A DNA stretch of 52,332 nt from Bacilli bacterium. Lineage in GTDB: Bacteria; Bacillota_I; Bacilli_A; RFN20; CAG-826. The stretch is taken from NCBI GenBank assembly GCA_016296285.1, contig JAEDJP010000001.1, positions 1 through 52,332 on the forward strand, written 5' to 3'. The notes below the pieces were generated by a model that saw nothing but the letters and a program-made list of their open reading frames with translations, did not search any database and was not told where the DNA came from. Both the position numbers and the translations under genes were made by a program. Below are positions 1 to 52,332 of this stretch, piece by piece (positions within the stretch are counted from its first letter, which is position 1; every line of letters starts with the position of its first letter).

Positions 1-17
1 CGCCAAGACAGGATAAC

Positions 18-476
18 TTGAAATGGGACGAATACTTCATGGGCCTCGCCAAATTGAGCGCCCTCCGTTCCAAAGATCCCTCGACGCAAGTCGGCGCATG
101 CATCGTCGACCCTGATCACAAAGTCGTTTCCATCGGCTATAACGGCATGCCCCGCGGCGTCGATGACGAGGCCATCCCCTGGGGACATGGCGAAGGTCTC
201 GATTCGAAATACCTTTACGTTTGCCACGCGGAATTCAACGCGATTCTCAATAACCGCGATGGTTCCGCCCTCCAAGGCTGCACCATCTACGTCACCTTGT
301 TCCCTTGCAACGAATGCGCGAAAGCGATCGTCCAAGTCGGCATTAAGGAAGTGATTTTCGCGGACGACAAATACCACGATTCCGTGGAGAGCACGGCCTC
401 AAGGCGCATCCTTGAGCTCGCCGGAGTCTGTTATCGCCGCTACAAAGGCCGCGATGTGGAGATTTCTGTGAAGTGA
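18..476 (+). CDS. comEB: dCMP (deoxycytidylate) deaminase, ComEB-type
   Basis: 152-aa ORF with the deaminase zinc motifs C-H-A-E (YVCHAEFNAI) and P-C-x-x-C (LFPCNECAKAI). The start at 18 is TTG. The frame stays open to the left window edge, so the true start may lie upstream. Confidence 0.85.
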   Translation: MKWDEYFMGLAKLSALRSKDPSTQVGACIVDPDHKVVSIGYNGMPRGVDDEAIPWGHGEGLDSKYLYVCHAEFNAILNNRDGSALQGCTIYVTLFPCNECAKAIVQVGIKEVIFADDKYHDSVESTASRRILELAGVCYRRYKGRDVEISVK

Positions 477-748
477 GATACTCCCCGTTCTATCGCATCA
501 TCGTCGTTGTCTTTTGCTTTGCGATTCTCGGGATTTTCGTCGTCCTTCCCTTTTTGAACGACCCATCCCCTAATTGGGTCGCCCTTTTCGTCTTGCTTGG
601 CATTTGGCTTGCCGCCCTCATTGGGACGATCATCGCGATGGAAATCGCATGGCATAAACGTTACAAAAAAGAAGACCAAGCCAAAGCCCTTGAAACGGTC
701 GAGAATTCCGCCGAGGAGACCGACGCCACGGAGGACGCCCATGAGTGA
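473..748 (+). CDS. small membrane protein, two predicted TM helices and an acidic C-terminal tail (function unknown)
   Basis: 91-aa ORF. Its GTG start overlaps the comEB stop (GTGA) and its stop overlaps the ecfA1 start (ATGAGTGA). It has two hydrophobic stretches (IIVVVFCFAILGIFVVLPFL and WVALFVLLGIWLAALIGTIIAM). I recognise no homology. Confidence 0.5.
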   Translation: MRYSPFYRIIVVVFCFAILGIFVVLPFLNDPSPNWVALFVLLGIWLAALIGTIIAMEIAWHKRYKKEDQAKALETVENSAEETDATEDAHE

Positions 749-1565
749 TCCCATCCTCTCGGTCGAGCACCTTTCTTTTGCTTATGAGCAAGGCAAAGAC
801 GTCCTGAAAGATCTTTCGTTCGCCGTCGAGAAAGGCAGCTATGTCTGCGTCATCGGCCATAACGGCTCCGGGAAATCGACCCTTGCCAAGTGCATCATGG
901 GTTTGAACGGGGCATTCGAAGGGAAAATCCTGTTGTTTGGAGAACCCCTTTCCAGAAAGAACGTCTACGCCCTCCGCTCTCGCATCGGCATCGTCTTCCA
1001 GAACCCGGATAACCAATTCGTGGGCTCCACGGTTTCTGACGATATCGCCTTCGGCTTGGAAAACCGCCAAGTCCCAACCGCGGACATGCCGCGCATCATC
1101 GAGGAATTCGCTCACGAAGTCGGGATGGAGAACTTCCTCGACCACGAACCCCAGATGCTAAGCGGCGGCCAGAAGCAGCGCGTCGCCATCTCCGGCGTTC
1201 TCGCGATGCATCCGGACCTCATTCTTTTCGATGAAGCCACCGCGATGCTCGATCCCAAAGGCAAGCGTGAGATTTCCGCCCTCGTGGACAAGATGCGGCT
1301 CGAGAACCCCTCCCTGACCCTCCTTTCGATCACCCATGATGTCGAGGAAGCCGCGAAGGCCAATCAGGTCATCGTCATCGACAAGGGCAGCATCGTTTTC
1401 GCCGGCACTCCCGCGGAAGTGTTCGCGCACGAAAAAGAACTGGAAGCCATCCACTTAAGCGTTCCCTTTGGGTATGCCCTCGCATCGAGACTTCGCGAAA
1501 AAGGCATCGACGTCCCCCATGAATTGCATGATATAGACGCCTTGGAGGATTTCCTATGCCGATAA
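741..1565 (+). CDS. ecfA1: ECF transporter ATPase subunit EcfA1
   Basis: Walker A GHNGSGKST, signature LSGGQKQR, Walker B LILFDEAT. The ATG at 741 gives the N-terminus MSDPILSVEHLSF. The longer track ORF from 597 is an Arg/Pro-rich read-through of the upstream gene. Gene order is ecfA1-ecfA2-ecfT-truA. Confidence 0.9.
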   Translation: MSDPILSVEHLSFAYEQGKDVLKDLSFAVEKGSYVCVIGHNGSGKSTLAKCIMGLNGAFEGKILLFGEPLSRKNVYALRSRIGIVFQNPDNQFVGSTVSDDIAFGLENRQVPTADMPRIIEEFAHEVGMENFLDHEPQMLSGGQKQRVAISGVLAMHPDLILFDEATAMLDPKGKREISALVDKMRLENPSLTLLSITHDVEEAAKANQVIVIDKGSIVFAGTPAEVFAHEKELEAIHLSVPFGYALASRLREKGIDVPHELHDIDALEDFLCR

Positions 1566-2413
1566 TCTTCCGCGATGTCTGCTTCTCCTATGCCGAGAAG
1601 AATCCGATGGATCATCTCGCTTTGTCCCACCTTTCCTTTTCGATTGAGACGGGCAGTTTCACCGCCCTTGTCGGGAGGACGGGCTGCGGCAAATCCACCC
1701 TCGTCCAGCAAATCAACGCTTTGTTCCACCCCCTTTCCGGCGAGGTGGAGGTCGACGGCTATCTCAATTCGAGCGACAAGAAAAAGAGAACGAAGAAGAA
1801 CAAGGAACTTCGCAAGAAAGTCGGCCTTGTCTTCCAGTTCCCGGAATACCAGCTTTTCGAAGAATCCGTCTTGAAGGATGTCGTTTTCGGCCCCAAGAAT
1901 TTCGGGGCGAGCAAAGAAGAAGCTTTGGCCGCCGCCAAAGAGGCCCTTGCCCTCGTCGGGCTTGATGAATCGTTCTATGAGCGCTCCCCTTTTGAACTCT
2001 CCGGCGGGGAAAAGCGGCGCGTCGCGATCGCGGGCATCCTCGCTTGCCATCCCGAATATTTAATCGTGGATGAACCGACCGCGGGCCTTGACCCCAAAGG
2101 CGCCCAAGAGATGATGGATCTCTTCGAGGATATCCACCGGAAGGGCACGACGATCATCTTGGTCACTCACGACATGAATCTCGTCTTGCGTTACTGCGAC
2201 CGCGTCCTCGTCCTTGAAAACGGCAAACTCGTCGCGGACGATAGGCCAAGCGCCTTCTTCCAGCAAGACATGGACCGTTATTCGCTTGAGACACCTGCCC
2301 TTTATCGCTTCATGCAAGGCCTGAATGCCAAAGGCCTGAAACTGGATCAAGACGGCATTAGCGACGTGGATTCCCTCGCGGAAGCCATCGTGAAAGCGAG
2401 GAAACCGCGATGA
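1556..2413 (+). CDS. ecfA2: ECF transporter ATPase subunit EcfA2
   Basis: Walker A GRTGCGKST, signature LSGGEKRR, Walker B YLIVDEPT. GGAGGA lies 6 nt upstream of the ATG. The gene overlaps the end of ecfA1. Confidence 0.9.
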   Translation: MPIIFRDVCFSYAEKNPMDHLALSHLSFSIETGSFTALVGRTGCGKSTLVQQINALFHPLSGEVEVDGYLNSSDKKKRTKKNKELRKKVGLVFQFPEYQLFEESVLKDVVFGPKNFGASKEEALAAAKEALALVGLDESFYERSPFELSGGEKRRVAIAGILACHPEYLIVDEPTAGLDPKGAQEMMDLFEDIHRKGTTIILVTHDMNLVLRYCDRVLVLENGKLVADDRPSAFFQQDMDRYSLETPALYRFMQGLNAKGLKLDQDGISDVDSLAEAIVKARKPR

Positions 2414-3270
2414 AAGCCTTCGCGCTTGGACGGTATGTCCCCGGCAATTCCTGGCTCCATCGCCTGGACCCCCGATTGAAGATCCTCTCCACCATCCTGC
2501 TCATGGTGTGCGTTTTCCTAAATTACAGTTCCTGGACCATGAGATACGCGATGATGGGGATCATGTTTTTGGTCATTTCGGTGCTTTTGTGGATGACCCG
2601 GATGAGTTTCCGAAGCGTCCTATCGAGCCTTCGCCATCTCTGGTTCATGGTCGTCTTCGTCCTCGTCATTTACATCTTCATGCCCAATAGCGTCCATGTC
2701 CTTCCCGTTGCTTGGGAACTCAATGGCTGGGTCGTCTATTGGGACGCCTTCGCGGAAGCCGGCCGCATCCTTCTGCGCCTCGTCATGATGGTCGAGCTCA
2801 CCTTGATCCTGACCGCCTCCACGAAGCCCCTCGATCTCACCTATGCCCTCGAATGGTATCTCACGCCTCTCAAGGTGTTCCATTTCCCTTCCGCGGAAGT
2901 CGCCATGACGATCTCGATCGCGCTTCGCTTCATCCCGACCCTTCTGGAAGATACCAACCGCGTCATGAAAGCCCAATCTTCCCGCGGCGTCGATTTCGAG
3001 CACGGCAGCCTTTGGAAACGCCTCATGGGCGTCACCTCCTTGGTCATCCCCCTCTTCGTCTCGAGCTTCATGCGTTCGGAAGAACTCGCCAACGCGATGG
3101 AATGCCGCGGCTACGATCCCCGCGCCAAAAGAACGCGCTACCACATCCTCAAATTCCATTGGCGCGACCTCCTTGGCTTCTTCCTCGTCGCCGCCTTGTT
3201 CGCTTTCTGCGTCACCACGGTCGCGATGGGCCTTGATTATTTCGCCCTCGCCGGCTTGGAGGTTCTATGA
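2410..3270 (+). CDS. ecfT: ECF transporter transmembrane (T) component EcfT
   Basis: 286-aa polytopic protein with two x-R-G coupling motifs (KAQSSRGVDF and AMECRGYD). ATGA overlaps with both neighbours. Confidence 0.85.
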   Translation: MKAFALGRYVPGNSWLHRLDPRLKILSTILLMVCVFLNYSSWTMRYAMMGIMFLVISVLLWMTRMSFRSVLSSLRHLWFMVVFVLVIYIFMPNSVHVLPVAWELNGWVVYWDAFAEAGRILLRLVMMVELTLILTASTKPLDLTYALEWYLTPLKVFHFPSAEVAMTISIALRFIPTLLEDTNRVMKAQSSRGVDFEHGSLWKRLMGVTSLVIPLFVSSFMRSEELANAMECRGYDPRAKRTRYHILKFHWRDLLGFFLVAALFAFCVTTVAMGLDYFALAGLEVL

Positions 3271-4022
3271 AATACCTCGGCGTCGTTTCCTATTGCGGGA
3301 ACGCCTATTCGGGATTCGAACGCCAAAAAGATAAAACCACGATTCAGGGGACTCTTGAAAAAGAGCTCTCGTTTTTGCTTGGGACTCCCACGGGAATCAA
3401 GGGAGCCGGCAGGACGGATGGCAAGGTGAACGCGGAAGGTCAAACCTTCTCTTTTGAAGCAAAACCAATCGAGAACGTGGGTCGATTTCTCGATGCGCTG
3501 AACCGCCTTCTTCCTCGCGACATCGAAATGCTTGGCCTCTACCCCGTCCCCGATTCTTTCGATGCGCGTCACTCCTGCTGCGGCAAGCGGTACCGCTATC
3601 GCTTTTCCTATGGCTCGAAGATGCCTTTCGAAACGGCCACGGTCGCCTATATCGGGAATCGGACCGATTTCGATGAGAACGCGTTCCTCGAGGCAATTCG
3701 TCTTTTCGAAGGTGAGCATCGTTTCCACAACTTCACGACCAAGAAGGAAGACAAGGACGATTTCGTTCGTTTCGTGCATATCGAATCCGCTTCCGTTGAT
3801 GCCGAAAGAAGACAAGGAGAAGTGACCTTCGTCGCGAACGGATTCATGACCTACATGGTCCGCTTCCTCGTCGGCGCGGCTTTCAAAGCAGCATTCCATA
3901 CCGTAACGATTCCCTTCCTTAAAGAAAGGCTTGATTCGCCGGAAAGGCGTATCATTTCATTCAAAGCCCCGCCTGAGGGACTCACATTGCTTGAGGTTCT
4001 TTATCATGAAAGTTACCGCTAA
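3267..4022 (+). CDS. truA: tRNA pseudouridine(38-40) synthase TruA
   Basis: TruA-like N-terminus (YCGNAYSGFERQ) and the catalytic-Asp motif GAGRTDGKV. It sits directly after ecfT, as in Bacillus-type operons. Confidence 0.85.
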   Translation: MKYLGVVSYCGNAYSGFERQKDKTTIQGTLEKELSFLLGTPTGIKGAGRTDGKVNAEGQTFSFEAKPIENVGRFLDALNRLLPRDIEMLGLYPVPDSFDARHSCCGKRYRYRFSYGSKMPFETATVAYIGNRTDFDENAFLEAIRLFEGEHRFHNFTTKKEDKDDFVRFVHIESASVDAERRQGEVTFVANGFMTYMVRFLVGAAFKAAFHTVTIPFLKERLDSPERRIISFKAPPEGLTLLEVLYHESYR

Positions 4023-4812
4023 TTATCACGGACACACATTTCGCTGCGGCCATGCTTTTGGCAAGGACGAGGAATACGTCCAAGCTGCCATCGAAATGGG
4101 ATTTGAGGTCATGGGGTTTGCCGACCACGTGATCCTTCCTCACTTCACGCAGCCGCACATGCGCGGGGATTACGACTTGCTCCCGGACTATCTTGCAAGC
4201 ATCGATCAGCTCAAGAAGAAATACGCGGGGCAAATCGAGATTTACAAAGGCTTTGAAGCCGAATGGCTTGGCCCCCTGTACGAGGATTATTACCGTGACC
4301 TCCTTCAAAGCGGCAAGATCGATTACTTGATTCTCGGCCAGCACGGGGAAATGCCGCGTCCGGATACCTTCGTATTTTTCCCGGGCTCCCAAACCCCGAA
4401 ACAAACGATTCTCCATTATGCAGACAAGATTGTCGAAGGGGCCAAGACGGGGCTATTCTCCTATATCGCCCACCCAGACGTCTTCGTGAACTGGTTCCAT
4501 TATTATGGAGAAGAAGGCGCGATTGCCGCCCGCAAGATCGCGGAAGTCGCTAAGGAAATGAACATCCCCCTTGAAGTGAATATTTCCTGCAGCAGGATGC
4601 AAGGGTTCGCTCTCGAAGCCGAGAACCTCCCCTTTTATCCGTTCCCGAGCTTTTGGGATATCGTCGCGGAAGTCGGGTGCGACGTCATCATCGGGGTCGA
4701 TGCCCATGCCCCGGACCACTACCGCTCTAAGTACTTCGATGAGTTCGTCGCTTTTTGCGAACGCCATCATCTCCACCGCCTTGACCGCCTGACCTTCCGC
4801 AAAGGGAAATAA
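4006..4812 (+). CDS. PHP-family phosphoesterase (HisJ/histidinol-phosphatase-like)
   Basis: N-terminal His cluster NYHGHTFRCGHA and a C-terminal DAHAP motif, both typical of PHP/HisJ proteins. The ATG at 4006 (MKVTANYHGH) overlaps the truA end. The track ORF start at 3931 is an upstream extension. Confidence 0.7.
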   Translation: MKVTANYHGHTFRCGHAFGKDEEYVQAAIEMGFEVMGFADHVILPHFTQPHMRGDYDLLPDYLASIDQLKKKYAGQIEIYKGFEAEWLGPLYEDYYRDLLQSGKIDYLILGQHGEMPRPDTFVFFPGSQTPKQTILHYADKIVEGAKTGLFSYIAHPDVFVNWFHYYGEEGAIAARKIAEVAKEMNIPLEVNISCSRMQGFALEAENLPFYPFPSFWDIVAEVGCDVIIGVDAHAPDHYRSKYFDEFVAFCERHHLHRLDRLTFRKGK

Positions 4813-4849
4813 GGTCTTTAAATTGGCTATTTTTCTCACTTTTAGTGAG

Positions 4850-4858
4850 TGGTATAGT
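4850..4858 (+). promoter_or_regulatory. candidate extended -10 promoter (TGgTATAGT) for yebC
   Basis: TGGTATAGT lies 27 nt upstream of the ATG at 4885, with AAGGAG at 4874-4879. A perfect 6-bp palindrome, CTCACT-ttt-AGTGAG (4835-4849), occupies the -35 region and may be an operator or a weak terminator. No good -35 hexamer is present. Confidence 0.35.
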
Positions 4859-4884
4859 TATTCCGCATAAAACAAGGAGTTTTT

Positions 4885-5589
4885 ATGGGAAGACACTTTG
4901 AAGTCCGTGCGGCGGCTATGGCGGCCTCCGCGAAAGCGAAGTCTGCGATTTACATGCGCGCTTCGAAAGAAATCTACGCGGCAGCGAAATCCGGCGAACC
5001 GGATCCCAACAGCAACCTCGCTCTCCGCAGCGCCATCGAAAAATACCGCAAATCCTGCCCGAAAGACGTCATTGAGCGCGCCATTGAGAAGGCGAAAGGG
5101 GGCGATGCCGTCGCTTACATCCCCGGCCGTTATGAATTCATGGGCCCGGCGGGAAGCTACCTCATCATCGACACCCTCACCGATAACGTGAACCGCGCCC
5201 TCGTGAGCGTCCGCACCATCGTCACCCGCAAGGGCGGCAAGATGGCTGCCGTCGCCTACAACTTCGAGCAGCTCGGCGTCTTGAACTTCAAGGGCGCGAG
5301 CCGCGACGCCGTCGAGGAAGCCCTCATCATGGGCGATGTCGACGTTCGCGAAGTCACCGATGAAAACGGGGATATCCAAGTCCTCGTCGCTCCGGGCGAT
5401 CTCGAGAAAGCCAAGGAATGCCTCAAGGATCTTGGCGTCGCCGATTACGATCGCGCGGAAACCACCATGTACCCGAACGAATGGATCGAGGCCGAGGGCG
5501 AAGACCTGAAGCGTCTCCAGGACATCATGGCCCAGCTCGACGAATGCGAAGACGTCCAAGCCGTCTATACCAACGTCGACAACATCTAA
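4885..5589 (+). CDS. yebC: YebC/PmpR-family DNA-binding transcriptional regulator
   Basis: 234-aa ORF with the characteristic N-terminus MGRHFEVRAAAMAASAKAKS...IYAAAKSGEPDPNSNLALRSAIEK. Confidence 0.9.
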   Translation: MGRHFEVRAAAMAASAKAKSAIYMRASKEIYAAAKSGEPDPNSNLALRSAIEKYRKSCPKDVIERAIEKAKGGDAVAYIPGRYEFMGPAGSYLIIDTLTDNVNRALVSVRTIVTRKGGKMAAVAYNFEQLGVLNFKGASRDAVEEALIMGDVDVREVTDENGDIQVLVAPGDLEKAKECLKDLGVADYDRAETTMYPNEWIEAEGEDLKRLQDIMAQLDECEDVQAVYTNVDNI

Positions 5590-5611
5590 TCGCATCACCA
5601 TCGCAATGCAG

Positions 5612-5645
5612 AACCGACCTCGACCTGAGGCCGGTTTTTTTCTTT
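5612..5645 (+). terminator. rho-independent terminator after yebC
   Basis: Stem AACCGACCTC (5612-5621) / GAGGCCGGTT (5627-5636) with one mismatch, a 5-nt loop, then a T-run (5637-5645). Confidence 0.75.
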
Positions 5646-5741
5646 TCATATACTTTTTTCCGAATTTTCTTCTCAGGTCAAAAAGAAGCGGTCATTTTGA
5701 CGAAAAAGCACCACTGGGTAGCGTATTTCATGCTCCGCGAT

Positions 5742-5756
5742 TCAAAAAAGTATATA
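5742..5756 (+). promoter_or_regulatory. 15-nt element TCAAAAAAGTATATA (copy 1), upstream of the orphan ATPase gene
   Basis: Exact 15-mer also present at 9833-9847. An inverted 12-nt core (AAAAAAGTATAT) lies at 5648-5659. Confidence 0.5.
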
Positions 5757-5778
5757 GATTTGTAAATTTTTGATTCCT

Positions 5779-5794
5779 AGTAAAGCGCTTACAT
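5779..5794. promoter_or_regulatory. cre/LacI-type operator-like imperfect palindrome
   Basis: AGTAAAGCGCTTACAT reads on the other strand as TGTAAGCGCTTTAC. This is close to the cre consensus TGTAAGCGCTTACA but has one extra base. It lies 38 nt upstream of the 5832 start. Confidence 0.35.
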
Positions 5795-5831
5795 TCCCTC
5801 TAAACTGGGGGTGAACGCTGGGAGAATCTTT

Positions 5832-7550
5832 ATGGAGACCAAGAATCGTCAAGACGCTTTGAGCCAAATCAAACACAAGAAAAAAGAAGACCGCATTCGC
5901 CAAAAGGCAATCGCGGAACAGCGCGAGCGCGTCTATAACGATATGGTCGCCTACGAGAAGAAACATCGCCGGGAACGCAAGATCGCCCCGAAGGATTCTT
6001 TCATCTCCTTGCAACACATCAACAAGATCTACGATAACCGCGTCCAGGCCGTCTTCGATTTCAACCTCGAGATCAAGCAGCACGAATTCATCGTCTTCGT
6101 CGGCCCTTCCGGCTGCGGCAAGTCGACCACCCTCCGCATGATCGCCGGCCTTGAAAACATCACCGCCGGCGACCTCTACATCGATCGCGTCTATGCTAAC
6201 GACCTCGAGCCAAAGAACCGCGACATCGCGATGGTCTTCCAGTCTTACGCCCTCTATCCCCATAAAAGTGTCGCGGGCAATATGTCCTTCGGCCTCAAGA
6301 TTCGGAAATTCCCGACCAAGGTTCTCGATAAAGAAGGCAAGCCCGTCCTCGCGATCAACAAAGGCTTGATCCGCGACTTGACCAAGGAACGCAAAAACCT
6401 GGCCCTCTTCCGGGAAGACTGCCTCGCGACGAACCCCGAACGGATCCCGCAAATCGACAAGGACCTCGCGGAACTCGACGAGAAGATCGCCTATCTTCAG
6501 GTCACTCCCGTCCAGAAATACGCGATGAAGCATCTCCCGAAAGAAGAGATCGCCTCCCGCGTTCTTTCCGCCGCCGAAATTCTTCAGATCACGGAATACC
6601 TCGACCGCAAGCCCAAAGCCCTCTCGGGTGGCCAATGCCAACGCGTCGCTCTTGGCCGCGCCATCGTCCGCAACGCGAAAGTCTTCCTCATGGACGAGCC
6701 GCTTTCGAACCTTGACGCCAAACTCCGCGTCCAGATGCGCTCGGAGATCATCAAACTCCACAATCGCCTCAACGCCACGACGATCTATGTCACCCATGAC
6801 CAGACGGAAGCCATGACGATGGCCACCCGCATCGTCGTCATGAACAAGGGCTACATTCAACAAATCGGCACCCCTGTCGAGATTTACAATCACCCCGCGA
6901 ACCTCTTTGTCGCGACCTTCATCGGCTCCCCGGCGATGAACCTTTTCCCCTCCACCTTCAAAAACGGGTCCGCCGTGTTCGAGGATGGTCTCGCCATGAA
7001 ACTCGAGGAAGGGTCCGAGGCCAAGGTGCAGGCATTCTATGAAAACGAGCTCGCCTCGTATCAAAAGGAAAAAGAGACGCTTCTTGCAGAGTTCAAGGAG
7101 CGGAACCTCCTCCTCGAGAAGCTGGAGCATCTCCGTTCGCTCCCCGCTTCCTCGAAGACGGATCACGAAATCAAGGAAACCGAATTCGAAATCGAGCAGG
7201 TCACCCGCTCCAACGAACGTCTTTCTTTCCTTGAGGACGCCATCGTCAAATACCAGGAATTCCTCGCGAAGAAAGAATTCGACATCGTCTTCGGCATCCG
7301 GCCGGAGGATATCTACGAAGAAGGAAAGGCCTATACGGATGGAATGTTGAGCGACCCGATCGCCGGCGTCGTGACCGTCCCCGAACTCCTTGGCCACGAA
7401 TATTTTGTCCACATCAATTTCGAGAACCGCGATTTGGTTGCAAAAATCGCGGCGAAACGTTTAATTAATGCGGAGGAAAACATCAACGTCGTGCTCGACC
7501 TCACGCGGGCCCATCTCTTCGATGCCGTCTCCTCCAAGATCATCGAATAA
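5832..7550 (+). CDS. MsmX/MalK/UgpC-type sugar ABC transporter ATPase, enlarged (N-terminal extension plus two insertions)
   Basis: Walker [11 protein letters not shown]-loop [10 protein letters not shown], signature LSGGQCQR, Walker [14 protein letters not shown]-loop YVTHDQ, then the MalK-type C-terminal domain ([10 protein letters not shown] ... FGIRPEDI). GGGAGA lies 6 nt before the ATG at 5832. An alternative GTG start is at 5811. Confidence 0.9.
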
Positions 7551-7553
7551 TTC

Positions 7554-8933
7554 ATGGACAAACTGGGCAATCAATACGTATCGTCCTACCGCAACGAAGG
7601 ATACCTTCCCGTTTCCAAGCGCCTGACCGCCGGATTCGTGGATGTCATGCTTCTCATCATCCTTTCGTTTGGCCTCATGATCGCTTCCTCAGAAATCGCG
7701 ATGGCGGTTCCTTCCTATTCCGAGAAGATCGAGACGATCAATGCTTCCCGCGTTGCCCTTTACGAGTTGCAAGAAGAGACGCTCCTCTATGAGTATCCCG
7801 TCGACCAAGAAGGGAACAAGGATTATTCGACCCCCATTTCCCAAAACAAGGTCTTCGAGAAATATTGCTACGAAAACATCCTATACACCTATTCGCTTTG
7901 CAAAGACGAATGGGATCTCGCCTATACCCTTGGGAACGATGACCCAACCGCCGAAGCGAAACTCGCCGCTTATTCCCCGACGAGTTACGACACGGACCGC
8001 CTTGCCTATTTCTACGTGACTTACGCGAGTGCCCATAACGAAAACGGGAACCTTTTCGCCTTGCAGCAAGGAGAAACCTACATCTCCCATTTCAAGACGA
8101 TTTTGCGCAACGCCTCCGCCGGGGCGGAATGGGATTATTTTGACGGGGATGACCGTTTGCCCGCGCTTTCGATGGCGTTTGCCCATCGCCTTTATCGTTA
8201 TCTCGTCTTCTCCGAAGGCGGCCAGGACGGGCTGAACGCCTACAACTTCCTGATCACCCAATACCAAACCCTTTTCGATGACGCGGGCCAGATTCTTTAT
8301 CGAAGCGACGCCTATCAAGCCCTTTACCAAACCTATTTCTCCGCTTATGGGGAATGTTCGCGCGTCGTTTCCCTTTTCTCGTTCCTTTCCTATGTCGCTT
8401 CGTTCTTGCTTTTGATTCTCTTGCCCTCCCTCCTGTTCAAAAACGGGGAGACCCTTGGCCTGTTCCTTCGCAAGGGCACCCTCTTGCACCAAGATCGTCT
8501 CGAGGTTTCCAAAGGTCAGGTCCTCTTGCGTGACCTTGCCTCGTTTTTCACGTCGTTCCCGACGCTCCTTGTTTCCTGCTATTTCGCCGGCGGCTTCAAT
8601 TCCGGGTGGATGTATCCCCTCTTTTCGATCGGCGGGGCAGGCGTTTCCCTTTTCAACCTCACCCTCATCAGCTTGATTTTCCCCATCGTGAATCTCGCGA
8701 TGGCTTTGATCCGCAAGGACAAGCGCGGCTTCACCGAACTCTTGAGCAACACGATTCTCATCGACCGTTCCTATTACGTCGATCATCGCCTTGAAGCAGA
8801 AGATGAGAAAGAAAAAGAAGAAGAAGCGAAAACCCCGACCCCCGTCTCCGCGGAAGTCCCGTATTTCGATTCATCTTGCTTTGAAAACACGGAACGGCCG
8901 AAGCCGTTCGACGATGATTCGGGCTCTCATTGA
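7554..8933 (+). CDS. RDD-family polytopic membrane protein with a large loop between TM1 and TM2
   Basis: RDD-like signature (KRLTAGFVDVML ... KNGETLGLFLRKGTLL ... D). About 230 aa separate the first TM from the TM cluster. Homologous along its whole length to the ORF at 50126-51388. It starts 4 nt after the ATPase stop. Confidence 0.6.
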   Translation: MDKLGNQYVSSYRNEGYLPVSKRLTAGFVDVMLLIILSFGLMIASSEIAMAVPSYSEKIETINASRVALYELQEETLLYEYPVDQEGNKDYSTPISQNKVFEKYCYENILYTYSLCKDEWDLAYTLGNDDPTAEAKLAAYSPTSYDTDRLAYFYVTYASAHNENGNLFALQQGETYISHFKTILRNASAGAEWDYFDGDDRLPALSMAFAHRLYRYLVFSEGGQDGLNAYNFLITQYQTLFDDAGQILYRSDAYQALYQTYFSAYGECSRVVSLFSFLSYVASFLLLILLPSLLFKNGETLGLFLRKGTLLHQDRLEVSKGQVLLRDLASFFTSFPTLLVSCYFAGGFNSGWMYPLFSIGGAGVSLFNLTLISLIFPIVNLAMALIRKDKRGFTELLSNTILIDRSYYVDHRLEAEDEKEKEEEAKTPTPVSAEVPYFDSSCFENTERPKPFDDDSGSH

Positions 8934-9787
8934 TCCAGGTCAACGAGATTCTTTTGCTTGTAAAGCGTCGGGGGCATCCCGAAGTACCGCTTGAAGCGGC
9001 GCGCGAAATAGAACTGATTGGAATATCCGATCGCCTCGGCGATCTGGTTGATGGTCAACGTCCGGTGATTGAGCAATTCAATCGCCTTTTTCATGCGGAC
9101 GTCATCGACGAATTGGATGGGGGTGATCCCGATTTGCTCCTTGAAAAGACGCGTGAGGTAGGAAGGGGAAAACCCGAATCGTTCCGCGACCGATTGGATC
9201 GATAAGGCGGGGTCGTTGTAATGGATCGTGAGATAACGGCTGATGATTTTGGTCGTTTCTTCTTTCTTGGACGAAATCTGCATCTGCTCCTTCGGGTGAT
9301 TTTGGAGCAAGAAGGCGAGAAGGCGATAAACGTATCCCGTCACAAGGAGGCCTTCCGCGCTTTCCGTCGCCGCGTTGTCCGCCTCGACCATTTCCTTCAA
9401 GAGCTTTTCGACGGGATGGCCCTCGGCGTCGGAAAAAATGAAATTGTCGGGGCGCATGGTCGTGCCATCCAAGACCGTCCGCATGGCCGTGCCGCTGATC
9501 TCAATCCAGATGTAGGACCACGGGTCGTGTTTCACGGGGCTATAGGTCGCGTTCGAATGGGGAGGCAGGATAAAAAAGTTATTAGCCGAGACATGGCAAG
9601 AATGGCCCTCAAGACGAATGGTTCCTTGCCCGGAAAGGACGTAATGGATGATATAACATGCCTTGTCGGATTGGATGGGCGCTTTGTTGGTTCGACAGCG
9701 TTCATACCCAACAACGAGAGGCGTAATCGCGGAATCGTTGCGCACTGAAATGTAGCTGTAGTATACATCACGGTCAAAGACGCCCAT
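8927..9787 (-). CDS. AraC-family transcriptional regulator (cupin sensor domain plus C-terminal HTH)
   Basis: C-terminal double HTH (YLTRLFKEQIGITPIQF ... INQIAEAIGYSNQFYFARRFKRYFGMPP). AGGAGG lies upstream of the start. The 3' end overlaps the convergent RDD gene by 7 nt. Confidence 0.85.
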   Translation of the reverse strand: MGVFDRDVYYSYISVRNDSAITPLVVGYERCRTNKAPIQSDKACYIIHYVLSGQGTIRLEGHSCHVSANNFFILPPHSNATYSPVKHDPWSYIWIEISGTAMRTVLDGTTMRPDNFIFSDAEGHPVEKLLKEMVEADNAATESAEGLLVTGYVYRLLAFLLQNHPKEQMQISSKKEETTKIISRYLTIHYNDPALSIQSVAERFGFSPSYLTRLFKEQIGITPIQFVDDVRMKKAIELLNHRTLTINQIAEAIGYSNQFYFARRFKRYFGMPPTLYKQKNLVDLDQ

Positions 9788-9832
9788 AAAAAACCTCCTG
9801 AATGGCTTCCGCTTTCATTTAAGCACTCAATA

Positions 9833-9847
9833 TCAAAAAAGTATATA
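9833..9847 (+). promoter_or_regulatory. 15-nt element TCAAAAAAGTATATA (copy 2), in the AraC/permease divergent intergenic region
   Basis: Exact repeat of 5742-5756, located 48 nt upstream of the permease start codon. Confidence 0.5.
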
Positions 9848-9894
9848 TCTACGGTGAAAATGTTTATTCTTTTGGAGGGAACCGCCTTTCTATA

Positions 9895-10887
9895 ATGAAA
9901 GCGCTTCCAATAAGTATGGCTAATATAAGCACAAAGTTGAGTGAACGCGATTTGATTCGCAAGCCCAAGGCGCGGAGCCTTTGGTCCAAATGGGGAATCA
10001 CGCTCTTTTTGATGGCCTTGCCGACAATCGTCTACGTCTTCATCTTCCATTACCTTCCTTTGGAAGGCCTCATCATTTCCTTCAAGGATTACAACTCGTT
10101 TCAGGGCATCTGGGGATCCCCTTGGACCGAGATGGGAGGTTTCAAGCATTTCCACACCTTCGTGACCGCCCCGAACTTCTGGACGCTCGTGAAGAACACC
10201 CTCGTCCTTTCGGTCCTTAGCATCGTTTTCAACTCCACGCTCCCCATTCTTTACGCTTTGTTCCTCAATGAAGTCCGTTTCAAATGGGCCAAGAAGACGG
10301 TGCAGATCATCATGTATGCCCCGTATTTCATCTCGACGGTCGTCATGGTCGGCATCCTCTTCGTCCTCTTCCGCGCGGATACCGGCTCGATCACCAAGAT
10401 CCTCGTGACCCTCGGCTTTGAGGGATCGTCCGCGATGAGCAATCCGAAAGCTTTCGTCGCCATCTACATCATCTCGGGCCTCTGGCAGGGCCTTGGCTGG
10501 TGGTCCATCGTCTACATGGGCTCCCTCGCGAACGTGGACCCGAACCTCCACGATGCCGCGAAAATCGATGGGGCGGGTCGCCTGCGTCGCATCTTCTCGG
10601 TCAATTTCCCCTCCATCCTTCCGCTTGCCATCATCATGCTCATCATGTCGATCGGCAATATCCTGAACGTCGGTTTCGAAAAGGTCTATTTGATGTATAC
10701 CCCGGGCAATTCCGTCGCCTCGGAGATCATCTCGACCTATGTCTATCGCATCTCGTTCCCGGATTACGGGTTGCCCCAATTCTCCTACGCGACCGCGATC
10801 GGCCTCTTCAACTCCGTCATCAACATCATCATCCTCGTGACGGCCAACTTCATCTCGAAAAAGGTTAGCGACAACTCGCTTTGGTAA
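9895..10887 (+). CDS. sugar ABC transporter permease, LplB/YtcP-like
   Basis: 330-aa polytopic protein with an LplB-type N-terminus (LFLMALPTIVYVFIFHYLPLEGLIISFKDY) and an EAA-loop region (DAAKIDGAGRLRRIFSVNFP). Confidence 0.85.
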   Translation: MKALPISMANISTKLSERDLIRKPKARSLWSKWGITLFLMALPTIVYVFIFHYLPLEGLIISFKDYNSFQGIWGSPWTEMGGFKHFHTFVTAPNFWTLVKNTLVLSVLSIVFNSTLPILYALFLNEVRFKWAKKTVQIIMYAPYFISTVVMVGILFVLFRADTGSITKILVTLGFEGSSAMSNPKAFVAIYIISGLWQGLGWWSIVYMGSLANVDPNLHDAAKIDGAGRLRRIFSVNFPSILPLAIIMLIMSIGNILNVGFEKVYLMYTPGNSVASEIISTYVYRISFPDYGLPQFSYATAIGLFNSVINIIILVTANFISKKVSDNSLW

Positions 10888-10892
10888 GGATT

Positions 10893-11750
10893 ATGAAACG
10901 CTGGAATCGTGAAAAAGTCTTTGATGTCGTCATCACCGTCATCATGCTCCTCGTCGCCTTGGCTTTCCTTTTGCCGCTTTTGAATGTCCTCGCCTGCTCG
11001 TTCTCGAGCCCCGAGAAGGTCGTCGCGGGCGAAGTCGGCCTTTTCCCCGTCGAATTCACCGTGCGTGGATATCAAGAGGTATTCGCGAACGACTCCTTGA
11101 TGCGCGGGTTCCTGAACACCCTGTTCTACACCTTCCTCGGTACCGTCATCCAGGTGACCCTCCAGATGCTTTGCGCCTACCCCCTCAGCCGCCCCGATTT
11201 CAAAGGCCGGAAATTCCTCAACATCTTCCTGACCCTCACGATGTTCATCAGCGGCGGCATGATCCCGACCTACCTCCTCATCTCGAACCTCGGGATGCTC
11301 GACACGATTTGGGCGATCATCATCCCGGGCTGCGTCTCCGTCTTCAACATCATCGTCATCCGCACCTACATGCAGAACTCGATTCCCGCGGAACTCCAAG
11401 AGGCGGCGCGCATCGACGGGTGCGGGGATTTCCAGATTTTCCTGCGCGTGGTCTTGCCCCTTTGCAGGCCGATCCTCTTCGTCATGGTCCTCTATGCCAT
11501 CGTTGGGTATTGGAACAACTACTTCAACGCCTTGCTTTACATCCAATCCACGGACCTTTACCCCTTGCAGAGGGTTCTCCAAGACATGCTCGTTACCAAC
11601 AGCGGTTCTCTTGGCGCCGGGGACCCGAACCTGCAGGAACAACTCAAATACGTCACCATTATCGTCAGCTCATTGCCGCTTCTTGTCATATACCCGTTCT
11701 TCCAGAAGTACTTCGAGAAGGGCGTCGTCATGGGCGGCGTGAAAGGATAG
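10893..11750 (+). CDS. sugar ABC transporter permease, LplC-like
   Basis: Polytopic protein with the EAA loop EAARIDGCGDFQIFLRVVLP. The ATG at 10893 follows the upstream stop. An alternative TTG at 10881 overlaps that stop. Confidence 0.85.
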   Translation: MKRWNREKVFDVVITVIMLLVALAFLLPLLNVLACSFSSPEKVVAGEVGLFPVEFTVRGYQEVFANDSLMRGFLNTLFYTFLGTVIQVTLQMLCAYPLSRPDFKGRKFLNIFLTLTMFISGGMIPTYLLISNLGMLDTIWAIIIPGCVSVFNIIVIRTYMQNSIPAELQEAARIDGCGDFQIFLRVVLPLCRPILFVMVLYAIVGYWNNYFNALLYIQSTDLYPLQRVLQDMLVTNSGSLGAGDPNLQEQLKYVTIIVSSLPLLVIYPFFQKYFEKGVVMGGVKG

Positions 11751-11762
11751 GAGGTTTCGAGA

Positions 11763-13511
11763 ATGAAAAAACCAATCAACAAGGGATTCGCATTCCTAGG
11801 CATGGCCATTGCCCTCGCAGCTTGCGGTGGTGGCGGAGCCGGTTCCTACGACCCCGATAATTTTCTGCCAGAAGGCACGGCGGAAAATCCCTATCAAATC
11901 GTGAAGGAACCCATCACGATCAAGATTTTCGCGCCCCATAGCAGCGGCAATCCGGAATACAAAGACCTCAAGATGTTCAAGCATCTTTCGAAGGTCACGA
12001 ATCTCAAATTCGAATTCACGACCCCCGACACGAGCGCTTACGCGAATCGCCGTTCCGCCGTGTGGGAAGACCGCAATTACAAACCCGACCTGTTCTTGTT
12101 CAACAACCCGATCGCCGAGCAAATCCAGTACGCGGAGAACAAATTCAACGCCCTGACCCCCTTCAACGATCCCGAGTATTCCGATGGCACGGGGAATGTC
12201 GGTTCCCTCATCGACAACTACATGCCGAATTACAAGGCCCTTTTGGAGAACAACTTCGGCATCGATTCGGAAAAGGAAAGCGCGCGGGAAACCGCGACCA
12301 TCAGCGATGGCAAGATGTATTGCTCCATCTCCGCGAAAGACGTCGCCCGCGACCTCACGTACAAGATGTTTATCAACAACGTCTGGATCAAAAACGTGTA
12401 TACGTCCTACCCGAATTCCTACTGCGCGACCCACGGCATCGACGATGCGTCCAAGATCCTCTTGATCGATGATTACGTCGGCGTCCTCACGGATTTCAAC
12501 GCGTTTGACGCGAACAACAACGGCAAGACGGGCGATGAAATCGCCGTCTCCTCGAAAGCCTTCGAGTACCTTCGCAATTTCATCCTCCAGGCCTATGGGT
12601 ACGTCTCTTACTCCTGCGAGCTTGAAAACGACGGATCCCACTTTACCTATGTCCCGAAGACCAATGCCTACCGCAACTACCTCAAGACCGCCTCTGGCAT
12701 GTGGTCCGCGGGTCTCATGGACCGCAGCACCCCGGAAAACAAGACCGACTCCTTGATGGCGACCAACGGCAAGCGCCTTGGCTCGTTCGTCGCGGCCGCC
12801 CCCTATATCATTACCTCCCAGCAAAACGACCCGAACAACCTCAAAGAAGACGGGACGCCCTATCGTTATGATGAGGAATACGTCACGGTGGCCCCCTTGC
12901 TTTCCTCTTCCTATGACGGTCCGCGCATGCAGCTTGGCTTCGGCTTCTTCAAGCCAGACGGCGCTTGCATCCCCACCGCCTCGAACTACAAGAGGGAAGT
13001 CGCCCGCCTCATCGACATCATGTATGGCCCCCTCGGCACCCAGCTCATCTCCTATGGCGTCGAGAACGAGGACTGGACTTGGGACGATGAAGCCAAAACG
13101 AGCTGGACCTTCCACGTTCCCGATACCTGGACGGGCAACCAGGAGGAATACCGCGGCACGATCACCCCGAACGTCGGCAGTGCTTCCGCCCTCTATTGGT
13201 CCAACGAATTCGTCGGCAAGATGAACGACGAGGTCATCACGCGCCTCAACGCCCAATCCGAGACTTACATCCCCTATCTCAAGACCCCCGAGCCCGCGAA
13301 ATACAAATTCACGAGCAAGGAATACGAGACGATTTCCACGATCAAGGCATCCCTTGATAACCAGATCACCTATTACGAGGCTTCCTTCATCACCGGCCAG
13401 CTCGATCCGAATTCCGATTCCGATTGGAACGACTACCTGAACACGATCGAGCGCTTCCGCGCCGGTGAGCTCGAAGGCCTCTACAACACGATGCTCGCGA
13501 GGTATCGCTGA
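11763..13511 (+). CDS. large extracellular solute-binding lipoprotein (LplA/LipO-like) of the ABC transporter
   Basis: Signal peptide with lipobox A-L-A-A-C-GGGG. Its 582-aa size and position after the LplB/C-type permeases fit this family. GGAGG lies upstream of the start. Confidence 0.8.
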   Translation: MKKPINKGFAFLGMAIALAACGGGGAGSYDPDNFLPEGTAENPYQIVKEPITIKIFAPHSSGNPEYKDLKMFKHLSKVTNLKFEFTTPDTSAYANRRSAVWEDRNYKPDLFLFNNPIAEQIQYAENKFNALTPFNDPEYSDGTGNVGSLIDNYMPNYKALLENNFGIDSEKESARETATISDGKMYCSISAKDVARDLTYKMFINNVWIKNVYTSYPNSYCATHGIDDASKILLIDDYVGVLTDFNAFDANNNGKTGDEIAVSSKAFEYLRNFILQAYGYVSYSCELENDGSHFTYVPKTNAYRNYLKTASGMWSAGLMDRSTPENKTDSLMATNGKRLGSFVAAAPYIITSQQNDPNNLKEDGTPYRYDEEYVTVAPLLSSSYDGPRMQLGFGFFKPDGACIPTASNYKREVARLIDIMYGPLGTQLISYGVENEDWTWDDEAKTSWTFHVPDTWTGNQEEYRGTITPNVGSASALYWSNEFVGKMNDEVITRLNAQSETYIPYLKTPEPAKYKFTSKEYETISTIKASLDNQITYYEASFITGQLDPNSDSDWNDYLNTIERFRAGELEGLYNTMLARYR

Positions 13512-15745
13512 TGAAGAATAAAGGCCTGATGCTTCTCCTCCTTTCCGGCATGCTCCTTTCCGCATGCGGAGGCGGAGGGGAACCGCAAGTCTCCTCCTCG
13601 GAAGAAGCCACTTCCTCAAAGAGCAGCGAATCCTCAAAGGAAGCGATCCCGGTTTCCTCGGTCGAGCTCACCCTTGATCGATACGAGGTCACGGTCGGGG
13701 ATGAAATCGGCTTCACGGTCTCCGTCCTCCCCGAGAATGCGGACGACAAAAAAGTGACCCTTGGCGCTTCCGTGGACGGATTCGTGGAAATCAAGGAATC
13801 CACCATCCTCGCCCTGAAGGCGGGAAGCGTCGACATCATCGCGACGAGCGCGGACGGCCTGAAATCCTCCACCAAAACCCTCACCATTCAAGAAAGGAGA
13901 ACGTTTGTGAGCGATCAACAATTCCTCAACGATTTGCCCGCGAATCCTTTCGCGACCGGGACCTACCCGGAAGGGGATACCTGGGGCTTCTCGGACGCCG
14001 GCAAGGTCGGCATCGACAAGGAACGCTTCGAAACGGAATCCCTCTATCCCGTGCCTGCGGATGTCGTGGAATACGCCGCGAAAGATTACGGCATCGTTCC
14101 CGGGGAAGAGAACAACGCCGGCAAGCTCATCAATCTCCTGACGTCCCTCCGAGACGTTGAAGGAACAAAGGTCATCCGTTTCGAGGGCGTCACTTATGAA
14201 TTCGGGAACAGCATCACGGCTTCTTCCCTCAAAGACGTCTATCTCGTCGGCGAGAAAAACACCAAATTCGTGTATACGGGGTGGATGAGTTTCATCGTTC
14301 TCTCGGAATGCGAGAACTTCCACATCAACGGCATCACCTTCGATATCGATCCTTCCCCGACCATCAGCGGCGTCATCGACCACGTCGAGGAAGACGCCTC
14401 GAATGGCTATGTCTACGTCAAGGTCGACGAGGGATATGACCTCACGGACGCGACCTATTCCCGTTATGCCCTCAAGAAGACGGGCAGCTATGCCGAATAC
14501 TACTTTGACGAGAAATATCAGGCATACGTCCCCGATCGTTCGGCGAACCTTTATTACAATCCCGGCCTCAAGAATCTTGAATATAGCTCCGAGACCAAGT
14601 TGCTCAAATGCACCCTTTCGAAGAGCTTCGCCTATTGCAGTTACAAAACCCCGACCGTCGGCAAAGTCGTCGGCATCGCCTTCCAGGTCTACGAAAACCA
14701 CGGCTTCTACTTCAAGGACTGCGTGAACACCTACATGGAAGACGTCACGACCTACACCGTCGGCGGCATGGGCATGCGAACGGACAGCGGCAAGAACCTC
14801 TATCTCAACCGCGTCCGTTTCATCCGCGAACCCGGGACGAGGCGTTTGCTCACCGCGACCGCGGACATCCTCCATACCTGCAACCTCTCGGGCGAGGCGA
14901 TCTTCACCAACTGCGAGCTCGAGGGCAGCCATGACGACGCGATCAACGTCAAATCCTTCTATACGAAAATCAGCGCGATCAGGAACAACGTCGTCTCGGT
15001 CGCCCAAACCCAAAACGAAGTCACGATCAGCTTCGATGTCGGGGACGAAGTCGACGTTTATGACCCCACGGGTCTCAAATACAAGGACACCTTCGTCGTC
15101 CAAAAGGTCGAGCAAATCGGTACCTCGTTCGATCTCACCCTCGACAAGGCCATGCCTTCCCGCGGCTCGAACTCGTACCTCGGGTTCAGCCTTGGCAACG
15201 CCACCAAGGCGGTGCGCTTGACCCTCGACAACACCTTGATCAAGAACAAGCGCAACCGCGGCATCCTTCTCCAAGGCCGTGACTCAGTCATCAAGAACTG
15301 CACCTTCCAAAACGTCAACATGGGCGCCGTCCAGATCCTGGGCGTCGATGACGTCTTCAAGGAAGCCATCGTCCCGAAGAACATCCGGGTCGAGAACACG
15401 AAATTCCTGCAATGCTGGGACGATTTGTCCGCGTTCACCTGGGACGCTTCCGGGAATAGCACCCCCGGCACCCTCCAGAAGGTCGCGATCGAGAATAACT
15501 ATTTCTATCGCGGCACCGGGAATAGCATCTATCTCAAAGGCGTCGGCGACGTGAGCGTCAAGAACAATTTCTTCCAAGAGCAGCGCTCGAAAGCCTACTC
15601 GGTCCGCGTCGATTACGCGGAAAACATCCGCCTCGAGGATAACGCCTATTACCTCGATGGCCAAGGGGGATACAACTTCGCCTCCATCACCTCGAATGCC
15701 ACGGGCGTCACCCAAAGCGGCAATGCCCAGAAAGGAACGTTATGA
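13511..15745 (+). CDS. surface lipoprotein: Big_2 Ig-like domain plus right-handed parallel beta-helix (putative glycan hydrolase/lyase, family not assignable)
   Basis: Lipobox L-L-S-A-C-GGGG and a Ser/Glu-rich linker. The Big_2-like segment is VTVGDEIGFTVSVLPENADDKKVTL...SVDIIATSADG. Repeated PbH1-like strands are present (NKRNRGILLQGRDSVIKNCTFQNV, IENNYFYRGTGNSIYLKG, VKNNFF). Paralogous to 15742-18747. Confidence 0.6.
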   Translation: MKNKGLMLLLLSGMLLSACGGGGEPQVSSSEEATSSKSSESSKEAIPVSSVELTLDRYEVTVGDEIGFTVSVLPENADDKKVTLGASVDGFVEIKESTILALKAGSVDIIATSADGLKSSTKTLTIQERRTFVSDQQFLNDLPANPFATGTYPEGDTWGFSDAGKVGIDKERFETESLYPVPADVVEYAAKDYGIVPGEENNAGKLINLLTSLRDVEGTKVIRFEGVTYEFGNSITASSLKDVYLVGEKNTKFVYTGWMSFIVLSECENFHINGITFDIDPSPTISGVIDHVEEDASNGYVYVKVDEGYDLTDATYSRYALKKTGSYAEYYFDEKYQAYVPDRSANLYYNPGLKNLEYSSETKLLKCTLSKSFAYCSYKTPTVGKVVGIAFQVYENHGFYFKDCVNTYMEDVTTYTVGGMGMRTDSGKNLYLNRVRFIREPGTRRLLTATADILHTCNLSGEAIFTNCELEGSHDDAINVKSFYTKISAIRNNVVSVAQTQNEVTISFDVGDEVDVYDPTGLKYKDTFVVQKVEQIGTSFDLTLDKAMPSRGSNSYLGFSLGNATKAVRLTLDNTLIKNKRNRGILLQGRDSVIKNCTFQNVNMGAVQILGVDDVFKEAIVPKNIRVENTKFLQCWDDLSAFTWDASGNSTPGTLQKVAIENNYFYRGTGNSIYLKGVGDVSVKNNFFQEQRSKAYSVRVDYAENIRLEDNAYYLDGQGGYNFASITSNATGVTQSGNAQKGTL

Positions 15746-18700
15746 AAAAGAACAGCCTTTTCCTCCTCAGCGCCACGCTTCTGGCCGGCATCGCGATCGG
15801 CACCCTTTCTTCCTGCGGGAACGATAACCCGTCCGAGGAATCATCGTCGAGCGCTTCCTACGTCGCCGTCGAATCCGTGGTCCTTTCAGCGACGTCCACG
15901 ACCCTCACGGTTGGGCAGACGATGCAGCTTACCGCCCGCATTTCCCCAAGCGACGCCACGAACCAGAACGTTACGTATTCCTCCAGCGACGATTCCGTCG
16001 CGACGGTCTCCGCAACCGGCCTTGTGACCGCGGTCGCGGAAGGGACCGTCTCCATCACCGTAACGACTGCCGACCAGAACAAGACGAGCTCCGTGGCCTT
16101 GACCATCGGGAAAGCCGGCTATGACTACCTCGGGGTGAACGAGCTGAGCGATCGGCTCGCGGAAACCCCCTATCAGCAAAACGTCCTCGGTCTCGATAAG
16201 TTCGGCCTTTCCGCCCCGGACCAGGTCGGCGTATCCGAATCCAAGCGCGAAGAGAAGAAGTATTCCGCGAAGGCCGAAAGCGAATACGACGTGGTCATCG
16301 ACGTCGCATCTTTGGCTCTTGGCGACATTACGCCAGTCCTTCCAAGCGCGACCGAGCTCACGAACCTGAACAAGATCCAAGGCGCGATCAACCTCGCGAA
16401 GAAGAATTCCGAGGCCGGGAAATCGAGCCTCATCAAATTGCCCAAAGGCGTCCTCGATGTCGATGCTTCCGTCGCGTCGGGCAGGCACGCCTTCGCCCTC
16501 GATGGCCTCAAGAACGTCGCGATCGTCGGGGACGAAACCACGATTCTCGTCAAGATCGCGGGCCTTTCCTACAAGGGCTACATGGACATCGCGAACTGCG
16601 AGAACCTCACGATCGACGGCGTTCAGTTTGCCCAAGAAGTCGGCGCGAACGTGACGGGTTCGGTCGAGAGCTATGACCTCGACGCCTACAAAGCCGTCGT
16701 CCGCATCGACCCCGCCTACAACGAAACGGTCCGTCGCGCGATCGAATCCGGGAAATCCCTTCGGAGCTACCTCGAATTCCATAAAGGCACCAAGGCCCCG
16801 ATTCAAAACGGCAATTTCTTCGTCGATGGCTTCAAGTCGGTGAATTTCTCCCAAGATGGGGACCATTACGTCGCGACGATCACCTTCCGTTCCGCGATCA
16901 ACCAATCCCCGATCGGAACCCTCGTTTCGATGCAATTCGCCCAATATGACGTCACGGGCATTTCCGTCTCGAATTCCGCGGACATCTACCTCGAATCCAT
17001 CGGCATGCGCAAAGCCTATGGCATGGGCCTCGTCGCGAGTTCCGCGAAGAACCTGCTCGTGAACCGGTTCGAGCTGACCGTCGAAGAAGGCTCGAAAGAC
17101 CTCATGACCTCCTGCGCGGATGCCATGCATTTCTCCCTCATGTCGGGCGACGTCAAGGTCACGAATTCCATCATCGAGTATTCCCATGACGACGCCCTCA
17201 ACATCAAGCACGGCTACTGGTATCGCCTCGAATCCGCTTCGTCGAGGGACCGCAAGTTCACCCTCGCCAAGATCACGAGCGCCATGCCGCTTCCCGCGGT
17301 CGGCGACAAGATCGCGGTCTACAACCAAACGACCTTCGAAGGCCATGGGACCTACACGGTCGCCGCGGCGGAAGAAGCCGACGGCAAGATGATCTTGACC
17401 GTCTCGGAACGCATCTCGGGCTTCTCCACCTGGGGCGAATGCCGCGTCACGTTCCTCTCGAACACCCCGTCCTTCGAATATTCGAACAACATCGTGCGCA
17501 ACAAGCGCAACCGCGGCATCCTCGTCCAAGTCCCGGGCGCCCTCATCGAGAACAACTCGTTCATCAATGTCGGCCACGGCTCCATCCAGGCCGCGAGCGC
17601 CATGGACATCTTCAACGAGGCCACCTTGCCGCAGAACCTCACGATCCGCAACAACAAGTTCATCGGCAACAACTACCTAAAAGAGGGGACTTTGTATGGC
17701 GACGTTTCTGTTTTCGCCATCTCGAACAACGCCTCGGTCGGCCCGGCCGGGACCTTGTCCAACGTCACCATCTCGAACAATTTCTTCACCGACAATGGCA
17801 ACTCCTGCGTCTCCATGCGCGGCGTCGGCTCCTCCTTGGTTGAGGACTGCCTCTTCTACAACGCCTCGAGCAGCCAGCCCACGGGAGATGCCTTCAAATG
17901 CCTCTTTAACCTCTATAACGTCGATGGCCTCACGATCAAGGGTTCCTACAACCAGGACAACCTCGCAAACGGCCTCAGCGGCATCATCCCTCAGGGGTCC
18001 ACAAGCAATGAGACCGTGTCTCTCGAGGACAACAAGGGCATTGCCTTCCAGGTAATCGATGACATCGGCCCCGAAGTCGACATCCACAAGGCGACGGGTT
18101 CCATCAACCTCGACGGCACCCTCTCGGAATGGGATGCCATCGGCGCGACCGACATCGAGCTTCGCGGCTACACGGACGCCCTCGGCGCCGAATGGACCAC
18201 GAACCAGCTCGACCCGACCTTCAAGATCAACGCCCTCAAGATGACGTGGGATAACGAAGGCATCTATATCGGATTCGACGTTTTCGATGACCTCATCGAA
18301 TGCAAGACGATCAACGACTTCTGGCTTGGCGACTCCGTCGAGATCCTCGCTTCCGCGATTCTCAACAAGCCGAACGCCGACTTGAGCGTCTACAAAGAAG
18401 AAGGCGGCGTCATCCAAGCCGCGTTCGCCCCGACGTGGGTCGATACGAATTACTCGACCGTCGCCCTCGTCCGTTCCAACAGCGCCTATGTCGAACGGAA
18501 GGACATGCTTCAGACGAAGTTCGTCCAATCCGCATCCGGATACACGGGTGAGATCTTCTTCCCCTTCGCGATGGTTCCCGAATTCAAGGAGACCATCGAC
18601 GCGGGCAAGCGCATCGACATGGCCATCATCATCGCGGATTGCGAGCGTTCGTCCCGCAAACGCATCCAGGCAAGCAACGTGCCGCACAACGTGGAAAACA

Positions 18701-18747
18701 ACAAGACCATGACCGCGCGCATGCCGCAGTACCTGTTTATCGATTGA
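15742..18747 (+). CDS. surface lipoprotein: Big_2 plus right-handed beta-helix plus C-terminal CBM9/DOMON-like module
   Basis: Lipobox T-L-S-S-C. Big_2 segment: LTVGQTMQLTARISPSDATNQNVTYSSSDDSVATV. Beta-helix motifs shared with 13511-15745: SHDDALNIKHG versus SHDDAINVKS, and NKRNRGILVQ versus NKRNRGILLQ. The C-terminal roughly 230 aa resemble CBM9 (DGTLSEWDAIGATDIEL...MTWDNEGIYIGFDVFDD). Confidence 0.6.
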   Translation: MKKNSLFLLSATLLAGIAIGTLSSCGNDNPSEESSSSASYVAVESVVLSATSTTLTVGQTMQLTARISPSDATNQNVTYSSSDDSVATVSATGLVTAVAEGTVSITVTTADQNKTSSVALTIGKAGYDYLGVNELSDRLAETPYQQNVLGLDKFGLSAPDQVGVSESKREEKKYSAKAESEYDVVIDVASLALGDITPVLPSATELTNLNKIQGAINLAKKNSEAGKSSLIKLPKGVLDVDASVASGRHAFALDGLKNVAIVGDETTILVKIAGLSYKGYMDIANCENLTIDGVQFAQEVGANVTGSVESYDLDAYKAVVRIDPAYNETVRRAIESGKSLRSYLEFHKGTKAPIQNGNFFVDGFKSVNFSQDGDHYVATITFRSAINQSPIGTLVSMQFAQYDVTGISVSNSADIYLESIGMRKAYGMGLVASSAKNLLVNRFELTVEEGSKDLMTSCADAMHFSLMSGDVKVTNSIIEYSHDDALNIKHGYWYRLESASSRDRKFTLAKITSAMPLPAVGDKIAVYNQTTFEGHGTYTVAAAEEADGKMILTVSERISGFSTWGECRVTFLSNTPSFEYSNNIVRNKRNRGILVQVPGALIENNSFINVGHGSIQAASAMDIFNEATLPQNLTIRNNKFIGNNYLKEGTLYGDVSVFAISNNASVGPAGTLSNVTISNNFFTDNGNSCVSMRGVGSSLVEDCLFYNASSSQPTGDAFKCLFNLYNVDGLTIKGSYNQDNLANGLSGIIPQGSTSNETVSLEDNKGIAFQVIDDIGPEVDIHKATGSINLDGTLSEWDAIGATDIELRGYTDALGAEWTTNQLDPTFKINALKMTWDNEGIYIGFDVFDDLIECKTINDFWLGDSVEILASAILNKPNADLSVYKEEGGVIQAAFAPTWVDTNYSTVALVRSNSAYVERKDMLQTKFVQSASGYTGEIFFPFAMVPEFKETIDAGKRIDMAIIIADCERSSRKRIQASNVPHNVENNKTMTARMPQYLFID

Positions 18748-18782
18748 TTTCTTTGGGAAATAAATTTTATAGGAGGTAAACC

Positions 18783-21044
18783 ATGAAAAAGAAATTTATC
18801 CCAATTGTCGCGATCGCCGCTCTCATGAGCCTAGGCGGCCTCGCGACGGCGTGCTCTTCCGGCGGAACTGATGTCAGCAGCTCCATTCCGGAAGAGAGCA
18901 CGAGTGTCGAGGACCCCACGCCCTCGTCAACGACTCCGAGTGAAGATACGAGCAGCGAACCCACTCCGGAAGTCATCCACGTCGAAAGCGTGAACATCGT
19001 CCTTTCCCCGACGACCATCAAGGTTGGGGAAACCTCGAGCGCGACGGTCGAGGTCTTGCCCGCCAACGCGGACGATAAGACCTACGTCATCACCTCGCTC
19101 AACGAAGCGGTCGCCACGGTCAATGGTACCACGATTACCGGCGTTGCCAAAGGCACGGCCGAAATCCAGGTCACCACGAACGACGGCGCCAAAGTCGCCA
19201 AAGCGACCATCACTGTCGAGGAAGTCGAGCTTCCGGCCCCGACCATCACGAACCCCGGCCAAACCTCTTACACGGTCGCCGCGGGCGTCGATCTCGCCCT
19301 TCCGAATGTCACCGCGACCTCGGGCGATGGCAAGACCGATCTCACCGGCGCGATGGAAGCCGAAGACTTCAATGACGCCCATTCCTTGAGCGCTGACCTC
19401 AAGACCTTCAATTCCAAGGTCGCCGGCGTCCACGTCGTTTCCTATTACGTCGAGGAAGGCGAGGCCGATGCCCTCAAATCCGCGACCCTCGAAATCGAGA
19501 TCACCGTCACCCCGGCCACTGAGAACACCTTCGTCACCACGGGCGAGAACGACCCGGCCGCGATCACGGAATACGGCACCTTCAAGGACGGCTTCGAAGA
19601 CGGCTATGATTCCCGCCTCTACAAGTCCCTTGGCGACGCCAATGGCGCGGCAAGCCTGAGCGCCACGAGCGACGCGATCATGGGCAACTCCCTCATCGTT
19701 GACTTCAACAAGACTTCCGGCAGCGCCCTCAACTCCCTCTTCGTCAACACCTTCACGAGCGTCTTGCGTCGCGGCGAATCCGTCACCTATTCGGTCGAAT
19801 TCGACTACAAGCCCCTCACGGAAAGCAGCTTTGGCGATGTTTACTTCGGCATGCGCTGGGACAACTTCGACGGCATCAACTCGCAATTCATCTCGAACAA
19901 GACCGTCGGCACCACGAGCCACTATAAGGTTTCCTTCCCCGAGACCACGGTCCCGGAGGGCGGCAATGCCGGTTTCTTCTTCTTCAAACTTTCCGGTGAT
20001 CAGACGCCTTGCAAAGTCGCGATCGACAACTTCGTCGTGACGGCCAAGAAGACCCCGACGGTCACCATCGTCACCCCGACGAGCGAGCAGCTCACGGCCG
20101 AAGGCGGCTTCACCTTCGACTGGAAGGATCGCGCCTCCACCTTCGGCAAAGGCGAGACCACCTTGGTCGAGAACATCGAGAACGAAACCATCCGCACCGG
20201 CATCTCCGGCAAGGAAGGGTTCGGCGAGAACGTCATGCACCTCACGGGCAACGATTCCCACATCTTCGCGGGTCTCAATGCTACGAACCTCGTCGCCGGC
20301 AAGAAGCTTTCCATCTCCTTCAAGTACTACAAAGTCAATGATGGCGGCTTCAACATGATCCTCATGGTTGGTGGGGCGGGCGTCACGATGAATGACAACC
20401 TCTCCATGACCGATGTCGATGGCAACATCAAGCAGTTCTACTGGGAAGGCGTCGTCCCTGCCGGCACCGGCTCGGTCAACTTCTACCCGACCAACGGCAA
20501 CTTCGACATCTACATGGGCGCGATGACCGTCAAGCTCGTCGATGCCGATCCGATCCCCGAAGGCGAGACTGCTCTCGGCCACAAAGTCGGCAAAACCTGG
20601 ACCAACACCTCCCGTCAATGGGGCGGTGGATCCGTCGCTGGCGGTCAAGCGACCCTCGAAGTCGTCGATACCCCTGCCGCCGTCACGGGCGAGGGCATCG
20701 GTGCGAAGATCTCCAAGATCACTTGGGGTGCTTCCGCGAACAACACCAACATCGAATGGTATCAGCCGGGCGGAAAGCAGATTGAAAACGGCCACGAATA
20801 CAAGATCACGATGATCTACTACGTCGAGACTTGGAATGGTGGCGCGCGTCTCATGCTTAACTTCGACAACCAGGTCTTCGAACCGGGCGCTGGCATGGAT
20901 ACTTCTGCTGGTTACCACAAGTACGAATTCACCTGGACCGCGACCAAGGCCGTCGATTTCTTCTCGGTCTACGTCCCGGAAGCAAACGGCGATTCCGTCA
21001 TCTACCTCGCGTCGAGCACCGTTGAGCTCGTCGCGATCCACTAA
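18783..21044 (+). CDS. surface lipoprotein with Big_2, an Ig-like (DUF5011-like) domain and several CBM-like beta-sandwich domains; no catalytic motif recognised
   Basis: Lipobox L-A-T-A-C-SSGG and a Ser/Thr/Pro/Glu linker. Big_2 segment: IKVGETSSATVEVLPANADDKTYVITS. This is followed by an Ig-like segment and at least two lectin-like regions. AGGAGG lies upstream of the start. Confidence 0.55.
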   Translation: MKKKFIPIVAIAALMSLGGLATACSSGGTDVSSSIPEESTSVEDPTPSSTTPSEDTSSEPTPEVIHVESVNIVLSPTTIKVGETSSATVEVLPANADDKTYVITSLNEAVATVNGTTITGVAKGTAEIQVTTNDGAKVAKATITVEEVELPAPTITNPGQTSYTVAAGVDLALPNVTATSGDGKTDLTGAMEAEDFNDAHSLSADLKTFNSKVAGVHVVSYYVEEGEADALKSATLEIEITVTPATENTFVTTGENDPAAITEYGTFKDGFEDGYDSRLYKSLGDANGAASLSATSDAIMGNSLIVDFNKTSGSALNSLFVNTFTSVLRRGESVTYSVEFDYKPLTESSFGDVYFGMRWDNFDGINSQFISNKTVGTTSHYKVSFPETTVPEGGNAGFFFFKLSGDQTPCKVAIDNFVVTAKKTPTVTIVTPTSEQLTAEGGFTFDWKDRASTFGKGETTLVENIENETIRTGISGKEGFGENVMHLTGNDSHIFAGLNATNLVAGKKLSISFKYYKVNDGGFNMILMVGGAGVTMNDNLSMTDVDGNIKQFYWEGVVPAGTGSVNFYPTNGNFDIYMGAMTVKLVDADPIPEGETALGHKVGKTWTNTSRQWGGGSVAGGQATLEVVDTPAAVTGEGIGAKISKITWGASANNTNIEWYQPGGKQIENGHEYKITMIYYVETWNGGARLMLNFDNQVFEPGAGMDTSAGYHKYEFTWTATKAVDFFSVYVPEANGDSVIYLASSTVELVAIH

Positions 21045-21068
21045 TCGTCGCGCTGTTTCTTCTTCGGC

Positions 21069-21096
21069 GTGCCCCGCGTCTTTTTTCGCGGGGCAC
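21069..21096 (+). other. perfect 10-bp hairpin between the lipoprotein block and the cytoplasmic GH block
   Basis: GTGCCCCGCG - tctttttt - CGCGGGGCAC. The T-run is in the loop rather than 3' of the stem, so this is not a canonical terminator on either strand. Confidence 0.5.
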
Positions 21097-21122
21097 GTCA
21101 CTCTCGGCTTAGGGGTCCCTAT

Positions 21123-22646
21123 ATGAATCATATTGCTCGCGGCGACCTTTATCGTCGCATCAAACTGAACCGTCGCAGACTGCGCGCGAAGATGTATCGC
21201 GCTCCCTTCGTTTTCCTCCAAGATTCGACTTGGCCCGGCGATTGGGTCGGTCGTTGCATCCTCGGCCTGGCGAGCCTCTATCGGGCGCTTGAAGGCCATG
21301 CGTCTTTGCAGGATGACGTTTTGGCGCAGCTTCGCGAAATCATCGAAGCTCTCCCGCAACACGTGAACGCGGAAGGGTATTTTGGCGATTTGGTCGATCC
21401 CGCGGCGATTAACGAGCAACAGGTTTCCGGGAATTCTTGGTTCCTTCGCGGCCTCATGGAGTATTACTTCATCACGGGCGACGAAAAGATTCTCGCCGAG
21501 ATTCGTTCGATCCTCACCCACTTCGTCTCCGCGATCGTCCCGGCTTACGCGCATTATCCCCTTGGGAGACGCGACATGGGCGGCGTCGGAGGACATATCG
21601 AAGGAAAACTCGTCGATGGGTGGCTTACTTCAAGCGACATCGGATGCGCTTTCATCATGATGGACGCCATGGGCCAAGCTTATGCCCATTTCGGGGGAGA
21701 AGAACTCAAGGCCCAAATCGAATCCGTGATCGACGTTTTCTCGTCCATCGATTTTGTTTCCTTGCAATGCCAAACCCACGCGGCCTTGTCCTGCGCTCGG
21801 GGGATCCTGACTTTCTATCAAGCAACCGGCGAAGAACGGTACCTTGATTTGGCGGAGCGGGTTTTTGCCCGTTACCGGGAAGACGGCATGACCAAGGATT
21901 TCGCGAATTTCAACTGGTTCGGAAGAGAAGAGACCTGGACCGAGCCTTGCTGCATCGTCGATTCGTTCCTTTTGTCGAGCTCCCTTTTCGATTTGACGGG
22001 GGACGCCCGTTATTTGAGTCTCATGAACCGCATTTACCTCAATGCGTTCCGCGGGGCCCAAAGAAGCAATGGCGGGGCGGGTTGCAACACCTGCCTTTCC
22101 CAGAAAAAGACGTCGATGAAAGCCTATCTATACGAAGCGTTTTTCTGCTGCACGATGCGCTTCGCGGAAGGGCTGCGCTTCGTTAGTGAGCGCTCCGCCT
22201 TCGAAAAAGACGGACGCTTGTTCGTGACCATTTTGCAGCCTGCCTCCTTTGCGCTCGATAGCGGCGTAACCGTCGAGATCAAGGGAGACATCTATCAAAG
22301 GGGAAAGGCGAAACTTTTCTTCTCTGGCGTCAAGGAACCGCTTCTGGTCTCCCTGTATGTTCCTTCCTCGCTTCCCTTCACAATCGAAGGGGCCGCGCGT
22401 TACCTCTACGAAGACGAGGTTTTGACCTTCGAGGTCGAGGATGGAAACCCGATCGAGCTCTATTTCGCCTTGGCCCCCCATAAAGAAGGCGACATCAATT
22501 TCGTGGGGGACATGATTCTCGTCCGCCGCGTCGCCGCAGGCCAAGAAGAAGCCTTTTACGTCGAGAACGCCACCTATCATTATCTGCTTGACTATTCTTC
22601 ACTGTCGGACAAAACTCTTGTGATGAACCTAGTGCAATCCTTATGA
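21123..22646 (+). CDS. putative (alpha/alpha)6-barrel glycoside hydrolase, GH127/DUF1680-like (tentative)
   Basis: 507-aa cytoplasmic protein. It has helical-repeat character and Cys-containing motifs (WTEPCCIVDS, NGGAGCNTC) reminiscent of the Cys/Glu zinc site of GH127 beta-L-arabinofuranosidases. AGGGG lies 7 nt before the ATG at 21123. The assignment is from memory of family motifs, not from an alignment. Confidence 0.4.
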   Translation: MNHIARGDLYRRIKLNRRRLRAKMYRAPFVFLQDSTWPGDWVGRCILGLASLYRALEGHASLQDDVLAQLREIIEALPQHVNAEGYFGDLVDPAAINEQQVSGNSWFLRGLMEYYFITGDEKILAEIRSILTHFVSAIVPAYAHYPLGRRDMGGVGGHIEGKLVDGWLTSSDIGCAFIMMDAMGQAYAHFGGEELKAQIESVIDVFSSIDFVSLQCQTHAALSCARGILTFYQATGEERYLDLAERVFARYREDGMTKDFANFNWFGREETWTEPCCIVDSFLLSSSLFDLTGDARYLSLMNRIYLNAFRGAQRSNGGAGCNTCLSQKKTSMKAYLYEAFFCCTMRFAEGLRFVSERSAFEKDGRLFVTILQPASFALDSGVTVEIKGDIYQRGKAKLFFSGVKEPLLVSLYVPSSLPFTIEGAARYLYEDEVLTFEVEDGNPIELYFALAPHKEGDINFVGDMILVRRVAAGQEEAFYVENATYHYLLDYSSLSDKTLVMNLVQSL

Positions 22647-24907
22647 CCGACGTTTTCGTGAATGCCCGTCCGGTTTGGAGCGAGTCGGACCTTTGCTCTC
22701 TCAACGTTTCGCTCTTTTTCGTCGTTCCTTTATCGGGAAGGGAATCCGAGATCCGGATCACCGCTTCTTCCTTCTACCGCATTTTCCACGCCGGGAAATT
22801 CATCGCCTATGGCCCAAGCCGCGATGCCCACGGCTTTTTCCGCGTCGATCGCATTCCCTTGCAAGGGCAAGGTCCTTTGATCATCGAGGTGGCCGGGTAC
22901 CACTGCAATTCGTTCTACGCCCTGAACCAAACGCCGTTTTGCCTTTTCGAGACCTTCGACGCGGAAGGGCATTCCATCGAGGCGTCATCCAAAGAAACCA
23001 AGGGCTATCGGAACGAGACGAGACTTCAGAAAGTCACGCGCTTTTCCTATCAGCGCGCCTTCTCGGAATCTTACGAATTCGACCCCCGTTATCCCCTCTT
23101 TTTGAAAACGGGGGACTGCCCGTATCAAAAAGTCGGCCTCTGCGAACTGCCGCTTCCGAACCTTGACCGAAGGATCGTGCATGACCTTTCCTTCCCTCGC
23201 GCCACCTTCCGGAAAATCGAAGAAGGAGTGGCTTCGCTCGACGCGTATTTGCCCATTTACCAAGATCGTTATCAAACGACGGAATACCTCAAAATCTTCC
23301 CGAAAGACGAATGGGAAATCGATGCCAACGCGGTTGCCTCGCAGCTTGCGTACCGCTTGGCGAAAGTCGGAGACACTCTTCGTCCTGGCACATTCTTCAC
23401 CTATGCTCTCCCTGCTTCCCTCACGGGTTTCTTCGAATTGGTCTTGGATGTCCAAGAGGACGCCCTCCTTTATCTTCTTTTCGACGAAGTGAACGTCCCT
23501 TCTCCTGCTCAACCCGGGATGGTTGGCATTTCGTTCTATCGCAACACCACGCATAACTGTATCACCTATTCCTTGAAGAAAGGGCACTATCGCCTCCTAT
23601 CTTTTGAGCCCTACACCGCCCATTTTGCCCGTCTTGTTTGCCTTGGAGGTGCGATCAAGGTCTCGTCCTTCCGTCTTGTCCGTTACGAGAATCCAGACGC
23701 CTATCGAATCCGTTATTCCTTCGAGAACAAGAAAATCGAACGCGTGTTTGCTTCCGCGGTTTCCACCTTCGCGCAGAATGCCGTGGACCTGCTCACGGAT
23801 TGCCCAAGCAGGGAACGTGCCGGCTGGCTCTGCGATTCCTTCTTCTCGGGGCAAGTCGAGCCTTTGCTCACGGGTTTCAACCTCGAGGAAGAAGCGTTCC
23901 TCGACGCGTATGCGAAATGCAAGAAAGACGATTTGCCTGAAGGGATGATCCCGATGTGCTATCCCGCGGATTTCCCGAGCAAGGAATACATCCCGAACTG
24001 GAGCCTTTGGTACATCTTGGAATTGGAACGGTTCAAAAAGAGAAACGGGGATGTCCCATTGATCGCGAAAAGCCGTAAAAACATCGAGGGCATCCTATCG
24101 TATTTCAAGAAACTCGAGAACAATGACGGGATGCTTGAGAACCTCCAAGGATGGGTTTTCGTCGAATGGAGCAAGGCCAACGATCCCGAATTCATTGCCG
24201 GGGTGAATACCCCGAGCAACATGCTTTATGCCGCCGCGCTCATCGCCGCTTCCTCGTTGCTTGGTGACCCGAATCTCAAAGCGAAAGGGGAGGCTTTGAA
24301 AGCCGCCATCAAGAAGATGTTCTTCCGCGGCGATTTCTTCGTCGATAACGCCATTCGCGATGAAGCCGGGCACCTCCATCTCACGGATAACATGTCCGAG
24401 ACCTGCCAGTATTACGCTTTGTATTTCGGGATTGCTTCGTTGGAAGATGACCCCGCCTTCGCCAAGCGCATGATCGAAGTCTTCGGCGAGTTCCGCGACG
24501 ACAAAAACGTTTACCCAACGGTTTATAAATCCAACCTTCTCATGGGAATCATGATGCGGCTCGAATGGCTGAATCGCCTTGGCATGCATCAGAAGGTTTT
24601 CGCCGAGACCATTGATTACTTTGACAAGATGGCCACCCTTACCGGGACCTTATGGGAACACGACGACGTGAACGCATCCCTCAACCATTGCTTCGCTTCC
24701 TATGTCGTCCATTTCCTTTTGGAAGCCAACTTCGGCCTCCTTTATATCGATGAAGCGAACAAGGAAATCCACCTGAAGGGATCTTCCCTCTGCGAAATGG
24801 GATCCGTGTCCATTCCATTGCGATCCGGGGGCAGGCTTTGCCTCCAAGGGAAAGACGGCAAGCGAATCATCCGCAAGCCAAAGGATTACTCCCTCGTGCT
24901 TGAATAA
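22643..24907 (+). CDS. GH78-related (alpha-L-rhamnosidase-like) six-hairpin glycosidase
   Basis: N-terminus like rhamnosidase N-domains (ARPVW..., RITASSFYRIFHAGKFIAYGP). The motif DCPSRERAGWLCD matches the GH78 DCPxR(D/N)ERxGWTGD region. ATGA overlap with the upstream gene. Confidence 0.6.
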   Translation: MTDVFVNARPVWSESDLCSLNVSLFFVVPLSGRESEIRITASSFYRIFHAGKFIAYGPSRDAHGFFRVDRIPLQGQGPLIIEVAGYHCNSFYALNQTPFCLFETFDAEGHSIEASSKETKGYRNETRLQKVTRFSYQRAFSESYEFDPRYPLFLKTGDCPYQKVGLCELPLPNLDRRIVHDLSFPRATFRKIEEGVASLDAYLPIYQDRYQTTEYLKIFPKDEWEIDANAVASQLAYRLAKVGDTLRPGTFFTYALPASLTGFFELVLDVQEDALLYLLFDEVNVPSPAQPGMVGISFYRNTTHNCITYSLKKGHYRLLSFEPYTAHFARLVCLGGAIKVSSFRLVRYENPDAYRIRYSFENKKIERVFASAVSTFAQNAVDLLTDCPSRERAGWLCDSFFSGQVEPLLTGFNLEEEAFLDAYAKCKKDDLPEGMIPMCYPADFPSKEYIPNWSLWYILELERFKKRNGDVPLIAKSRKNIEGILSYFKKLENNDGMLENLQGWVFVEWSKANDPEFIAGVNTPSNMLYAAALIAASSLLGDPNLKAKGEALKAAIKKMFFRGDFFVDNAIRDEAGHLHLTDNMSETCQYYALYFGIASLEDDPAFAKRMIEVFGEFRDDKNVYPTVYKSNLLMGIMMRLEWLNRLGMHQKVFAETIDYFDKMATLTGTLWEHDDVNASLNHCFASYVVHFLLEANFGLLYIDEANKEIHLKGSSLCEMGSVSIPLRSGGRLCLQGKDGKRIIRKPKDYSLVLE

Positions 24908-24909
24908 AC

Positions 24910-25494
24910 TTAGATCCTGCCTTTCGTCGCCGCGTCGACGAGGTCGAATTTGCCTAGCGTTCTCGCGTATGTGAAGAGCTTTTCCTTATCGATGTTTTTG
25001 GTTTTCGCCTCATCGAGGATGCTCGCGTATTCCTCGTCGAGGAAGCGGTCGCGATAAAGGATGAGGTCAACGATCGTCATCTCGATGTCATAGACGGGGA
25101 CAAGAGGGCCGTGCGGGGAGACCGCGAGGGATTGGCCAAGCAAATAACGGTCGGCGCCTTTCCGAAGGGCGTCCGCCCCTTCGATGCCCGCGGTCATGTA
25201 GTTTCGCGGCAAGGCGACCTCGAGAACCGGCTCGACGTGGAAGCCATGGAGATAGAGGGCGCTGCGAAGACAGAAGACCGCCTTTCGATAACGGAAGTGC
25301 AGGATGAAAAACGGGTCGATGGGGTACCCTTTTTTGATGTAGAGGCCTTTCGCCGCCTTCTGAAAAATGCCGGCTTCCTCCCCTTCGGAAAGATAGGTTT
25401 GGGCAATTCCCATACCCTTGGCCTCGGCCACTGAGACATACCCGTCATTCCAGTCCGCTAGGTCGAGCAATTTTTCAATGGATTTCTTTTTCAC
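24910..25494 (-). CDS. AbiEi/AbiGi-family antitoxin-like wHTH protein (orphan; no AbiEii partner)
   Basis: The roughly 194-aa C-terminal part of track ORF 24910-26031, starting at the GTG at 25494. The pattern is typical of AbiEi_4 proteins (DGYVSVAEAKGMGIAQTYLS..., KGLYIKKG, FILHFRYRKAVFCLRSALYLHGF, VYDIEMTIVDLI). The upstream part of the track ORF is antisense to rplM. Confidence 0.65.
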   Translation of the reverse strand: MKKKSIEKLLDLADWNDGYVSVAEAKGMGIAQTYLSEGEEAGIFQKAAKGLYIKKGYPIDPFFILHFRYRKAVFCLRSALYLHGFHVEPVLEVALPRNYMTAGIEGADALRKGADRYLLGQSLAVSPHGPLVPVYDIEMTIVDLILYRDRFLDEEYASILDEAKTKNIDKEKLFTYARTLGKFDLVDAATKGRI

Positions 25495-25548
25495 GCAACA
25501 ATAATAACAAAACGTTGTTTCAATGAAAACAAAAGAAGGAAAAATGCT

Positions 25549-25577
25549 TTGACAACGTAAGTTCCTCTTTCCATAAT
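25549..25577 (+). promoter_or_regulatory. sigma-70-type promoter of rplM-rpsI
   Basis: TTGACA (25549-25554), a 17-nt spacer, then CATAAT (25572-25577). The roughly 50-nt leader contains a short hairpin (CGTTTC-caaaa-GAAAC) and AAAGGA before the ATG. It could correspond to a ribosomal-protein L13 leader, but this was not verified. Confidence 0.7.
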
Positions 25578-25632
25578 ACCCCCGGCGTTTCCAAAAGAAA
25601 CACGTCAAAAATCGAAAAGAAAGGACAATCCT

Positions 25633-26076
25633 ATGCAGCGTCAAACCACGTTGGCCACCAACGAAAATGCCGTCCACAATTGGTACGTCGTTGATGCCAC
25701 CAACATCCCCCTTGGCCGCCTTGCTTCCAAGATCGCGGTCATCCTCATGGGCAAAGACAAGCCCACCTACACCCCGAACATCGATTGCGGTGACAATGTC
25801 GTCGTCATCAATGCCTCGAAGGTGAAGCTCACCGGCAACCACCCCGAGACCAAGAAGAACTACTACAACGTCTCTGGCTACAACGGTGGCCTCCGCACCC
25901 GTTCCTCCGGCGTCATGCTCAACGAATTCCCCGTCGAGATGATCGAGCGTGCCGTTTGGGGCATGCTTCCCAAGGGACGTCTCGGCCGCAAGATCGCGAG
26001 CAAGCTCCACGTCTATAGCGGCGCCGAGCACGAACAGGCGGCCCAGAAGCCGGTCGTCCTCGATCTCAGCAAATAA
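25633..26076 (+). CDS. rplM: 50S ribosomal protein L13
   Basis: 147 aa. NWYVVDATNIPLGRLASKIAVILMGKDKPTYTP is classic L13. Confidence 0.97.
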   Translation: MQRQTTLATNENAVHNWYVVDATNIPLGRLASKIAVILMGKDKPTYTPNIDCGDNVVVINASKVKLTGNHPETKKNYYNVSGYNGGLRTRSSGVMLNEFPVEMIERAVWGMLPKGRLGRKIASKLHVYSGAEHEQAAQKPVVLDLSK

Positions 26077-26090
26077 GGAGTAAATGATTC

Positions 26091-26480
26091 ATGGCTAACG
26101 AAAAATACTACGGCACCGGCCGTCGCAAATCCTCCGTCGCCCGCGTCTACGTCCAAGCTGGCAGCGGCAAGATCACCGTCAATGGCCGCGACGTCAAGGA
26201 ATACTTCCCGTACGAGACCTTGATCCTCGACCTCAAGCAGCCTCTCGCCCTCATCGCGGGTGAAGACAAGTATGACGTCATCGCCTTTGCCCAAGGCGGT
26301 GGATTCACCGGCCAGGCCGAAGCGATTCGCCTTGGCATCGCTCGCGCGCTTCTCGAAGCCCACGAAGATCGCAGCACCCTCAAGAAGGCTGGCATGCTCA
26401 CCCGCAATGCCCGCTCCAAAGAGCGTAAGAAATACGGTCTCAAGGCCGCTCGTCGCGCTCCGCAGTTCTCCAAGCGTTAA
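26091..26480 (+). CDS. rpsI: 30S ribosomal protein S9
   Basis: 129 aa. [15 protein letters not shown] at the N-terminus and the canonical C-terminal RRAPQFSKR. Confidence 0.97.
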
Positions 26481-26508
26481 TTCGCTTTCCGGAGAAAGCA
26501 ACGCAAAG

Positions 26509-26542
26509 AAAAACTCCCAAGTCGATTGGCTTGGGAGTTTTT
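26509..26542. terminator. bidirectional rho-independent terminator between rpsI and the convergent GH78 gene
   Basis: AAAAACTCCCAAG - tcgattgg - CTTGGGAGTTTTT. The A-run and T-run flank a 13-bp stem, so the hairpin can serve both strands. Confidence 0.85.
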
Positions 26543-26546
26543 GCTA

Positions 26547-28700
26547 TCAACGGCTTCGTCTGATTTCGTGATGCCCAGGCTGAAGGGGCGTGGGGCTTTC
26601 GCCGGGCAATTGAAGCATGGCCTTGACTCCATCTGGGACGAGGAATGCATAGACGATTTGGGTATCCTCGATTCGATATCCCGAGACGATCTTCCCAGAA
26701 GGGCTATCGAACTCCGCGCGGATGTCTTTGATCTCTTCATAAGGATGCGGAGCGAGCAAGACCTGGCGATATCCAGGTTCCGCGGCTTTGATGCCGCAGA
26801 GGCTCTCGACGATGAATTCCATGCACGTCCCGAAGAAGGGGTGGTTGAAACTATCCATGCCATAGACGTTCAAGGAACCGTCTTCCTTGATGCTGTTCCA
26901 GTTCTCCCACATGGTCGTCGCCCCGTGGTTGACTTCATAAAGCCAGCCAGGGCACTTTTCGTTCAAAAGGATTTTGCAAGCCGTATCGAAATAGCCATAA
27001 TCCGTCAAAACGTTCAGCAGGTATTTCGTCCCGATGATGCCGGTCACGCATTTGAAGTCGTGGCCGATCGCGCGGTCGTTCAAGGCCTTCGCCAAAGCGG
27101 GCTCCGCTTCTTTTGGAACGAGATGGAAACGCAACGCCAACGCTTCGGCGGTCAGGGTATCTAGGGCAAGGCGGCCGCTTGGGGTAACGTATTCTTGGCG
27201 AATGGCGTTTAGGACCTCAGCACGTCGATTTTCATGTGTTTTAGCCTCTTTTAAAAGACCTTTCTTTTGCGCGGAAATCGACGCAATTCGCAGGCATTCT
27301 GCGTAGAAAACGGTCGCGAGGAAATAGACATCGGTTCTGCCGGAACAAGAGAATTTCTCTTCCTTTTCTTGGTCGAGGGCAAGCCAATCGCCATAATGCT
27401 GGCCTTCCGCGACGACACCGTTTTTCGTGGTACGCTCGACCGCTTCGAGATATTTGGCCATCGCCTCGTAATTCTCGGTGAGGAAGGACTCGTCCCCATA
27501 GGTTTCGTAAAGGGTCCAAGGAATCATGCAGACCGCGTCGCACCAGATGGTCGCGGTATTCTTCCAGCCGAGGATGTCCGGGACGATTTGGGAGACTTCC
27601 CCGGTGTCGGCTTGATCGAAGCGGAGGTCTCTTAGCCATTTGCGATAGAAGGATCGGACGTCGAATTGGAAAGAAGCGGTCTTCAAGAAGATATTCGCAT
27701 CCCCTGTCCAACCCATCCTTTCGTTTCGCTGCGGGCAATCGCTCGGTATGTCCAAGGAATTGTCCTTCTGAGACCAAACGATGTTCTCAATGAGCTTTTG
27801 GAGCTTGGGATGAGACGTCGTTACGACGCCCGTGCGGCGGAAGTCCGTGTGGCGGACGATCGCGTGCACGTTTTCCTTTGGAAGGACGATTCCCTCGATT
27901 CCCATGTAACGGAATCCATGGAACGTGAATTCGGGGACGAGAACCCTTTCTCCCCTGACCACGAAAACGTCCGTGCATTTGGCGCTCCGATAACCTTCGG
28001 AATAAAGCCTGCCTTCGTGTAGGATCTCCGAGAAATGCAAGGTGATGGTGCCTTCGAAGCCGGGCGGAGTGATGATCTCGGGCACGCCCGTGAGGTTTTG
28101 GCCAAAGTCATAGATCGTTTGGCCGCTTGGGGATTGCAGGACGGCTGCGACGGGCAGGCGCTCGATGTCGCGGACCGGCTCGCTCGTCTGCGGGACGAGG
28201 ACGGAAGGATCAAAATCCCTTTTCTCGACATGAAGCGCGGCACGCGGGGAAACGAAATCCTGATATTCCCCATCATAAATGCCGGAGGAACGGATAAAAC
28301 TCTCCCTGGCCTCCCAAGAAAGGTCCGTCGAGATCGTCAAGTTGCCGACAAGGAGTTCCGCGAGGGCGGCGGGTTTATCCCCATAACGGATGTTGTGACC
28401 ATCTTTGGAGAATCCTAAGCCGCTCGAATACCAACCCCCGCTGACGGTAATCGAGATGGTGTTCTCGCCATCCTTGAGCAATGAAGAAACATCGTATTCT
28501 TGGAATTGGAGAACGTGGTTATAGGAAGTCCAGCCGGGAGTCATTCTTGCGTCGCCGACCCTCTTCCCGTTGATTTCCGCGACGTAAAGGCCAAGCGCGG
28601 TGATGTGAAGCGTCCCAGCCTCGGGATTCTTTAGAAAGAAGGTTTTTTCCAAGCAAAACGTGTCGTTGGCTTCTTGAATTCCTAACATCATTCCGTTCAT
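26547..28700 (-). CDS. alpha-L-rhamnosidase, glycoside hydrolase family 78
   Basis: DIPSDCPQRNERMGWTGDANIF catalytic-domain motif, plus N-terminal rhamnosidase-domain features (LHITALGLYVAEINGKRVGD). The ATG at 28700 has AAGGAA 6 nt upstream. The track start at 28739 is a TTG extension. Confidence 0.85.
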   Translation of the reverse strand: MNGMMLGIQEANDTFCLEKTFFLKNPEAGTLHITALGLYVAEINGKRVGDARMTPGWTSYNHVLQFQEYDVSSLLKDGENTISITVSGGWYSSGLGFSKDGHNIRYGDKPAALAELLVGNLTISTDLSWEARESFIRSSGIYDGEYQDFVSPRAALHVEKRDFDPSVLVPQTSEPVRDIERLPVAAVLQSPSGQTIYDFGQNLTGVPEIITPPGFEGTITLHFSEILHEGRLYSEGYRSAKCTDVFVVRGERVLVPEFTFHGFRYMGIEGIVLPKENVHAIVRHTDFRRTGVVTTSHPKLQKLIENIVWSQKDNSLDIPSDCPQRNERMGWTGDANIFLKTASFQFDVRSFYRKWLRDLRFDQADTGEVSQIVPDILGWKNTATIWCDAVCMIPWTLYETYGDESFLTENYEAMAKYLEAVERTTKNGVVAEGQHYGDWLALDQEKEEKFSCSGRTDVYFLATVFYAECLRIASISAQKKGLLKEAKTHENRRAEVLNAIRQEYVTPSGRLALDTLTAEALALRFHLVPKEAEPALAKALNDRAIGHDFKCVTGIIGTKYLLNVLTDYGYFDTACKILLNEKCPGWLYEVNHGATTMWENWNSIKEDGSLNVYGMDSFNHPFFGTCMEFIVESLCGIKAAEPGYRQVLLAPHPYEEIKDIRAEFDSPSGKIVSGYRIEDTQIVYAFLVPDGVKAMLQLPGESPTPLQPGHHEIRRSR

Positions 28701-28905
28701 GGGCGATTCCTTGTGTGGTTTGCTGCGCCAAAGGCGCAACGATAACTGTCCTTATGGTAGCACGAGGCACGGGAAGGGGGTTTTGTTTTCGAAGGAGGTT
28801 TGTTCGCAATGAAAGGCAAAAGAGCCGAAAACTCGGATGAAACGCGGTTTCTCGCAAAGGAAAAACGGACGGATGAGGAACTCGTTTCAAAGACTCAAAA
28901 AAGTC

Positions 28906-28934
28906 TTGCAGGCCATGAGGCTTTCGTCTATATT
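28906..28934 (+). promoter_or_regulatory. sigma-70-type promoter of the tRNA cluster
   Basis: TTGCAG (28906-28911), a 17-nt spacer, then TATATT (28929-28934), about 25 nt upstream of tRNA-Ile. An A-tract (TCAAAAAAGT, 28895-28904) lies at the UP-element position. Confidence 0.6.
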
Positions 28935-28958
28935 ATTAAAGCGCTTTCGGGCGTGTTT

Positions 28959-29035
28959 GGGCCTTTAGCTCAGTTGGTTAGAGCGTGCGCTTGATAAGCG
29001 CAAGGTCGATGGTTCAAGCCCATTAAGGCCCACCA
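28959..29035 (+). tRNA. tRNA-Ile (anticodon GAT)
   Basis: Manual cloverleaf. Acceptor GGGCCTT/AAGGCCC, D-arm GCTC..GAGC, anticodon stem TGCGC/GCGCA with loop TTGATAA, T-loop TTCAAGC, encoded CCA. Confidence 0.9.
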
Positions 29036-29046
29036 AATTTGGTAGA

Positions 29047-29082
29047 AAGCCCCGAAGACTTCTTTCGGGGCTTATTTGTTTC
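29047..29082 (+). terminator. terminator-like hairpin between tRNA-Ile and tRNA-Val
   Basis: AAGCCCCGAA - gacttct - TTCGGGGCTT, followed by ATTTGTTTCTT. tRNA-Val begins 3 nt after this T-rich tract. Confidence 0.5.
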
Positions 29083-29084
29083 TT

Positions 29085-29159
29085 GGGTGTTTAGCTCAGC
29101 GGGAGAGCGCTTCCTTCACACGGAAGAGGTCACTGGTTCGAAACCAGTAACACCCACCA
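29085..29159 (+). tRNA. tRNA-Val (anticodon CAC)
   Basis: Acceptor GGGTGTT/AACACCC, anticodon stem CTTCC/GGAAG with loop TTCACAC, T-arm ACTGG-TTCGAAA-CCAGT, encoded CCA. Confidence 0.85.
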
Positions 29160-29173
29160 TCATTACCTCGCGT

Positions 29174-29249
29174 GCCGCGATAGCTCAATTGGCAGAGCAA
29201 CTGATTTGTAATCAGTAGGTTGCTGGTTCGATTCCGGTTCGCGGCACCA
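29174..29249 (+). tRNA. tRNA-Thr (anticodon TGT)
   Basis: Acceptor GCCGCGA/TCGCGGC, anticodon stem ACTGA/TCAGT with loop TTTGTAA, T-loop TTCGATT, encoded CCA. Confidence 0.85.
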
Positions 29250-29263
29250 AACCTTGATTGATT

Positions 29264-29288
29264 CGCGCCTTCTTGGGCGCGTTTTTTT
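29264..29288 (+). terminator. rho-independent terminator after the tRNA cluster
   Basis: CGCGCC - ttcttg - GGCGCG followed by TTTTTTT. Confidence 0.75.
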
Positions 29289-29308
29289 GTGACTGAGAAA
29301 ACGGAAAC

Positions 29309-29689
29309 TCACTTCCATTTTCGCCTGTTGGAACGATAGGAAAATCCCCAGTTCATCATCTCGTAAAAACAAGGCTGGAGATCCATTCCCTTTTGAGTCA
29401 ATGAGTAACTTGCATAGCGTTCCCCTTTGGCTTGCTTTTTCTCCACGATCCCGGATTGGATAAGCTCTTTCAAAACGGCATTCAAGGATGCTGGAGTGAT
29501 AGGGTCGCAGAAGCGGAGAACCGAATTAAAATGGGTGTCGCCTAGGCAAAACAAGGAGTAGATGACATGCATCTTCCATTTGCCTTCAAAGAGAGAAAAT
29601 ACAGGAGTTATCGGACTTTTCCCGTATTCATCCGTGATAGGTTCTCCAATTCGGTAGGTAAATTCCTCGTATGACATCCATTTTTCCAT
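29309..29689 (-). CDS. HxlR-family (DUF24) winged-helix transcriptional regulator
   Basis: 126 aa. FEGKWKMHVIYSLF...FNSVLRFCDPITPASLNAVLKELIQSGIVEKK is the HxlR-type HTH pattern. AAAGGAG lies upstream of the start. G+C is visibly lower than in flanking genes. Confidence 0.8.
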   Translation of the reverse strand: MEKWMSYEEFTYRIGEPITDEYGKSPITPVFSLFEGKWKMHVIYSLFCLGDTHFNSVLRFCDPITPASLNAVLKELIQSGIVEKKQAKGERYASYSLTQKGMDLQPCFYEMMNWGFSYRSNRRKWK

Positions 29690-30435
29690 GTATATCTCCT
29701 TTCTATCGGAATTTTTCAGACGTTCTATATTTTCTTATATATCAATCTTTGTGAGGCCACTCTCATCAGCGTCTCACAGCTCAGCGTTTGAGCATAGGCA
29801 TGAATCGAGGTGCTACTTCACTGGGTTTCAGATCAGCACGGAAATCTTCCTGCATTGAACGAGTTTCCAAATTTTAGACCTTCAGGAAGCGGACAGGAGA
29901 GGAAGGAATCCTGCCTTTGATCGGTCTTGGCTTGGCTGCCTTCATCTTTTGACGATCTTTTTAGCTCAATGGTTTTCCGAGTTTCCACGCCTTAGATTTC
30001 TCGGCTAAAAGGCGACCTGAAACACTTAATATTATATCGATGATTTCAAAATATAAAAAGTATATTTAATACAATTACTGCTCGGGCTTAATTCCATAGT
30101 AAAAACAAAAAGAAAATAAGATAAATACTTTATAAACTTCGGAGTAAACATTTTCCTATTCAATCGGCTATAATTTGCTTTCCTCGCCAAGTAATAAGAT
30201 ATAAAAAGAATAGTTAAGCATTTTATAACTATAAATAGTATAGCTTTTGATTTTCTTTCTTCTGTTTCTGGTTTCTTGGTTTAGTTCCTTGACCTTTGGG
30301 AAATGGTCCTTTTGAACGATTTCGGATTTCCGTCTTCGAGGGCCGGCTTTTGAACCTCGCCCAAATTTCATTGGAAAAACAATGCTAGAGTTTCCGTTTT
30401 GATCCTTGTGGAGTTTTCTTGTGCGCGTGCGACTT

Positions 30436-30444
30436 TGGTATAAT
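30436..30444 (+). promoter_or_regulatory. candidate extended -10 promoter (TGgTATAAT) immediately upstream of rarA
   Basis: TATAAT at 30439-30444 is preceded by TGn. The rarA ATG (30455) is only 10 nt downstream and has no Shine-Dalgarno sequence, which implies a leaderless or near-leaderless mRNA if this promoter is used. Confidence 0.35.
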
Positions 30445-30454
30445 GCGTGACGAT

Positions 30455-31732
30455 ATGAAACAACCCTTAGCTTTCCGTGTCCGACCCAAGACTTTGGACG
30501 ATGTCGTTGGCCAAACGCATTTGGTTGGTCCTTCTTCCTTTCTTCGGAAATCCGTGGAGGAAAAACTCCCTTTCTCGTTCATCTTTTTCGGCCCTCCTGG
30601 AACGGGGAAAACGACGATCGCCGAGGCCTATGCTTCTTCCCTGGGCGCCCACTTCATCAAGCTTAACGCCGTGACGTGTTCCAAGAAGGATATGGAGGCC
30701 GCCGTCGAAGAGGCGAAACTTTGGAAACCGACCCTCCTTCTCATGGATGAAGTCCACCGTCTTGATAAAGGGAAACAAGACTATCTCTTGCCCTTTGTCG
30801 AGGATGGTACTTTCGTCCTGCTTGGCATGACCACCGCGAATCCCTACATCGCCCTTAGTCCCGCGATCCGAAGCAGGACGAGGCTCCTTGAAGTTAAACC
30901 CCTGACGAAAGAAGAAGTGGTCGAAGGACTGCAACGGGCGATCGATCGCCCGGATGGCCTTGGGGGCAAGGTTGCTTTCGAGAAGGACGCCCTTTTTGCC
31001 ATCGCGAAGCTCTCTGGGGGCGATATGCGTTATTCCCTCAATATCCTTGAGGAGGCCGCGCTCCAATTCGGCGGGAACGGACCCATCACGAAAGAGCAGG
31101 TCTTCGAAATCGAGAAGGTCCCGAATTACGCGATGGACAAAGACGCCGAAGAGCATTACGACTCCGTCTCCGCGTTGCAGAAATCCATCCGGGGATGCGA
31201 CGTGAATGCTGCCCTCTATTATCTTGCGAGGCTTTGCTCCGCCGGGGACCTCGATTCCATCAAACGCCGGTTGCTCGTGACCGCCTACGAAGATATCGGA
31301 CTCGCGAATCCCCAAGCCGTCATGCGGGCGCAGCTCGCCATCCAGGCCGCCGAGCAAGTCGGCTTCCCGGAAGCGGTCATTCCCCTTGGGGACGCCGTGG
31401 TCGATCTTTGCCTTTCGCCCCATTCCCGGACGGGAGACGAATCGATCGGCAAGGCCATGGCCTTCGCGAAGGATGCCCCCTTTTATGTGCAGGATTACCT
31501 CAAGCTCACGCCGGTGAACGTGAAAGAGGAGGACAAATATCCTTATGACCGTCCGGATGTCTGGCCGCGCCTTCAGTATTTGCCGGACGAATACGCGAAC
31601 GAGGAATTCTTCGTGAAAGACGAAACGACCACGTCCACCTATGTCCGCGCCCTCAACGCCCGTTATGAGGAACTCAAAAAAGCCGGACGTTCTTCCGATT
31701 TGAGGGCCCTCAAGAAGCGGAAGAAGGTGTAA
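30455..31732 (+). CDS. rarA: replication-associated recombination protein A (RarA/MgsA AAA+ ATPase)
   Basis: Walker A GPPGTGKTT, Walker B LLLMDEVHR, and the MgsA C-terminal motif HYDSVSALQKSIRGCDVNAALYYLARL. Start taken at MKQPLAFRVRPKTLDDVVGQ. Confidence 0.9.
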   Translation: MKQPLAFRVRPKTLDDVVGQTHLVGPSSFLRKSVEEKLPFSFIFFGPPGTGKTTIAEAYASSLGAHFIKLNAVTCSKKDMEAAVEEAKLWKPTLLLMDEVHRLDKGKQDYLLPFVEDGTFVLLGMTTANPYIALSPAIRSRTRLLEVKPLTKEEVVEGLQRAIDRPDGLGGKVAFEKDALFAIAKLSGGDMRYSLNILEEAALQFGGNGPITKEQVFEIEKVPNYAMDKDAEEHYDSVSALQKSIRGCDVNAALYYLARLCSAGDLDSIKRRLLVTAYEDIGLANPQAVMRAQLAIQAAEQVGFPEAVIPLGDAVVDLCLSPHSRTGDESIGKAMAFAKDAPFYVQDYLKLTPVNVKEEDKYPYDRPDVWPRLQYLPDEYANEEFFVKDETTTSTYVRALNARYEELKKAGRSSDLRALKKRKKV

Positions 31733-31852
31733 CCGCTTTCAAAGCCCATTTTCCTTGTCAAACCTCCAAACGCGTCTATAGTAGAGGACCCCGAAAAACC
31801 GGGGAGCGGCAATCGCCGTACCAGTAAAACGCGAAAAGGAGGTAAAGAGGCT

Positions 31853-32005
31853 ATGGTAGAAATGTTTAAGCGCCTATTCACGGGCAAGCGCTCCGTGACC
31901 AAGAAGGAAAAGAAAAACCATCATCCGATCCAGTCGTTCATGGATTCCGTCGCCGAAGGCTATGGAATCAACTTGGTGGACGACATCTCGAGCGGAAACC
32001 TTTGA
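31853..32005 (+). CDS. unannotated small ORF (50 aa; basic N-terminal half, acidic C-terminal half)
   Basis: It falls below the ORF-track length cutoff. AAAGGAGG (31836-31842) lies upstream of the ATG. Third-codon positions are about 70% G/C, as in host genes. A terminator follows directly. Peptide: MVEMFKRLFTGKRSVTKKEKKNHHPIQSFMDSVAEGYGINLVDDISSGNL. Confidence 0.5.
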   Translation: MVEMFKRLFTGKRSVTKKEKKNHHPIQSFMDSVAEGYGINLVDDISSGNL

Positions 32006-32009
32006 GAAA

Positions 32010-32038
32010 CGGGGGCCTAACGGCCCTCGCTTTTCGTT
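32010..32038 (+). terminator. rho-independent terminator after the small ORF
   Basis: Stem CGGGGGCC / GGCCCTCG (includes one G-U pair), loop TAAC, then C-TTTTCGTT. Confidence 0.6.
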
Positions 32039-32089
32039 GAAACGTCCCTTCGTCGCGGTGTAAACTAAGGCGCTTTCCAAAAGAAGCGC

Positions 32090-32172
32090 GCGGGCGTGGC
32101 GAAATTGGCAGACGCGTTAGACTTAGGATCTAATGGACTTCCGTGCAGGTTCAAGTCCTGTCGCCCGCACCA
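32090..32172 (+). tRNA. tRNA-Leu (anticodon TAG), class II with long variable arm
   Basis: Acceptor GCGGGCG/CGCCCGC, D-arm GCG-AAATTGGCAGA-CGC, anticodon stem TTAGA/TCTAA with loop CTTAGGA, long variable arm, T-loop TTCAAGT, encoded CCA. Confidence 0.9.
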
Positions 32173-32182
32173 TCGTATTTCA

Positions 32183-32226
32183 ACGGCCTCCCGCTTCCGG
32201 AAAGGAAGTGCGGAGGCCGTTTTTCT
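32183..32226 (+). terminator. rho-independent terminator after tRNA-Leu
   Basis: ACGGCCTCCCGCTTCC - gga - AAGGAAGTGCGGAGGCCGT followed by TTTTT (imperfect long stem). Confidence 0.75.
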
Positions 32227-32655
32227 TCTTCGCCAAGGTGAAATAGGGGTCCGAATTCTAGGCCTTATTAGACGGAATGCGCGCAGTGATGGAAGAATAT
32301 CCATGCGGATGCACGCTAAAATTTGTAGGAAGTAAGTTTGATAACCTTCCGAATCTTGTCGAGTTCGGGAGGTAGAGCAATTGCTTCAAATGAGGCATTT
32401 TAGACTCCTAGAAAGTTGATGATTAACTTTAGTTAACCTCTTCTTTCTTCGCTATGCATGTCTCCCTGATGTGACATCGCTTCTCACCCCTTTTTTCCAA
32501 AATTTTCCTTTTCGGTTTGAATGCATTGCCAAGCTACAAAAAAGGATAAAGAAAGTGTCATAATGGCCCAATTTTTCCAAAAAGTGCGAAAAAATTCGGC
32601 AAAAGGTAACCCCATTAGTCGACCATTTGCGCGTTGGATTTATCGCCCTACGGTT

Positions 32656-33987
32656 TCAGAAAAGCGGGGCGTCAAGAAGTGTCTCGTTCTTCAAGAAATC
32701 GAACAGACCTATGCGGACCACGCCATCCTCGTCGCTGGAAATTCCATCGGTGAATTTGCTGACGATGATTTTCGTGAATCCATCGCCGATTCTCCGGAAA
32801 GCTGCCTTTTCTTGGGAGAGCTTGGCCGCATCCGGAATCCAGTAAGCGGATTGGATGTAAAAGCGTCTCCCGTGGGTCTCCACCACGAAGTCCACTTCCC
32901 GATTCACGCGTGTTTGTCTGCCGTTCACCATTTCGTTGGTGCTGATGACCCCTACGTTGACCTGATAGCCCCTAGCTTGCAACTCGTTGTAGATTGCGTT
33001 CTCCATGAAGTGCGGTTCCTGGTCCATGCCTTTGAATCCGGCGGCCGCGCTCCTGAGCCCAAGGTCCTGAAAATAGTATTTCGCCGTTCCACCGATCGTC
33101 TCTTTTCCCTTCAAGTCGTAGCGCTGCGCTTTGGACACGAGGAAGGCATCCTCAAGATAATCGAAATATTTGCGGACCGTGTCGGGCGAAATGTGCGAAT
33201 TCTCTTTTGAGCGGAAAGTATTTGCAAGCTTGTTTGCGCTGATTAGGGAGCCCACCGATGTGGAAAGGAAAGAAGTGACTTCCTCCAGAGAATGCTCATT
33301 CCTTAAAGCGTGTCGGTCCGCGACGTCACGGATGTAGGTGGTGAGGAAGACATCTTTAAGATATGCCCTTTTCTCTTTCTCGGTGGCGAGCAAAGCACAT
33401 CCTGGCAGCCCTCCCCATCGGTAAAAAGAGTTCCAAAGGTTAAAATCGTTCACTGAAGTCGGCGTCGCTTCTCTTAGCTCACCGAAGCTGAGCGGATGCA
33501 TGTGGATTTGCCATCCCCTCCCTCGGAATTCGGTCGCAATGTCACTGGAGAGCATGTGAGAGTTGCTGCCGGTCACGTAGACGTCAACATTCCTGTATGA
33601 GGAAAGAAGCCCGTTCAAGACGCTGTAGAAGGTGATCGTAGGCTTTTTGCCGCTCACCGTTTGGACGCCTTCAAAATAGGGACTCTCAATGCTCTCGCAG
33701 AGCTGTATCTCGTCAATGAAAAGGAAGGCCTGCCCTTCTCTCGGAAGGATGGAGCGGACTTTCTTCCCCAGGGAAATGGGATTATGTAGTTCCTCATTCC
33801 TATCATCCGAAAGGTCAAGCATGAATATCCTGTCTTTCGGAATTCCGTGAGCCAATAGGTATTCGGTAAATATCGGGTTGAGGAGATAGGATTTCCCGGA
33901 TCTCCTTGGCCCGGTGATAACCTTAATCATCCCATTACCGATGGACGAAACGAGTTTCTGCAGGTATTTTGGCCTTTCGAATTGCAT
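32656..33987 (-). CDS. AAA+ ATPase of the AAA_14/DUF4143 family (islet 1)
   Basis: Walker A GPRRSGKSYLL, Walker B FLFIDEIQ, family-typical C-terminus (REVDFVVETHGRRFYIQSAYWI...QEKAAFRRIGDGFTKIIVS). GGAGG lies 6 nt upstream of the ATG. Paralog of 34649-35968. Confidence 0.8.
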   Translation of the reverse strand: MQFERPKYLQKLVSSIGNGMIKVITGPRRSGKSYLLNPIFTEYLLAHGIPKDRIFMLDLSDDRNEELHNPISLGKKVRSILPREGQAFLFIDEIQLCESIESPYFEGVQTVSGKKPTITFYSVLNGLLSSYRNVDVYVTGSNSHMLSSDIATEFRGRGWQIHMHPLSFGELREATPTSVNDFNLWNSFYRWGGLPGCALLATEKEKRAYLKDVFLTTYIRDVADRHALRNEHSLEEVTSFLSTSVGSLISANKLANTFRSKENSHISPDTVRKYFDYLEDAFLVSKAQRYDLKGKETIGGTAKYYFQDLGLRSAAAGFKGMDQEPHFMENAIYNELQARGYQVNVGVISTNEMVNGRQTRVNREVDFVVETHGRRFYIQSAYWIPDAAKLSQEKAAFRRIGDGFTKIIVSKFTDGISSDEDGVVRIGLFDFLKNETLLDAPLF

Positions 33988-34387
33988 CTTGCGCCTCCAA
34001 CTTGCTAAAGTCGTAGAAATCTACAACTTTGACTAGTAGATAGTTTAGCGCAACCGCCTTTAAACAAGAAGAGAAAGGCGATCTCTACCAAATTCAATGT
34101 GACTTTCTATGATCTTCTCGACCAGTTCCTAGACTTAGGAACTTGAAAACTCCAAGAATCCGGCAAGCCGAAAACGCCATGGCTGTCGGAAGAATGAGGT
34201 AAGGTGCGGACAAAAGAAGATGCGGACAAACCTTCCGGCCGGAGAAAATCCGGAAATTCTCCTGAAAAGTTGTCCGCAGGGTAGTAAAATCGGGGAAGCC
34301 GTTCCTCTTCTTGCTGAGAGAGGGTCAGCAGACGGCAAAGACGACATGTGGATGAATCCGTCCGCAGAAAGCAGCACACACGCACTA

Positions 34388-34465
34388 GTGGCGGAATAGG
34401 TATACGCGGCGGATTTAGGATCTATTGGATAATTTCATGCAGGTTCAAGTCCTGTCGCCCGCACC
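34388..34465 (+). pseudogene. decayed tRNA-Leu copy (non-functional acceptor stem)
   Basis: The 3' 32 nt (34437-34468) are identical to 32144-32175. The D-arm and anticodon-loop region (TTTAGGA) are recognisable. The 5' acceptor GCACTAG cannot pair with CGCCCGC, and the anticodon stem has mismatches. Confidence 0.75.
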
Positions 34466-34475
34466 ATCGGAAACA

Positions 34476-34516
34476 GACGGTCTCTCCTTCCTGGAAAGGA
34501 AGTGCGGAGACCGTTT
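34476..34516 (+). terminator. terminator hairpin homologous to the one after the intact tRNA-Leu
   Basis: ACGGTCTCTCCTTCC - tgga - AAGGAAGTGCGGAGACCGT followed by TTTT. It shares GGAAAGGAAGTGCGGAG(G/A)CCGTTTT with 32198-32224. Confidence 0.55.
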
Positions 34517-34648
34517 TCGTTTATCCACCAAGCGGAAAAGGATTTTATTTTCCAATTCAATCAAACGGAGATACTCTGGGGCGAAGGGCAAAGATATAAT
34601 ATATTTACAAATATTTCAAAAATTGAATTTTTTGTCACGAGGCATGCT

Positions 34649-35968
34649 ATGGAAATCAAGAGAGATTATTATCTGGAGCGGCTCATCCGTTCCCGCAACA
34701 ACGGGGCCATCAAGGTCATCGCCGGCATAAGGCGGTGTGGAAAGAGCTATCTTCTTGACCCGCTTTTCCGCTTTTGGCTCCTCAATCAGGGTATCCCTTC
34801 GGAAAGAATCATCAAAATCGACCTTTCCGAAGGGAGGAATCAGGCGCTGGCCAACCCTCTAAGTCTCTCGAATTACCTGGAGGGAATTCTTCCCAAAGAC
34901 GGTCCCTGCTACCTCTTCCTTGACGAGATTCAGCACTGCGAGGCCATCGAAAGCCCCTATTTTGATGACGTCAAAACCGCCAGCGGAAAAAAGCCCCTGA
35001 TCACCTTCTACACTGTACTGAACGGGATTCTGTCTTCCCACAAGAACGTCGACTGCTATGTGACGGGAAGCAATTCGAGGATGCTTTCCAGCGACATCCT
35101 TACGGATTTCCGCGGCCGGGGCTTTGAAATCCGGATGAGCCCTCTCTCATTCTCCGAGTACCTATCGGCGAGGAATGGGGCGGATCGGGGACAAGTCTTC
35201 CGGGATTACCTCCGCTACGGAGGGATGCCTTTCTCCCTGACCTACGATGACCCCGGTGACAGGGAGGAGTACCTCCGTTCCCTGTTCGGCACCGTCTACT
35301 ACAAGGACATCGTCGAGAGGTACAGGCTGCAGGAAAACTCTTCCCTAAACGAGCTCACGAAGGTAATGGCCTCATCCGTCGGGTCATTGATCAACACCAG
35401 CCGCATCGCGGACACGTTCCGTTCCACCGAGGGCAAAGGAATCGCCAGGAACACGATCGAAGGTTACCTCGGTTATCTCAAAGACGCTTTTCTCTTAGAA
35501 GAAGCGGAGAGGTACGACATACGAGGACGGAAAATTATCGGAAGCGGAAAGAAGTACTATTTTGCAGATACAGGGCTCCGAAACGCACTTCTCAATTTCC
35601 GCCAGCCCGACCGCGGCCATTTGATGGAGAACGCAATCTACAACGAGCTCATACGGCTCGGTTATGGAGTCGATGTCGGAGTTATCCGCTCCTATGACCC
35701 CACCGCACCCAAATCCAACGCCTCCCCACAGCTCGAGGTCGACTTCGTCGCGGAGAAGGGGGATGCCCGCTACTACATCCAGTCCGCCTTCTCGGTTGAT
35801 GACGAATCAAAGATGGCTCAAGAGAAACGTCCGCTTTTGGCCGTGAGGGACTCCTTCCGCAAGATCCTGATCGAAGGTGACGACTTCGAGCCGTATCAGG
35901 ACGACGACGGAGTGGTTCATGTCGGAGCCATCGATTTCCTCCTGAATGCTCCTTCTGTTCTGAGATGA
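34649..35968 (+). CDS. AAA+ ATPase of the AAA_14/DUF4143 family (islet 2)
   Basis: Walker A GIRRCGKSYLL, Walker B YLFLDEIQ, C-terminus LEVDFVAEKGDARYYIQSAFSV...QEKRPLLAVRDSFRKILIE. GAGG lies 6 nt upstream of the ATG at 34649. The track ORF from 34502 is an upstream extension. Confidence 0.8.
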   Translation: MEIKRDYYLERLIRSRNNGAIKVIAGIRRCGKSYLLDPLFRFWLLNQGIPSERIIKIDLSEGRNQALANPLSLSNYLEGILPKDGPCYLFLDEIQHCEAIESPYFDDVKTASGKKPLITFYTVLNGILSSHKNVDCYVTGSNSRMLSSDILTDFRGRGFEIRMSPLSFSEYLSARNGADRGQVFRDYLRYGGMPFSLTYDDPGDREEYLRSLFGTVYYKDIVERYRLQENSSLNELTKVMASSVGSLINTSRIADTFRSTEGKGIARNTIEGYLGYLKDAFLLEEAERYDIRGRKIIGSGKKYYFADTGLRNALLNFRQPDRGHLMENAIYNELIRLGYGVDVGVIRSYDPTAPKSNASPQLEVDFVAEKGDARYYIQSAFSVDDESKMAQEKRPLLAVRDSFRKILIEGDDFEPYQDDDGVVHVGAIDFLLNAPSVLR

Positions 35969-35999
35969 ATAAACTGGTTACTATTTTTTAAATTTATAA

Positions 36000-36161
36000 T
36001 TTCTTGTCACAACCACACGCGGCCATATCACGCTTCAGAAGATAGCCGAGTCGCTCAAGGTGTCCAAGAGGACGGCTTCAAGGATTGTCATCTCGCTCAA
36101 ATCAAAGGGGGTGCTCAGCAGGAACGGATCGGAAAGATCCGCAAAACGGATACTCCAATGA
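36000..36161 (+). pseudogene. 3' remnant of a gene encoding a C-terminal HTH domain
   Basis: Open frame with no start codon. It encodes ...ITLQKIAESLKVSKRTASRIVISLKSKGVLSRNGSERSAKRILQ*, a typical wHTH C-terminal tail, and is bounded upstream by TAA at 35997. Confidence 0.5.
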
Positions 36162-36424
36162 AGTGGTCGAGAATCAGAACAACAGGAATCCCATCTTCTT
36201 CTAGAATTTCTCCAGCAACCCGTCAGCTACTCAGTTTCAGACCGGCCCGCCGCTCCCATGCGTGCCTTCGATTTTCCCGAAAATTCGTCCGCAATCCGTC
36301 CGCATCAGGCGTTCAATTCGGTTCTAGAAGAATAATCCTAACTCTTAACGGCACTTAAGATTTCCCGATAGAATAATAAGCACTTTCTTCCAAAATGCTC
36401 CATCTCAAACCATCGGGGCATGCT

Positions 36425-36477
36425 GACTTAGGATCTGATGGACTTCCGTGCAGGTTCAAGTCCTGTCGCCCGCACCA
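36425..36477 (+). repeat. 3' fragment of tRNA-Leu (anticodon loop to CCA), att-like direct repeat
   Basis: 52 of 53 positions are identical to 32120-32172. Homology begins exactly at GACTTAGGA in the anticodon loop and ends at CCA. Confidence 0.85.
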
Positions 36478-36487
36478 ATAGAAAGGG

Positions 36488-36526
36488 AAGCCTCCGGCCC
36501 CAAAAGGGAACGGAGGCTTTTATTTT
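36488..36526. terminator. hairpin/terminator after the tRNA-Leu fragment
   Basis: AAGCCTCCG - 14-nt loop - CGGAGGCTT followed by TTATTTT. Confidence 0.6.
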
Positions 36527-36668
36527 CTTCGGCTCGGAACATCTATGGACGTAAACATTAAGCCCTATAAGACAGGAATGGTTACCGTGAAATAGAAGTA
36601 CCCTTTCGGTTACGGGAGATACCCATTTTGAAGATGTCGAAGCTACCGTAGTAGCTGGTATGGAAGTT

Positions 36669-37237
36669 CTACCAGAACTCATCGGTATCAACGAAGGAGT
36701 CATCGGCGAATAAGGCAAGACCTTCTTCGGGAAGATCCTTCTGGGTGAAGGTTGTTTCACGTCTATTGACCTTATTGTAGAAGTAATTGTTGTTATCGGC
36801 ATTGGAGCAGACGTTGACATAGAACTTGGCAAAGAAGTGCTCGGAGCTGGCAATGATTCTGGCGGAACCAACTTCATCACCATAGACATAACCGTTTTCG
36901 ATATGACCGATGGAAGTATTGGTGATGATATAGGTCATCTCTTAGGCAGCGTCAGGATTGGAGAAATGCAACTTGATCTTGTTGTAGCATCCCTTCATGA
37001 CAGGGCAGGCAGTAACTTCCAAAGTACCGTAATCAATCGGTCCGGAAAAAAGATTCCTCTTTGGAGGAAACTTCCTCAGGAGCCTGACTTTCGGAAGCCT
37101 CGGACTGGGTGGATTCAGACTTTTTGGGATGTCTTTCCTTCGCTGCTGATCGGCTTGGAGGTTTCACCGCCCTCCTTACCGCAGCCGGCCAACGCAAATA
37201 AAGCGGTAGAGGCCAATAATCAAAATTCACGTTTCAT
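36669..37237 (-). pseudogene. decayed lipoprotein gene (nonsense codons plus frameshifts)
   Basis: The ATG at 37237 gives MKREF-TGA-LLASTALFALAGCGKEGG, an in-frame TGA at 37220-37222 inside a lipoprotein signal peptide. The Ser/Glu linker (KKSESTQSEASESQAPEEVSSKEES) lies in another frame. A further frame change occurs near a T6 run, and an in-frame TAA lies at 36942-36944 before the last 89-codon ORF (36669-36938). Confidence 0.6.
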
Positions 37238-37251
37238 AAATGTTCTATAAC

Positions 37252-37280
37252 AAAAGAAACCCGGGATTGCTCCCGGGGTT
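37252..37280 (-). terminator. rho-independent terminator ending the locus-B operon (minus strand)
   Basis: On the minus strand: AACCCCGGGA - gcaa - TCCCGGGTT followed by TCTTTTG, 6 nt after the GH43 stop codon. Confidence 0.75.
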
Positions 37281-37285
37281 ATAGG

Positions 37286-38467
37286 TTAGATGAGATTTCC
37301 TTTGACGATATCGCTGATGGCGATGTCGTCGAAGTTGTTGATGTGAAGCTTACATTGATAGACGATGCGCATCTGGTCCATGGATTCACGTCCGTGGAAG
37401 ACATAATGAAGTTCGCCATCTTTCTCGACAACACATCCATGTCCTGTCGAATAGAGTGAGATTTCCGGAATCTGATGGATGATCGGATTCTTACCATATT
37501 TGTGATAGGGACCAAGTGGCCGATCGGCAACGGCTGCACCGATGCCATATAAGGCGTTTTCATAGCTGTTGCAGGAGTAGAAGATCAGATATTTCTTAAC
37601 GCCGTCAATGACATAGGGGATCGTCATGGAGCCTTCGGCCCAACGACGGTTATGCTTTTGGCCATGAGAAAATTCATAGTCGGAGATATGGCCGTTTTCC
37701 CATTCCTGAGGCTCATGGTAATAGGAGATGATCTGGACCCATTTATCCTTACGGATTTCAGGATGTTCAGCATCGTAGGCGACAAAGGAAGGATGAATGG
37801 TCGGCATCATCTTTGCTTCCTTGTCGTACCAGAAGGCAGGATCCAATTCTACGGCGAGAATATTGCTTTCCTCCACGAACTTGTCGAATCTCTGATCCGG
37901 TAAATTGTTCTCGTAGCAACAACGGGAATAGAAGAGATAGAAATGCCCGTCTTCCATCAGCAGATCGGCATCGATCGCAGGAATATAGGTTCCTTTTTTG
38001 GCTTTGCTTAAGTCTATTTCGGAGACTTTGACGGCGAAGGCGTCTTGGCAAAGCGCATCGACATCACGATATTCATAATCAAAGGGATAGTAATCAATCG
38101 GGTGATTGGCAAGGTTGCGGAAGGGGCCTTCAGGCGTCGCGGAAACGGCAACACCGATTTTGGAATTCTCTAAAAAGTCGGGTCTTCCGAAATACTTCGT
38201 CGTCAATTCCGGTTTCACTCTCGCAGAGTAGAAGAGATAGTAATGCTCGTTGTGCGGATTATAGTAGCATTCCGGAGCCCAGAACCAATCCGTTCCCCAG
38301 CACATTTCATCCTCATAATAGGCAAATCCGACCTTCTCCCAATTGCAAAGGTCTTTGGATTTATAGATGATGAAGTGTTTGGTTTCTTCATCACCGGTGG
38401 CATATGCGTAATACGTTCCTGTTTTAGGGTCCTTCATGACAAAAGGATCTGCACCGATGACATTCAT
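37286..38467 (-). CDS. glycoside hydrolase family 43 protein (cytoplasmic)
   Basis: Five-bladed-propeller motifs: GADPFVMKD (general-base Asp), WFWAPECYY, PAIDADLLMEDGHFYLFYS, and WAEGSMTIPY (acid Glu). No signal peptide. Confidence 0.75.
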   Translation of the reverse strand: MNVIGADPFVMKDPKTGTYYAYATGDEETKHFIIYKSKDLCNWEKVGFAYYEDEMCWGTDWFWAPECYYNPHNEHYYLFYSARVKPELTTKYFGRPDFLENSKIGVAVSATPEGPFRNLANHPIDYYPFDYEYRDVDALCQDAFAVKVSEIDLSKAKKGTYIPAIDADLLMEDGHFYLFYSRCCYENNLPDQRFDKFVEESNILAVELDPAFWYDKEAKMMPTIHPSFVAYDAEHPEIRKDKWVQIISYYHEPQEWENGHISDYEFSHGQKHNRRWAEGSMTIPYVIDGVKKYLIFYSCNSYENALYGIGAAVADRPLGPYHKYGKNPIIHQIPEISLYSTGHGCVVEKDGELHYVFHGRESMDQMRIVYQCKLHINNFDDIAISDIVKGNLI

Positions 38468-38509
38468 TGTTTCACCTCGACTTCCTGTTTGAAAATCACT
38501 TTTATTCCT

Positions 38510-40342
38510 TTAGATGAGGTCTGCGACGGAAACGTAAGAGGCATCCTTGTCGATGGCGATGGAAGAACCACCAAGATAGTAGTTGGCGTTGGTCTTCTTG
38601 CTGCCATCGCTCGTAACATCGTTATAGGCGACGACAACCTTCAAATCGCTCACATCCAAGCCCAACTCATCCAAGTTGACTCTACCTTCCATAACCATGC
38701 CCCTATCGTCTTCAGCACCACCGACGACATTGACTTCACCGGTCGTTCTCACATGGTGAGAAACATCGGTGATGGCCTTGGCATAAATCATGTTGCCTTT
38801 CGGGGAGTAGGAGCTTTCCGGGGAACCAGCAGCATAGATTCTCATCAAGTTGGCAGAGGAGAGAAGAACCGGAATGGCTTCCTTGGAACCGCCATTGGTC
38901 AGATAGAGACGCAAATCATCGTTGCCACCCTTCTGGCCCATATCGCCGGCATGCCAGGCTTCGGCATCGGTCCAGATATCGCCATCGGTAATATTGGCGG
39001 CAAAGTACAAATCGCCATTGGCTTCATCGACCTTGAAAGAGATCGTTCCCTTGCCATCGATATCGTTGGTCTTGGCATCTGCCCAATCATCGATCTTGCC
39101 GTCAACCATTGGGAATTCGCTGACATGGACCGGAAGTTTGCCGTCATAGACACCCCAATTGGTCGTAGCCTTGAAGGAAACTTCCTGATCGCCTTCGGTA
39201 AGCTGATAACCACCGTCATAGCTGACCTTGACCGTGCCGGTCGTACCGTTTTCGAACTCCGCTTCCAAATATTCAGGAAGCTTGCTATGAGCCTTGACGG
39301 AGACATTGACCGGATCGGCTTCGATCTTGGTAATCTTTCTGTTATCGTTGAGAGCAATCAATTCGGCCGCGGCTCTATGGCCTAAGACAAAGTTATCCTG
39401 AGCGCCGAAATGCCAAGGCTCGAAGGTGTTGGTATATAAGTCTTCGGTATGGACGAAATGGGTGTTGGCATCTTCGGAAGCAACCTTCTTCTGGATTTTA
39501 CGAAGCTTGTTGCAGTATCGACCGGAATTGGTGACGGCTTCGGTAACGACGACAGGAAGGTCTGCATCACCGACATATTCGCGGAAGTCATGGATGAAAT
39601 CGCCTAAGGCTTTTTCATAGATCTCCATGTTCTTTTCATACTTGGTATCCTGTTCGCCATGGACCCAGATAAGGCCATCGATGACCGCTTCAAAGCCTTC
39701 TTCCTTGACCTGAGCGATGGCTTTGTCGACCAACTGATACAGGTTATTGGTAAGAGGGCCGGTATAATCACCGTTCTTGTCTTCTCTGATCTGGACCGGG
39801 TTGAGGGCATCTTCCATATCAGGATCATCCATCATGGATTTGGAGAACCAGTGATCGGTGAAGGTAGAACCGCAGGCGGTGTATTTGACGATCATGGACT
39901 TACGGGATTTGCCGTTCTTCTGATAACGGGTGGCCATGGTCTCAGCAATGCCGAGTTCCGGACCGAATTCCGATGCACTATCGCCCAAACCAGGTTTGAC
40001 CGGAGAGATGCTCTTGAAAGTAGGATGTTCGGGGATATTACCCAGATTTTCCATTCTCATGCCATCTTCGAGGATATCCACTTCCTCATTGGCAACGTTC
40101 TGTGCTTCGGTCAAATCGCTGACCAATGCCTTGCCACGTCCACCGGACTGACCGGAGAGGACAACGATGTGTACCTTGTCATCCTCGACAGGGGCGACAA
40201 AGGAAGATTCGGAGGAAGTCTGAGATTCCACGCTTTCCTGTTCGGAAGTGGGATGCTCGCTGGTCTTGTCTGCTTCCTTGCCACAGCTAACCAAGCCCAT
40301 CATCATCAAACCCACTGTCAACAAAGTAACACTCTTTTTCAT
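38510..40342 (-). CDS. lipoprotein: SASA/DUF303-type carbohydrate O-acetylesterase domain plus C-terminal CBM9-like module
   Basis: Lipobox G-L-V-S-C and a Ser/Glu linker. SASA-like motifs: VLSGQSGG (GQS), WVHGEQD, and PWHFG. The C-terminal DGKIDDWADAKTNDIDG...DLYFAANITDGD resembles CBM9. Confidence 0.55.
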   Translation of the reverse strand: MKKSVTLLTVGLMMMGLVSCGKEADKTSEHPTSEQESVESQTSSESSFVAPVEDDKVHIVVLSGQSGGRGKALVSDLTEAQNVANEEVDILEDGMRMENLGNIPEHPTFKSISPVKPGLGDSASEFGPELGIAETMATRYQKNGKSRKSMIVKYTACGSTFTDHWFSKSMMDDPDMEDALNPVQIREDKNGDYTGPLTNNLYQLVDKAIAQVKEEGFEAVIDGLIWVHGEQDTKYEKNMEIYEKALGDFIHDFREYVGDADLPVVVTEAVTNSGRYCNKLRKIQKKVASEDANTHFVHTEDLYTNTFEPWHFGAQDNFVLGHRAAAELIALNDNRKITKIEADPVNVSVKAHSKLPEYLEAEFENGTTGTVKVSYDGGYQLTEGDQEVSFKATTNWGVYDGKLPVHVSEFPMVDGKIDDWADAKTNDIDGKGTISFKVDEANGDLYFAANITDGDIWTDAEAWHAGDMGQKGGNDDLRLYLTNGGSKEAIPVLLSSANLMRIYAAGSPESSYSPKGNMIYAKAITDVSHHVRTTGEVNVVGGAEDDRGMVMEGRVNLDELGLDVSDLKVVVAYNDVTSDGSKKTNANYYLGGSSIAIDKDASYVSVADLI

Positions 40343-40443
40343 TGGAATTCCTGCTATGAAATGTTTTTGAAATTGAATCGAATCGATGCCTTTTTTCTCC
40401 TCTTCATTTTAGTGTGAGAAAGCCCTTTCTTTTATCATTAATA

Positions 40444-42702
40444 TTAATGCTGGGAATGGACGGAAAAGGACGTGAAACAAGCCTTGCAGTTTTGTGCATA
40501 TAGACCGACTTTGCCATTCAGATTTCCGTTTTGGAAGACGCCTTTAATCACTTCCACATCATTGACGCAAAGCCGTAATTCATTGTTTTCCTGATAGGCG
40601 GCAAGATGGTATGACTTACCAGGAACAATCGGATATTCTTCGCTCGCAATCGTCTCCAGGAAGTTGTAATCGACTTTCTTGATGCAGATTCTTCCCATAT
40701 CGAATCCGATGAAGAAACCTCGGAAGGAGGTAGCATGTTCGCTGCCATCGGCATCTTCCTTGAACGGAATGCAGTCATCCGTGACGGAGAGAAGGAGGCC
40801 GGCACCACCGGTTTCCTTGGCATGAACAAAGACCATATCCGTCTCAACCTTCACGTCGGTGTAAACCTGTTTGGTCAATAAGGAGACGACTTTCTCTTCA
40901 TGACTGACGAGTCCCGTGTCCTCCAAGGATTCGACATTGCGGCAATGGAACGGATCAAGGTCCGCATGTTCATCCAAACTCACAGAAAGATCCGTTCCGT
41001 TTTGATGTTTCCTATGTTCGAAGGCAGAGAAGGAGAAGTCCCCTTTGAAATGAATGGCATGAACGCCTTTCTTCATCGGCAGTGTCAGGACTTTGGTCCT
41101 GACTTCCTTATCGGTTTGGAAAGAAGGAAGGGTGAATGGATGGAATTCATTTTCGTCAATCCTCATGCCGACTTCGCGATGGAAGGAGGAAGCAGGAATG
41201 GTCAGGATGATATCTTCTTCCTGGTCATCCGGAACGAAGATGTTGTAGATGACATCATCCATCGGGCTCACATGGAGGAAACCGGTTCCCGCTTTTTCGC
41301 AAAGAGAACTCTCTTCTTCATAATCCTTAGCGTAATGGATGGTATCGGCAGGATAGAGACGATCCGAAGAGCCTAAGGCAACCGCGGAGATGGAGGAGGA
41401 GAGAATCTCATGGAAGGTATGATCCTTTCGATATCCGACAGCACCTTCCCCAAGTTCCACCTGTCCTAAACCAAGTTCTCTATGATCAAAGCACAAGGCG
41501 AATCTTCCTTGACGGAATTGGAAGAGGAAACTGTGGACGACATCCTTTCGATACAAGTGATCCAAAGGGTATTCCTGAATGGTCTGGTAGTCTTTGCCGC
41601 ATTGCATCACCAAGGAGATGCTGTCTCCCTTGAAGTTGAGAACCAAGGTCTTTTCAGAGTTACGAGAGAGAATCATCTCACCATAACCGATATTGTTGAA
41701 TTCCACGGAATAGGTATCGCCATGTTCGGCAAGAAGATACATATCGTCCTTGTCTAACATCTGTTCCAAACCATTGGTGGTATGAGCGCGTCCGACAAAG
41801 GGAATGCCATGTCTTCTCATGCCGTTGAGAGCCATTCGATCGTCATCGAAGCTGATGCGGGCAAGGTTGTAGTAACGCGGCCCCTCCTCCATGTTGTGAT
41901 AAACCATGAAGTAGGAATCTAGGTCCGGTCCTAAGACCGTGCAGGAATGACCTAAGCCATAGTAATCATCGTTGGTGGAAACCAAAATGGTAGCCTTTCT
42001 TTCCAAATAGGCAGGGTCAAAGGTATCGCATCGTTCCGTTGCATAATCGACTCTATAATCACGGCTGAGGAAATGTGCTCCGCAATAGGTCAGATAGTAT
42101 CTGCCATAACGCTTGAGCATATACGGTCCTTCATTCCAACCGGAAAGACGACAGGTCAACAAGGACGTCTTGCCGCCTTCTGTTCCTTTCCCTCCTTTGC
42201 AGGAAGTGAAGTCATCGTTGATTTCATAAACGCGGATGGACTCTTCGCCGGAGGTAAAGAGATATTTCTTTCCGTCGCTGTCGATGAAGAAGGAACCATC
42301 GATCCTTCTTTCGAGATTCTCACTGATGCAGGTAAAGGGTCCTTCCGGCTTCTCGGCCCTGAAGAAATAGTGACCGTTACCGTCAGGAGAGGCAACCATA
42401 TAGAAGGATCCGTCGTGATAGATGACTTCCGGAGCATAGGGGCAATCACCGGTTTTCGGATGATTGGGATCTGATCGGTAATCGTAGCAATATCCGACGT
42501 CCGTCACTTTGTTGCTGCAGGGTTCAAAGTGAAGCATGTCATCGGAGACATAACAGGAGATACGGCTATCCGGCGTGGTAAAGTAAAGGTAGTATTTGCC
42601 ATTGAAACGATAGAGGAAGGGATCGGGTGCTTCCAAATCAAAAGGCATTTTCATGCCATTGTCATAAAGGGTCAGTAAACCATCTTTCTTTGTCAATTTC
42701 AT
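40444..42702 (-). CDS. GH43 glycoside hydrolase with a large C-terminal beta-sandwich (LamG/CBM-like) extension, cytoplasmic
   Basis: GH43 motifs: EAPDPFLYRFNGKYYLYF, CPYAPEVIYHDG, RIDGSFFIDSDGKKYLF, and GWNEGPYMLKRYG. About 450 further residues end in a concanavalin-like segment. No signal peptide. Confidence 0.75.
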   Translation of the reverse strand: MKLTKKDGLLTLYDNGMKMPFDLEAPDPFLYRFNGKYYLYFTTPDSRISCYVSDDMLHFEPCSNKVTDVGYCYDYRSDPNHPKTGDCPYAPEVIYHDGSFYMVASPDGNGHYFFRAEKPEGPFTCISENLERRIDGSFFIDSDGKKYLFTSGEESIRVYEINDDFTSCKGGKGTEGGKTSLLTCRLSGWNEGPYMLKRYGRYYLTYCGAHFLSRDYRVDYATERCDTFDPAYLERKATILVSTNDDYYGLGHSCTVLGPDLDSYFMVYHNMEEGPRYYNLARISFDDDRMALNGMRRHGIPFVGRAHTTNGLEQMLDKDDMYLLAEHGDTYSVEFNNIGYGEMILSRNSEKTLVLNFKGDSISLVMQCGKDYQTIQEYPLDHLYRKDVVHSFLFQFRQGRFALCFDHRELGLGQVELGEGAVGYRKDHTFHEILSSSISAVALGSSDRLYPADTIHYAKDYEEESSLCEKAGTGFLHVSPMDDVIYNIFVPDDQEEDIILTIPASSFHREVGMRIDENEFHPFTLPSFQTDKEVRTKVLTLPMKKGVHAIHFKGDFSFSAFEHRKHQNGTDLSVSLDEHADLDPFHCRNVESLEDTGLVSHEEKVVSLLTKQVYTDVKVETDMVFVHAKETGGAGLLLSVTDDCIPFKEDADGSEHATSFRGFFIGFDMGRICIKKVDYNFLETIASEEYPIVPGKSYHLAAYQENNELRLCVNDVEVIKGVFQNGNLNGKVGLYAQNCKACFTSFSVHSQH

Positions 42703-42738
42703 GAGAATGCCTCCATTTTGCCTTGCAACAATTCCTAA

Positions 42739-43899
42739 TTAGAGGAATCTAGGGCCCTTTTGGGGCTCATCCATATGCGGATCATAGGAAGGCTTCTTCG
42801 TATTTACATAGGGGAATCCCTTGTCGTCCCAAAGAATCTTATCCATCATTAAGTGACGGGTTGCAAAATTGTCCTTGCGGGTATAGGCGTGATAGTAGAT
42901 CCAATAATCACCCGCATCATCCTTGATGATGGAGTTGTGACCAGGACCATAGACATCGCTGTCATCGAGAGGACCTCCCCAAACAACGACGTTACCATAG
43001 GTCGTGCCACTACGAGACATGGTGAGCTTCATGCCTTTGCTATCGATGAAAGGACCGTTGACGCTGTTGGAGATGCCAGCCATGACGCGGTAAGTGGAAT
43101 CGGTGCCGGCACAACAGGTACCGGTGGAACCGAAAAAGACATACTTGCCATTGTGCTCGAGGACATAGCTACCTTCGTACTGGGAACCATCCCAGTCAGT
43201 AGGAGCGCCTGCCACAAGAATCTTATTTTCCTTCCAATAGTCGATGTCGTCGCCCTTAAGGCCGATGCCATCATCATTGAGCTGAACCTGATAGAGACCC
43301 TGGAAAGAACCGAATGTCATCCAAACTTCACCATCGGAAGTCTGAATGACCTGAGGGTCAATGGCGTTTTCAACATCGATTTCCTTATAGGAGAAGAGTT
43401 TGCCTTGATCGACATAGGGACCGCCGATGTTGTCGGCGATACCATAACCGATACCGACGCAATCTCCCCAGCCGGAAAGGGAATAGTAGTAAATCCACTT
43501 GTTACCGATCTTGACGACATCCGGAGCCCACATATAGATCTGACTCGGATTGATGGCCATGCCAGGTTCTTTGTGCCAGGTCGGGAAGTTGATGATTTCA
43601 CCGCCAACCTGAGTCCAGGTGCAGCCGTCATCACTCTTCAAAGTGATTCGATTGGTGGCAAAGCACCAGAGTTCACCGGATTCGGGGTCTCTCACGACCG
43701 TTGGGTCAGCAACTTCACCGCTGAAGGGAGAACCGGTAGTCGTCATTGCCATGAGCGGGTTGGAGAACTCGCCATAGTAATATCCCGGTTCATCGGAAGA
43801 TTCTTCGGAAGCATTGGGTGTTTGATTCGAAGGAGGAGTCGTGTTACCGCAGGAAATCAACAAGGCGACGAACGCGAATCCTAATAATGATTTCTTCAT
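42739..43899 (-). CDS. GH43 glycoside hydrolase lipoprotein (extracellular)
   Basis: Start at MKKSLLGFAFVALLISCGN (lipobox L-I-S-C), with AGGAGC 5 nt upstream. GH43 motifs: VADPTVVRD, MWAPDVVKIG, IDPQVIQTSDGEVW, and YEGSYVLEHNG. The track start at 43944 overlaps the upstream gene. Confidence 0.8.
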   Translation of the reverse strand: MKKSLLGFAFVALLISCGNTTPPSNQTPNASEESSDEPGYYYGEFSNPLMAMTTTGSPFSGEVADPTVVRDPESGELWCFATNRITLKSDDGCTWTQVGGEIINFPTWHKEPGMAINPSQIYMWAPDVVKIGNKWIYYYSLSGWGDCVGIGYGIADNIGGPYVDQGKLFSYKEIDVENAIDPQVIQTSDGEVWMTFGSFQGLYQVQLNDDGIGLKGDDIDYWKENKILVAGAPTDWDGSQYEGSYVLEHNGKYVFFGSTGTCCAGTDSTYRVMAGISNSVNGPFIDSKGMKLTMSRSGTTYGNVVVWGGPLDDSDVYGPGHNSIIKDDAGDYWIYYHAYTRKDNFATRHLMMDKILWDDKGFPYVNTKKPSYDPHMDEPQKGPRFL

Positions 43900-43909
43900 G
43901 AACGGCTCC

Positions 43910-46186
43910 TTACTTGGCCAAAGACCAAGAGGCGATGGTATCACCGGAGTTTACGTCAAAGGCTAGAACCTTATCCAACTCACAACTAAGCTCAATATCT
44001 TCGTGAGCCTTGACCAACGTTCCGGTGGAGATCTTGGCAATCATATCAACGTTGTTGTAATTGGCATGGACGAGAAGTTCGCTGCCAAGCAATTCAACGA
44101 CATCACTGTTGACCGTGAAACCACTGGACTTCTTATCGGAATTGAATTCACGGGCAAGGTGGATGTGCTCCGGACGGATGCCGATGCGGACATCGTGTTT
44201 GCCCTGCAAGGCAGCCTCATACTTTCTTTCTAGTTCGGTCAAGACCAACCAAAGGTTGTTGGTGAGAACGACATTGGAATCCTTGACGTGGATGGAAGAC
44301 TTATAGCCTTTGACGGCAGCTTTGGCCTTGCCATGTCTCTTGGTGTAGAAGAGAACCGTTTCCTTTTCGGACTTCTTGCCCTTGGAGAAGGCCGTGGTGT
44401 TGTGAAGGATGGACAGTTCCTTGGTCGTGATATCCATGATGTTGAGAAGGAGCGGTTTGGCAGCCTTGAGTCTTTCTTCCAAGGAACGTTCTTTCTGTCC
44501 ATCCGTAGCAGGAGCAAAGCAGGCAACCAAGGCATCGCGATCCTTGTCATCGATGGTTTCGATGACCGCTTTGAGTTCTTCGACCTTGGCGTTGATTTGT
44601 TCTTCCATCATGGCCTTGATTTCGCCATGGATTTCATCCAAAGACTTGGAGCCTTCCTCCTTGACGAGAGCATGAACCTTCTTTTCGCCCTCCGTAAGCG
44701 GAACGAGCTTTTCTTCGCCTTGGCCTTTGCTAAGAGCCGCCCGGAGACGATCGGAATAGTGGAGGAGATTTCTTTCCTCGGCCAGGAGGCGAAGAATCTC
44801 GTCGTGGAGGAACAAGCCATGCATCTTCTTGACCGGATTCTTGGCTAAGAAGCCTCGGGTCTCTTCCAATTTCTGGTTGTAGAAGGCATCGTGAGTCGTC
44901 TTGAATTCTGCCCCCATATCCATGACGAAACCATCGTCTAAGGTCAACTTGCCGTCTTCATAAGTGCCTTCGAAGATATTCATGGCAGGAGAGCCAATGA
45001 AGGTAGCGACGAAGATGTTGTTCGGACGGGAGTAGATGACTTCCGGTTCCCCAATCTGCTGGCACCAGCCCTTGGACATGACGGCAATACGGGTTGCCAT
45101 GGTCATCGCTTCGGTCTGGTCGTGCGTGACGTAAATGGTGGTCGCCCCGATTCGCTCGTGCAATCGGACGATTTCGGAACGCATCTGAACTCTCAACTTG
45201 GCGTCGAGGTTGGACAAAGGCTCATCCATTAAGAAGACCTTGGCGTTTCTGACAATGGCTCTTCCTAAGGCGACACGCTGCATCTGACCACCGGAGAGTT
45301 CTTTCGGGCGTCTGTCGAGGTAAGGGCCAAGGTCCAAAATCTTGGCCGCTTCGAAGACCTTCTGACGGATCTCTTCCTTGGTGAGTTTGACCTTCTGATG
45401 AAGGGGTTTTTCGCCCTGATAGACAACGCCATCTTTCTTGATGGTGAAGCCCTTGGATTCATAGTTCTGCTTTTCCGCAGCAATCATGCTGTCCAAAGTA
45501 GCGTCGATCTCCTCTTTCTTGGAATCGAACAATGTCTTGAATTCAAGCTGATACTGGGCAAGATTATCCGAATCACCGAAAGCTTTTCTGGCTAAGGCAA
45601 GCAAATCTTTGTATGACAAGATGAGCTTGGCAGTGATTTCCTGGATCTTGAGCTTGGTGGAAACATAGACGGCCAAAGAAGCGTAATTGAGTTTCTTGTC
45701 CAAGGATTCGATCATGCCTTCCAGCAACCGCTCAGGCTGTTCCTTGACCGCATCGAATTCCATTTTGGCCTGCATGGAGAGGACTTTGACGATCTTATCG
45801 TACTTGCGGGCTTTGAGCGGGAACGCGATGTTATCGTAGACCGTCATCTGCGGATACAAAGCGTAGGACTGGAAAACCATGGAAATATCACGGTCCTTGG
45901 GAGGAATGTAGTTGGAGAGGACTTTATCGATGTGGAGATAACCGGAGGAAATATCTTCCAAACCGGCGATCATTCTAAGGGTCGTGGACTTGCCGCAGCC
46001 AGAAGGACCGACCAAGACGATGAACTCATGCTGCTTGATATCGATGTTGAAATCGTAGACGGCCTGAATGCCGTTGGGATAAATCTTATTGACGTCTTTG
46101 AGACAGACGAAGGATTGAATGGATTCGTTGCGGATAATACCGCCATTCTTCTTCAGTTCTTCTTTGAGATTCACATTTTCTTCCAT
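43910..46186 (-). CDS. MsmX/MalK/UgpC-type sugar ABC transporter ATPase, greatly enlarged (758 aa)
   Basis: Walker [11 protein letters not shown]-loop [10 protein letters not shown], signature LSGGQMQR, Walker [14 protein letters not shown]-loop YVTHDQ, and MalK C-domain ends ([10 protein letters not shown] ... IGIRPEHIHL). It has K/E-rich insertions of about 140 aa and about 240 aa. AGGAGG lies upstream of the start. Confidence 0.9.
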   Translation of the reverse strand: MEENVNLKEELKKNGGIIRNESIQSFVCLKDVNKIYPNGIQAVYDFNIDIKQHEFIVLVGPSGCGKSTTLRMIAGLEDISSGYLHIDKVLSNYIPPKDRDISMVFQSYALYPQMTVYDNIAFPLKARKYDKIVKVLSMQAKMEFDAVKEQPERLLEGMIESLDKKLNYASLAVYVSTKLKIQEITAKLILSYKDLLALARKAFGDSDNLAQYQLEFKTLFDSKKEEIDATLDSMIAAEKQNYESKGFTIKKDGVVYQGEKPLHQKVKLTKEEIRQKVFEAAKILDLGPYLDRRPKELSGGQMQRVALGRAIVRNAKVFLMDEPLSNLDAKLRVQMRSEIVRLHERIGATTIYVTHDQTEAMTMATRIAVMSKGWCQQIGEPEVIYSRPNNIFVATFIGSPAMNIFEGTYEDGKLTLDDGFVMDMGAEFKTTHDAFYNQKLEETRGFLAKNPVKKMHGLFLHDEILRLLAEERNLLHYSDRLRAALSKGQGEEKLVPLTEGEKKVHALVKEEGSKSLDEIHGEIKAMMEEQINAKVEELKAVIETIDDKDRDALVACFAPATDGQKERSLEERLKAAKPLLLNIMDITTKELSILHNTTAFSKGKKSEKETVLFYTKRHGKAKAAVKGYKSSIHVKDSNVVLTNNLWLVLTELERKYEAALQGKHDVRIGIRPEHIHLAREFNSDKKSSGFTVNSDVVELLGSELLVHANYNNVDMIAKISTGTLVKAHEDIELSCELDKVLAFDVNSGDTIASWSLAK

Positions 46187-46235
46187 TTTGGAAAGCCTCC
46201 TGATTGATGTTTTTCAGCAAAGAATTGCTGAGGAA

Positions 46236-47186
46236 TCATCTCTTGATACCGGCAGAAGCCATACCTTCGATGATCTTGTTGGAAGCGAGGATGTAAGCGA
46301 CAAGGACCGGAGCTAAGCAGATGACACCACCGGCAAGAGCGGTACCGATCAAGTCCGATGTTCTGGAGTTGTTGATGACGTAAGCCATGCCGACCTGCAG
46401 AGTCCAAAGCTTGTTGTCTTTGACGCCGAATAACATCTGCGGCCAGACCAAGTCGTTCCATCCGCCCATGAAGCCGAATAAGCCCTGAACGAAGAGAACG
46501 GTCTTACCTAACGGAAGGACGATGCGGAAGAAGATCTCAAGGTTGGAGTAGCCATCCATTTTGGCAGATTCCACCAAGTCTTTCGGAATCGACATGAAGA
46601 AGGTCTTGATGAGGTACATGCCATAGACGCCACCTAAGCCAGGGAGAATGAGTGCCAATAGTGACTTATTAAGACCCCAGGAGAAGATGTTCATCTGGTT
46701 ACCGACAGCGGTAGCCGTTCCAGGAATAACCATGGAAGCGACCAAGATACCGAATAAGACCTTGGATCCACGGACCGGCATGAAGGTGAAGCAGTAAGCG
46801 GCAAGAGAGGCGACAAGGAGGTAAAGAAGGGTGCCGCCGATGGCAGAGATGCAGGAGTTCATGAACCAATAGCCCATGTGGTATTCCTGAGTCGAGTTAT
46901 GGGAGCCCATCATATCTTCCGGATATTGCTGCAAGAGAAGAATCTTATAGTTTTCGAGGGTATAACCGGAATGCGGATAGAAGATCTCCTTCGGATAGTT
47001 CATGTTGTCCAAATGGCCTCTTAAGGAGCCCAAGAACATGATGAAGAAGGGGAGAACCCAGATGATGCAGAAGATCGTGAGGAAGATGAAGGTGATGATT
47101 TTGCCATACTGAATCTTGGTGTGACGATTCTGGTTTGCCTTACGGTAACCGACATAACGTTCAAGCGTTAATTGATTCTTGCCCAT
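46236..47186 (-). CDS. carbohydrate ABC transporter permease (MalG-like)
   Basis: 316-aa polytopic protein with the EAA loop ESAKMDGYSNLEIFFRIVLP. Confidence 0.85.
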   Translation of the reverse strand: MGKNQLTLERYVGYRKANQNRHTKIQYGKIITFIFLTIFCIIWVLPFFIMFLGSLRGHLDNMNYPKEIFYPHSGYTLENYKILLLQQYPEDMMGSHNSTQEYHMGYWFMNSCISAIGGTLLYLLVASLAAYCFTFMPVRGSKVLFGILVASMVIPGTATAVGNQMNIFSWGLNKSLLALILPGLGGVYGMYLIKTFFMSIPKDLVESAKMDGYSNLEIFFRIVLPLGKTVLFVQGLFGFMGGWNDLVWPQMLFGVKDNKLWTLQVGMAYVINNSRTSDLIGTALAGGVICLAPVLVAYILASNKIIEGMASAGIKR

Positions 47187-48259
47187 TTTGCGTATGCCTC
47201 CGAATTTCTGTTACCGGGTTTTCGATCTCTAGTAGCCCACATCTGGATACCGGAGATGATACCGACAAGGATTGCATAGACGATACTGGCAGCAGCGCCT
47301 AAGCCGTACAAGGTATCCTTGAAGGTAGGCCTGTTGGCGACAATATCCTGAATGAAGTACATGATGGTAGAAGTCTTGCCGCCACCAGGCATGGAAGAGA
47401 GGGCCGGAATGACCGGGCCGCCATTGGACAAAACGTAGTTCTGACCATACAAGCCTAAGTAACCGATGATGGTGGTGAACAAACATAAGACGAGCTGTCC
47501 TTTGATACCAGGGATGGTGACAGCCATGACTCTCTTCATCGGAGAGGCGCCATCGATATCGCTGGCTTCATATAAGGACTTGGGAATGTTCTGGAGACCG
47601 GCGGAGAGAATGATGAAGTTTCCACCCCAACCACCCCAGAAGCACATGAGGAAGATCGGAATCCAAGCCAGGGCGACATCGCCGTTGAAATTTCCGATTG
47701 TGAATTTGAACCAAGAGTCTACGAACCATTTGATGTCCGTACCGAGTATTTCGTTGAGCAGACCGTGTTGAGACCGATCCAAGAAGAGCATGGAGAAGAT
47801 CGTGCCGGCAGCGGTAAGCGGAACGATGGACGGCATGTAAATCAAGGCGCGGAAGATCTTATATCCCGGCGGCTTGATGTTAACTAAAATGGCTAATCCA
47901 AGAGGAACCAAAACGGCAAGAGGGACCATGATGAGAGCGAAGATAAAAGAGTGCATGAAAGATCGCCAAAATGCGGCACTGGCATTGGTTGCCGCTTTGG
48001 AAAGCTTGTCACCAACGCTCTGCGGGGCAAAGATGAACTTATACCACTGAGCGCCATTGTAGGAGGCAGTACCCGGAGAGGAGAACTTGAAGTTCATGAA
48101 GGAAATCCGAACGCCGTAAATCAAAGGTACGATGAAGAAAAGGATAAAACTAAGAATAAACGGCGCTAAAAAAAGCAGCGCCGTTCCGTATCTTTTGAAT
48201 TCGGTTTTTGTCCTGGAGCTCCGGAGTGCATATTTTTCCAAGGTATTCATTTTATCCAT
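47168..48259 (-). CDS. carbohydrate ABC transporter permease (MalF-like)
   Basis: Polytopic protein with the EAA loop EASDIDGASPMKRVMAVTIP. The ATG at 48259 has AAGGAG 9 nt upstream. The track TTG at 48265 is 2 codons longer. The gene overlaps the downstream permease by 19 nt. Confidence 0.85.
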   Translation of the reverse strand: MDKMNTLEKYALRSSRTKTEFKRYGTALLFLAPFILSFILFFIVPLIYGVRISFMNFKFSSPGTASYNGAQWYKFIFAPQSVGDKLSKAATNASAAFWRSFMHSFIFALIMVPLAVLVPLGLAILVNIKPPGYKIFRALIYMPSIVPLTAAGTIFSMLFLDRSQHGLLNEILGTDIKWFVDSWFKFTIGNFNGDVALAWIPIFLMCFWGGWGGNFIILSAGLQNIPKSLYEASDIDGASPMKRVMAVTIPGIKGQLVLCLFTTIIGYLGLYGQNYVLSNGGPVIPALSSMPGGGKTSTIMYFIQDIVANRPTFKDTLYGLGAAASIVYAILVGIISGIQMWATRDRKPGNRNSEAYAKWARIN

Positions 48260-48306
48260 CGGCAAACACTCCTTTTGTTAAGAATCAAACGTAAACCCAA
48301 GTCCGA

Positions 48307-49941
48307 TTAATCGAAGATGTGAGCCATATCGATGGCTTCCTGGGCAGACTGAGCGGTCTCAGCAATGATCCGGAGAGCACGTTCCTTGCTGCAGCCTTCG
48401 GAAGACTTCAAAGCTTCGTGAGTGGCGAAGACGGCAGTAGAGAGAGCGTTGAAGATCAAGGTTTCGTCCCTAAGGCTTTCCATAGCCATGATGTCAGCGG
48501 GATCGCCTAAAGCCTTAAGGGTGACGTTCTTTTCGCAATATCTCTTATATTCTTCGGATTCATAGACATTCTTCCAAGCCGGGATATGGCCGGAATTGTT
48601 CCACTCGGCGAGGTTGTATTCGCCAGTGCTCGCGTCCTTGCCCTGAACGAACCAGTTGGTGAAGGAGAGAATGGCGGCGACCTTCTGCATGGAATCAACG
48701 TGTCTCGTGATGGAGACGGCGTGACCGTTACCATACCACTTTCTTCGGGTGGCTTCCGGAGCATCGTCCAAAGACCACCAACCATCCGCGTGAGCAGCGG
48801 CGAACGGCTTGGAGATGACCGGATCAGCGGCATCTTCGGCAGAGACGTTCAACTCCGCGTTGGCAGCAGTGAGTTCCGGTAAGTTCCAAGCCAAGGAATA
48901 CTGAGAGGAAGCCCACCACGGACCTTCATTGAACATGACGCAGGAACCATTGCCGAAACCTTCGGTGTTGGTACCGCACTTATCGCCCATCAAACCGTTG
49001 TTGTATCTCTCGACCTGATCGGTGACATAGGTCCTAAAACCTTCGTTGTCCTGGAAGGTAACCTTGATGTCGCCGTTTTCATCCTTGACGGCCATGGAAC
49101 CGCCGTTGGCGTATAAGGAAGAAAGGCCGTCCGGATCGGTAGACTGCATGAATTCAGGAACGAAGGTAGAAACATCGGCCGGTTTCCAGGAGTGGTCTTC
49201 CGCCTTGTTGATGTTACGGACCATAAGAGTGCCGGCTTTGGCCTTTTCAAGAAGTTTTTCAAGCAAGGTCTGATATTCGGCTCTGGAGTTCGGGATGAAA
49301 CGGGTATTGTCATCGAAGCCGAGTCCATTCTTTTTGATGATATCCTGACGGAAGTAGGTCAAGAAGCCATGAGCATCCATCGGGATGGCGAACTGATGGC
49401 CAGCGTACTGGGAGGCTCTGTTGATGTTGTCATAAGCCTGGGAGAAGTCCATGCTGACACCGGTAGGATCACCTAAGAGCTTATCGATCGGATAGAGCAT
49501 ACCCTGGTCGGCATACTGAGCAGTCTTTTCGTTATGCATGACAAGGAAGTCCGGCATGCCTTCCTTCTCGTTCTGCCAAGTCGTATCCAAGTTACCGTAG
49601 AAGTCATAGTGACCGACATAGGTAACATCGATGTGAATCTGGCCTAAGAATTCATCATTGAACTTCTGGATGAGTTTGACGTAGGTCTGCTTATCGGGGT
49701 CACCGATAACGCACCAAGCCTTCAAATTGATTTGTTCATTGAATTCGGGGGCGCCGTTTTCGTCCTTGACGACATCGTCAGCCAAAGTGGAGATATCAAG
49801 AATCGGATCGGAATCATCAACGATCTGAGTGCCGGAATTACCACCGGAAGCGTCTTCGTTACCGCCACCGCAGCTTACTAACGAAAGCAAAGCGGTGAAG
49901 ACAAGGCTGGATCGAATGATCAGCTTTTTTCTAGTTAACAT
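48307..49941 (-). CDS. extracellular solute-binding lipoprotein of the locus-B ABC transporter
   Basis: Lipobox S-L-V-S-C-GGGN. A 544-aa family-1-like SBP positioned upstream of the permeases. GGGAGG lies upstream of the start. Confidence 0.8.
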   Translation of the reverse strand: MLTRKKLIIRSSLVFTALLSLVSCGGGNEDASGGNSGTQIVDDSDPILDISTLADDVVKDENGAPEFNEQINLKAWCVIGDPDKQTYVKLIQKFNDEFLGQIHIDVTYVGHYDFYGNLDTTWQNEKEGMPDFLVMHNEKTAQYADQGMLYPIDKLLGDPTGVSMDFSQAYDNINRASQYAGHQFAIPMDAHGFLTYFRQDIIKKNGLGFDDNTRFIPNSRAEYQTLLEKLLEKAKAGTLMVRNINKAEDHSWKPADVSTFVPEFMQSTDPDGLSSLYANGGSMAVKDENGDIKVTFQDNEGFRTYVTDQVERYNNGLMGDKCGTNTEGFGNGSCVMFNEGPWWASSQYSLAWNLPELTAANAELNVSAEDAADPVISKPFAAAHADGWWSLDDAPEATRRKWYGNGHAVSITRHVDSMQKVAAILSFTNWFVQGKDASTGEYNLAEWNNSGHIPAWKNVYESEEYKRYCEKNVTLKALGDPADIMAMESLRDETLIFNALSTAVFATHEALKSSEGCSKERALRIIAETAQSAQEAIDMAHIFD

Positions 49942-49969
49942 AAATAAAGTTTCCTCCCTTGCAATACGG

Positions 49970-49985
49970 TTGTAAGTGCTTACAA
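49970..49985. promoter_or_regulatory. 16-bp perfect palindrome, cre/LacI-type operator candidate
   Basis: TTGTAAG-TG-CTTACAA. It matches the cre consensus TGTAAGCGCTTACA except that the central CG is TG. It lies 29 nt upstream of the SBP start codon. Confidence 0.5.
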
Positions 49986-50052
49986 ATAAAATATCTAAGT
50001 TACTTTGTAGATGGAATCATTAAAATTAATGCCTTCCCATTGCGGATAATGG

Positions 50053-50124
50053 AAAAAGGGGCTGTTTATTGGTTGATTAACGTGTCCTTGACACGGGGTC
50101 CACATTATTCAACAGCCCCTTTTT
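50053..50124 (-). terminator. nested inverted repeat between the RDD gene and the SBP gene (terminator/attenuator candidate)
   Basis: A perfect 14-bp inverted repeat, AAAAAGGGGCTGTT (50053-50066) / AACAGCCCCTTTTT (50111-50124), encloses a 44-nt loop. The loop contains a second perfect hairpin, CGTGTC-ctt-GACACG (50081-50095). The outer arm starts 1 nt after the RDD stop codon, and T-runs are present on both strands. Confidence 0.5.
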
Positions 50125-50125
50125 G

Positions 50126-51388
50126 TTACTTTTTGGACTGCTCCGTATCCGGGATGAGACCAATCGATTTTTCATCCATCACCTTTGTTTTAAAAGACAT
50201 TTCAAGCAAGGTCTGCGCTTGAGCGGTAAATAGGGTGGAAATGGAGTTGATGACAGTCAGGATGAATGCGCCGATCAAGATGACGGCAAGGGAGACGTTT
50301 CCGATAAAGGGAAGCATCATTCCATCGAACACCCCATTGAAAGGAGGCATCATGTAGGCAACCGTGATTCCGGCAAGATAGGGGATGAACAGAAGGAGAG
50401 AATGGACGAAGGTAAGATACCATTTTGGCTCTTCGTCTTCGGTGGTGATGACGCCAAGTCCGAGGATGAGCTTACCGAGAGTTCTTTCATTGCGGAAGAG
50501 GAACTTCGGAAGAAGATTCAGAAATAGATAGGAGAGGAAAAAGGAAAGAATCAAGGCGATGTTAAGACATTTGGCTTGAGCCCCGATAGCCTCACGATAC
50601 GCAAGATAATGGGTGGAGTAGTAGGGTTCGTTCTGGATCAGGGAGTTTTCGGCATCGGTCAGCATCGTGGAATAGGCGTTGTAGAAATTGTTGAAGTAAG
50701 CCTTGCCGGTTTCATAGATAGCGTTCATCTCTTCGGCCGTGTTATCGGTCATATAGCAGAAGAGTGCTCTAGAAACATCGGTATGAAGGGCAGGGAGCTC
50801 GGTGGGATGACCGTTTTCGTCCATCAAAACCGCATCGAAGCGGAACATACCCGCGGGGAAGGAAGACTGGTAGAGAGAATTGACATAAGCGAGGGGCGTC
50901 GAGGTAAAACTGAGAATGGGAGTGCCGGAAACTTCGGCTTCCTGAGGAACGTAGACGGTGTAGAAGTGAGCGATCGAGTCGTTTTCCGGAGAAGCCTTTC
51001 CATATCTTGTCGTTTCACTGCCGTCTTCGATGACAAAGTCAGGATACTGGGCGTTACCGAACTTCTCATAGGACCATAGGATGGCTCTGTTGATGTTTTC
51101 GATAACGATGATTTCATCGGACTTTCTGGTGGTTTTCTCTTCATCGACGAAGGAAACCAATCCGGAAGCTTCCGCATAATGGTTGTAATAGACAATCTCC
51201 TCTTCCACTTTGGCCGTTGCCTGCTGATAGGAGGCAGTCCCCCTGGCTATCGGAGCAGCCCCAAGGAAGAGAAGACTCGCACCAACTAAGACAATGGAAA
51301 AATCGATGAAGAAAGACGCAAAACGCTTCCCCGGCTTTACCGGGAAAGCGTTGCTGAGATCATAGGTATGTTCTTTGAATAATCCCAT
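50126..51388 (-). CDS. RDD-family polytopic membrane protein with a large loop (paralog of 7554-8933)
   Basis: KRFASFFIDFSIVLV ... RNERTLGKLILGLGVIT RDD-type pattern, with a loop of about 250 aa after TM1. Colinear similarity to 7554-8933: AHFYTVYVP versus AYFYVTYAS, LPALHTDVSRALFCYM versus LPALSMAFAHRLYRYL, and a conserved TM2 region. Confidence 0.6.
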   Translation of the reverse strand: MGLFKEHTYDLSNAFPVKPGKRFASFFIDFSIVLVGASLLFLGAAPIARGTASYQQATAKVEEEIVYYNHYAEASGLVSFVDEEKTTRKSDEIIVIENINRAILWSYEKFGNAQYPDFVIEDGSETTRYGKASPENDSIAHFYTVYVPQEAEVSGTPILSFTSTPLAYVNSLYQSSFPAGMFRFDAVLMDENGHPTELPALHTDVSRALFCYMTDNTAEEMNAIYETGKAYFNNFYNAYSTMLTDAENSLIQNEPYYSTHYLAYREAIGAQAKCLNIALILSFFLSYLFLNLLPKFLFRNERTLGKLILGLGVITTEDEEPKWYLTFVHSLLLFIPYLAGITVAYMMPPFNGVFDGMMLPFIGNVSLAVILIGAFILTVINSISTLFTAQAQTLLEMSFKTKVMDEKSIGLIPDTEQSKK

Positions 51389-51414
51389 TGAATAGCGTTC
51401 GTGTTTTTGTGGTT

Positions 51415-52332
51415 TTAGGCCGCGTCCTCAGTCCAGGTGGAGATGTAGACAGGTTCCGTGATGGCGGCGATTTCGGCATCAATAGCAGCAGCATCGGTAT
51501 TGACCTTGTAGGCGGAGAAGGTGACATCGGAGTTGAATTCGAAGAAACCGACCTGAGAAGGGACAGCCGTGTAATGATCACCATCGAGGACACCAAAGAG
51601 GTCTTCAAGGGTCGTCATGGAAGCAGCATACTGGCCATTGACGAAGAAGTGGAAGTCGAAGCCCTTACGAATCATCTTAAGGGTGATGGAATCTTCAATC
51701 TGAATGGCAGGATCAACATTGTAGAGAGCATCCTGATGTCTGGCAGTGGTATCTGGGACACCGGGGTTCCAGGCCCAATTGGCGCCGTTTTGAACTTCGC
51801 AGACACCAATCTTATCCCATTCGAGACTTTCGTGGCAGTTTTCAATGTTCAAGAAGTAATAGAGACTGTTGGACGGAGAATCCGGAGTGTGCTCAGCGGT
51901 GGAAGCGAACATACCGATCTTCGGCCAGATTTCGTGAGAAAGGGTGGAATGATAGGTCATGGTCGTTTCGACAGAGAACTCAACGGCATCAACGCCCTTG
52001 ATGAATAAATTAGCAGTCAAGGAACCAGAGGTTCTGACATAGTAATCTTCATTTTCAGGAAGTTCCTTGGTGAAGTCATCCTGAGAAGAGATGCCGGAAA
52101 GAGTGTGATCGAAGAAGGTATCCTTGACGGTGACGTGGAAGGAGCAGCTCTTGGTGGAGTCAACCTTGGAAGTAACGGTGACGGTAGCGCTGCCAACACC
52201 GACAGCCTTCATGGTCTTGTTGATAATTTGGACGACTTCCGGATGATCGGAATCATACGTGCACTGCTTATCCTTGGTCGTCAAGGAACCATTGCCTTCG
52301 ATCGTGTAGTAGTTCTGAAGCAACTGAACATC
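51415..52332 (-). CDS. 5'-truncated CDS: Big_2 Ig-like domain plus concanavalin/LamG-like domain protein
   Basis: The frame is open to the right window edge; the track M at 52323 is an internal TTG. Big_2-like segment: KAVGVGSATVTVTSKVDSTKSCSFHVTV. Lectin-like C-terminal part: KGFDFHFFVNGQYAASM, SQVGFFEFNSDVTFSAYKV. Confidence 0.5.
   Translation of the reverse strand, partial: DVQLLQNYYTIEGNGSLTTKDKQCTYDSDHPEVVQIINKTMKAVGVGSATVTVTSKVDSTKSCSFHVTVKDTFFDHTLSGISSQDDFTKELPENEDYYVRTSGSLTANLFIKGVDAVEFSVETTMTYHSTLSHEIWPKIGMFASTAEHTPDSPSNSLYYFLNIENCHESLEWDKIGVCEVQNGANWAWNPGVPDTTARHQDALYNVDPAIQIEDSITLKMIRKGFDFHFFVNGQYAASMTTLEDLFGVLDGDHYTAVPSQVGFFEFNSDVTFSAYKVNTDAAAIDAEIAAITEPVYISTWTEDAA

Follow-up and report, generated by a model that had tools for sequence, protein, structure and literature searches.

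A candidate accessory membrane partner of sugar ABC importers in uncultured gut Bacilli: the large-loop RDD proteins

The window, by which we mean the whole stretch of 52,332 nucleotides that was analysed, encodes two large-loop RDD-family membrane proteins, RDD1 (7554..8933, forward strand, 459 aa) and RDD2 (50126..51388, reverse strand, 420 aa). At locus 1, RDD1 is preceded by the gene for ATPase1 (5832..7550, forward strand), an MsmX/MalK/UgpC-type ABC nucleotide-binding protein whose best start is the ATG at 5832; this start yields 572 aa, equal to the orthologue length (orthologues span 565-582 aa). The first-pass annotation had placed RDD1 directly after ATPase1 at a distance of 4 nt; the adjacency holds, and the gap between the ATPase1 stop codon and the RDD1 start measures 3 nt. 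ATPase1 and RDD1 share one reading frame. Wherever an RDD1-type contig extends far enough upstream (approximately 24 contigs), an ATPase gene lies directly upstream of RDD1. On the other side, an AraC-family regulator gene (8927..9787, reverse strand; Pfam HTH_18, HTH_AraC and AraC_binding) overlaps the 3' end of RDD1 by 7 nt in convergent orientation and is transcribed away from the permease genes, a position that is kept in 19 of 20 GTDB loci. The permeases are of the LplB type (9895-10887) and the LplC type (10881-11750), both encoded on the forward strand and both matching Pfam BPD_transp_1. They are followed by SBP1 (11763..13511, forward strand), a 582-aa lipoprotein solute-binding protein (SBP) with the lipobox L-A-A-C, which has no Pfam match and whose gene position is conserved among related loci.

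Locus 2 is encoded on the reverse strand. Its importer genes specify SBP2 (48307-49941), a lipoprotein with a lipobox, a MalF-type permease (47168-48265), a MalG-type permease (46236-47186) and ATPase2 (43910..46186), a 758-aa ABC nucleotide-binding protein of the MalK/UgpC type. Directly upstream of RDD2 is a surface lipoprotein gene (51415..52332) that is cut off by the window end; the product contains a Big_2 domain and a C-terminal domain without a Pfam match, its orthologues are 375-402 aa long, and the gene is kept upstream of RDD2 orthologues at 8-27 nt. RDD2 does lie upstream of the SBP-permease-permease-ATPase operon, as had been described, but not immediately so: a 184-nt gap separates it from the SBP2 gene and carries a strong terminator-like hairpin and then a palindrome. 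The hairpin (50050..50125), right after the RDD2 stop codon, has a 14-bp stem with A-run and U-run flanks and a dG of -29.8 kcal/mol (z=-5.52; 0 of 200 shuffles fold as well), so that RDD2 may be transcribed separately, as one unit with the lipoprotein gene upstream of it. The palindrome, TTGTAAGCACTTACAA (49970..49985), is perfect and is located upstream of the SBP2 ribosome-binding site. Judging from its letters it is a candidate LacI/cre-type operator at which a regulator might bind, and a LacI-family gene is found upstream in loci orthologous to locus 2. Both loci encode complete CUT1 type I importers, with two BPD_transp_1 permeases and a lipobox SBP nearby. They differ in G+C as previously remarked, although only modestly (about 0.51-0.56 versus 0.48-0.50).

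Both RDD open reading frames are as first annotated, and they are homologous over their full length, being alignable end to end with 22% identity (E=5e-14). Each scores above the gathering cut-off of the Pfam RDD family, PF06271 (24.1 bits), with 28.0 bits for RDD1 and 37.9 bits for RDD2. The Pfam match is confined to transmembrane helices (TM) 2 to 4 because an insert splits the RDD domain: rather than the short loops of a compact multi-pass RDD domain, a helical domain of about 220 aa sits between TM1 and TM2. A large loop at this place had been recognized before, at a size of 230-250 aa that our measurement reduces to the above value. Each residue of the triad R23/D30/D404 (RDD1 numbering) is at least 90% conserved in both the RDD1 and the RDD2 clade; R23 and D30 reach this level in A1, and D30 does so across 137 family representatives. 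The insert is a variant RDD architecture and gives no reason to exclude these proteins from the family. Within the RDD membrane proteins, RDD1 and RDD2 belong to a separate subfamily that had not been described before, which we named RDD-L. In support of the earlier description of the module as undescribed, no NCBIfam model matches RDD-L, Pfam returns only generic RDD on the C-terminal TM part, and there is no PDB homologue. Searches with both full-length models by Foldseek gave no match in the PDB (best E=0.5 and E=0.13, TM-scores at most 0.22), and no PDB sequence was matched with an E-value under 0.24 in a profile search.

Four TM helices are indicated for both RDD1 and RDD2 by hydropathy and by AlphaFold2 models (pLDDT 85.5 and 89.6, respectively), with an all-helical insert at residues 47-270 of RDD1 and 47-266 of RDD2; the order of helices and strands in the RDD2 model is the same as in RDD1. 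In RDD1, TM1 (7629..7691, residues 26-46, by hydropathy) is preceded by a conserved K/R at position 23, the 'R' of the RDD triad, and contains a near-invariant intramembrane Asp30, its first 'D'. The large loop (7692..8363) is acidic, modelled with pLDDT mostly above 90 and predicted to be extracellular, and a motif survey identified in it a family-wide N-D-x-L-A-Y-F-Y motif and a near-invariant D148. The region that follows (8364..8711), within which Pfam RDD matches residues 279-394, consists of TM2, a cytoplasmic loop with G-E-T-L-G, TM3, a short conserved outer loop (G-G-x-N-S-G-W-M-Y-P-L-F in RDD1) and TM4. The cytoplasmic C-terminal region (8712..8930) comprises Asp404, which is conserved and supplies the triad's second 'D', then a variable acidic linker and a tail with the motif P-Y-F-D-S-S-x-F-x-N-T-E-R (8859..8897, residues 436-448). 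Column conservation is 0.72 for this motif versus 0.43 for the preceding linker; the motif resembles a short linear motif because a poorly conserved acidic linker precedes it. It is also present in the divergent relatives L022 and L027, and partially in L029.

The orientation of RDD-L in the membrane bears directly on the proposal of the first-pass annotation that the RDD loop binds the ATPase inserts. The positive-inside rule, applied over 137 family representatives, predicts that both termini and the TM2-TM3 loop are cytoplasmic and that the large loop, which has a net charge of about -15 and a K+R density of 0.86 per 10 residues, lies outside. A loop outside the cell would therefore have no contact with cytoplasmic ATPase inserts, and such contact is ruled out if the predicted topology is correct. 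The sole support for a contact between the loop (220-250 aa) and the inserts is that the large loop co-occurs with enlarged ATPases. Against it stand the acidic character of the loop and its position between two clear TM helices, as well as the lack of insert 1 in two of the linked ATPases (L033 and L038) and of insert 2 in two others (L040 and L041), and we consider it hardly credible.

The ATPases themselves are unusual. Pfam identifies ABC_tran, OB_MalK and TOBE_2 in both, and the nearest solved relative is B. subtilis MsmX (6yir, 373 aa; E=1.6e-114), with which ATPase1 shares three matching blocks with extra sequence between them. With the NCBIfam UgpC subfamily model, ATPase1 clears the cut-off of 432 at 442.8 bits, and ATPase2, at 413.2 bits, falls just under it. 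As originally noted, the ATPases of both loci are abnormally large: at 572 and 758 aa they depart from the canonical, insert-free form of about 355-406 aa seen in solved MalK-type relatives, and RDD-linked nucleotide-binding domains (NBDs) as a whole range from 468 to 797 aa. ATPase1 carries a basic N-terminal extension (approximately 52 aa), an insert 1 in the helical subdomain (approximately aa 161-232) and an insert 2 in the regulatory domain (approximately aa 383-483), and ATPase2, whose orthologues are 734-797 aa long, has an insert 1 that is large and an insert 2 that is larger still. Among the linked ATPases these extensions vary in kind and none is universal, which argues against one conserved interface between an insert and RDD. 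The only insert-free MalK-type domain in the sampled loci belongs to a HAD-MalK fusion that has no RDD-L of its own. ATPase enlargement may be a lineage trait that merely co-occurs with RDD-L.

To place these two loci in a wider setting, we collected relatives of RDD-L. A profile search of 1.84 billion representatives returned 135 clusters at E<=1e-30, nearly all of them full-length (380-460 aa), and the family comprises at least 45 groups at 30% identity. Searching with a 137-sequence profile mostly re-found the RDD1 clade, the sole addition being P0182, and a metagenome collection searched with an alignment of sequences sharing NDxLAYFY gave only three loci. Ten diverse representatives that were looked up all derive from metagenome assemblies. 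Genomic context was then surveyed around approximately 40 family members chosen by RDD homology alone, so that the result is conditioned on RDD-L: in every locus with adequate flanks, the gene for an enlarged MalK/MsmX-type NBD lies within about 6 kb of RDD-L, and RDD-L usually abuts it, with a median stop-to-start gap of 8 nt (range -4 to 47; 23 contigs).

At least seven gene arrangements were found, in many clades that are less than 30% identical and on contigs ranging from 24% to 57% G+C. Type A, represented by approximately 24 contigs that include 20 GTDB species representatives, has the order NBD-RDD, a reverse-strand AraC gene, two permeases and SBP, and type B (7 contigs) the order lipoprotein-RDD-SBP-TMD-TMD-(GH2)-NBD. 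The remainder are type C (NBD-GH36-RDD), type D (TMD-TMD-GH43-...-RDD-HTH-CBM-NBD), type E (TMD-TMD-...-PfkB-NBD-RDD), type F (SIR2-RDD-RDD'-NBD-TMD-TMD-SBP, where RDD' is a shorter paralogue) and type G (RDD-RDD'-NBD-TMD-TMD, then an MG185-like lipoprotein and an SNase nuclease). The linkage to enlarged MalK-type ATPases that was first seen in the window thus extends far outside it, and the pairing in two genomic contexts is not due to chance, as it recurs throughout the survey. In the window as in locus L041, the second importer comes with an RDD-L of its own. Since RDD-L stands beside sugar ABC importers at all adequately flanked loci, it is a strong candidate for an extra transporter component. 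Separately, a part in SIR2-based defence was considered and rejected: no SIR2 gene occurs near RDD1 or RDD2, and PADLOC gave no match for RDD1, RDD2 or the RDD and RDD' of L040. The SIR2_2 protein of type F has a weak ThsA-like PADLOC match (E about 1e-6).

Gene order of this kind could simply have been inherited within one lineage and be functionally meaningless. Type A synteny is indeed near-identical in 20 closely related species representatives, and every member derives from gut Bacilli that are uncultured and related to one another. However, the linkage outlasts the rearrangements that separate the seven or more architectures and spans the sequence divergence and base composition given above, and the flanks differ from one arrangement to another (ecf-truA-YebC, GH65/GH28, tuf-SIR2, PfkB-SIS). 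If MalK-type NBDs make up about 0.3-1% of the genes in a genome, a random gene would be expected within three genes of one some 2-5% of the time; by this rough inference, which is not a computed statistic, seven independent arrangements would be very unlikely by chance. We regard inheritance without function as quite improbable.

The same survey bears on whether RDD-L, alone or as an RDD/RDD' pair, could serve as an alternative transmembrane domain and form a separate transporter with an orphan ATPase. In its favour, homology search of the 21-kb type C loci detected no permease genes, and in types F and G the NBD gene is preceded by a pair of RDD genes. Canonical permease pairs and an SBP nevertheless occur in every other type (A, B, D, E, F and G), and the cytoplasmic loop of RDD-L lacks, by eye, an EAA-type coupling motif. 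Moreover, MsmX-type ATPases are known to serve several distant permease pairs (PMC5730181, PMC7658222). With canonical permeases present, RDD-L was rejected as a replacement permease, and we judge an independent RDD-based transporter to be very improbable.

A more serious competitor is that RDD-L is co-regulated with the importers and remains outside the transporter, either as an outward-facing sensor that signals to the adjacent transcription factor or to the ATPase regulatory domain, or with an independent membrane function, such as ion or proton movement, required during sugar import. The layout of TM1, helical external domain and TM2 recalls bacterial membrane sensors, and a regulator gene is almost always adjacent (AraC in types A and C, PucR-HTH in D, HTH_3 in E, LacI in B). 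The pace of RDD1 evolution also matches that of the AraC regulator: mean distances are 0.96 for RDD1, as fast as AraC, 0.41 for the ATPase and 0.21-0.26 for the permeases. Further points in favour are the invariant TM1 Asp and the report that one RDD protein, from Halobacillus andaensis, is a Na+(Li+,K+)/H+ antiporter (PMC5996927). Against these readings, regulators are common in sugar-utilisation loci, and their family and orientation vary here while the NBD linkage is constant. Translational coupling to the NBD, with the short median spacing and some overlaps, is more typical of subunits of one complex. In addition, deletion or over-expression of the B. subtilis RDD protein SppI left salt and alkaline-pH resistance unchanged (PMC7568657). 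Taken together, a sensor or independent role seems to us rather unlikely.

We think it reasonably likely instead that RDD-L serves the CUT1 (MalFGK2/MsmX-like) sugar importers of wall-less RF39/Mollicutes-like gut Bacilli as a dedicated accessory membrane partner, a reading that is based on gene context in uncultured organisms. RDD-L would be made in step with the ATPase and would then join the transporter complex, where its cytoplasmic face would touch the ATPase, the permease pair or both. Three parts might make up this contact face: some 22 residues at the N-terminus, the loop of 33 residues between TM2 and TM3, and the C-terminal tail, which carries the conserved motif. On the opposite side of the membrane, where surface glycanases and the lipoprotein binding proteins reside, the outward domain could act, for instance, as a platform for docking or retention. 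RDD-L would probably affect importer assembly, stabilisation or regulation, rather than substrate translocation itself.

A stronger version holds that RDD-L, together with RDD' where present, is a stoichiometric additional subunit of the type I importer, with the tail and loop placed on the ATPase extensions and the outward domain recruiting or gating the SBP. We put this forward only tentatively and find it somewhat doubtful. The terminator-like hairpin that parts RDD2 from the transporter operon of locus 2 is a counterpoint already to the accessory-partner reading, and the fast evolution of RDD1 would be unusual for a core subunit. A mirror-tree comparison of RDD1 with the ATPase, AraC, permeases and SBP (16 taxa) yielded no specific signal of co-evolution, all correlations being 0.96-0.98; the partial correlations arise only because of shared fast evolutionary rates.

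The best functional analogy for an accessory role is provided by SppI (YteJ), the RDD protein of B. subtilis mentioned above, which forms a membrane complex with and inhibits the product of its operon neighbour, the membrane protease (signal peptide peptidase) SppA, the regulation being exerted by the cytoplasmic C-terminal part of SppI (PMC7568657). In both cases an RDD module would be the dedicated partner of a membrane machine encoded next to it. SppI, however, has no large external domain and partners a protease, whereas RDD-L has such a domain and sits beside an ABC importer; no SppA-type gene was found in locus 1, locus 2 or any related locus examined. With the Pfam RDD family (PF06271), including the H. 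andaensis antiporter, RDD-L has in common the R-D-D triad and the TM core, to which it adds the conserved helical domain of approximately 220 aa in the first external loop and the sugar-import context.

The importers next to RDD-L resemble canonical CUT1 systems (MalFGK2; MsmX with YtcQP-YteP) in having an SBP lipoprotein, two BPD_transp_1 permeases and a MalK/MsmX-type NBD. They differ in the length and lineage-specific extensions of their NBDs and in the presence of an RDD-type protein; to our knowledge no RDD-type subunit has been reported in canonical CUT1 importers, nor did our literature search find one. As had been stated at the outset, RDD has no established role in ABC import: we found no paper joining RDD with ABC transporters, MsmX, MalK, MsmK or MsiK, and a search on RF39 and on the MG185-188 operon yielded no relevant report. 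Accessory partners are otherwise familiar among ABC systems, examples being LptC with LptB2FG, MlaB/MlaD with MlaFE, EIIA-Glc and MalT with MalK, and BceS with BceAB. The concept is the same, namely an extra protein on the TMD or NBD that tunes the ATPase or substrate hand-over, but these partners have no detectable kinship to RDD-L in sequence (Pfam gives RDD only) or in fold (no PDB match by Foldseek).

A binding protein, two permeases and two ATPase subunits are taken to make up a complete type I ABC sugar importer. If RDD-L is an accessory partner, this four-part textbook importer would have to be revised for RF39 and its relatives, an entire lineage of gut bacteria that are abundant yet uncultured and live on plant glycans. 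The large and functionally obscure RDD family would also gain a concrete, testable role, and the large extensions on Mollicutes-like sugar-importer ATPases a testable explanation. Should the stoichiometric version prove correct, it would constitute a first mechanistic role for this widespread family and a new transporter architecture. Heterologous reconstitution of these importers may, if an accessory role is correct, fail without co-expressed RDD-L. The outward domain, a confidently predicted fold with no solved relative, is a target for structural work.

Several smaller observations concern the ATPase partners. Locus 1 resembles the MsmX-dependent pectin-oligosaccharide systems (PMC5730181). 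Where the NBD has a basic N-terminal extension (net +5 to +10), its RDD-L partner is in most cases longer-tailed, and these tails are mostly acidic (net +1 to -17) and in several cases carry the motif FDSSxFxNxER, whereas ATPase2-type NBDs, which have no basic N-terminal extension, pair with the short-tailed RDD2; this correlation comprises only two or three independent groups. Finally, the M. genitalium operon of the MG185-MG189 type consists of genes for a lipoprotein, an SNase nuclease, an enlarged ATPase and two permeases, and is not known to include an RDD gene. The second system of L041, which begins with RDD-RDD', likewise comprises an enlarged NBD, two permeases, an SNase nuclease and a lipoprotein, the latter with a weak match to PF27319 (MG185_MG260). 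This makeup connects the systems linked to RDD-L with the Mollicutes importers that have enlarged ATPases.

Locus 1 has, on the forward strand, ecfA1-ecfA2-ecfT-truA-PHP-YebC, followed by the gene for an enlarged MalK/MsmX-type ABC ATPase (ATPase1, 5832-7550) and by RDD1 (7554-8933), a member of the large-loop RDD membrane proteins (RDD-L). RDD1 is convergent with a reverse-strand AraC gene (8927-9787). Beyond the AraC gene, again on the forward strand, are LplB- and LplC-type permeases, a 582-aa lipoprotein solute-binding protein (SBP), lipoprotein beta-helix/Big_2 enzymes, a GH127/GH88-like protein and rhamnosidases. From this gene set, the locus looks like one for pectin or rhamnogalacturonan utilisation. 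Locus 2, on the reverse strand, has a Big_2 lipoprotein gene truncated at the window end and, next to it, RDD2 (50126-51388), which is followed by the binding protein SBP2, MalF- and MalG-type permeases, the second enlarged ATPase (ATPase2, 43910-46186), and the enzymes GH43, GH43, SASA esterase and GH43. All binding proteins and surface enzymes in the window are lipoprotein-anchored. The window derives from a relative of 'Candidatus Enteromonas': the closest source-named RDD1 homologues are annotated under that name, while labels on related contigs read uncultured Mollicutes, Bacilli or Candidatus Onthovivens.

Both RDD proteins exceed the Pfam RDD gathering cut-off of 24.1 bits (RDD1, 28.0; RDD2, 37.9), with coverage confined to the C-terminal TM part, and they align end to end (22% identity, E=5e-14), as expected of the homologous pair described in the first-pass annotation. 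AlphaFold2 models built from homologue alignments were confident (RDD1, pLDDT 85.5 and pTM 0.70; RDD2, pLDDT 89.6 and pTM 0.76) and have one order of elements: a short N-terminus, TM1, an all-helical domain, a long helix whose end forms TM2, a loop that contains a small beta-hairpin, TM3, a further, short loop, TM4, a beta-strand and a disordered tail. The large loop between TM1 and TM2 is thus present, but at ~220 residues rather than the 230-250 first reported. The number of representatives matched by a profile of both clades rises from 135 at E<=1e-30 through 425 at E<=1e-10 to 1445 at E<=1e-3; the best 150 matches are nearly all full-length (380-460 aa). Grouped at 30% identity, the 137 aligned sequences give 45 or more groups. 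Only two residues, D30 in TM1 and D148, which lies in the loop's N-D-x-L-A-Y-F-Y motif, are conserved at 90% or more family-wide. Ten diverse representatives all came from metagenome assemblies. NCBIfam holds no model for the family, a PDB profile search returned no homologue, Foldseek gave no match for either model, and a literature search found no paper tying RDD to MalK, MsmX, MsmK or MsiK.

The linkage of RDD-L to genes of CUT1-class sugar importers is real and general. Loci were collected through RDD homology, none through the ATPase, and every RDD-L gene with adequate flanks has a MalK-type ATPase (NBD) gene within ~6 kb. Seven arrangements were found. Type A, NBD(565-590 aa)-RDD-AraC(reverse)-LplB-LplC-SBP, comprises window locus 1 and ~23 other contigs, among them 20 GTDB species representatives; one member (L005) is without the AraC gene. 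Type B, lipoprotein-RDD-SBP-MalF-MalG-(GH2)-NBD(734-797 aa), comprises window locus 2, L006-L009, L036 and L037. In type C (L028, L029) the order is NBD(627-632 aa)-GH36-RDD-AraC(reverse), and permease genes were not detected in the 21-kb loci. Type D (L033) is permease (TMD)-TMD-GH43-CBM9 protein-GH43-RDD-PucR_HTH-CBM4_9 protein-NBD(559 aa), and type E (L038) is TMD-TMD-GH172-...-SIS-PfkB-NBD(468 aa)-RDD. Type F, SIR2_2-RDD-RDD'-NBD(526-535 aa)-TMD-TMD-SBP, is found in L030, L040 and the first system of L041, and type G, RDD-RDD'-NBD(480 aa)-TMD-TMD-MG185-like lipoprotein-SNase, is the second system of L041. Where NBD and RDD-L genes are adjacent (23 contigs), the median gap is 8 nt (range -4 to 47 nt). 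Upstream neighbours differ (ecf/truA/YebC, GH65/GH28/AAA_14, tuf/SIR2, PfkB) and G+C across the contigs spans 0.24-0.57; the linkage has therefore outlasted repeated rearrangement. Purely inherited synteny is, given seven architectures, an unlikely account of the association. Neighbouring systems each have their own RDD-L, both in the window and in L041. We infer that RDD-L is a dedicated importer partner.

RDD1 and the AraC gene share 7 nt at their converging 3' ends (8927-8933), and this tail-to-tail overlap or near abutment is retained in most type A loci.

The pairing with enlarged ATPases proposed for the window extends to all RDD-linked NBDs, which measure 468-797 aa; solved relatives have 355-406 aa. 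ATPase1, at 572 aa rather than the 573 reported, is indeed enlarged: three blocks of it align with B. subtilis MsmX (6yir, 373 aa), and to these are added a basic N-terminal extension of ~52-58 aa, an insert in the helical subdomain (insert 1, ~aa 161-232) and another in the regulatory domain (insert 2, ~aa 383-483). ATPase2 has no N-terminal extension, a larger insert 1 and a very large insert 2. The ATPases of L033 and L038 have the extension and insert 2 without insert 1, and those of L040 and L041 have insert 1 only, with an acidic C-tail in some. Since the extensions differ between types, enlargement holds as a class property, and no single conserved insert is available as an RDD-L contact. 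In part, the larger size may be a habit of the lineage. The one insert-free MalK-type domain in the sampled DNA belongs to a HAD-MalK fusion without its own RDD-L.

This fusion (L003:748-2532, the same contig as L020:2739-4523) joins a HAD/beta-phosphoglucomutase-like domain to a normal-sized MalK-type ATPase in a 594-aa protein encoded directly 3' of a GH65 phosphorylase gene. Enzyme-ABC ATPase fusions are unusual.

Topology was assessed by the positive-inside rule, with 137 family representatives mapped onto RDD1 segments. K+R per 10 residues came to 2.3 in the N-terminus, 1.9 in the TM2-TM3 loop and 1.7 in the first 20 residues after TM4, all predicted inside, and to 0.86 in the large loop (net charge ~-15) and 0.19 in the TM3-TM4 loop, both predicted outside. 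Both termini are thus predicted to be cytoplasmic and the large loop external, so that contact between the loop and the cytoplasmic ATPase is not possible. The first-pass annotation's proposal of loop-insert contact is ruled out by this placement, an outcome it had itself named as refuting.

The predicted cytoplasmic face of RDD-L has ~100 residues or more, comprising the N-terminal stretch, a 33-residue loop with G-E-T-L-G and the C-terminal region. This face would contact the NBD directly, as suggested by the adjacency of the two genes in an operon and by their tight coupling. The conserved outward domain would act at the membrane face that carries the lipoprotein SBPs and, for type B, the Big_2 surface lipoprotein encoded directly 5'. 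A precedent for an RDD protein partnering its operon neighbour is B. subtilis SppI, which complexes with SppA and regulates it through the SppI C-terminal part (PMC7568657). A sensor or regulator role is kept alive by two features that count against a core subunit, namely the evolutionary rate of RDD1, which equals that of the AraC regulator, and the terminator-like hairpin 3' of RDD2. Judged from gene context, a fourth transporter component, as first suggested, appears to be the best-supported explanation.

One pattern is suggestive. The usual partner of an ATPase with the basic N-terminal extension (net +5 to +10) is a longer-tailed RDD-L, whose cytoplasmic tail is mostly acidic (net +1 to -17) and in several cases ends in a conserved F-D-S-S-x-F-x-N-x-E-R motif (conservation in the RDD1 clade 0.72 vs 0.43 in the preceding linker); the ATPase2 type, without the extension, pairs with short-tailed RDD2. 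Because only two or three independent groups are involved, this is a lead only. The strongly basic, helical extension of ATPase1 (residues 1-52, window 5832-5990) has no Pfam match and contains a motif that ends in -x-x-E-R-K; motifs like it recur, across types A, C, D and E, in the other ATPases that bear the extension.

The hairpin (50050-50125, reverse strand) directly follows the RDD2 stop codon and has a 14-bp stem with A-run and U-run flanks (dG -29.8 kcal/mol, z=-5.5); a simple terminator scan missed it because of its long loop. It resembles a terminator or attenuator that sets the lipoprotein-RDD2 pair apart from the SBP2 operon. Just 5' of the SBP2 ribosome-binding site is a perfect 16-nt palindrome, TTGTAAGCACTTACAA (49970-49985, reverse strand), which resembles a LacI/cre-type operator and is a candidate for one. 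In orthologous loci, a gene of the LacI family lies upstream at a distance of a few kb.

A shorter paralogue, RDD' (315-332 aa; family profile match E ~1e-19 to 1e-22), is encoded at L030:10939-11922, L040:11175-12167, and L041:3161-4159 and 11217-12164. It has a smaller loop, and its gene comes after that of the long RDD, overlapping or abutting it. Such a pairing suggests that RDD-L works as a dimer, heteromeric with RDD' in these loci and perhaps homomeric in the window systems. Directly 5' of the RDD-RDD' pair are genes for a SIR2_2 protein of 433-434 aa (L040:8697-10001, L041:659-1963, L030:8229-9530), which overlap the RDD start by 1 nt in L040 and L041. PADLOC gave a weak ThsA-like match (E ~1e-6), and the SIR2_2-RDD-RDD' arrangement recurs among RDD-L clades less than 30% identical.

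The second ABC system of L041 ends (16126-19355) with a lipoprotein weakly matching PF27319 (MG185_MG260) and a 585-aa SNase-domain nuclease, an ending that resembles a Mycoplasma MG185/MG186-type operon; the comparison with M. genitalium MG185-189 draws on the weak Pfam family match. In the window, ecfA1-ecfA2-ecfT-truA (597-4022) is closely followed by ATPase1 (5832-7550), an order like that of M. genitalium MG179-182, then MG187, and one that may be ancestral synteny shared with Mollicutes.

The stretch separating the two sugar loci (24910-36000) includes an AbiEi-like regulator gene (24910-26031, reverse strand), tRNA-Ile/Val/Thr (28959-29249), tRNA-Leu (32090-32172), HxlR and MgsA/AAA+ genes, and a pair of genes for AAA_14/DUF4143 ATPases (32656-33987, reverse; 34502-35968, forward). 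Near 28 kb, adjoining the tRNA cluster, G+C falls from ~0.55 to ~0.49, a step that may mark a junction of segments with differing histories.

Follow-up and report, generated by a model that had tools for sequence, protein, structure and literature searches.

Direct tRNA-derived copies, the outermost of which is a 3' fragment, are the standard footprint of islands inserted in tRNA genes, and an anticodon-centred attP defines the commonest class of the Islander database (2083 out of 3919 islands) (PMC4383910). Cis-mobilizable elements (CIMEs) and the tandem accretion of islands through site-specific recombination are exemplified by the ICESt1-related elements of Streptococcus thermophilus and by the tRNA-Lys tandems of S. 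agalactiae (PMC5704250). The locus analyzed here belongs to an uncultured gut bacterium, a Candidatus Enteromonas-like member of Bacilli, all data used being metagenome assemblies. It lies within a 52-kb stretch of DNA, hereafter the window, and comprises a tRNA-Leu(UAG) gene and two islets in tandem, islet 1 (2.2 kb) and islet 2 (2.0 kb), whose features are collected in Table 1. Each islet retains its two att arms and one gene of the PDC-S01 type, to which a gene remnant adds in islet 2. Two tyrosine-integrase islands, now decayed and equivalent to CIMEs, have most probably been lined up in the 3' half of the tRNA-Leu(UAG) gene. Relatives have one tRNA-Leu and no islets, and the junction design recurs in L086 and L126, two unrelated metagenome contigs in which tandem GTCCGCA repeats precede, by ~120-150 nt, a tRNA-Leu fragment truncated at the anticodon loop; L086 also contains an integrase remnant. 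The locus is a tidy example of a known process and not a new kind of element.

Table 1. Features of the tRNA-Leu(UAG) locus (window positions).
Feature	Position	Strand	Basis or remarks
Intact tRNA-Leu(UAG), copy 1	32090-32172	+	ARAGORN; Rfam RF00005, 58.9 bits
Islet 1 left arm: terminator T1 and degenerate small-ORF remains	32173-32372	+	Fold, alignment
ATPase1, islet 1 cargo: AAA_14 and DUF4143, 443 aa	32656-33987	-	Pfam, PADLOC; start at 33987
Imperfect palindrome	34010-34027	.	Direct read; 22-39 nt upstream of the ATPase1 start codon
Perfect 18-nt palindrome GTTCCTA-GACT-TAGGAAC	34125-34142	.	Direct read
Islet 1 right arm	34205-34366	.	Four GTCCGCA: 34205 and 34221 (minus strand), 34272 and 34360 (plus strand)
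Pseudo-tRNA-Leu, copy 2	34382-34466	+	Rfam, 24.2 bits; no ARAGORN call
Islet 2 left arm: terminator T2 and degenerate small-ORF start	34467-34597	+	L086 homology; fold
ATPase2 block: TATAAT box, leader, ORF, 39 nt of 3' sequence	34591-36007	+	Pfam, PADLOC
ATPase2 leader repeat, upstream copy, ~34 nt	34605-34638	+	Between the -10 box and the ribosome-binding site
ATPase2 leader repeat, downstream copy	35978-36010	+	Starts 9 nt past the stop codon
Gene 3'-end remnant: 48-codon winged-helix tail, no start codon	36010-36161	+	Translation
Islet 2 right arm	36284-36304	+	Tandem TTCGTCCGCA-ATCCGTCCGCA, 11-nt period, 121 nt upstream of copy 3
Displaced original tRNA-Leu 3' half (attR), copy 3	36425-36477	+	52/53 identical to 32120-32172
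Ancestral downstream flank: terminator T3 and truncated small ORF	36478-36616	+	Fold; L006 match

The three tRNA-Leu copies

A first-pass annotation of this DNA had reported four tRNA-related elements, all of which are present, with coordinates and an identity count slightly corrected. ARAGORN and Rfam agree on the intact gene, copy 1, whose sequence is unchanged in L002, the closest relative. Copy 1 is attL, made up of the resident 5' half and of the 3' half of the most recently integrated element (islet 1), the two being joined at or after the anticodon loop. Copy 2 is indeed a near-full-length decayed copy, but its limits, first placed at 34388-34465, had to be extended (Table 1). It is not a functional tRNA, as its Rfam score is below the gathering cut-off for tRNA (29 bits) and ARAGORN returns no call; as had been noted from the sequence, its 5' acceptor strand GCACTAG is unable to pair with the opposite CGCCCGC. 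Its exact identity with copy 1, previously counted as 32 nt plus 3 flanking nt, is a run of 32 nt in total (32144-32175 and 34438-34469), namely the final 29 nt of the tRNA, identical to those of the resident gene, and TCG. Over 52 positions, the diverged 5' half of copy 2 agrees with the resident tRNA at 36 and with the L003 and L004 tRNAs at 40, and a plain attR would not carry such a half. Copy 2 is the hybrid junction between islets 1 and 2, and either the attP of the later-arriving element (Y, see below) contained a whole tRNA that had been captured and was decaying, or the origin of copy 2 is more complex. Copy 3, correctly described at the outset as a 53-nt fragment, starts within the anticodon loop, at GACTTAGGA, which is also where the tRNA-Leu fragments of L086, L126 and L103 begin. 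The anticodon-loop heptamer is CTTAGGA in copies 1 and 3, and TTTAGGA, with one mismatch, in copy 2.

Left arms and downstream flanks

One terminator follows each copy: strong hairpins and U runs fold in all three flanks (z-scores of -6.4, -3.9 and -5.1 for T1, T2 and T3, respectively), the T1 hairpin (~32182-32221) having a folding energy of -32.1 kcal/mol. As first proposed, copies 1 and 2 have a terminator-like flank in common (109 nt, 76% identity), and the duplicated unit is larger than a minimal att site. The left arm of islet 1 is homologous to that of islet 2 and to L086 (73% identity with L086 366-495; 68% over 32298-32372), and the left arm of islet 2 is ~80% identical to L086 354-483 across ~133 nt. 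Homology among the three flanks continues for ~130-200 nt beyond the tRNA and into a small-ORF remnant; therefore, homologous recombination could have helped to build the array. The first-pass annotation had not reported that the duplicated module reaches this small ORF.

Past the terminator, the flank of copy 3 is the only one that resembles that of a relative (87% identity over 78 nt between 36511-36587 and the tRNA-Leu flank of L006). The truncated small ORF found there (36545-36595) reads MDVNIKPYKTGMVTVK up to its stop codon, and its start is identical to L006 at 13 of 14 positions and to L086 at 58%. A repeated module that exceeds a minimal att site (tRNA 3' half, terminator and small-ORF start), with copies 70-80% identical, might also suggest that, independently of any mobile element, the tRNA-Leu region underwent a tandem duplication long ago and then decayed. 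Such a duplication is scarcely conceivable and is contradicted by the comparative data: relatives are single-copy, the islet interiors are unrelated save for two oppositely oriented genes of 48% identity, the anticodon loop is the exact cut point of copy 3, and in unrelated contigs, whose host flanks are different, tRNA-Leu fragments come with the same arm repeats.

Right arms and palindromes

The motif GTCCGCA occurs 16 times in the window versus 7.1 expected, a count that no shuffle reaches, and six of these occurrences cluster in the two right arms. The pattern GTCCGCANNNNGTCCGC is found once in the window (0.11 expected) and, among the 150 loci compared, in L086 and L126 only, in both cases at a distance of ~125-150 nt from the 5'-truncated tRNA-Leu fragment that follows it. 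In L126, a tRNA-Leu fragment that starts at the anticodon loop is preceded by three tandem TTCGTCCGCA repeats, the first of which lies ~150 nt upstream, and is followed by a different host terminator. In L086, the repeats precede the tRNA-Leu fragment, which is itself followed by ~130 nt at 80% identity to the islet 2 left arm. The GTCCGCA repeats of both right arms are putative arm-type integrase-binding sites, the layout in islet 1 being unlike that of the others.

An 11-mer common to the anticodon region, TAGACTTAGGA (34130-34140), lies within the perfect palindrome of Table 1. This 7-bp inverted repeat is present as first described, but its proposed resemblance to a recombinase core site has no statistical support: the shared 11-mer arises in 190 out of 2000 shuffles of the islet sequence (9.5%) and is therefore not significant by itself, and the symmetry centre of the palindrome differs from that of the anticodon stem-loop. 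The palindrome, within which the independent contig L162 ends (window position 34134), could be due to chance or be the trace of an older att core. The imperfect palindrome GTCGTAGAAATCTACAAC looks like an operator, and a related perfect palindrome, GGTAGAATTCTACC, is located upstream of a 57%-identical ATPase1 homologue in L023.

Relatives, recombinase search and proposed history

The gene order upstream of the locus (tRNA Ile-Val-Thr, HxlR, MgsA, a 50-aa ORF and tRNA-Leu) is shared by L002-L011 and L057, which possess a single tRNA-Leu and, downstream of it, neither tRNA repeats nor homologues of ATPase1 or ATPase2. Neither of the two outcomes named at first as contrary to integration was seen, as copy 2 is not a functional tRNA and the relatives do not share the architecture. 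These single-copy loci, together with the L006-like flank of copy 3 and the recurrence of the att design in L086 and L126, strengthen the initial claim of serial integration at tRNA-Leu. The contrast is one between species, no empty site or single-islet variant being seen within the same species. Islet 1, including its ATPase1 block, is found at 95.7% nucleotide identity in strain L022, from an independent sample, and another Candidatus Enteromonas assembly, L162, contains the two ATPase blocks together, at 98% identity. In relatives, the region downstream of tRNA-Leu harbours a type III restriction-modification system and Fic, RelB, ATPase_2/DUF234 and AAA_14 genes.

Pfam analysis of the ~38 ORFs of at least 100 aa across the window reports neither Phage_integrase nor any other recombinase, and a tblastn search of the window with a tyrosine integrase of PF00589 returns no match, in agreement with the first reading of the sequence. 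Tyrosine integrases adjoin the 3' end of tRNA-Leu genes with the same 3' sequence in L030, L140 and L141. The 1.9-kb contig L086 is the only one that links the left-arm sequence to an integrase remnant, a 46-residue piece, 34 residues of which align at 53% identity with positions 209-242 of a Phage_integrase confirmed by Pfam. As the metagenome and viral scans yielded no intact integrase-bearing member of the element family, we infer the parent element from this remnant in a single contig.

The following history would account for the locus. An element X of a tyrosine-integrase family, whose attP comprised, in this order, a GTCCGCA-repeat right arm, a tRNA-Leu 3' half, a terminator and a small-ORF start, would have integrated by recombination in the anticodon loop of the tRNA gene. 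The sequence of X would have rebuilt the tRNA, and the original 3' half, copy 3, would have been displaced to the far end with its own terminator. A related element, Y, would later have entered the rebuilt tRNA likewise, leaving the hybrid copy 2 between the two elements. Both would then have lost their integrase, probably through deletion, and almost everything else, and the interior of islet 2 would have been replaced by the ATPase2 block, which also occurs elsewhere in related genomes.

Two origins had been offered at first, and the data favour eroded islands that lost their integrases over non-autonomous elements mobilised in trans. It is unlikely, with the same origin, that the islets are still active as non-autonomous mini-islands (functional cis-mobilizable elements or satellites), whose excision and integration would depend on an integrase supplied by another part of the genome or by a related element on its arrival, the att arms being kept because they are in use. 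The nearly intact outer att cores with their identical heptamers, GTCCGCA arm repeats as well preserved as those of L086 and L126, and the presence of the islets in some lineages and their absence from the closest species-level relative are consistent with such activity, and mobilisation in cis following accretion is documented for CIMEs (PMC5704250). However, no integrase was found in the window, neither a circular junction nor an empty site was found, the loop heptamer of copy 2 is mismatched, the arm layout of islet 1 differs, and the interiors, with their truncated HTH gene and small-ORF remnants, resemble products of deletion and replacement. If an integrase acting in trans does still move these 2-kb islets bounded by tRNA att sites, they would constitute a minimal vehicle, devoid of an integrase, for spreading single defence genes.

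Cargo genes

Among the candidate defence genes of prokaryotes, those of PDC-S01 are some of the most abundant. Pfam analysis confirms that each repeat-bounded unit carries one AAA_14/DUF4143 ATPase gene: ATPase1 (E-values of 1.1e-27 and 9.4e-20 for the two domains; 7.6e-105 with the PADLOC PDC-S01 profile PDLC04787) and ATPase2 (ORF 34649-35968, 439 aa; PADLOC PDC-S01 E-value of 3.8e-115), which are 48% identical. Both are candidate anti-phage defence genes, predicted to combine an ATPase with a nuclease-like domain. As PDC-S01 has no experimental validation, which is pending (PMC12988326), defence is here an annotation and the function is putative.

The ATPase2 block is a discrete unit of ~1.4 kb that begins exactly where the left-arm homology ends. 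A block with 86.3% nucleotide identity over 1418 nt and sharp boundaries is present in L152-L161 at an unrelated chromosomal site, between an ArsR-type HTH/SBF transporter pair, which adjoins rpsL-rpsG-fusA-tuf, and a group II intron remnant. This homology stops at 36007, inside the downstream leader repeat. Local alignment supports the two leader repeats of ATPase2 (p = 0.011), the same arrangement is found in L152 and L165 (p < 0.001), and a copy of the 5' leader directly follows the stop codon in several PDC-S01 subfamilies. The HTH remnant previously seen in islet 2 corresponds to the winged-helix tail, with weak matches (E ~1e-3), whose cut edge coincides exactly with the end of the ATPase2 block. 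Of note, the first-pass annotation had missed that ATPase2 is a separately travelling block.

The PDC-S01 genes could themselves be imagined as the mobile agents, namely self-propagating ATPase-nuclease cassettes that target tRNA-Leu and make the repeats. The sharp boundaries of the ATPase2 block in its unrelated context, the direct leader repeats flanking several PDC-S01 genes and the occurrence of AAA_14/DUF4143 genes less than 1 kb from the tRNA in 5 out of 126 tRNA-Leu loci would fit such agents. They are nonetheless very improbable, and tRNA targeting is largely refuted: none of the 37 non-redundant IMG/VR PDC-S01 loci has a tRNA within 3 kb, and the other context of the ATPase2 block contains no tRNA-Leu. 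Moreover, the other tRNA-adjacent ATPase loci are all devoid of tRNA-fragment repeats, which here accompany integrase-type arm sites outside the ATPase block, and the flanking repeats travel with the block instead of being made at each insertion.

It is a separate and rather doubtful suggestion that PDC-S01 genes may travel as discrete single-gene cassettes made up of a promoter, a leader, the ORF and a second leader copy. Two observations speak for it: the ATPase2 block is sharply bounded in two unrelated contexts, at 86% nucleotide identity, and several subfamilies have a leader copy immediately past the stop codon. If the leader repeats are recombination sites, such a block would be a minimal integrase-less vehicle spreading single defence genes. 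This sharply bounded block with its duplicated leader is the only part of the locus that might lead to something new.

Comparison with known systems

Both genes resemble PADLOC PDC-S01, an AAA_14 ATPase fused to a DUF4143 of the PD-(D/E)XK type, with strong profile matches and both Pfam domains. As in Islander islands (Williams 2002; Hudson et al. 2015, PMC4383910), an intact tDNA is accompanied by a displaced, direct 3' fragment on the same strand that starts in the anticodon loop, the crossover is anticodon-centred, the element sequence restores the tRNA gene, and the insertion is absent from relatives. However, Islander demands a tyrosine integrase within every island or tandem member (PMC4383910), and neither islet has one; Islander-type pipelines would therefore not report this locus.

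The locus also resembles the tRNA defence hotspots of E. coli (PMC10121019) and Pseudomonas aeruginosa (PMC10250203), where a variable tRNA-adjacent region hosts lineage-specific defence-type genes (here restriction-modification, Fic and toxin-antitoxin genes and ATPases, depending on the lineage) and some occupants lack identifiable means of mobilisation. In contrast to those hotspots, the att cores and arms of the delivering elements are still readable, and the cargo is a computational defence candidate. The locus provides a readable case of a tRNA hotspot that accumulates a small defence island, as integrative elements arrive in succession and decay until their att sites and a single gene are left.

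The closest likeness is to CIMEs. Both islets are bounded by attL and attR, whose core and GTCCGCA arm repeats match the L086/L126 design, and have lost the integration and transfer genes. As in CIME tandems, the array occupies the 3' end of a tRNA gene, a hybrid att site separates the two elements, and integration, decay and a second integration would account for the whole. Unlike described CIMEs, the islets measure only 2.0-2.2 kb, carry a single cargo gene each, have no intact relative or helper element among the sequences found, and are known here from sequence alone in an uncultured host. The locus also defines the att design of a so far undescribed family of tyrosine-integrase elements of uncultured gut Bacilli, with tandem GTCCGCA arm repeats that start ~140-155 nt upstream of a tRNA-Leu anticodon-loop core, which can serve as a query for intact members of the family.

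Architecture of the tRNA-Leu locus

Two decayed, CIME-like (cis-mobilizable element) islands of the tyrosine-integrase type probably lie in tandem here, at a tRNA-Leu defence hotspot. The first-pass annotation read serial integration from the repeats of the locus, and this is supported by the intact gene (copy 1), the pseudo-tRNA between the two islets (copy 2), the 3' fragment closing islet 2 (copy 3), and an att design that recurs in other contigs. Copy 2 is non-functional, as proposed: it scores below the Rfam gathering score, ARAGORN does not call it, and its 5' acceptor strand GCACTAG is unable to pair with the 3' strand CGCCCGC. It shares an exact 3' run with the intact gene (32144-32175 = 34438-34469), although this run, composed of 29 nt of the tRNA 3' end and TCG, totals 32 nt and is slightly shorter than first described. 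The 5' half of copy 2 best matches the tRNAs of the comparison loci L003, L004, and L043 (40/52 positions, versus 36/52 for the resident gene), and its acceptor strand is one base off the GCACCAG of the L004 tRNA-Leu. This similarity hints that the 5' half may have been captured from another host, and is suggestive rather than conclusive; at only 40/52, none of the three was retained as the donor. Folding against shuffles detects a strong hairpin and a U run after each copy (terminators T1, T2, and T3, z = -6.4, -3.9, and -5.1, respectively), which a simple terminator scan misses because the hairpins are long or bulged. Regarding the 11-mer of anticodon-loop sequence likened to a recombinase core site, the palindrome around it is indeed perfect, but 9.5% of shuffles also yield a shared 11-mer and the symmetry centre of the palindrome is not that of the anticodon stem-loop.

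Features of the tRNA-Leu locus and of the comparison loci
Feature	Position	Strand	Description
Copy 1, tRNA-Leu(tag)	32090-32172		sole tRNA-Leu by ARAGORN; Rfam 58.9 bits
Copy 2, full-length tRNA-like	34382-34466		Rfam 24.2 bits, gathering score 29; no ARAGORN call
Copy 3	36425-36477		52/53 positions identical to 32120-32172; starts in anticodon loop
11-mer TAGACTTAGGA	within 34125-34142		inside perfect 18-nt palindrome
Islet left-arm motif			GGAAAGGAAGTGCGGAG
Islet-1 right arm	within 180 nt upstream of copy 2		four GTCCGCA motifs
Islet-2 right arm	121 nt upstream of copy 3		TTCGTCCGCA-ATCCGTCCGCA
ATPase1 (islet 1)	32656-33987	minus	AAA_14 + DUF4143 (Pfam), 443 aa
ATPase2 (islet 2)	34649-35968	plus	AAA_14 + DUF4143 (Pfam), 439 aa
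ATPase2 block	34591-36007		gene, 58 nt upstream and 39 nt downstream; counterpart L152 7943-9359, also in L153-L161
Leader repeat, first copy	34605-34638		TATAAT box to ribosome-binding site
Leader repeat, second copy	35978-36010		directly after ATPase2 stop codon
Small-ORF remnants	36545-36595; 32230-32372; 34520-34597		first reads MDVNIKPYKTGMVTVK, then stop
Small ORF, L086	427-888		154 aa, CxxC-type motifs
Small ORF, L006	11888-12004		39 aa
IS1595-family element, L162	1086-2209		1124 nt, 331-aa transposase

A metagenome scan with the shared 29-nt tRNA 3' end returned at least 120 loci and a viral-contig scan six more, most of the matches listed being ordinary tRNA-Leu genes of many bacteria. 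In the metagenome contig L126, three tandem TTCGTCCGCA repeats lie ~125-150 nt before a tRNA-Leu fragment whose first bases are those of the anticodon loop and which is followed by a different host terminator. In a second contig, L086, GTCCGCA/GTCCGCG repeats precede a tRNA fragment with the same start, and the ~130 nt past this fragment are 80% identical to the left arm (the stretch after the tRNA copy) of islet 2 and 73% identical to that of islet 1. Judged on sequence, both contigs are junctions of the same element family as the islets. GTCCGCANNNNGTCCGC is found once in the window, versus 0.11 expected; of 150 loci compared, L086 and L126 alone contain it. From their position and arrangement, the GTCCGCA repeats are putative arm-type sites of a tyrosine integrase. 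A short ORF piece of L086 (...AAIYCLRREEIVGIKWDAIDF...) shares 53% identity with residues 209-242 of a Phage_integrase protein (Pfam) of 410 aa, and integrase genes adjoin the 3' end of tRNA-Leu genes with the same 3' sequence in L030, L140, and L141. Neither the left-arm terminator motif nor the tandem arm repeat had a match when viral contigs were scanned.

For the flanks at T1, T2, and T3, L086, and the related locus L006, the alignment continues beyond the terminator and reaches the first part of a small ORF, and the duplicated unit is thus larger than a minimal att site, as had been noted. A pattern MD(V/L)N(I/F)KP..TGM..VK.. follows the terminator of every tRNA-Leu copy, the ancestral and L006 flanks included. 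Since small-ORF remnants follow every terminator, the repeated module extends ~130-200 nt past the tRNA, and its alignment beyond the terminator indicates that the left arm of the element is a copy of what follows a tRNA-Leu on the chromosome. The array may owe part of its construction to homologous recombination as well.

Comparison with relatives and other assemblies

Used as a query, the MgsA/RarA gene upstream of the tRNA-Leu matches uncultured Bacilli MAGs. The succession of MgsA and tRNA-Leu(tag) is kept in 10 relatives (L002-L008, L010, L011, and L057), most of which also keep the upstream tRNA Ile-Val-Thr cluster, HxlR, and a 50-aa ORF. No second tRNA-Leu piece is found in L002-L008, L010, and L011, and none of the 10 relatives has ATPase1 or ATPase2 homologues downstream of the tRNA. 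An ancient duplication of the tRNA-Leu gene, by which the copies would have arisen in place of integration, is contradicted by these relatives and by the recurring arm design. What follows the tRNA-Leu differs in each lineage: a RelB antitoxin, a Doc-like fragment, and a trypsin-like protease in L002, DUF3644 with a type III restriction-modification system in L005 and L007, and Fic, two ATPase_2/DUF234 genes, and one AAA_14 gene in L011. This lineage-specific content identifies the site as a variable hotspot rich in defence-type genes. Over 36511-36587, the flank of copy 3 shares 87% identity with the one beside the tRNA-Leu in L006, whereas those of copies 1 and 2 match no relative beyond the terminator; copy 3, the only one matched past this point, is hence the displaced original 3' end. 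The argument rests on the longer L006 match, the first 60 nt of the flanks having failed to discriminate native from element sequence because all terminators are alike. Upstream, between the HxlR regulator and MgsA, positions 29700-30400 hold short ORFs only, with a GC content of 32-43% versus ~50-58% around; similar spacing in L002 makes this stretch probably no recent insertion.

At the strain level, Logan contig L022 covers 32176-34078 at 95.7% identity, and a 98%-identical homologue of ATPase2 carries the annotation Candidatus Enteromonas sp. Contig L162 (GCA_051890275.1, Candidatus Enteromonas sp., NCBI) carries 34915-35999 and 32503-34134 at 98% identity. Between these two pieces lies an IS1595-family element, bounded by perfect terminal inverted repeats of 26 bp (AAAGTCCTCTTTTGCACATGACTGAT) and lacking a target duplication, that joins ~35999 to ~32503; the join is explained by a rearrangement or by the collapse of two IS copies into one. 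The presence of both ATPase blocks in an independent assembly argues against a chimeric window. Contig L162 breaks off within the 18-nt palindrome, at window position 34134. Within the species, neither an empty allele nor one with a single islet was found; exact-protein look-ups for such variants with MgsA, the 50-aa ORF, and the GH43 gene returned short contigs only, apparently from the source sample, one of which ends at the tRNA repeat.

Cargo genes

Both ATPases match the PADLOC class PDC-S01 (E = 7.6e-105 for ATPase1 and 3.8e-115 for ATPase2) and, at a mutual identity of only 48%, are not recent duplicates. PDC-S01 proteins, very abundant and combining an ATPase with a PD-(D/E)XK-type domain in one chain, were found by 'guilt by embedding' and are a candidate class without experimental validation (PMC12988326, PMC13356809). 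The absence of an integrase is borne out: among ~38 ORFs of 100 aa or more, spread over the 52-kb window, Pfam reports sugar-utilisation and housekeeping genes and no recombinase or transposase, and tblastn of the window with a Pfam-confirmed tyrosine integrase returns no match. Downstream of ATPase2 lies a winged-helix tail of 48 codons devoid of a start codon. It has no similarity to the tail of the Schlafen/AlbA_2-HATPase_c_4-HTH proteins found beside homologues in L023 and L165, and none to the genes that follow the ATPase in L152 and in L165. Elsewhere in the window (24910-26501), between glycoside hydrolase genes, a 373-aa AbiEi_4 antitoxin-type protein is followed by an overlapping 162-aa ORF without Pfam hit, and the two may form a toxin-antitoxin or abortive-infection pair.

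The homology of islet 2 to L086 stops at 34597, and homology to a wholly different locus begins at 34591. The ATPase2 block is 86.3% identical over 1418 nt (91% at the amino-acid level) to L152-L161, with 24 contigs on record. Its neighbours there are, on one side, an ArsR-type HTH/SBF transporter pair close to rpsL-rpsG-fusA-tuf and, on the other, a group II intron remnant. In L152, GIIM group II intron reverse transcriptase/maturase fragments (9511-10936) lie ~190 nt 3' of the ATPase2 homologue. No tRNA-Leu lies near the homologue in L152-L161, and a search for the empty site of this context via the ArsR-type neighbour returned only contigs with the ATPase. The 3' end of the block is the exact start of the cut-off HTH tail. 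These sharp ends indicate that the interior of the original element was replaced by a separately travelling ATPase block, which is why islet 2 now has 'only' an ATPase; evidently, the movement of the ATPase2 gene is independent of the tRNA-att islets. Where the islet-2 left arm meets this block, 34577-34595 matches 31404-31422 inside MgsA in inverted orientation (18/19), probably by chance since L086 and L152 both conserve this junction sequence.

The leader of ATPase2 is repeated after its stop codon (p = 0.011), as in L152, L165, and L023, the last of a different subfamily (p < 0.001 each). The repeat is significant in 4/5 close homologues, and in 3/36 distant homologues versus 3/121 control ORFs, the loci concerned being the window, L152, L165, L023, L184, L197, and L192. 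Its sequence varies by PDC-S01 subfamily, and the block of the ATPase2 lineage carries both copies along with it; the repeat may serve in regulation or as a recombination site. Other contigs have PDC-S01 paralogues in clusters, three in 6 kb beside a YafQ toxin gene (L164 1529-7320) and two beside Schlafen/AlbA_2, SLFN-type helicase, and MazG-like genes (L023 4101-11329).

An AAA_14/DUF4143 gene lies less than 1 kb from a tRNA-Leu in 5 of the 126 unrelated loci listed (L038, L073, L115, L120, and L126, all from the metagenome scan), and ~9 kb downstream of it in L011 (19758-20215). No tRNA occurs within 3 kb of the PDC-S01 gene in any of 37 non-redundant IMG/VR loci, and no tRNA-fragment repeats surround the ATPases of the five tRNA-Leu loci, which rules out general tRNA targeting by PDC-S01 genes; the proximity is probably an effect of the hotspot.

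Proposed history and comparison with known systems

In the proposed history, an element X would have recombined with the tRNA-Leu, crossing over within the anticodon loop or immediately past it and yielding a tRNA made of the resident 5' half and the X 3' half, followed by T2, X, right arm 2 (the stretch before the next copy), copy 3, and T3. A related element Y would then have integrated into the rebuilt tRNA, so that the order would now read resident 5' half and Y 3' half, T1, Y (ATPase1), right arm 1, copy 2, T2, X (ATPase2 and HTH remnant), right arm 2, copy 3, and T3. All observed boundaries agree with this order of X then Y. Copy 2 would demand the extra assumption that a decaying tRNA 5' half was carried in the right arm of Y.

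The variable, defence-type-rich tRNA-Leu site is comparable to the tRNA hotspots of E. coli (PMC10121019). The islets fit the definition of CIMEs, which keep their att sites, have lost integration and transfer genes, and accrete in tandem at the 3' end of a tRNA (PMC5704250). Islander-type pipelines need an integrase for each island (PMC4383910), and a locus such as this one would therefore go unreported by them.

Follow-up and report, generated by a model that had tools for sequence, protein, structure and literature searches.

The 4,305 bp that lie between a functional tRNA-Leu(UAG) gene and its ancestral terminator in the window (the whole 52,332-nt stretch of DNA analysed here) are probably a stack of two independently acquired, recombinase-free one-gene cassettes, together with a third gene reduced to a stub, and would have been inserted with long target duplication. 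Each cassette would carry an Orc/Cdc6-like AAA+ ATPase fused to winged-helix and PD-(D/E)XK-type domains (family PDC-S01), and would bring its own promoter and a candidate operator. Entry would have required no recombinase of its own, and the target segment, i.e., the tRNA 3' end with or without the terminator, would have been duplicated on both sides. Our view of the insertion chemistry is drawn from the footprint, which appears to be that of the 'insertion with long target duplication' of restriction-modification (RM) genes. The tRNA 3' end is conserved in this genus and probably doubles as a short patch of homology. Through it, cassettes that are already flanked could leave as loops and be taken up by related genomes, in both steps by homologous (Campbell-type) recombination, a cycle that would build arrays.

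Structure of the insertion

The insertion (Table 1) is bounded by a 53-nt direct repeat, whose two outer copies are 98% identical. Between the genes A1 and A2, where the sequence-only reading had seen a decayed tRNA copy, there is indeed a pseudo-tRNA, ~80% identical to positions 8-83 of the tRNA, lacking the 5' acceptor strand and not called by ARAGORN. This middle repeat is a mosaic: its 5' part is only 66-79% identical to the live tRNA, while a block at 34438-34469 matches at 32/32 positions and T1' at ~88%. A perfect run of at least 32 has a probability of ~0.015 if the 24 differences of this copy are placed at random, and the mosaic would fit a crossover inside the tRNA homology. Among 19 tRNA-Leu(UAG) genes of the genus no donor allele of the pseudo-tRNA was found, all matching at 62-65 of ~77 positions. 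The better preservation of the outer repeat compared with the inner one (98% versus ~80%) speaks against simple stacking, since it is not predicted by a model in which the oldest repeat lies outside. Terminator T1 has no counterpart downstream of the tRNA-Leu of any relative compared, and therefore arrived with the insertion.

Table 1. Features of the tRNA-Leu(UAG) locus, numbered by position in the window
Feature	Positions	Strand	Remarks
Functional tRNA-Leu(UAG), insertion target	32090-32172	(+)	ARAGORN
Direct-repeat copy 1, tRNA 3' part from anticodon stem to CCA	32120-32172	(+)	Repeat family D2
Whole insertion, 4,305 bp: two stacked one-gene units and debris	32173-36477		Absent from the orthologous site of G014
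Terminator hairpin T1, directly behind tRNA	32185-32225	(+)	88-96% identical to T1' (34479-34518)
A1	32656-33987	(-)	443 aa, AAA_14 + DUF4143 ATPase; PDC-S01, sub-model PDLC04787; start 33987
Near-perfect palindrome, 24 nt (AAAGTCGTAGAAATCTACAACTTT)	34007-34030		20-43 nt upstream of A1 start
Middle repeat, pseudo-tRNA and terminator copy T1'	34388-34518	(+)	Pseudo-tRNA 34388-34466, tRNA positions 8-83
Two short palindromes (ATATTTACAAATAT, CAAAAATTGAATTTTTTG)	34601-34634		Between TATAAT-like box and A2 ribosome-binding site
A2	34649-35968	(+)	439 aa, AAA_14 + DUF4143 ATPase; PDC-S01, PDLC04787; ATG 34649
Winged-helix (MarR/HTH_11-like) remnant, 51 codons, stop at end	36000-36155	(+)	Pfam
Direct-repeat copy 3, tRNA positions 31-83, right insertion boundary	36425-36477	(+)	52/53 versus copy 1
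T0, ancestral tRNA-Leu terminator	36478-36525	(+)	Homologous to the sequence directly after the tRNA in G014, G008 and G004

The short open frame behind A2 matches HTH_11 (E 4e-6) and MarR (E 2e-5) in Pfam, while its resemblance to the C-termini of AlbA_2 proteins is only weak. An earlier cassette gene, since mostly deleted, has probably left its 3' end here, and this gene may have been of the COG2865 type. A tblastn search of cassette-family proteins against the intergenic parts gave nothing convincing.

A1 and A2 are both intact open reading frames, placed divergently on either side of the degraded tRNA-Leu copy. Their positions, lengths and full-length homology were as first read (48% identity across 435 residues, E 4e-145, BLASTP), and inspection of the sequence bears out that Walker motifs, ribosome-binding sites and full length are preserved: GGAGG or GAGG stands 6 nt 5' of each start. 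An in-frame GTG at 34502 is an unlikely start for A2 because the frame would then extend into the pseudo-tRNA. The palindrome AAAGTCGTAGAAATCTACAACTTT occurs once within the window and is a candidate operator of A1; ATATTTACAAATAT and CAAAAATTGAATTTTTTG, likewise single-copy, are candidate operators of A2. A scan for sigma-70 promoters and terminators yielded nothing informative, NCBIfam held no model for either protein, and a look-up of the exact A1 and A2 sequences in public assemblies returned no match.

An empty site and related arrays in sister species

In the closest relative, G014, the tRNA-Leu(UAG) is identical at 83/83 positions. Homology to this genome is continuous over 30388-32172 and resumes at 36425-36525, and G014 has a single tRNA copy followed directly by the homologue of 36478-36525. 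Because the site is empty there, we regard bases 32173-36477 as a real insertion, an argument that draws on ~50 nt of terminator homology; precise excision in G014, instead of a site never occupied, could give the same picture. At the same site two other relatives (G022 and G012) carry arrays in which tRNA 3' fragments alternate with one-gene units for PDC-S01, PDC-S27 (ATPase_2/DUF234) or AlbA_2/HATPase_c_4 (COG2865) proteins. Taking the present locus and those of relatives together, the duplicated part of the tRNA does not have a fixed 5' limit (positions 8, 9, 25, 31 and 33). The family had been described as often multi-copy, which holds in this genus with ~20-fold variation: DUF4143 genes number 2-43 per genome among 31 members with genomes of 1-2.4 Mb. 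The proposal of mobility in the sequence-only reading was to fall if family members in related genomes were never linked to repeats, tRNAs or defence islands and never varied in presence; repeats, tRNA fragments and variable presence were all found. A second apparent islet, at a tRNA-Asp gene (contigs C50 and C107), proved to be a 55-nt contig-end overlap, i.e., an assembly k-mer artefact.

Separate ancestry of A1 and A2

The two genes had been called paralogous. They are homologous along their full length, but the tree shows independent arrivals and no local duplication. The nearest neighbour of A1 is a Prevotella homologue (L034) at a distance of 1.02, versus 1.59 between A1 and A2; A2 forms a lone, deep, separate branch, and the third close paralogue (C153_5392) falls into another clade. 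Homologues from Prevotella, Alistipes, Bacilli and Coriobacteriaceae are all closer to A1 than A2 is, and the family is spread across phyla and also found on plasmids. This tree placement indicates separate acquisitions, which makes the divergent orientation of A1 and A2 incidental. Local duplication is rejected on the tree together with the best hits in other phyla.

Domain architecture and defence-candidate status

Both proteins carry AAA_14 (E 1e-27 and 1e-25; 97 and 90 bits, cut-off 27) followed by DUF4143 (E 9e-20 and 2e-20; 71 and 73 bits, cut-off 28.1), all above the Pfam gathering score, so that the suggested family assignment stands. AAA+ and P-loop NTPases are recognized by Walker A (GxxxxGK[ST]), Walker B (hhhhDE) and a sensor-1-like polar residue, and A1 and A2 have all three: G26-x4-G31-K32-S33, D92-E93 and T139-G-S-N142 (the 'VTGSNS' block) are invariant in 60/60 subfamily sequences. 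A search of solved structures by sequence gave no match for A1 or A2. An AF2 model of A2 (pLDDT 92) has SSO1545 (2fna), of the ATPase_2/DUF234 family, as its top PDB match in Foldseek, followed by Orc1/Cdc6 and then by Apaf-1/CED-4/NLR STAND ATPases.

Pfam, the structure search and the listing of DUF4143 within the PD-(D/E)XK superfamily (PMC3424549) agree on the anticipated combination of a P-loop AAA+ ATPase with a restriction-endonuclease-like C-terminal module. The signature of that superfamily consists of a helix Glu, a β-strand Asp and then (D/E)xK. In the 60 subfamily sequences E329 and E364-x-D366 are invariant, so the E-x-D half of the E-x-D-F...I-Q module proposed earlier is present; its 'I-Q' is in fact part of an invariant, non-canonical Y-I-Q-S-A, with Q379-S380-A381 in 60/60 sequences at the third motif. 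Because this block replaces the canonical E-x-K, the textbook catalytic Lys is absent from A1 and A2, whereas (E/D)-x-K is seen in 5/6 more distant DUF4143 paralogues encoded by the same genome. Given the superfamily listing, the nuclease fold is probably retained, but canonical nuclease catalysis cannot be assumed from these residues.

A defence role for the family is an already catalogued hypothesis: PADLOC lists it as candidate PDC-S01, and its HMM PDLC04787 matches A1 (E 7.6e-105) and A2 (E 3.8e-115) strongly enough for each to qualify as a single-gene system, in line with the earlier suspicion of a defence-like function. PDC-S01 is reported to be highly abundant in archaea as well as in microbes of the rumen and gut, to be the fourth commonest defence candidate of prokaryotes, and to occur in rumen genomes more often than any other single locus. 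One representative expressed in E. coli B is reported to have given no protection against T4, T5 or T7. The PDC-S01 papers that we found make no mention of tRNA-flanked or repeat-flanked cassette behaviour. A1 and A2 would most likely work as NTP-driven sensors and effectors whose target is nucleic acid, either foreign or the cell's own; such defence or addiction behaviour would also retain the cassette in the genome.

Flanking repeats across the family

At a threshold of E<1e-6, direct repeats flank 6/12 DUF4143/AlbA_2 ORFs of this genome versus 0/192 other ORFs of 350-550 aa (Fisher 1e-8). Among homologue loci from many phyla the count is 17/76, compared with 2/88 for neighbouring ORFs (p 5e-5). 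The repeats are 29-189 nt long and locus-specific, and often include the 3' end or terminator of the neighbouring gene. In 16 loci the unit between them measures 1.32-1.58 kb, the space of a single gene. At three loci in other phyla (L035, L067 and L088) the repeats contain the gene's own operator-like palindrome and no obvious target sequence, and some other flanking repeats may derive from neighbouring paralogous cassettes. A tRNA lies within 4 kb of only 5/80 homologue loci from other phyla, which rules out a family-wide tRNA association. Of the mobility signature proposed earlier, the long flanking repeats are thus enriched while the tRNA linkage is not general, and the family trait is a long, locus-specific flanking duplication. 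This footprint, which recurs around the family in many bacteria, suggests that a mobile cassette of just one gene is what moves.

A 2,630-bp circular record from Prevotella nigrescens, which holds a homologue and part of an RM gene, was considered as a possible excised circle. In another strain the same sequence, at 100% identity, lies in the chromosome beside an Mpi invertase and has no flanking repeat, so that the record's status as an excised cassette is ambiguous.

Recombinases and alternative origins

A1 and A2 are, as first supposed, the only intact cargo of the tRNA-flanked islets, which according to both the ORFs and the recombinase search contain no recombinase. Neither PF00589 nor PF00239 has a hit on the 52-kb contig. 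The MAG encodes just two tyrosine recombinases, both Xer-sized, and lacks serine recombinases. Beyond these two Xer-like genes no trace of an integrase or resolvase turned up in the insertion or elsewhere in the genome, and many genomes of the genus likewise have only two Xer-like recombinases. At none of the ten tRNA-Leu(UAG) loci compared does an integrase adjoin the tRNA; an integrase-like ORF lies 4.3 kb from the G012 array on contig C42. Since the MAG is only 87% complete, an integrase acting in trans is conceivable, and it could sit on a missing contig, a plasmid or a phage.

The fact that the repeat spans the tRNA from anticodon stem to CCA end counts against our main reading, as this is the repeat that tyrosine integrases leave behind. 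The islets could be relics or cis-mobilizable (CIME-like) derivatives of tRNA-integrating elements, formed by successive tyrosine-integrase insertions at attB, with the enzyme now lost or on a phage or ICE elsewhere and the ATPases surviving decay as att-proximal cargo; we consider this rather unlikely. Elements are well known to accrete in tandem at tRNA genes, and the incomplete MAG and the ORF near the G012 array also count in favour of such an origin. Additionally, a repeat running from 2 nt before the anticodon loop to CCA corresponds to the identity block that is classic for integrases, and cases with tRNA repeats were set apart by Furuta et al. as possibly integrase-mediated (PMC2853133). 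However, no integrase or remnant was found in the insertion, on the 52-kb contig or beside tRNA-Leu(UAG) in the loci compared, and a single integrase would not yield the variable 5' limit of the duplication. Exactly one gene per unit, from three related families in several species, is an unlikely product of random decay, and other phyla show this footprint of one gene between long repeats at many sites that are not tRNA genes.

We think it quite improbable that the ATPase-nuclease is itself the mobility enzyme, making widely staggered nicks and inserting as an autonomous one-gene element with variable long duplications. It is the only gene between the repeats, it joins a DNA-loading-type AAA+ core and a wHTH to a nuclease-fold domain with strictly conserved polar residues, and the footprint enrichment is specific to the ATPase and AlbA_2 families. 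Yet conserved element ends were not found, each palindrome upstream of A1 or A2 occurs only once, and the subfamily misses the canonical catalytic Lys; moreover, unrelated cargo (RM systems, AlbA_2) shows the same footprint, which points to a host or DNA-break-repair route and not to a dedicated transposase. A local duplication and inversion of a tRNA-adjacent ATPase gene with a housekeeping or regulatory role and no mobility would account for two adjacent genes homologous over their full length and for the repeated tRNA-derived segments. It is highly improbable in view of the closer relatives of A1 in other taxa, the empty site of G014, the 20-fold copy-number variation in the genus and the occurrence of the family across phyla and on plasmids. 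Beyond the stack of cassettes that we favour, it is a doubtful but broader idea that PDC-S01, PDC-S27 and AlbA_2/COG2865 genes are primarily autonomous, recombinase-free one-gene mobile elements whose AAA+/wHTH/nuclease-fold protein makes or exploits widely staggered breaks to insert its own gene with a long target duplication. Conserved tRNA 3' ends would on this idea be portable homology arms in the genome-reduced gut bacteria of the RFN20 type, allowing pile-up (to 43 copies in 2 Mb) and movement between species.

Significance and comparison with known systems

The locus offers a clean, datable case, with an empty site in a sister species and two independent arrivals at one tRNA in the absence of a recombinase, and the arrays of sister species hold three related one-gene families at the same tRNA site. 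It also ties the PDC-S01 family to insertion with long target duplication. To our knowledge, the mechanism of such insertion has never been solved since the descriptions of 2000-2010, and a 1.3-kb single-gene cassette would open it to experiment. Should these genes be selfish cassettes, neither how abundant they are nor where in islands they lie would have to indicate an anti-phage function, which calls for caution in defence censuses.

PDC-S01 proteins share the two-domain architecture and HMM sub-model of A1 and A2, and were defined by location within defence islands, not by function; the A1/A2 subfamily has Y-I-Q-S-A instead of ExK. SSO1545 (2fna)/PDC-S27, Orc1/Cdc6 and STAND NTPases have the AAA+ core, helical lid and winged helix in common with A1 and A2 (Foldseek E 4e-9 to 1e-6) at only 12-16% sequence identity, and PDC-S27 cassettes occupy the same tRNA-Leu arrays as PDC-S01 in relatives. 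Where SSO1545/PDC-S27 has DUF234, A1 and A2 have a C-terminal PD-(D/E)XK-clan domain.

Integron arrays likewise consist of single-ORF units with short-repeat separators at one chromosomal site. They are characterized by IntI with attI and by attC-ended cassettes, whereas here the separators are tRNA 3' fragments, an IntI-like integrase is absent from the genome and each unit has its own promoter region. tRNA-integrating islands and CIMEs show the same insertion at the tRNA 3' end, with a repeat from anticodon stem to CCA, a regenerated tRNA and tandem accretion. Such an island has an integrase within the element beside the att repeat; in contrast, no integrase is present in cis or nearby here, the units are ~2 kb with one gene, and the tRNA segment varies.

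The closest footprint is the insertion of RM units with long target duplication (Nobusato et al. 2000; Furuta, Abe and Kobayashi 2010, PMC2853133), whose precedents include a lone mcrA gene (PMC2853133). Furuta et al. looked for direct repeats of >30 bp that are single-copy in the empty-site genome, without a mobility gene or att site. The present 53-nt repeat (52/53) has one copy in G014, and no integrase, resolvase or remnant accompanies it, but it is a tRNA 3' segment, a typical integrase target, so that site-specific recombination in trans is conceivable at this locus. Like the insertion studied here, RM units are small, free of mobility genes and flanked by variable-length repeats >30 bp that are single-copy when the site is empty, and their footprint is enriched relative to ordinary genes. 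Unlike RM pairs, the cargo here is a lone AAA+/PD-(D/E)XK-fold ATPase, PDC-S27 or AlbA_2 gene, the duplicated target is a tRNA 3' end, and the units stack into arrays.

Two ATPase genes in a segment bounded by tRNA-Leu(UAG)

The window forms one entire 52,332-bp contig of a metagenome-assembled genome (MAG) of 1.41 Mb that is 87% complete. A sequence-only reading had proposed two homologous AAA_14/DUF4143 ATPase genes of full length, with intact Walker motifs and ribosome-binding sites, as sole cargo around a decayed tRNA copy. Both open reading frames (A1 and A2) were found at the positions it gave, with AAA_14 and DUF4143 exceeding the Pfam cut-offs in each, and they share 48% identity across 435 residues. 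Walker A, Walker B and the ribosome-binding sites are intact in both genes. Both match the PDC-S01 phage-defence candidate model PDLC04787 of PADLOC (E 1e-105 and 1e-115). NCBIfam has no model for either protein, and a sequence search of solved structures gave no match.

Coordinates of the features around tRNA-Leu(UAG)
Feature	Position	Strand	Description
tRNA-Leu(UAG)	32090-32172	+	
A1	32656-33987	-	ORF, 443 aa
Palindrome upstream of A1	34007-34030		Unique
Third (middle) tRNA copy	34388-34466		Between A1 and A2; tRNA positions 8-83, ~80% identity
Palindrome upstream of A2	34601-34634		Unique
A2	34649-35968	+	ORF, 439 aa counted from ATG
Winged-helix (HTH_11/MarR-like) remnant	36000-36155	+	51 codons then stop, directly after A2

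The last 53 nt of tRNA-Leu(UAG), starting two bases 5' of the anticodon loop and ending at CCA, are repeated at 36425-36477 with 52/53 identical positions. The decayed copy between the genes was likewise recovered; it is without the 5' acceptor strand and is followed at 34479-34518 by a copy of the terminator that now stands behind the live tRNA (32185-32225). The inner repeat is less well preserved than the outer (98%). In G014, the closest relative, the flanks are 81-84% identical to the window and the tRNA is 83/83 identical, but the homologue of window 36478-36525 directly follows the tRNA. The same continuation is found in G008 and G004, and the terminator 32185-32225 is present at the tRNA-Leu site of none of the relatives. 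This arrangement argues that 32173-36477 (4,305 bp), whose boundary is the duplicated tRNA 3' segment, is an insertion, or else a segment precisely lost from the relatives. Only A1 and A2 are intact within it, the rest being non-coding DNA and the winged-helix stub, so that the description of the ATPases as sole cargo holds. The stub, which weakly resembles AlbA_2/COG2865 C-termini, probably represents the tail end of an older cassette gene, most of which has been deleted.

Synteny with G014 ends about 50 nt past the outermost tRNA copy, with window 36526-52332 lying beyond. At the G014 site nothing corresponds to the GH43, SASA-esterase and ABC sugar locus on the right, and tRNA-Leu therefore forms a broader border of variable DNA. 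A minus-strand gene at 24910-26031, about 6 kb upstream of this hot spot, adjoins a tRNA-Ile/Val/Thr cluster; its 373-aa product has a domain of the AbiEi_4 antitoxin type (E 3e-6). Loci of two relatives, L029 (G004:C12, 8758-10113) and L030 (G021:C1), carry a 451-aa DUF4143 gene between this cluster and mgsA, and the window counterpart is an AT-rich, gene-poor gap at about 29690-30418. By this difference the tRNA-Ile/Val/Thr-mgsA interval is another variable site next to tRNAs.

Occupants of the tRNA-Leu site in sister species

The tRNA-Leu site is occupied in several other genomes of the genus. G022 has the order tRNA-Leu, one DUF4143 gene and a 74-nt tRNA copy, and G019 has tRNA fragments with other small cargo. 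G012 carries two arrays in which single genes are divided by tRNA 3' fragments; these genes are PDC-S01 (three different sub-models), PDC-S27 (ATPase_2/DUF234) and AlbA_2/HATPase_c_4/wHTH genes of the COG2865 type. On the 5' side the duplicated tRNA part begins at differing points (about positions 8, 9, 25, 31 and 33), and on the 3' side it stops at the CCA end. At locus L025 (G012:C40, 6115-8543) the first unit after tRNA-Leu holds DUF4417 and IrrE/Peptidase_M78-like genes and no ATPase, so the hot spot takes other small cargo too.

Across 31 genus genomes of 1.0-2.4 Mb, DUF4143 copies number 2 to 43 per genome. The MAG itself has 11 DUF4143 matches, several of them clustered with AlbA_2 genes. 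A candidate tRNA-Asp islet at the ends of its contigs C50 and C107 was rejected, since the 55-nt perfect tRNA-Asp 3' copy is an assembly overlap (k=55); such contig-end overlaps matter when counting tRNA fragments in the MAG.

Flanking repeats as a wider footprint

Of 204 ORFs of 350-550 aa tested in the MAG, six are flanked on both sides, within 900 nt, by a direct repeat (E<1e-6). Every one of the six is a DUF4143 (5) or AlbA_2 (1) gene, which gives 6/12 family ORFs vs 0/192 others (Fisher p 1e-8). In other phyla, 17/76 testable homologue loci are repeat-flanked, compared with 2/88 neighbouring ORFs (p 5e-5). The repeats are 29-189 nt long, 93-100% identical and unlike between loci, often including the 3' end or terminator of an adjoining gene, and they enclose 1.32-1.58 kb, equal to one gene plus a short leader. 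A tRNA lies near only 5/80 homologue loci and is thus not a general feature.

Three individual loci are described here. Contig C153 of the MAG (3357-8279) holds a tandem of DUF4143 (470 aa), DUF4143 (435 aa) and AlbA_2/HATPase_c_4 (441 aa) genes. The middle gene, closely paralogous to A1 and A2, lies between the two copies of a perfect 162-nt direct repeat (5029-5190 and 7438-7599). The repeat is a stretch from inside the AlbA_2 gene; therefore the cassettes appear to insert into one another. At C165:1393-2868 (minus strand), a gene for a 491-aa AlbA_2/Schlafen-type protein has a 39-nt direct repeat on either side (38/39). It is the only non-DUF4143 gene with the footprint among the tested ORFs, and suggests that COG2865 genes may move in the same way as DUF4143 genes. 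Lastly, a circular 'plasmid' record of Prevotella nigrescens DSM 13386 (L114, NZ_CP133466.1; 2,630 bp) contains a subfamily ATPase gene, part of a type IIG RM gene and nothing else. A chromosomal segment of another strain (L116:5001-7630) matches it at 100% identity, and there the ATPase gene interrupts an Eco57I-type RM gene next to an Mpi invertase; L114 may be a circle produced by excision or an artefact of assembly.

Origin of the insertion

Homologues with 40-53% identity occur in Prevotella, Alistipes, Bacilli, Coriobacteriaceae, Lachnospiraceae, Bifidobacterium, Kiritimatiellae, Fibrobacter, Methanocorpusculum and others; plasmids and a small number of records labelled as phage carry them too. 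In a maximum-likelihood tree the sister of A1 is a Prevotella sequence, A2 is a lone deep branch, and a third close paralogue of the same genome falls into a different clade. By this placement A1 and A2 represent two arrivals rather than one duplication, and their divergent orientation is therefore incidental. That the pair arose by local duplication is highly improbable, as it is contradicted both by the tree and by the empty site in the relative.

The middle tRNA copy is a mosaic. A 32-nt perfect block (34438-34469) matches the allele of its own lineage and is flanked by stretches whose identity to the live tRNA and terminator is only 66-88%; if the 24 differences are randomly placed, an unbroken match of this length has P of about 0.015. 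This pattern suggests that already-flanked cassettes may re-enter at the conserved tRNA end by homologous recombination in this genus: a circular cassette with a related tRNA-plus-terminator segment would recombine with the resident tRNA, and a single crossover would leave a mosaic copy. Gene conversion would give the same mosaic pattern. No donor allele for the middle copy was found among 19 tRNA-Leu(UAG) genes of the genus.

As for a recombinase, PF00589 matches only two Xer-sized genes in the MAG, both on contigs other than the window, and PF00239 has no match there. At none of the ten tRNA-Leu(UAG) loci examined in the genus does an integrase adjoin the tRNA; across the 31 genomes the sole nearby case, 4.3 kb from one G012 array, is an integrase-like frame of 230 aa. 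An integrase acting in trans, or CIME-like relics, is an unlikely source of the tRNA-Leu insertion, and we consider it more doubtful still that the ATPase protein is its own insertion enzyme.

Protein architecture and putative function

An AF2 model of A2 from a 59-sequence alignment has a mean pLDDT of 92 and a pTM of 0.91. Its best PDB fold match is SSO1545 (2fna) of the ATPase_2/DUF234 family, which also occupies arrays in relatives, followed by Orc1/Cdc6 and then by Apaf-1/CED-4/NLR STAND ATPases and clamp loaders. These matches point to a predicted architecture in which an AAA+ module of the initiator or STAND-like type is combined with a helical lid, a winged helix and, at the C-terminus, an alpha/beta domain of the PD-(D/E)XK clan (PMC3424549). 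H326, E329, N330, E364, D366, Q379 and S380 are invariant in 60/60 subfamily members, and the canonical catalytic Lys position is Ala; the more distant paralogues of the MAG keep (E/D)-x-K (5/6). By its residue pattern, the putative nuclease-type site is clearly under selection and departs from the textbook nuclease site.

Direct-repeat arrays (3-4 copies, 17-33 nt) stand just upstream of several DUF4143 paralogues (on C81, C15, C90 and C153), e.g., CCAAAAATATGCATTTT in four copies before C81:8470 and a 33-nt unit in three before C15:21768. They look like operator arrays, different for each paralogue, and together with the palindromes upstream of A1 and A2 are consistent with self-regulation via the winged helix.

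PDC-S01 is a defence candidate by guilt-by-embedding; published surveys describe it as ranking fourth in abundance among the 'defence' types of prokaryotes and as the single locus met most often in rumen MAGs. The one representative tested in E. coli B gave no protection against T4, T5 or T7. With moderate confidence, we regard the ATPase as a putative conflict gene travelling as a one-gene cassette, namely an NTP-dependent sensor and effector on nucleic acids serving defence or addiction. The suggestion of mobility or a phage-defence/addiction role in the sequence-only reading is thus partly supported, the observation behind it being confirmed.

Comparison with known systems

Neither the family identity nor, for other genes, the footprint type is new. 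Compared with the literature searched, what is new is that the abundant DUF4143 family, together with PDC-S27 and COG2865 genes, shows the long-duplication footprint, that the units are stacked at a tRNA gene with no recombinase present, and that copy numbers of the family become extreme in gut bacteria with reduced genomes. The flanking-repeat footprint of the DUF4143 family matches 'insertion with long target duplication', which has been documented for every type of RM system and for mcrA as a single gene (PMC2853133).

Follow-up and report, generated by a model that had tools for sequence, protein, structure and literature searches.

A carbohydrate-uptake cassette of probably foreign ancestry beside a tRNA-Leu fragment in an Enteromonas-like gut bacterium

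The 52,332-nt window analyzed in this study (GCA_016296285.1 JAEDJP010000001.1:1-52332) comes from a Bacilli bacterium, and the last ~16 kb of it differ in composition from everything to their left, which raises the question of whether this right-hand block entered the genome from elsewhere and, if so, from whom and by what route. The host is an uncultured, wall-less RFN20/CAG-826 'Candidatus Enteromonas'-like gut bacterium whose conspecifics occur in pig guts; a Candidatus Enteromonas type genome has been described at ~1.2 Mb (PMC8035907). A previous sequence-only reading of the window had suggested that the block was horizontally acquired or of different ancestry, a suggestion that is supported here by three independent lines, namely composition and codon usage, pig-gut strains in which no such block was found at ≥80% identity, and bovine copies that are 96–97% identical to it as against 85–90% for the left block.

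As background for judging composition we used the remaining 36 kb of the contig, with its housekeeping genes (a deaminase, EcfA1/A2/T, TruA and RarA), and the nearest relatives. The drop in G+C that had been noticed by eye in the right block is real, as 2-kb windows gave values of 0.514–0.591 over 1–29 kb versus 0.470–0.502 over 36–52 kb. Pooled GC and GC3 were 0.549 and 0.674 for the core genes, 0.551 and 0.732 for locus A, the left-hand locus with an ABC ATPase gene of its own, and 0.489 and 0.598 for locus B, as we refer to the genes at 37286–52332, with GC3 differing between the left genes and locus B at p = 0.0003 (Mann-Whitney). The two checks proposed with the earlier reading, of GC, GC3 and codon usage along the contig and of tetranucleotides, revealed a clear switch at locus B and a break at 36 kb, respectively: the tetranucleotide profile changes between the 33–36 kb and 36–39 kb segments, and synonymous codon choice flips exactly between 35968 and 37286. 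Leave-one-out log-likelihood ratios were above zero in every one of the 24 genes lying before 36 kb but below zero in all ten locus-B genes. The summed chi-square for synonymous codon choice was 865 (41 df), compared with only 69 when core genes were set against locus A. In 5000 permutations of the gene labels the observed codon distance was never reached, and no other run of 10 adjacent genes in the contig has a distance as large. The difference in codon usage of locus B is far beyond chance, and its composition is unlike that of the host chromosome as represented by the 36 kb of this contig and the nearest relative.

The shift is visible in individual amino acids. AGA accounts for 0.35 of the Arg codons of locus B versus 0.04–0.09 elsewhere and CGC for 0.13 versus 0.5, while Gly GGT stands at 0.39 versus 0.10, and Gln CAG at 0.82 versus 0.4, a change in the direction opposite to the GC trend. 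The stop codon TAA ends 8/9 locus-B genes versus 10/24 elsewhere (p = 0.02). A 33-residue peptide common to the ATPases of the two loci had been put forward as the clearest sign of this break, and it is indeed encoded with different codons in each, although its coordinates needed slight correction (to 6642–6740 and 45179–45277). In the locus-A copy Leu is CTT/CTC as described, but Arg is CGC five times and not four; in the locus-B copy the three AGA codons and the use of TTA/TTG were seen, with the counts now being CGT twice for Arg and TTA twice, TTG twice and CTC once for Leu.

All ten open reading frames of locus B lie on the minus strand, as had been reported, and by Pfam and NCBIfam matches they comprise every part of a CUT1-type importer, namely a solute-binding protein (SBP), two BPD_transp_1 permeases and a MalK/MsmK-type ATPase, together with carbohydrate-active enzymes (Table 1). 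Locus B is a complete and functional-looking predicted oligosaccharide utilization cassette, and its putative substrates are likely fragments of arabinan or arabinoxylan, to judge from the GH43, AbnA-like and SASA esterase matches, with the NCBIfam AbnA-type matches of the GH43 lipoprotein falling under the cut-off. The order Big_2-RDD-SBP-permeases-ATPase-GH43s is kept across wall-less gut Bacilli of several families at 45–70% amino-acid identity, and the Big_2-like protein also belongs to the conserved cassette of distant relatives. Close matches to single proteins are few: the nearest protein to the cytoplasmic GH43 (P0001) is 93% identical and the next ones ≤58%, and for the RDD protein the corresponding values are 92% and ≤47%. 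A recent duplication of locus A was considered as a source of locus B and rejected, the paralogs being 22–31% identical (45–68% for the ATPase) and the SBP having no match.

Table 1. Features at and to the right of the third tRNA-Leu piece (coordinates count from the first letter of the window)
Feature	Coordinates	Strand	Basis or remark
Third tRNA-Leu(UAG)-derived piece	36425..36477	+	3' 53 nt of the gene; left edge of the putative foreign block; matches the intact gene (32120-32172) at 52/53 positions
Interval of the switch from pig-type to bovine-type ancestry (crossover or join)	36438..36478	.	Variant position and ends of pig-run contigs
Terminator-like inverted repeat, GCCTCCG...CGGAGGC then TTTTATTTT	36490..36527	+	Read from the sequence; just past the tRNA piece
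Lipoprotein pseudogene	36530..37250	-	Three-frame translation; signal peptide MKREF(TGA)LLASTALFALAGCGK
Terminator-like hairpin and T-run	37260..37277	-	Follows the last locus-B stop codon by 8 nt
GH43 glycoside hydrolase, cytoplasmic, 393 aa	37286..38467	-	Pfam PF04616, E = 1.5e-26
Lipoprotein with SASA-type carbohydrate acetylesterase domain, 610 aa	38510..40342	-	Pfam PF03629, E = 3.7e-21; lipobox ...LVSCG
GH43 with long C-terminal extension, 752 aa	40444..42702	-	Pfam PF04616, E = 4e-36
GH43 lipoprotein, endo-1,5-alpha-L-arabinanase-like, 401 aa	42739..43944	-	Pfam PF04616, E = 4e-39
Enlarged MalK/MsmK-type ABC ATPase, 758 aa	43910..46186	-	Pfam ABC_tran and OB_MalK; 33-aa peptide in common with the locus-A ATPase
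ABC permease 1	46236..47186	-	Pfam BPD_transp_1
ABC permease 2	47168..48265	-	Pfam BPD_transp_1
Solute-binding lipoprotein, 544 aa	48307..49941	-	Weak Pfam SBP_bac_1 match
RDD-family membrane protein, 420 aa	50126..51388	-	Pfam PF06271; lineage-typical partner of such importers
Big_2-like surface protein, truncated by the contig end	51415..52332	-	Weak Pfam Big_2 match

At its left edge the block adjoins the tRNA-Leu repeat array, as the sequence-only reading had it: the same tRNA-Leu already bears two earlier islets in tandem, and the third piece, a proximal direct repeat of the tRNA 3' end, lies to their right, with the contig ending at 52332 before any distal end. The terminator that follows this piece is unlike those after copies 1 and 2, which belong to the family D1 repeat. 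No integrase, recombinase or transposase was found by Pfam scans of the open reading frames at 36.4–52.3 kb and of the islets, nor was a gene of these kinds found anywhere in the 52 kb. A search with the exact islet-2 protein returned no record, and its 91% homolog sits at a different locus in another organism.

The point of the switch can be placed within the third piece. Position 36437 is G in this copy, where the intact tRNA-Leu has A at the matching site, and a contig from pig run X27 has no difference at G36437. Contigs of pig strains match up to 36467, inside the last tRNA-Leu fragment, and leave the reference sequence after 36478, while no sequence from 36478 rightward was found in the pig runs. 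Because the window is thus pig-type up to G36437 and absent from pig runs from 36478, at most ~41 nt are common to both backgrounds.

Between the tRNA piece and locus B, the block opens with the disrupted lipoprotein pseudogene that had been described, and both in-frame stops and frameshifts were confirmed in it, the Ser/Glu linker being read in a different frame and more stops interrupting the body. A 93%-identical relative (L006) has the same pseudogene with the same TGA as well as lesions of its own, and at the point matching ~36864 a fragment of an IS256-type transposase begins in it. The common TGA together with the lesions specific to L006 therefore indicates that the pseudogene is part of the foreign block and had decayed before the two copies diverged. 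Reading TGA as Trp was tried and rejected: table 4 does open frame 0, but it yields a meaningless low-complexity product, and TGA serves as a stop in both blocks.

Comparison of strains provides the second line of evidence. Pig-gut strains of the same species, ~97% identical, carry 1–36467 with both tRNA-Leu islets, and in runs X27, X33 and X35 the segments 1–5300, locus A and 24001–36467 are present at ~94–98%. In these three runs the depth over 36932–52332 is zero at ≥80% identity, ABC ATPase motifs excepted, and neither locus B nor a diverged ortholog was found at ≥80% identity in the four pig-type runs X27, X33, X35 and X23, all of which share the left side at ~97%, so that the presence of locus B varies between strains. 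The right flank of pig type is represented by contigs of 2.0–2.5 kb running on from the tRNA piece (X27, X33). Three different arrangements were found to the right of tRNA-Leu; run X40 is without 29.3–36.5 kb, and the rhamnosidase gene is skipped in X2 and X40.

The bovine/gut runs X2, X3 and X4 have 37279–52332 at 95–97%, their contigs beginning to match at 37279. In X2, differences across locus B number 258/6697, 141/4530 and 97/2225, an identity of 96–97%, whereas its left-block homolog is 84.5–90% identical and its core (668–5300) <88%; these identities, together with codon usage, are those expected of a horizontally transferred locus. A contig of X3 has the intact tRNA-Leu (32083–32172, 0 differences) and, after ~220 nt, 37279 onward. 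No long donor-type contig reaching past 52332 was found: the exact RDD protein occurs only on a Logan contig of 2974 nt, equal to 49359–52332 and belonging to SRR12268556, which is probably the source run, and its 92% relative on a contig of 2.7 kb, a scan of JGI metagenomes was empty, and the L006 contig stops short of 52332.

Codon usage points to the same kind of relatives. The core genes and locus A are matched best by the nearest genome, SUG2074 (r = 0.97), which has an EcfT 95% identical and is collinear over 1–9274 at 85% nucleotide identity. Locus B agrees with the genes of L007–L010 (r = 0.92–0.93), and the EF-G of L007 is 99% identical to that of the cattle-rumen MAG RUG150. Among 185,579 species-representative genomes, matches to the locus-B SBP and GH43 (40444–42702) reached at most 53 and 35% identity (best genomes 45–53% and 31–35%, respectively), these were in other families, and none was a genome found by the core gene; EcfT in the nearest genomes found by that gene is 95% and 76–78% identical.

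Since locus B is absent in pig conspecifics at ≥80% identity, has bovine copies at 96–97% as against 85–90% for the left block, and shows rumen-type codons, it is of foreign ancestry, and it is most likely an import from a ruminant-gut relative that lies beside a tRNA gene. We favor, with a probability of roughly 0.72, a genuine horizontal acquisition in which the 3' end of tRNA-Leu was the anchor for either recombination or integration. The foreign DNA would begin at ~36478, run to the end of the contig and measure at least 15.9 kb, and its donor would be a related ruminant-gut lineage of lower GC, in which an identical tRNA-Leu(UAG) precedes the cassette by ~220 nt; donor-type copies of the cassette are 93–97% identical to locus B. 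In the proposed sequence of events, the tRNA-Leu 3' end would have served as a recombination anchor, the original downstream flank would have been replaced through homologous or homology-facilitated recombination with donor DNA, and the second crossover would lie beyond 52332. Replacement of the flank is favored because no integrase is found beside the tRNA piece, its usual spot in islands that target tRNA genes. Alternatively, the att core of copy 3, which is still intact, may have received a larger island by site-specific integration. An anchor of ~40 nt is short for homologous recombination.

The alternative that survives best, which we consider unlikely, is that the contig is a chimera of assembly, in which a pig-type Enteromonas-like sequence (1–36477) was fused to that of a lower-GC organism of the same sample (36478–52332) via the common tRNA-Leu 3' sequence, with no transfer at all. 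The switch falls exactly inside sequence conserved between both backgrounds, and both sides occur together only in the source sample (share 0.90; ≤0.20 in every other public run), an observation that, like the want of a mobility gene in 52 kb, also weighs against acquisition. Coverage is ~7x, with a depth beside the join of only 4.1–4.5, and the Logan contigs of the source run (k = 31) do not bridge the join, leaving 36272–36424 and 36478–36497 uncovered; a 24-nt junction pattern had no match in metagenome contigs. Because the Logan contigs stop short at the join and there is no second sample, the physical link across it is provided by the original assembly alone. That such joins occur is illustrated by contig L095 of another assembly, in which 751 nt of the locus are fused to unrelated DNA. 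Fusion would also fit with locus B having no sign of amelioration toward host codon usage, and with a minor bovine-type variant in the source sample (depth 2.2 of 8.9 at 42675–42728). However, the word depth in the source sample is equal on the two sides (~7.7 in 12 left and middle contigs versus ~7.1 in eight right contigs), and the sample is without the second, 88–90% copy of locus A that is found alongside locus B, at matching depth, in X2, X3 and X4. In addition, only ~41 nt are common at the join, probably less than the k at which metagenome assemblers commonly finish, and the pseudogene, terminator and tRNA piece make a tidy junction. If the contig were a chimera, it would be a warning that a 52-kb MAG contig can change organism at a tRNA fragment at constant depth.

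Very improbable, in our judgment, is that the genus originally had locus B at this site, so that the window retains an old state from which the sampled strains of pig guts have departed by loss or replacement. Such a history would accord with the age of the cassette order, conserved between families as described above, with bovine-type strains also having the cassette just downstream of tRNA-Leu, and with the logic of tandem tRNA islands, by which DNA to the right of the outermost fragment is the original flank. Vertical descent, however, predicts similar divergence in both parts of the window, not 96–97% for locus B and 85–90% for the left homolog in the same runs, and the identity figures already point to locus B grouping with donor-type copies inside the divergence of the core genes. 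The codon usage of locus B is also unlike that of the host core (r = 0.77–0.79 with core or locus A, versus 0.97 between those two), four pig-type runs are without it at ≥80%, and the nearest genomes found by the core gene gave no match. Scarcely tenable is the view that this is native DNA with odd codons due to expression level or local mutational heterogeneity: the preferred CGT, GGT, GCT, GAA and AAG are also used by the translation genes tuf, fusA, rpsL and rpsG of the relative L007 (r = 0.89) and the GC difference is modest (~6 points), but AGA, TTA and TTG are up too, GC1 and the strand-symmetric tetranucleotide profile shift as well, the ten genes change at one point together with the neighboring pseudogene and the DNA between genes, and the absence of the block from conspecific strains contradicts it.

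Returning to acquisition as the preferred reading, locus B resembles in several respects the tRNA-associated genomic islands exemplified by the classical pathogenicity and metabolic islands of Enterobacteria: it adjoins a direct repeat of a tRNA 3' end, has atypical composition, varies between strains and carries adaptive metabolic cargo. It differs from them in having no integrase at the tRNA piece or in the 52 kb, in that the contig ends before a distal repeat, and in that the donor-type cassette looks like an ordinary neighbor of an intact tRNA-Leu and not like an excisable element. At core-flanked integration hotspots, homologous recombination between conserved flanking sequences swaps the accessory genes that lie between them. 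The site described here is similarly hypervariable between strains, with exchange bounded by conserved sequence and no mobility genes, but its visible anchor is only ~40 nt of tRNA sequence and one flank alone is seen. Finally, Gram-positive polysaccharide utilization loci, in which a CUT1-type importer is combined with glycoside hydrolases and which are known to move between gut bacteria, have the same parts clustered and are transferred as one block, whereas locus B, a lineage-specific version, also includes a membrane protein of the RDD family, and its ATPase is enlarged twofold. The proposed transfer of locus B would be an event of an ordinary kind, though an unusually well documented one.

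If the join is real, locus B would represent a clean and datable case of recent gene flow, with 3–4% divergence from donor-type copies and no amelioration, into a recipient from a barely studied, uncultured group of gut bacteria with tiny genomes. A whole capacity for glycan utilization would have been gained in one step, linking pig- and ruminant-associated lineages, and the tRNA-Ile/Val/Thr...Leu region would be a strain-variable hotspot in the species. It is possible, but for now doubtful, that the genome-reduced, wall-less RFN20 gut Bacilli more generally swap whole sugar-uptake cassettes between lineages specific to different hosts, from ruminant to pig, without the machinery of mobile elements and with a tRNA-Leu 3' anchor as short as ~40 nt, in which case the tRNA cluster may be a standing, recombinase-free hotspot that decides which plant glycans these bacteria can use.

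Locus B, the GH43/ABC block to the right of the tRNA-Leu repeats, differs from the rest of the contig by more than a shift in GC. The sequence-only reading had proposed a break in composition and codon usage at this point, and comparison with the left part of the contig revealed one that is genuine and pronounced. Measured in 2-kb windows, G+C was 0.514-0.591 over 1-29 kb and 0.470-0.502 over 36-52 kb, and pooled GC3 was 0.674 in the core genes, 0.732 in locus A (the left sugar locus), 0.650 in the middle genes and 0.598 in locus B. Among arginine codons AGA made up 35% in locus B versus 4-9% elsewhere, and CGC 13% versus 50%; GGT was used for 39% of glycines versus 10%, GCG for 10% of alanines versus 31-39%, and CAG for 82% of glutamines versus ~40%, the last being opposite to the GC trend. 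Codon choice was near-identical in core genes and locus A (r = 0.97), whereas locus B correlated with either at r = 0.77-0.79. The summed chi-square for synonymous codon choice was 865 (41 df) for locus B versus 69 for core against locus A, the observed codon distance was reached in 0 of 5000 gene permutations, and a leave-one-out classifier separated the 24 genes left of 36 kb from the 10 genes of locus B without a single exception. Strand-symmetric tetranucleotide profiles also changed from the 33-36 kb segment to the 36-39 kb segment. A 33-residue peptide common to the two ATPases was present with contrasting codons, as first described, although its coordinates and codon counts needed slight correction.

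Arrangement of the contig from left to right
Feature	Position	Content or strand
Housekeeping genes	window's left end	deaminase, ecfA1-ecfA2-ecfT, truA, PHP protein
Locus A	5.8-28.7 kb	enlarged MalK-type ATPase, RDD protein, AraC regulator, two permeases, probable binding protein, Big_2/beta-helix lipoproteins, GH127-like and rhamnosidase-like enzymes
alpha-L-rhamnosidase gene	26547-28739	
tRNA-Ile, -Val, -Thr, then HxlR regulator, rarA	right of locus A, left of intact tRNA-Leu	
HxlR gene and following AT-rich gap	29193-30307	
Intact tRNA-Leu(UAG)	32090-32172	
Two ~2-kb islets and two further tRNA-Leu-derived pieces	right of intact tRNA-Leu	one AAA_14/DUF4143 ATPase per islet
Islet-2 AAA_14/DUF4143 gene	34591-36007	
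Locus-B region	36527-52332	decayed lipoprotein gene and ten genes (minus strand): GH43, SASA-type esterase lipoprotein, GH43, arabinanase-like GH43 lipoprotein, 758-aa MalK-type ATPase, two permeases, binding lipoprotein, RDD protein, truncated Big_2 protein
Lipoprotein pseudogene	36530-37250	

The contig is 52,332 nt long, and the window covers all of it. The two loci have a common architecture and are distant paralogues, their RDD proteins being 22%, permeases 22-31% and ATPases 45-68% identical; their binding proteins did not match in this comparison. GC skew is negative at 1-27 kb (plus-strand genes) and positive at 45-52 kb (minus-strand genes), its sign flip at ~28 kb tracking gene orientation, with C exceeding G on the coding strand in both blocks.

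The left block is native, since the nearest metagenome-assembled genome (MAG), SUG2074, and Candidatus Enteromonas MAGs keep the beginning of locus A in synteny with the core genes. A search with EcfT returned SUG2074 at 95% and then Candidatus Enteromonas MAGs at 76-78%, and SUG2074 is collinear with the window over 1-9274 at 85% nucleotide identity. Candidatus Enteromonas corresponds to GTDB UBA733 (family CAG-826, order RFN20), with one type genome described at 1.2 Mb and 57% GC (PMC8035907). A partial homologue of the islet-2 protein, 98% identical, is named 'Candidatus Enteromonas sp.'. When codon signatures were compared against forty loci from relatives, the core genes and locus A best matched SUG2074 (r = 0.97), and locus B best matched four loci (L007-L010; r = 0.92-0.93) of GC 0.47-0.49 that carry rpsL-rpsG-fusA-tuf and an EF-G 99% identical to that of the cattle-rumen MAG RUG150. 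A homologue of the islet-2 gene (91% identical in amino acids, 86% in nucleotides) lies next to rpsL-rpsG-fusA-tuf in a RUG150-type rumen organism, an entirely different genomic location (L007-L014); at least 24 contigs, drawn from many samples, contain this homologue, and so the gene seems mobile.

No close orthologue of the locus-B proteins was detected among 185,579 species-representative genomes (GH43 at most 35%, SBP at most 53% identical). The best GH43 and SBP matches were in MAGs labelled Anaeroplasmataceae, Onthovivens, Erysipelotrichaceae and Eubacteriales, and included none of the genomes found via EcfT. The order Big_2-RDD-SBP-permease-permease-enlarged ATPase-GH43(s)/SASA is kept at 45-70% amino-acid identity in distant MAGs (L176, L178-L186, L002, L004) of 28-49% GC, labelled Anaeroplasmataceae, Candidatus Onthovivens, Erysipelotrichaceae or 'Eubacteriales'. 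The cassette is an old, patchily distributed unit of wall-less gut Bacilli.

Public metagenome runs separated the two blocks. The source sample, X1, had word shares of 0.90-0.99. Three pig-gut runs (X27, X33, X35) contained 1-5300 and locus A at word shares of 0.29-0.38 (~97% identity), and their contigs covered 24001-36467 at ~94-98%, a span with rarA, the two islets and every tRNA-Leu piece, stopping at 36467 with zero depth from 36.7 kb rightward. In these runs and X23 nothing was found over 36932-52332 at an 80% threshold except conserved ABC ATPase motifs; locus B is therefore wholly missing from the conspecific strains, also as a diverged orthologue. The native right flank is seen in X27 and X33, where 2.0-2.5-kb contigs with the depth of the strain itself continue from the tRNA 3' end into sequence that does not resemble the window. 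In X2, X3 and X4, runs from bovine and other guts, 37279-52332 was present at 95-97% (258/6697, 56/1413, 141/4530 and 97/2225 differences in X2), whereas their left-block homologue was only 84.5-90% identical (148/953, 483/4580, 143/1229, 193/1897, 73/560 and 194/1865) and core segment 668-5300 fell below an 88% threshold. For the block right of 36478, the last common ancestor with ruminant-gut DNA is thus a different and more recent one than for the remainder of the contig. A codon signature of a lower-GC relative, absence from conspecifics and ruminant-gut ancestry are what horizontal acquisition predicts, and we put the probability that locus B was so acquired at roughly 0.7. The suggestion that the block is of foreign ancestry is accordingly supported, with acquisition probably at the tRNA-Leu hotspot.

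The switch in ancestry can be placed closely. Position 36437 is G in the third tRNA-Leu-derived piece (copy 3, 36425-36477) and A in the intact gene. Because the pig-strain contig over copy 3 does not differ at 36437 and pig-strain contigs part from the window after 36478, the switch lies within ~41 nt common to both backgrounds. The disrupted lipoprotein gene, confirmed at the start of locus B, is part of the incoming block: in L006, a Logan contig from another run that is 93% identical over 48436-36864 before an IS256-type transposase fragment, the pseudogene is 93% identical, sharing the signal-peptide TGA and also carrying private lesions. Its decay therefore predates the split of the two copies. 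An X3 contig runs from the intact tRNA-Leu (32083-32172, 0 differences) through ~220 nt to 37279, and so in the donor-type background the cassette lies directly downstream of the same tRNA gene.

We favor a swap of the original flank through recombination with donor DNA, in which one crossover would have fallen in the conserved 3' end of tRNA-Leu, a second past the contig end, because the window lacks an integrase and the cassette resembles an ordinary chromosomal flank in donor-type strains. Alternatively, a larger island may have integrated at copy 3, whose att core is still complete. In tRNA-targeting islands the integrase normally adjoins the tRNA, but none was found beside this piece or anywhere in the 52-kb window. 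Whichever mechanism operated, the tRNA-Leu site is a hotspot, as indicated by a run (X40) that has the left block and lacks 29.3-36.5 kb (HxlR, rarA and both islets), by short-sided joints (26-41 nt) in X2 and X40 from 26480/26485 to 28924/28958 that bypass the alpha-L-rhamnosidase gene, and by three different arrangements right of tRNA-Leu among runs. The tRNA region 26480-36670 is hypervariable among conspecifics, several runs also linking tRNA-Thr to tRNA-Leu through short-sided joints (23-42 nt). The HxlR gene and following gap form a local divergence peak, only ~89% identical in X27 and X33 (123-124 differences/1115 nt) between flanks of ~95-98%.

The main rival reading, improbable on balance, is that the contig is an assembly chimera of two organisms fused at the conserved tRNA sequence, a place where an assembler could join them. 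In its favor, both sides of the join occur together only in the source sample, where depth is only ~7x (4.1-4.5 next to the join) and the Logan contigs have gaps at 36272-36424 and 36478-36497. Against it, depth is similar to the left and right (~7.7 vs ~7.1), the ~41-nt common stretch is probably shorter than the last k-mer size that common assemblers use, and the source sample lacks the second, 88-90% copy of locus A, which in X2, X3 and X4 occurs alongside locus B at matching depth. A minor donor-type variant in the source sample also favors a chimera; this contig (42675-42728, depth 2.2 of 8.9) has the alleles of the bovine run X2 in the intergenic region between two GH43 genes and therefore represents a second locus-B haplotype. 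So does an unrelated ENA scaffold, L095, whose positions 5257-6007 match window 37982-37232 (751 nt from the 3' part of the first GH43 gene, at 94% identity), fused in frame to a GC-rich contig with lytB, cmk, a sigma-54 activator and efp (called product 605 aa); either the scaffold is chimeric or an unrelated bacterium has a recombinant GH43.

The probable acquisition of locus B represents a well-documented case of a known type of event in a poorly known lineage.
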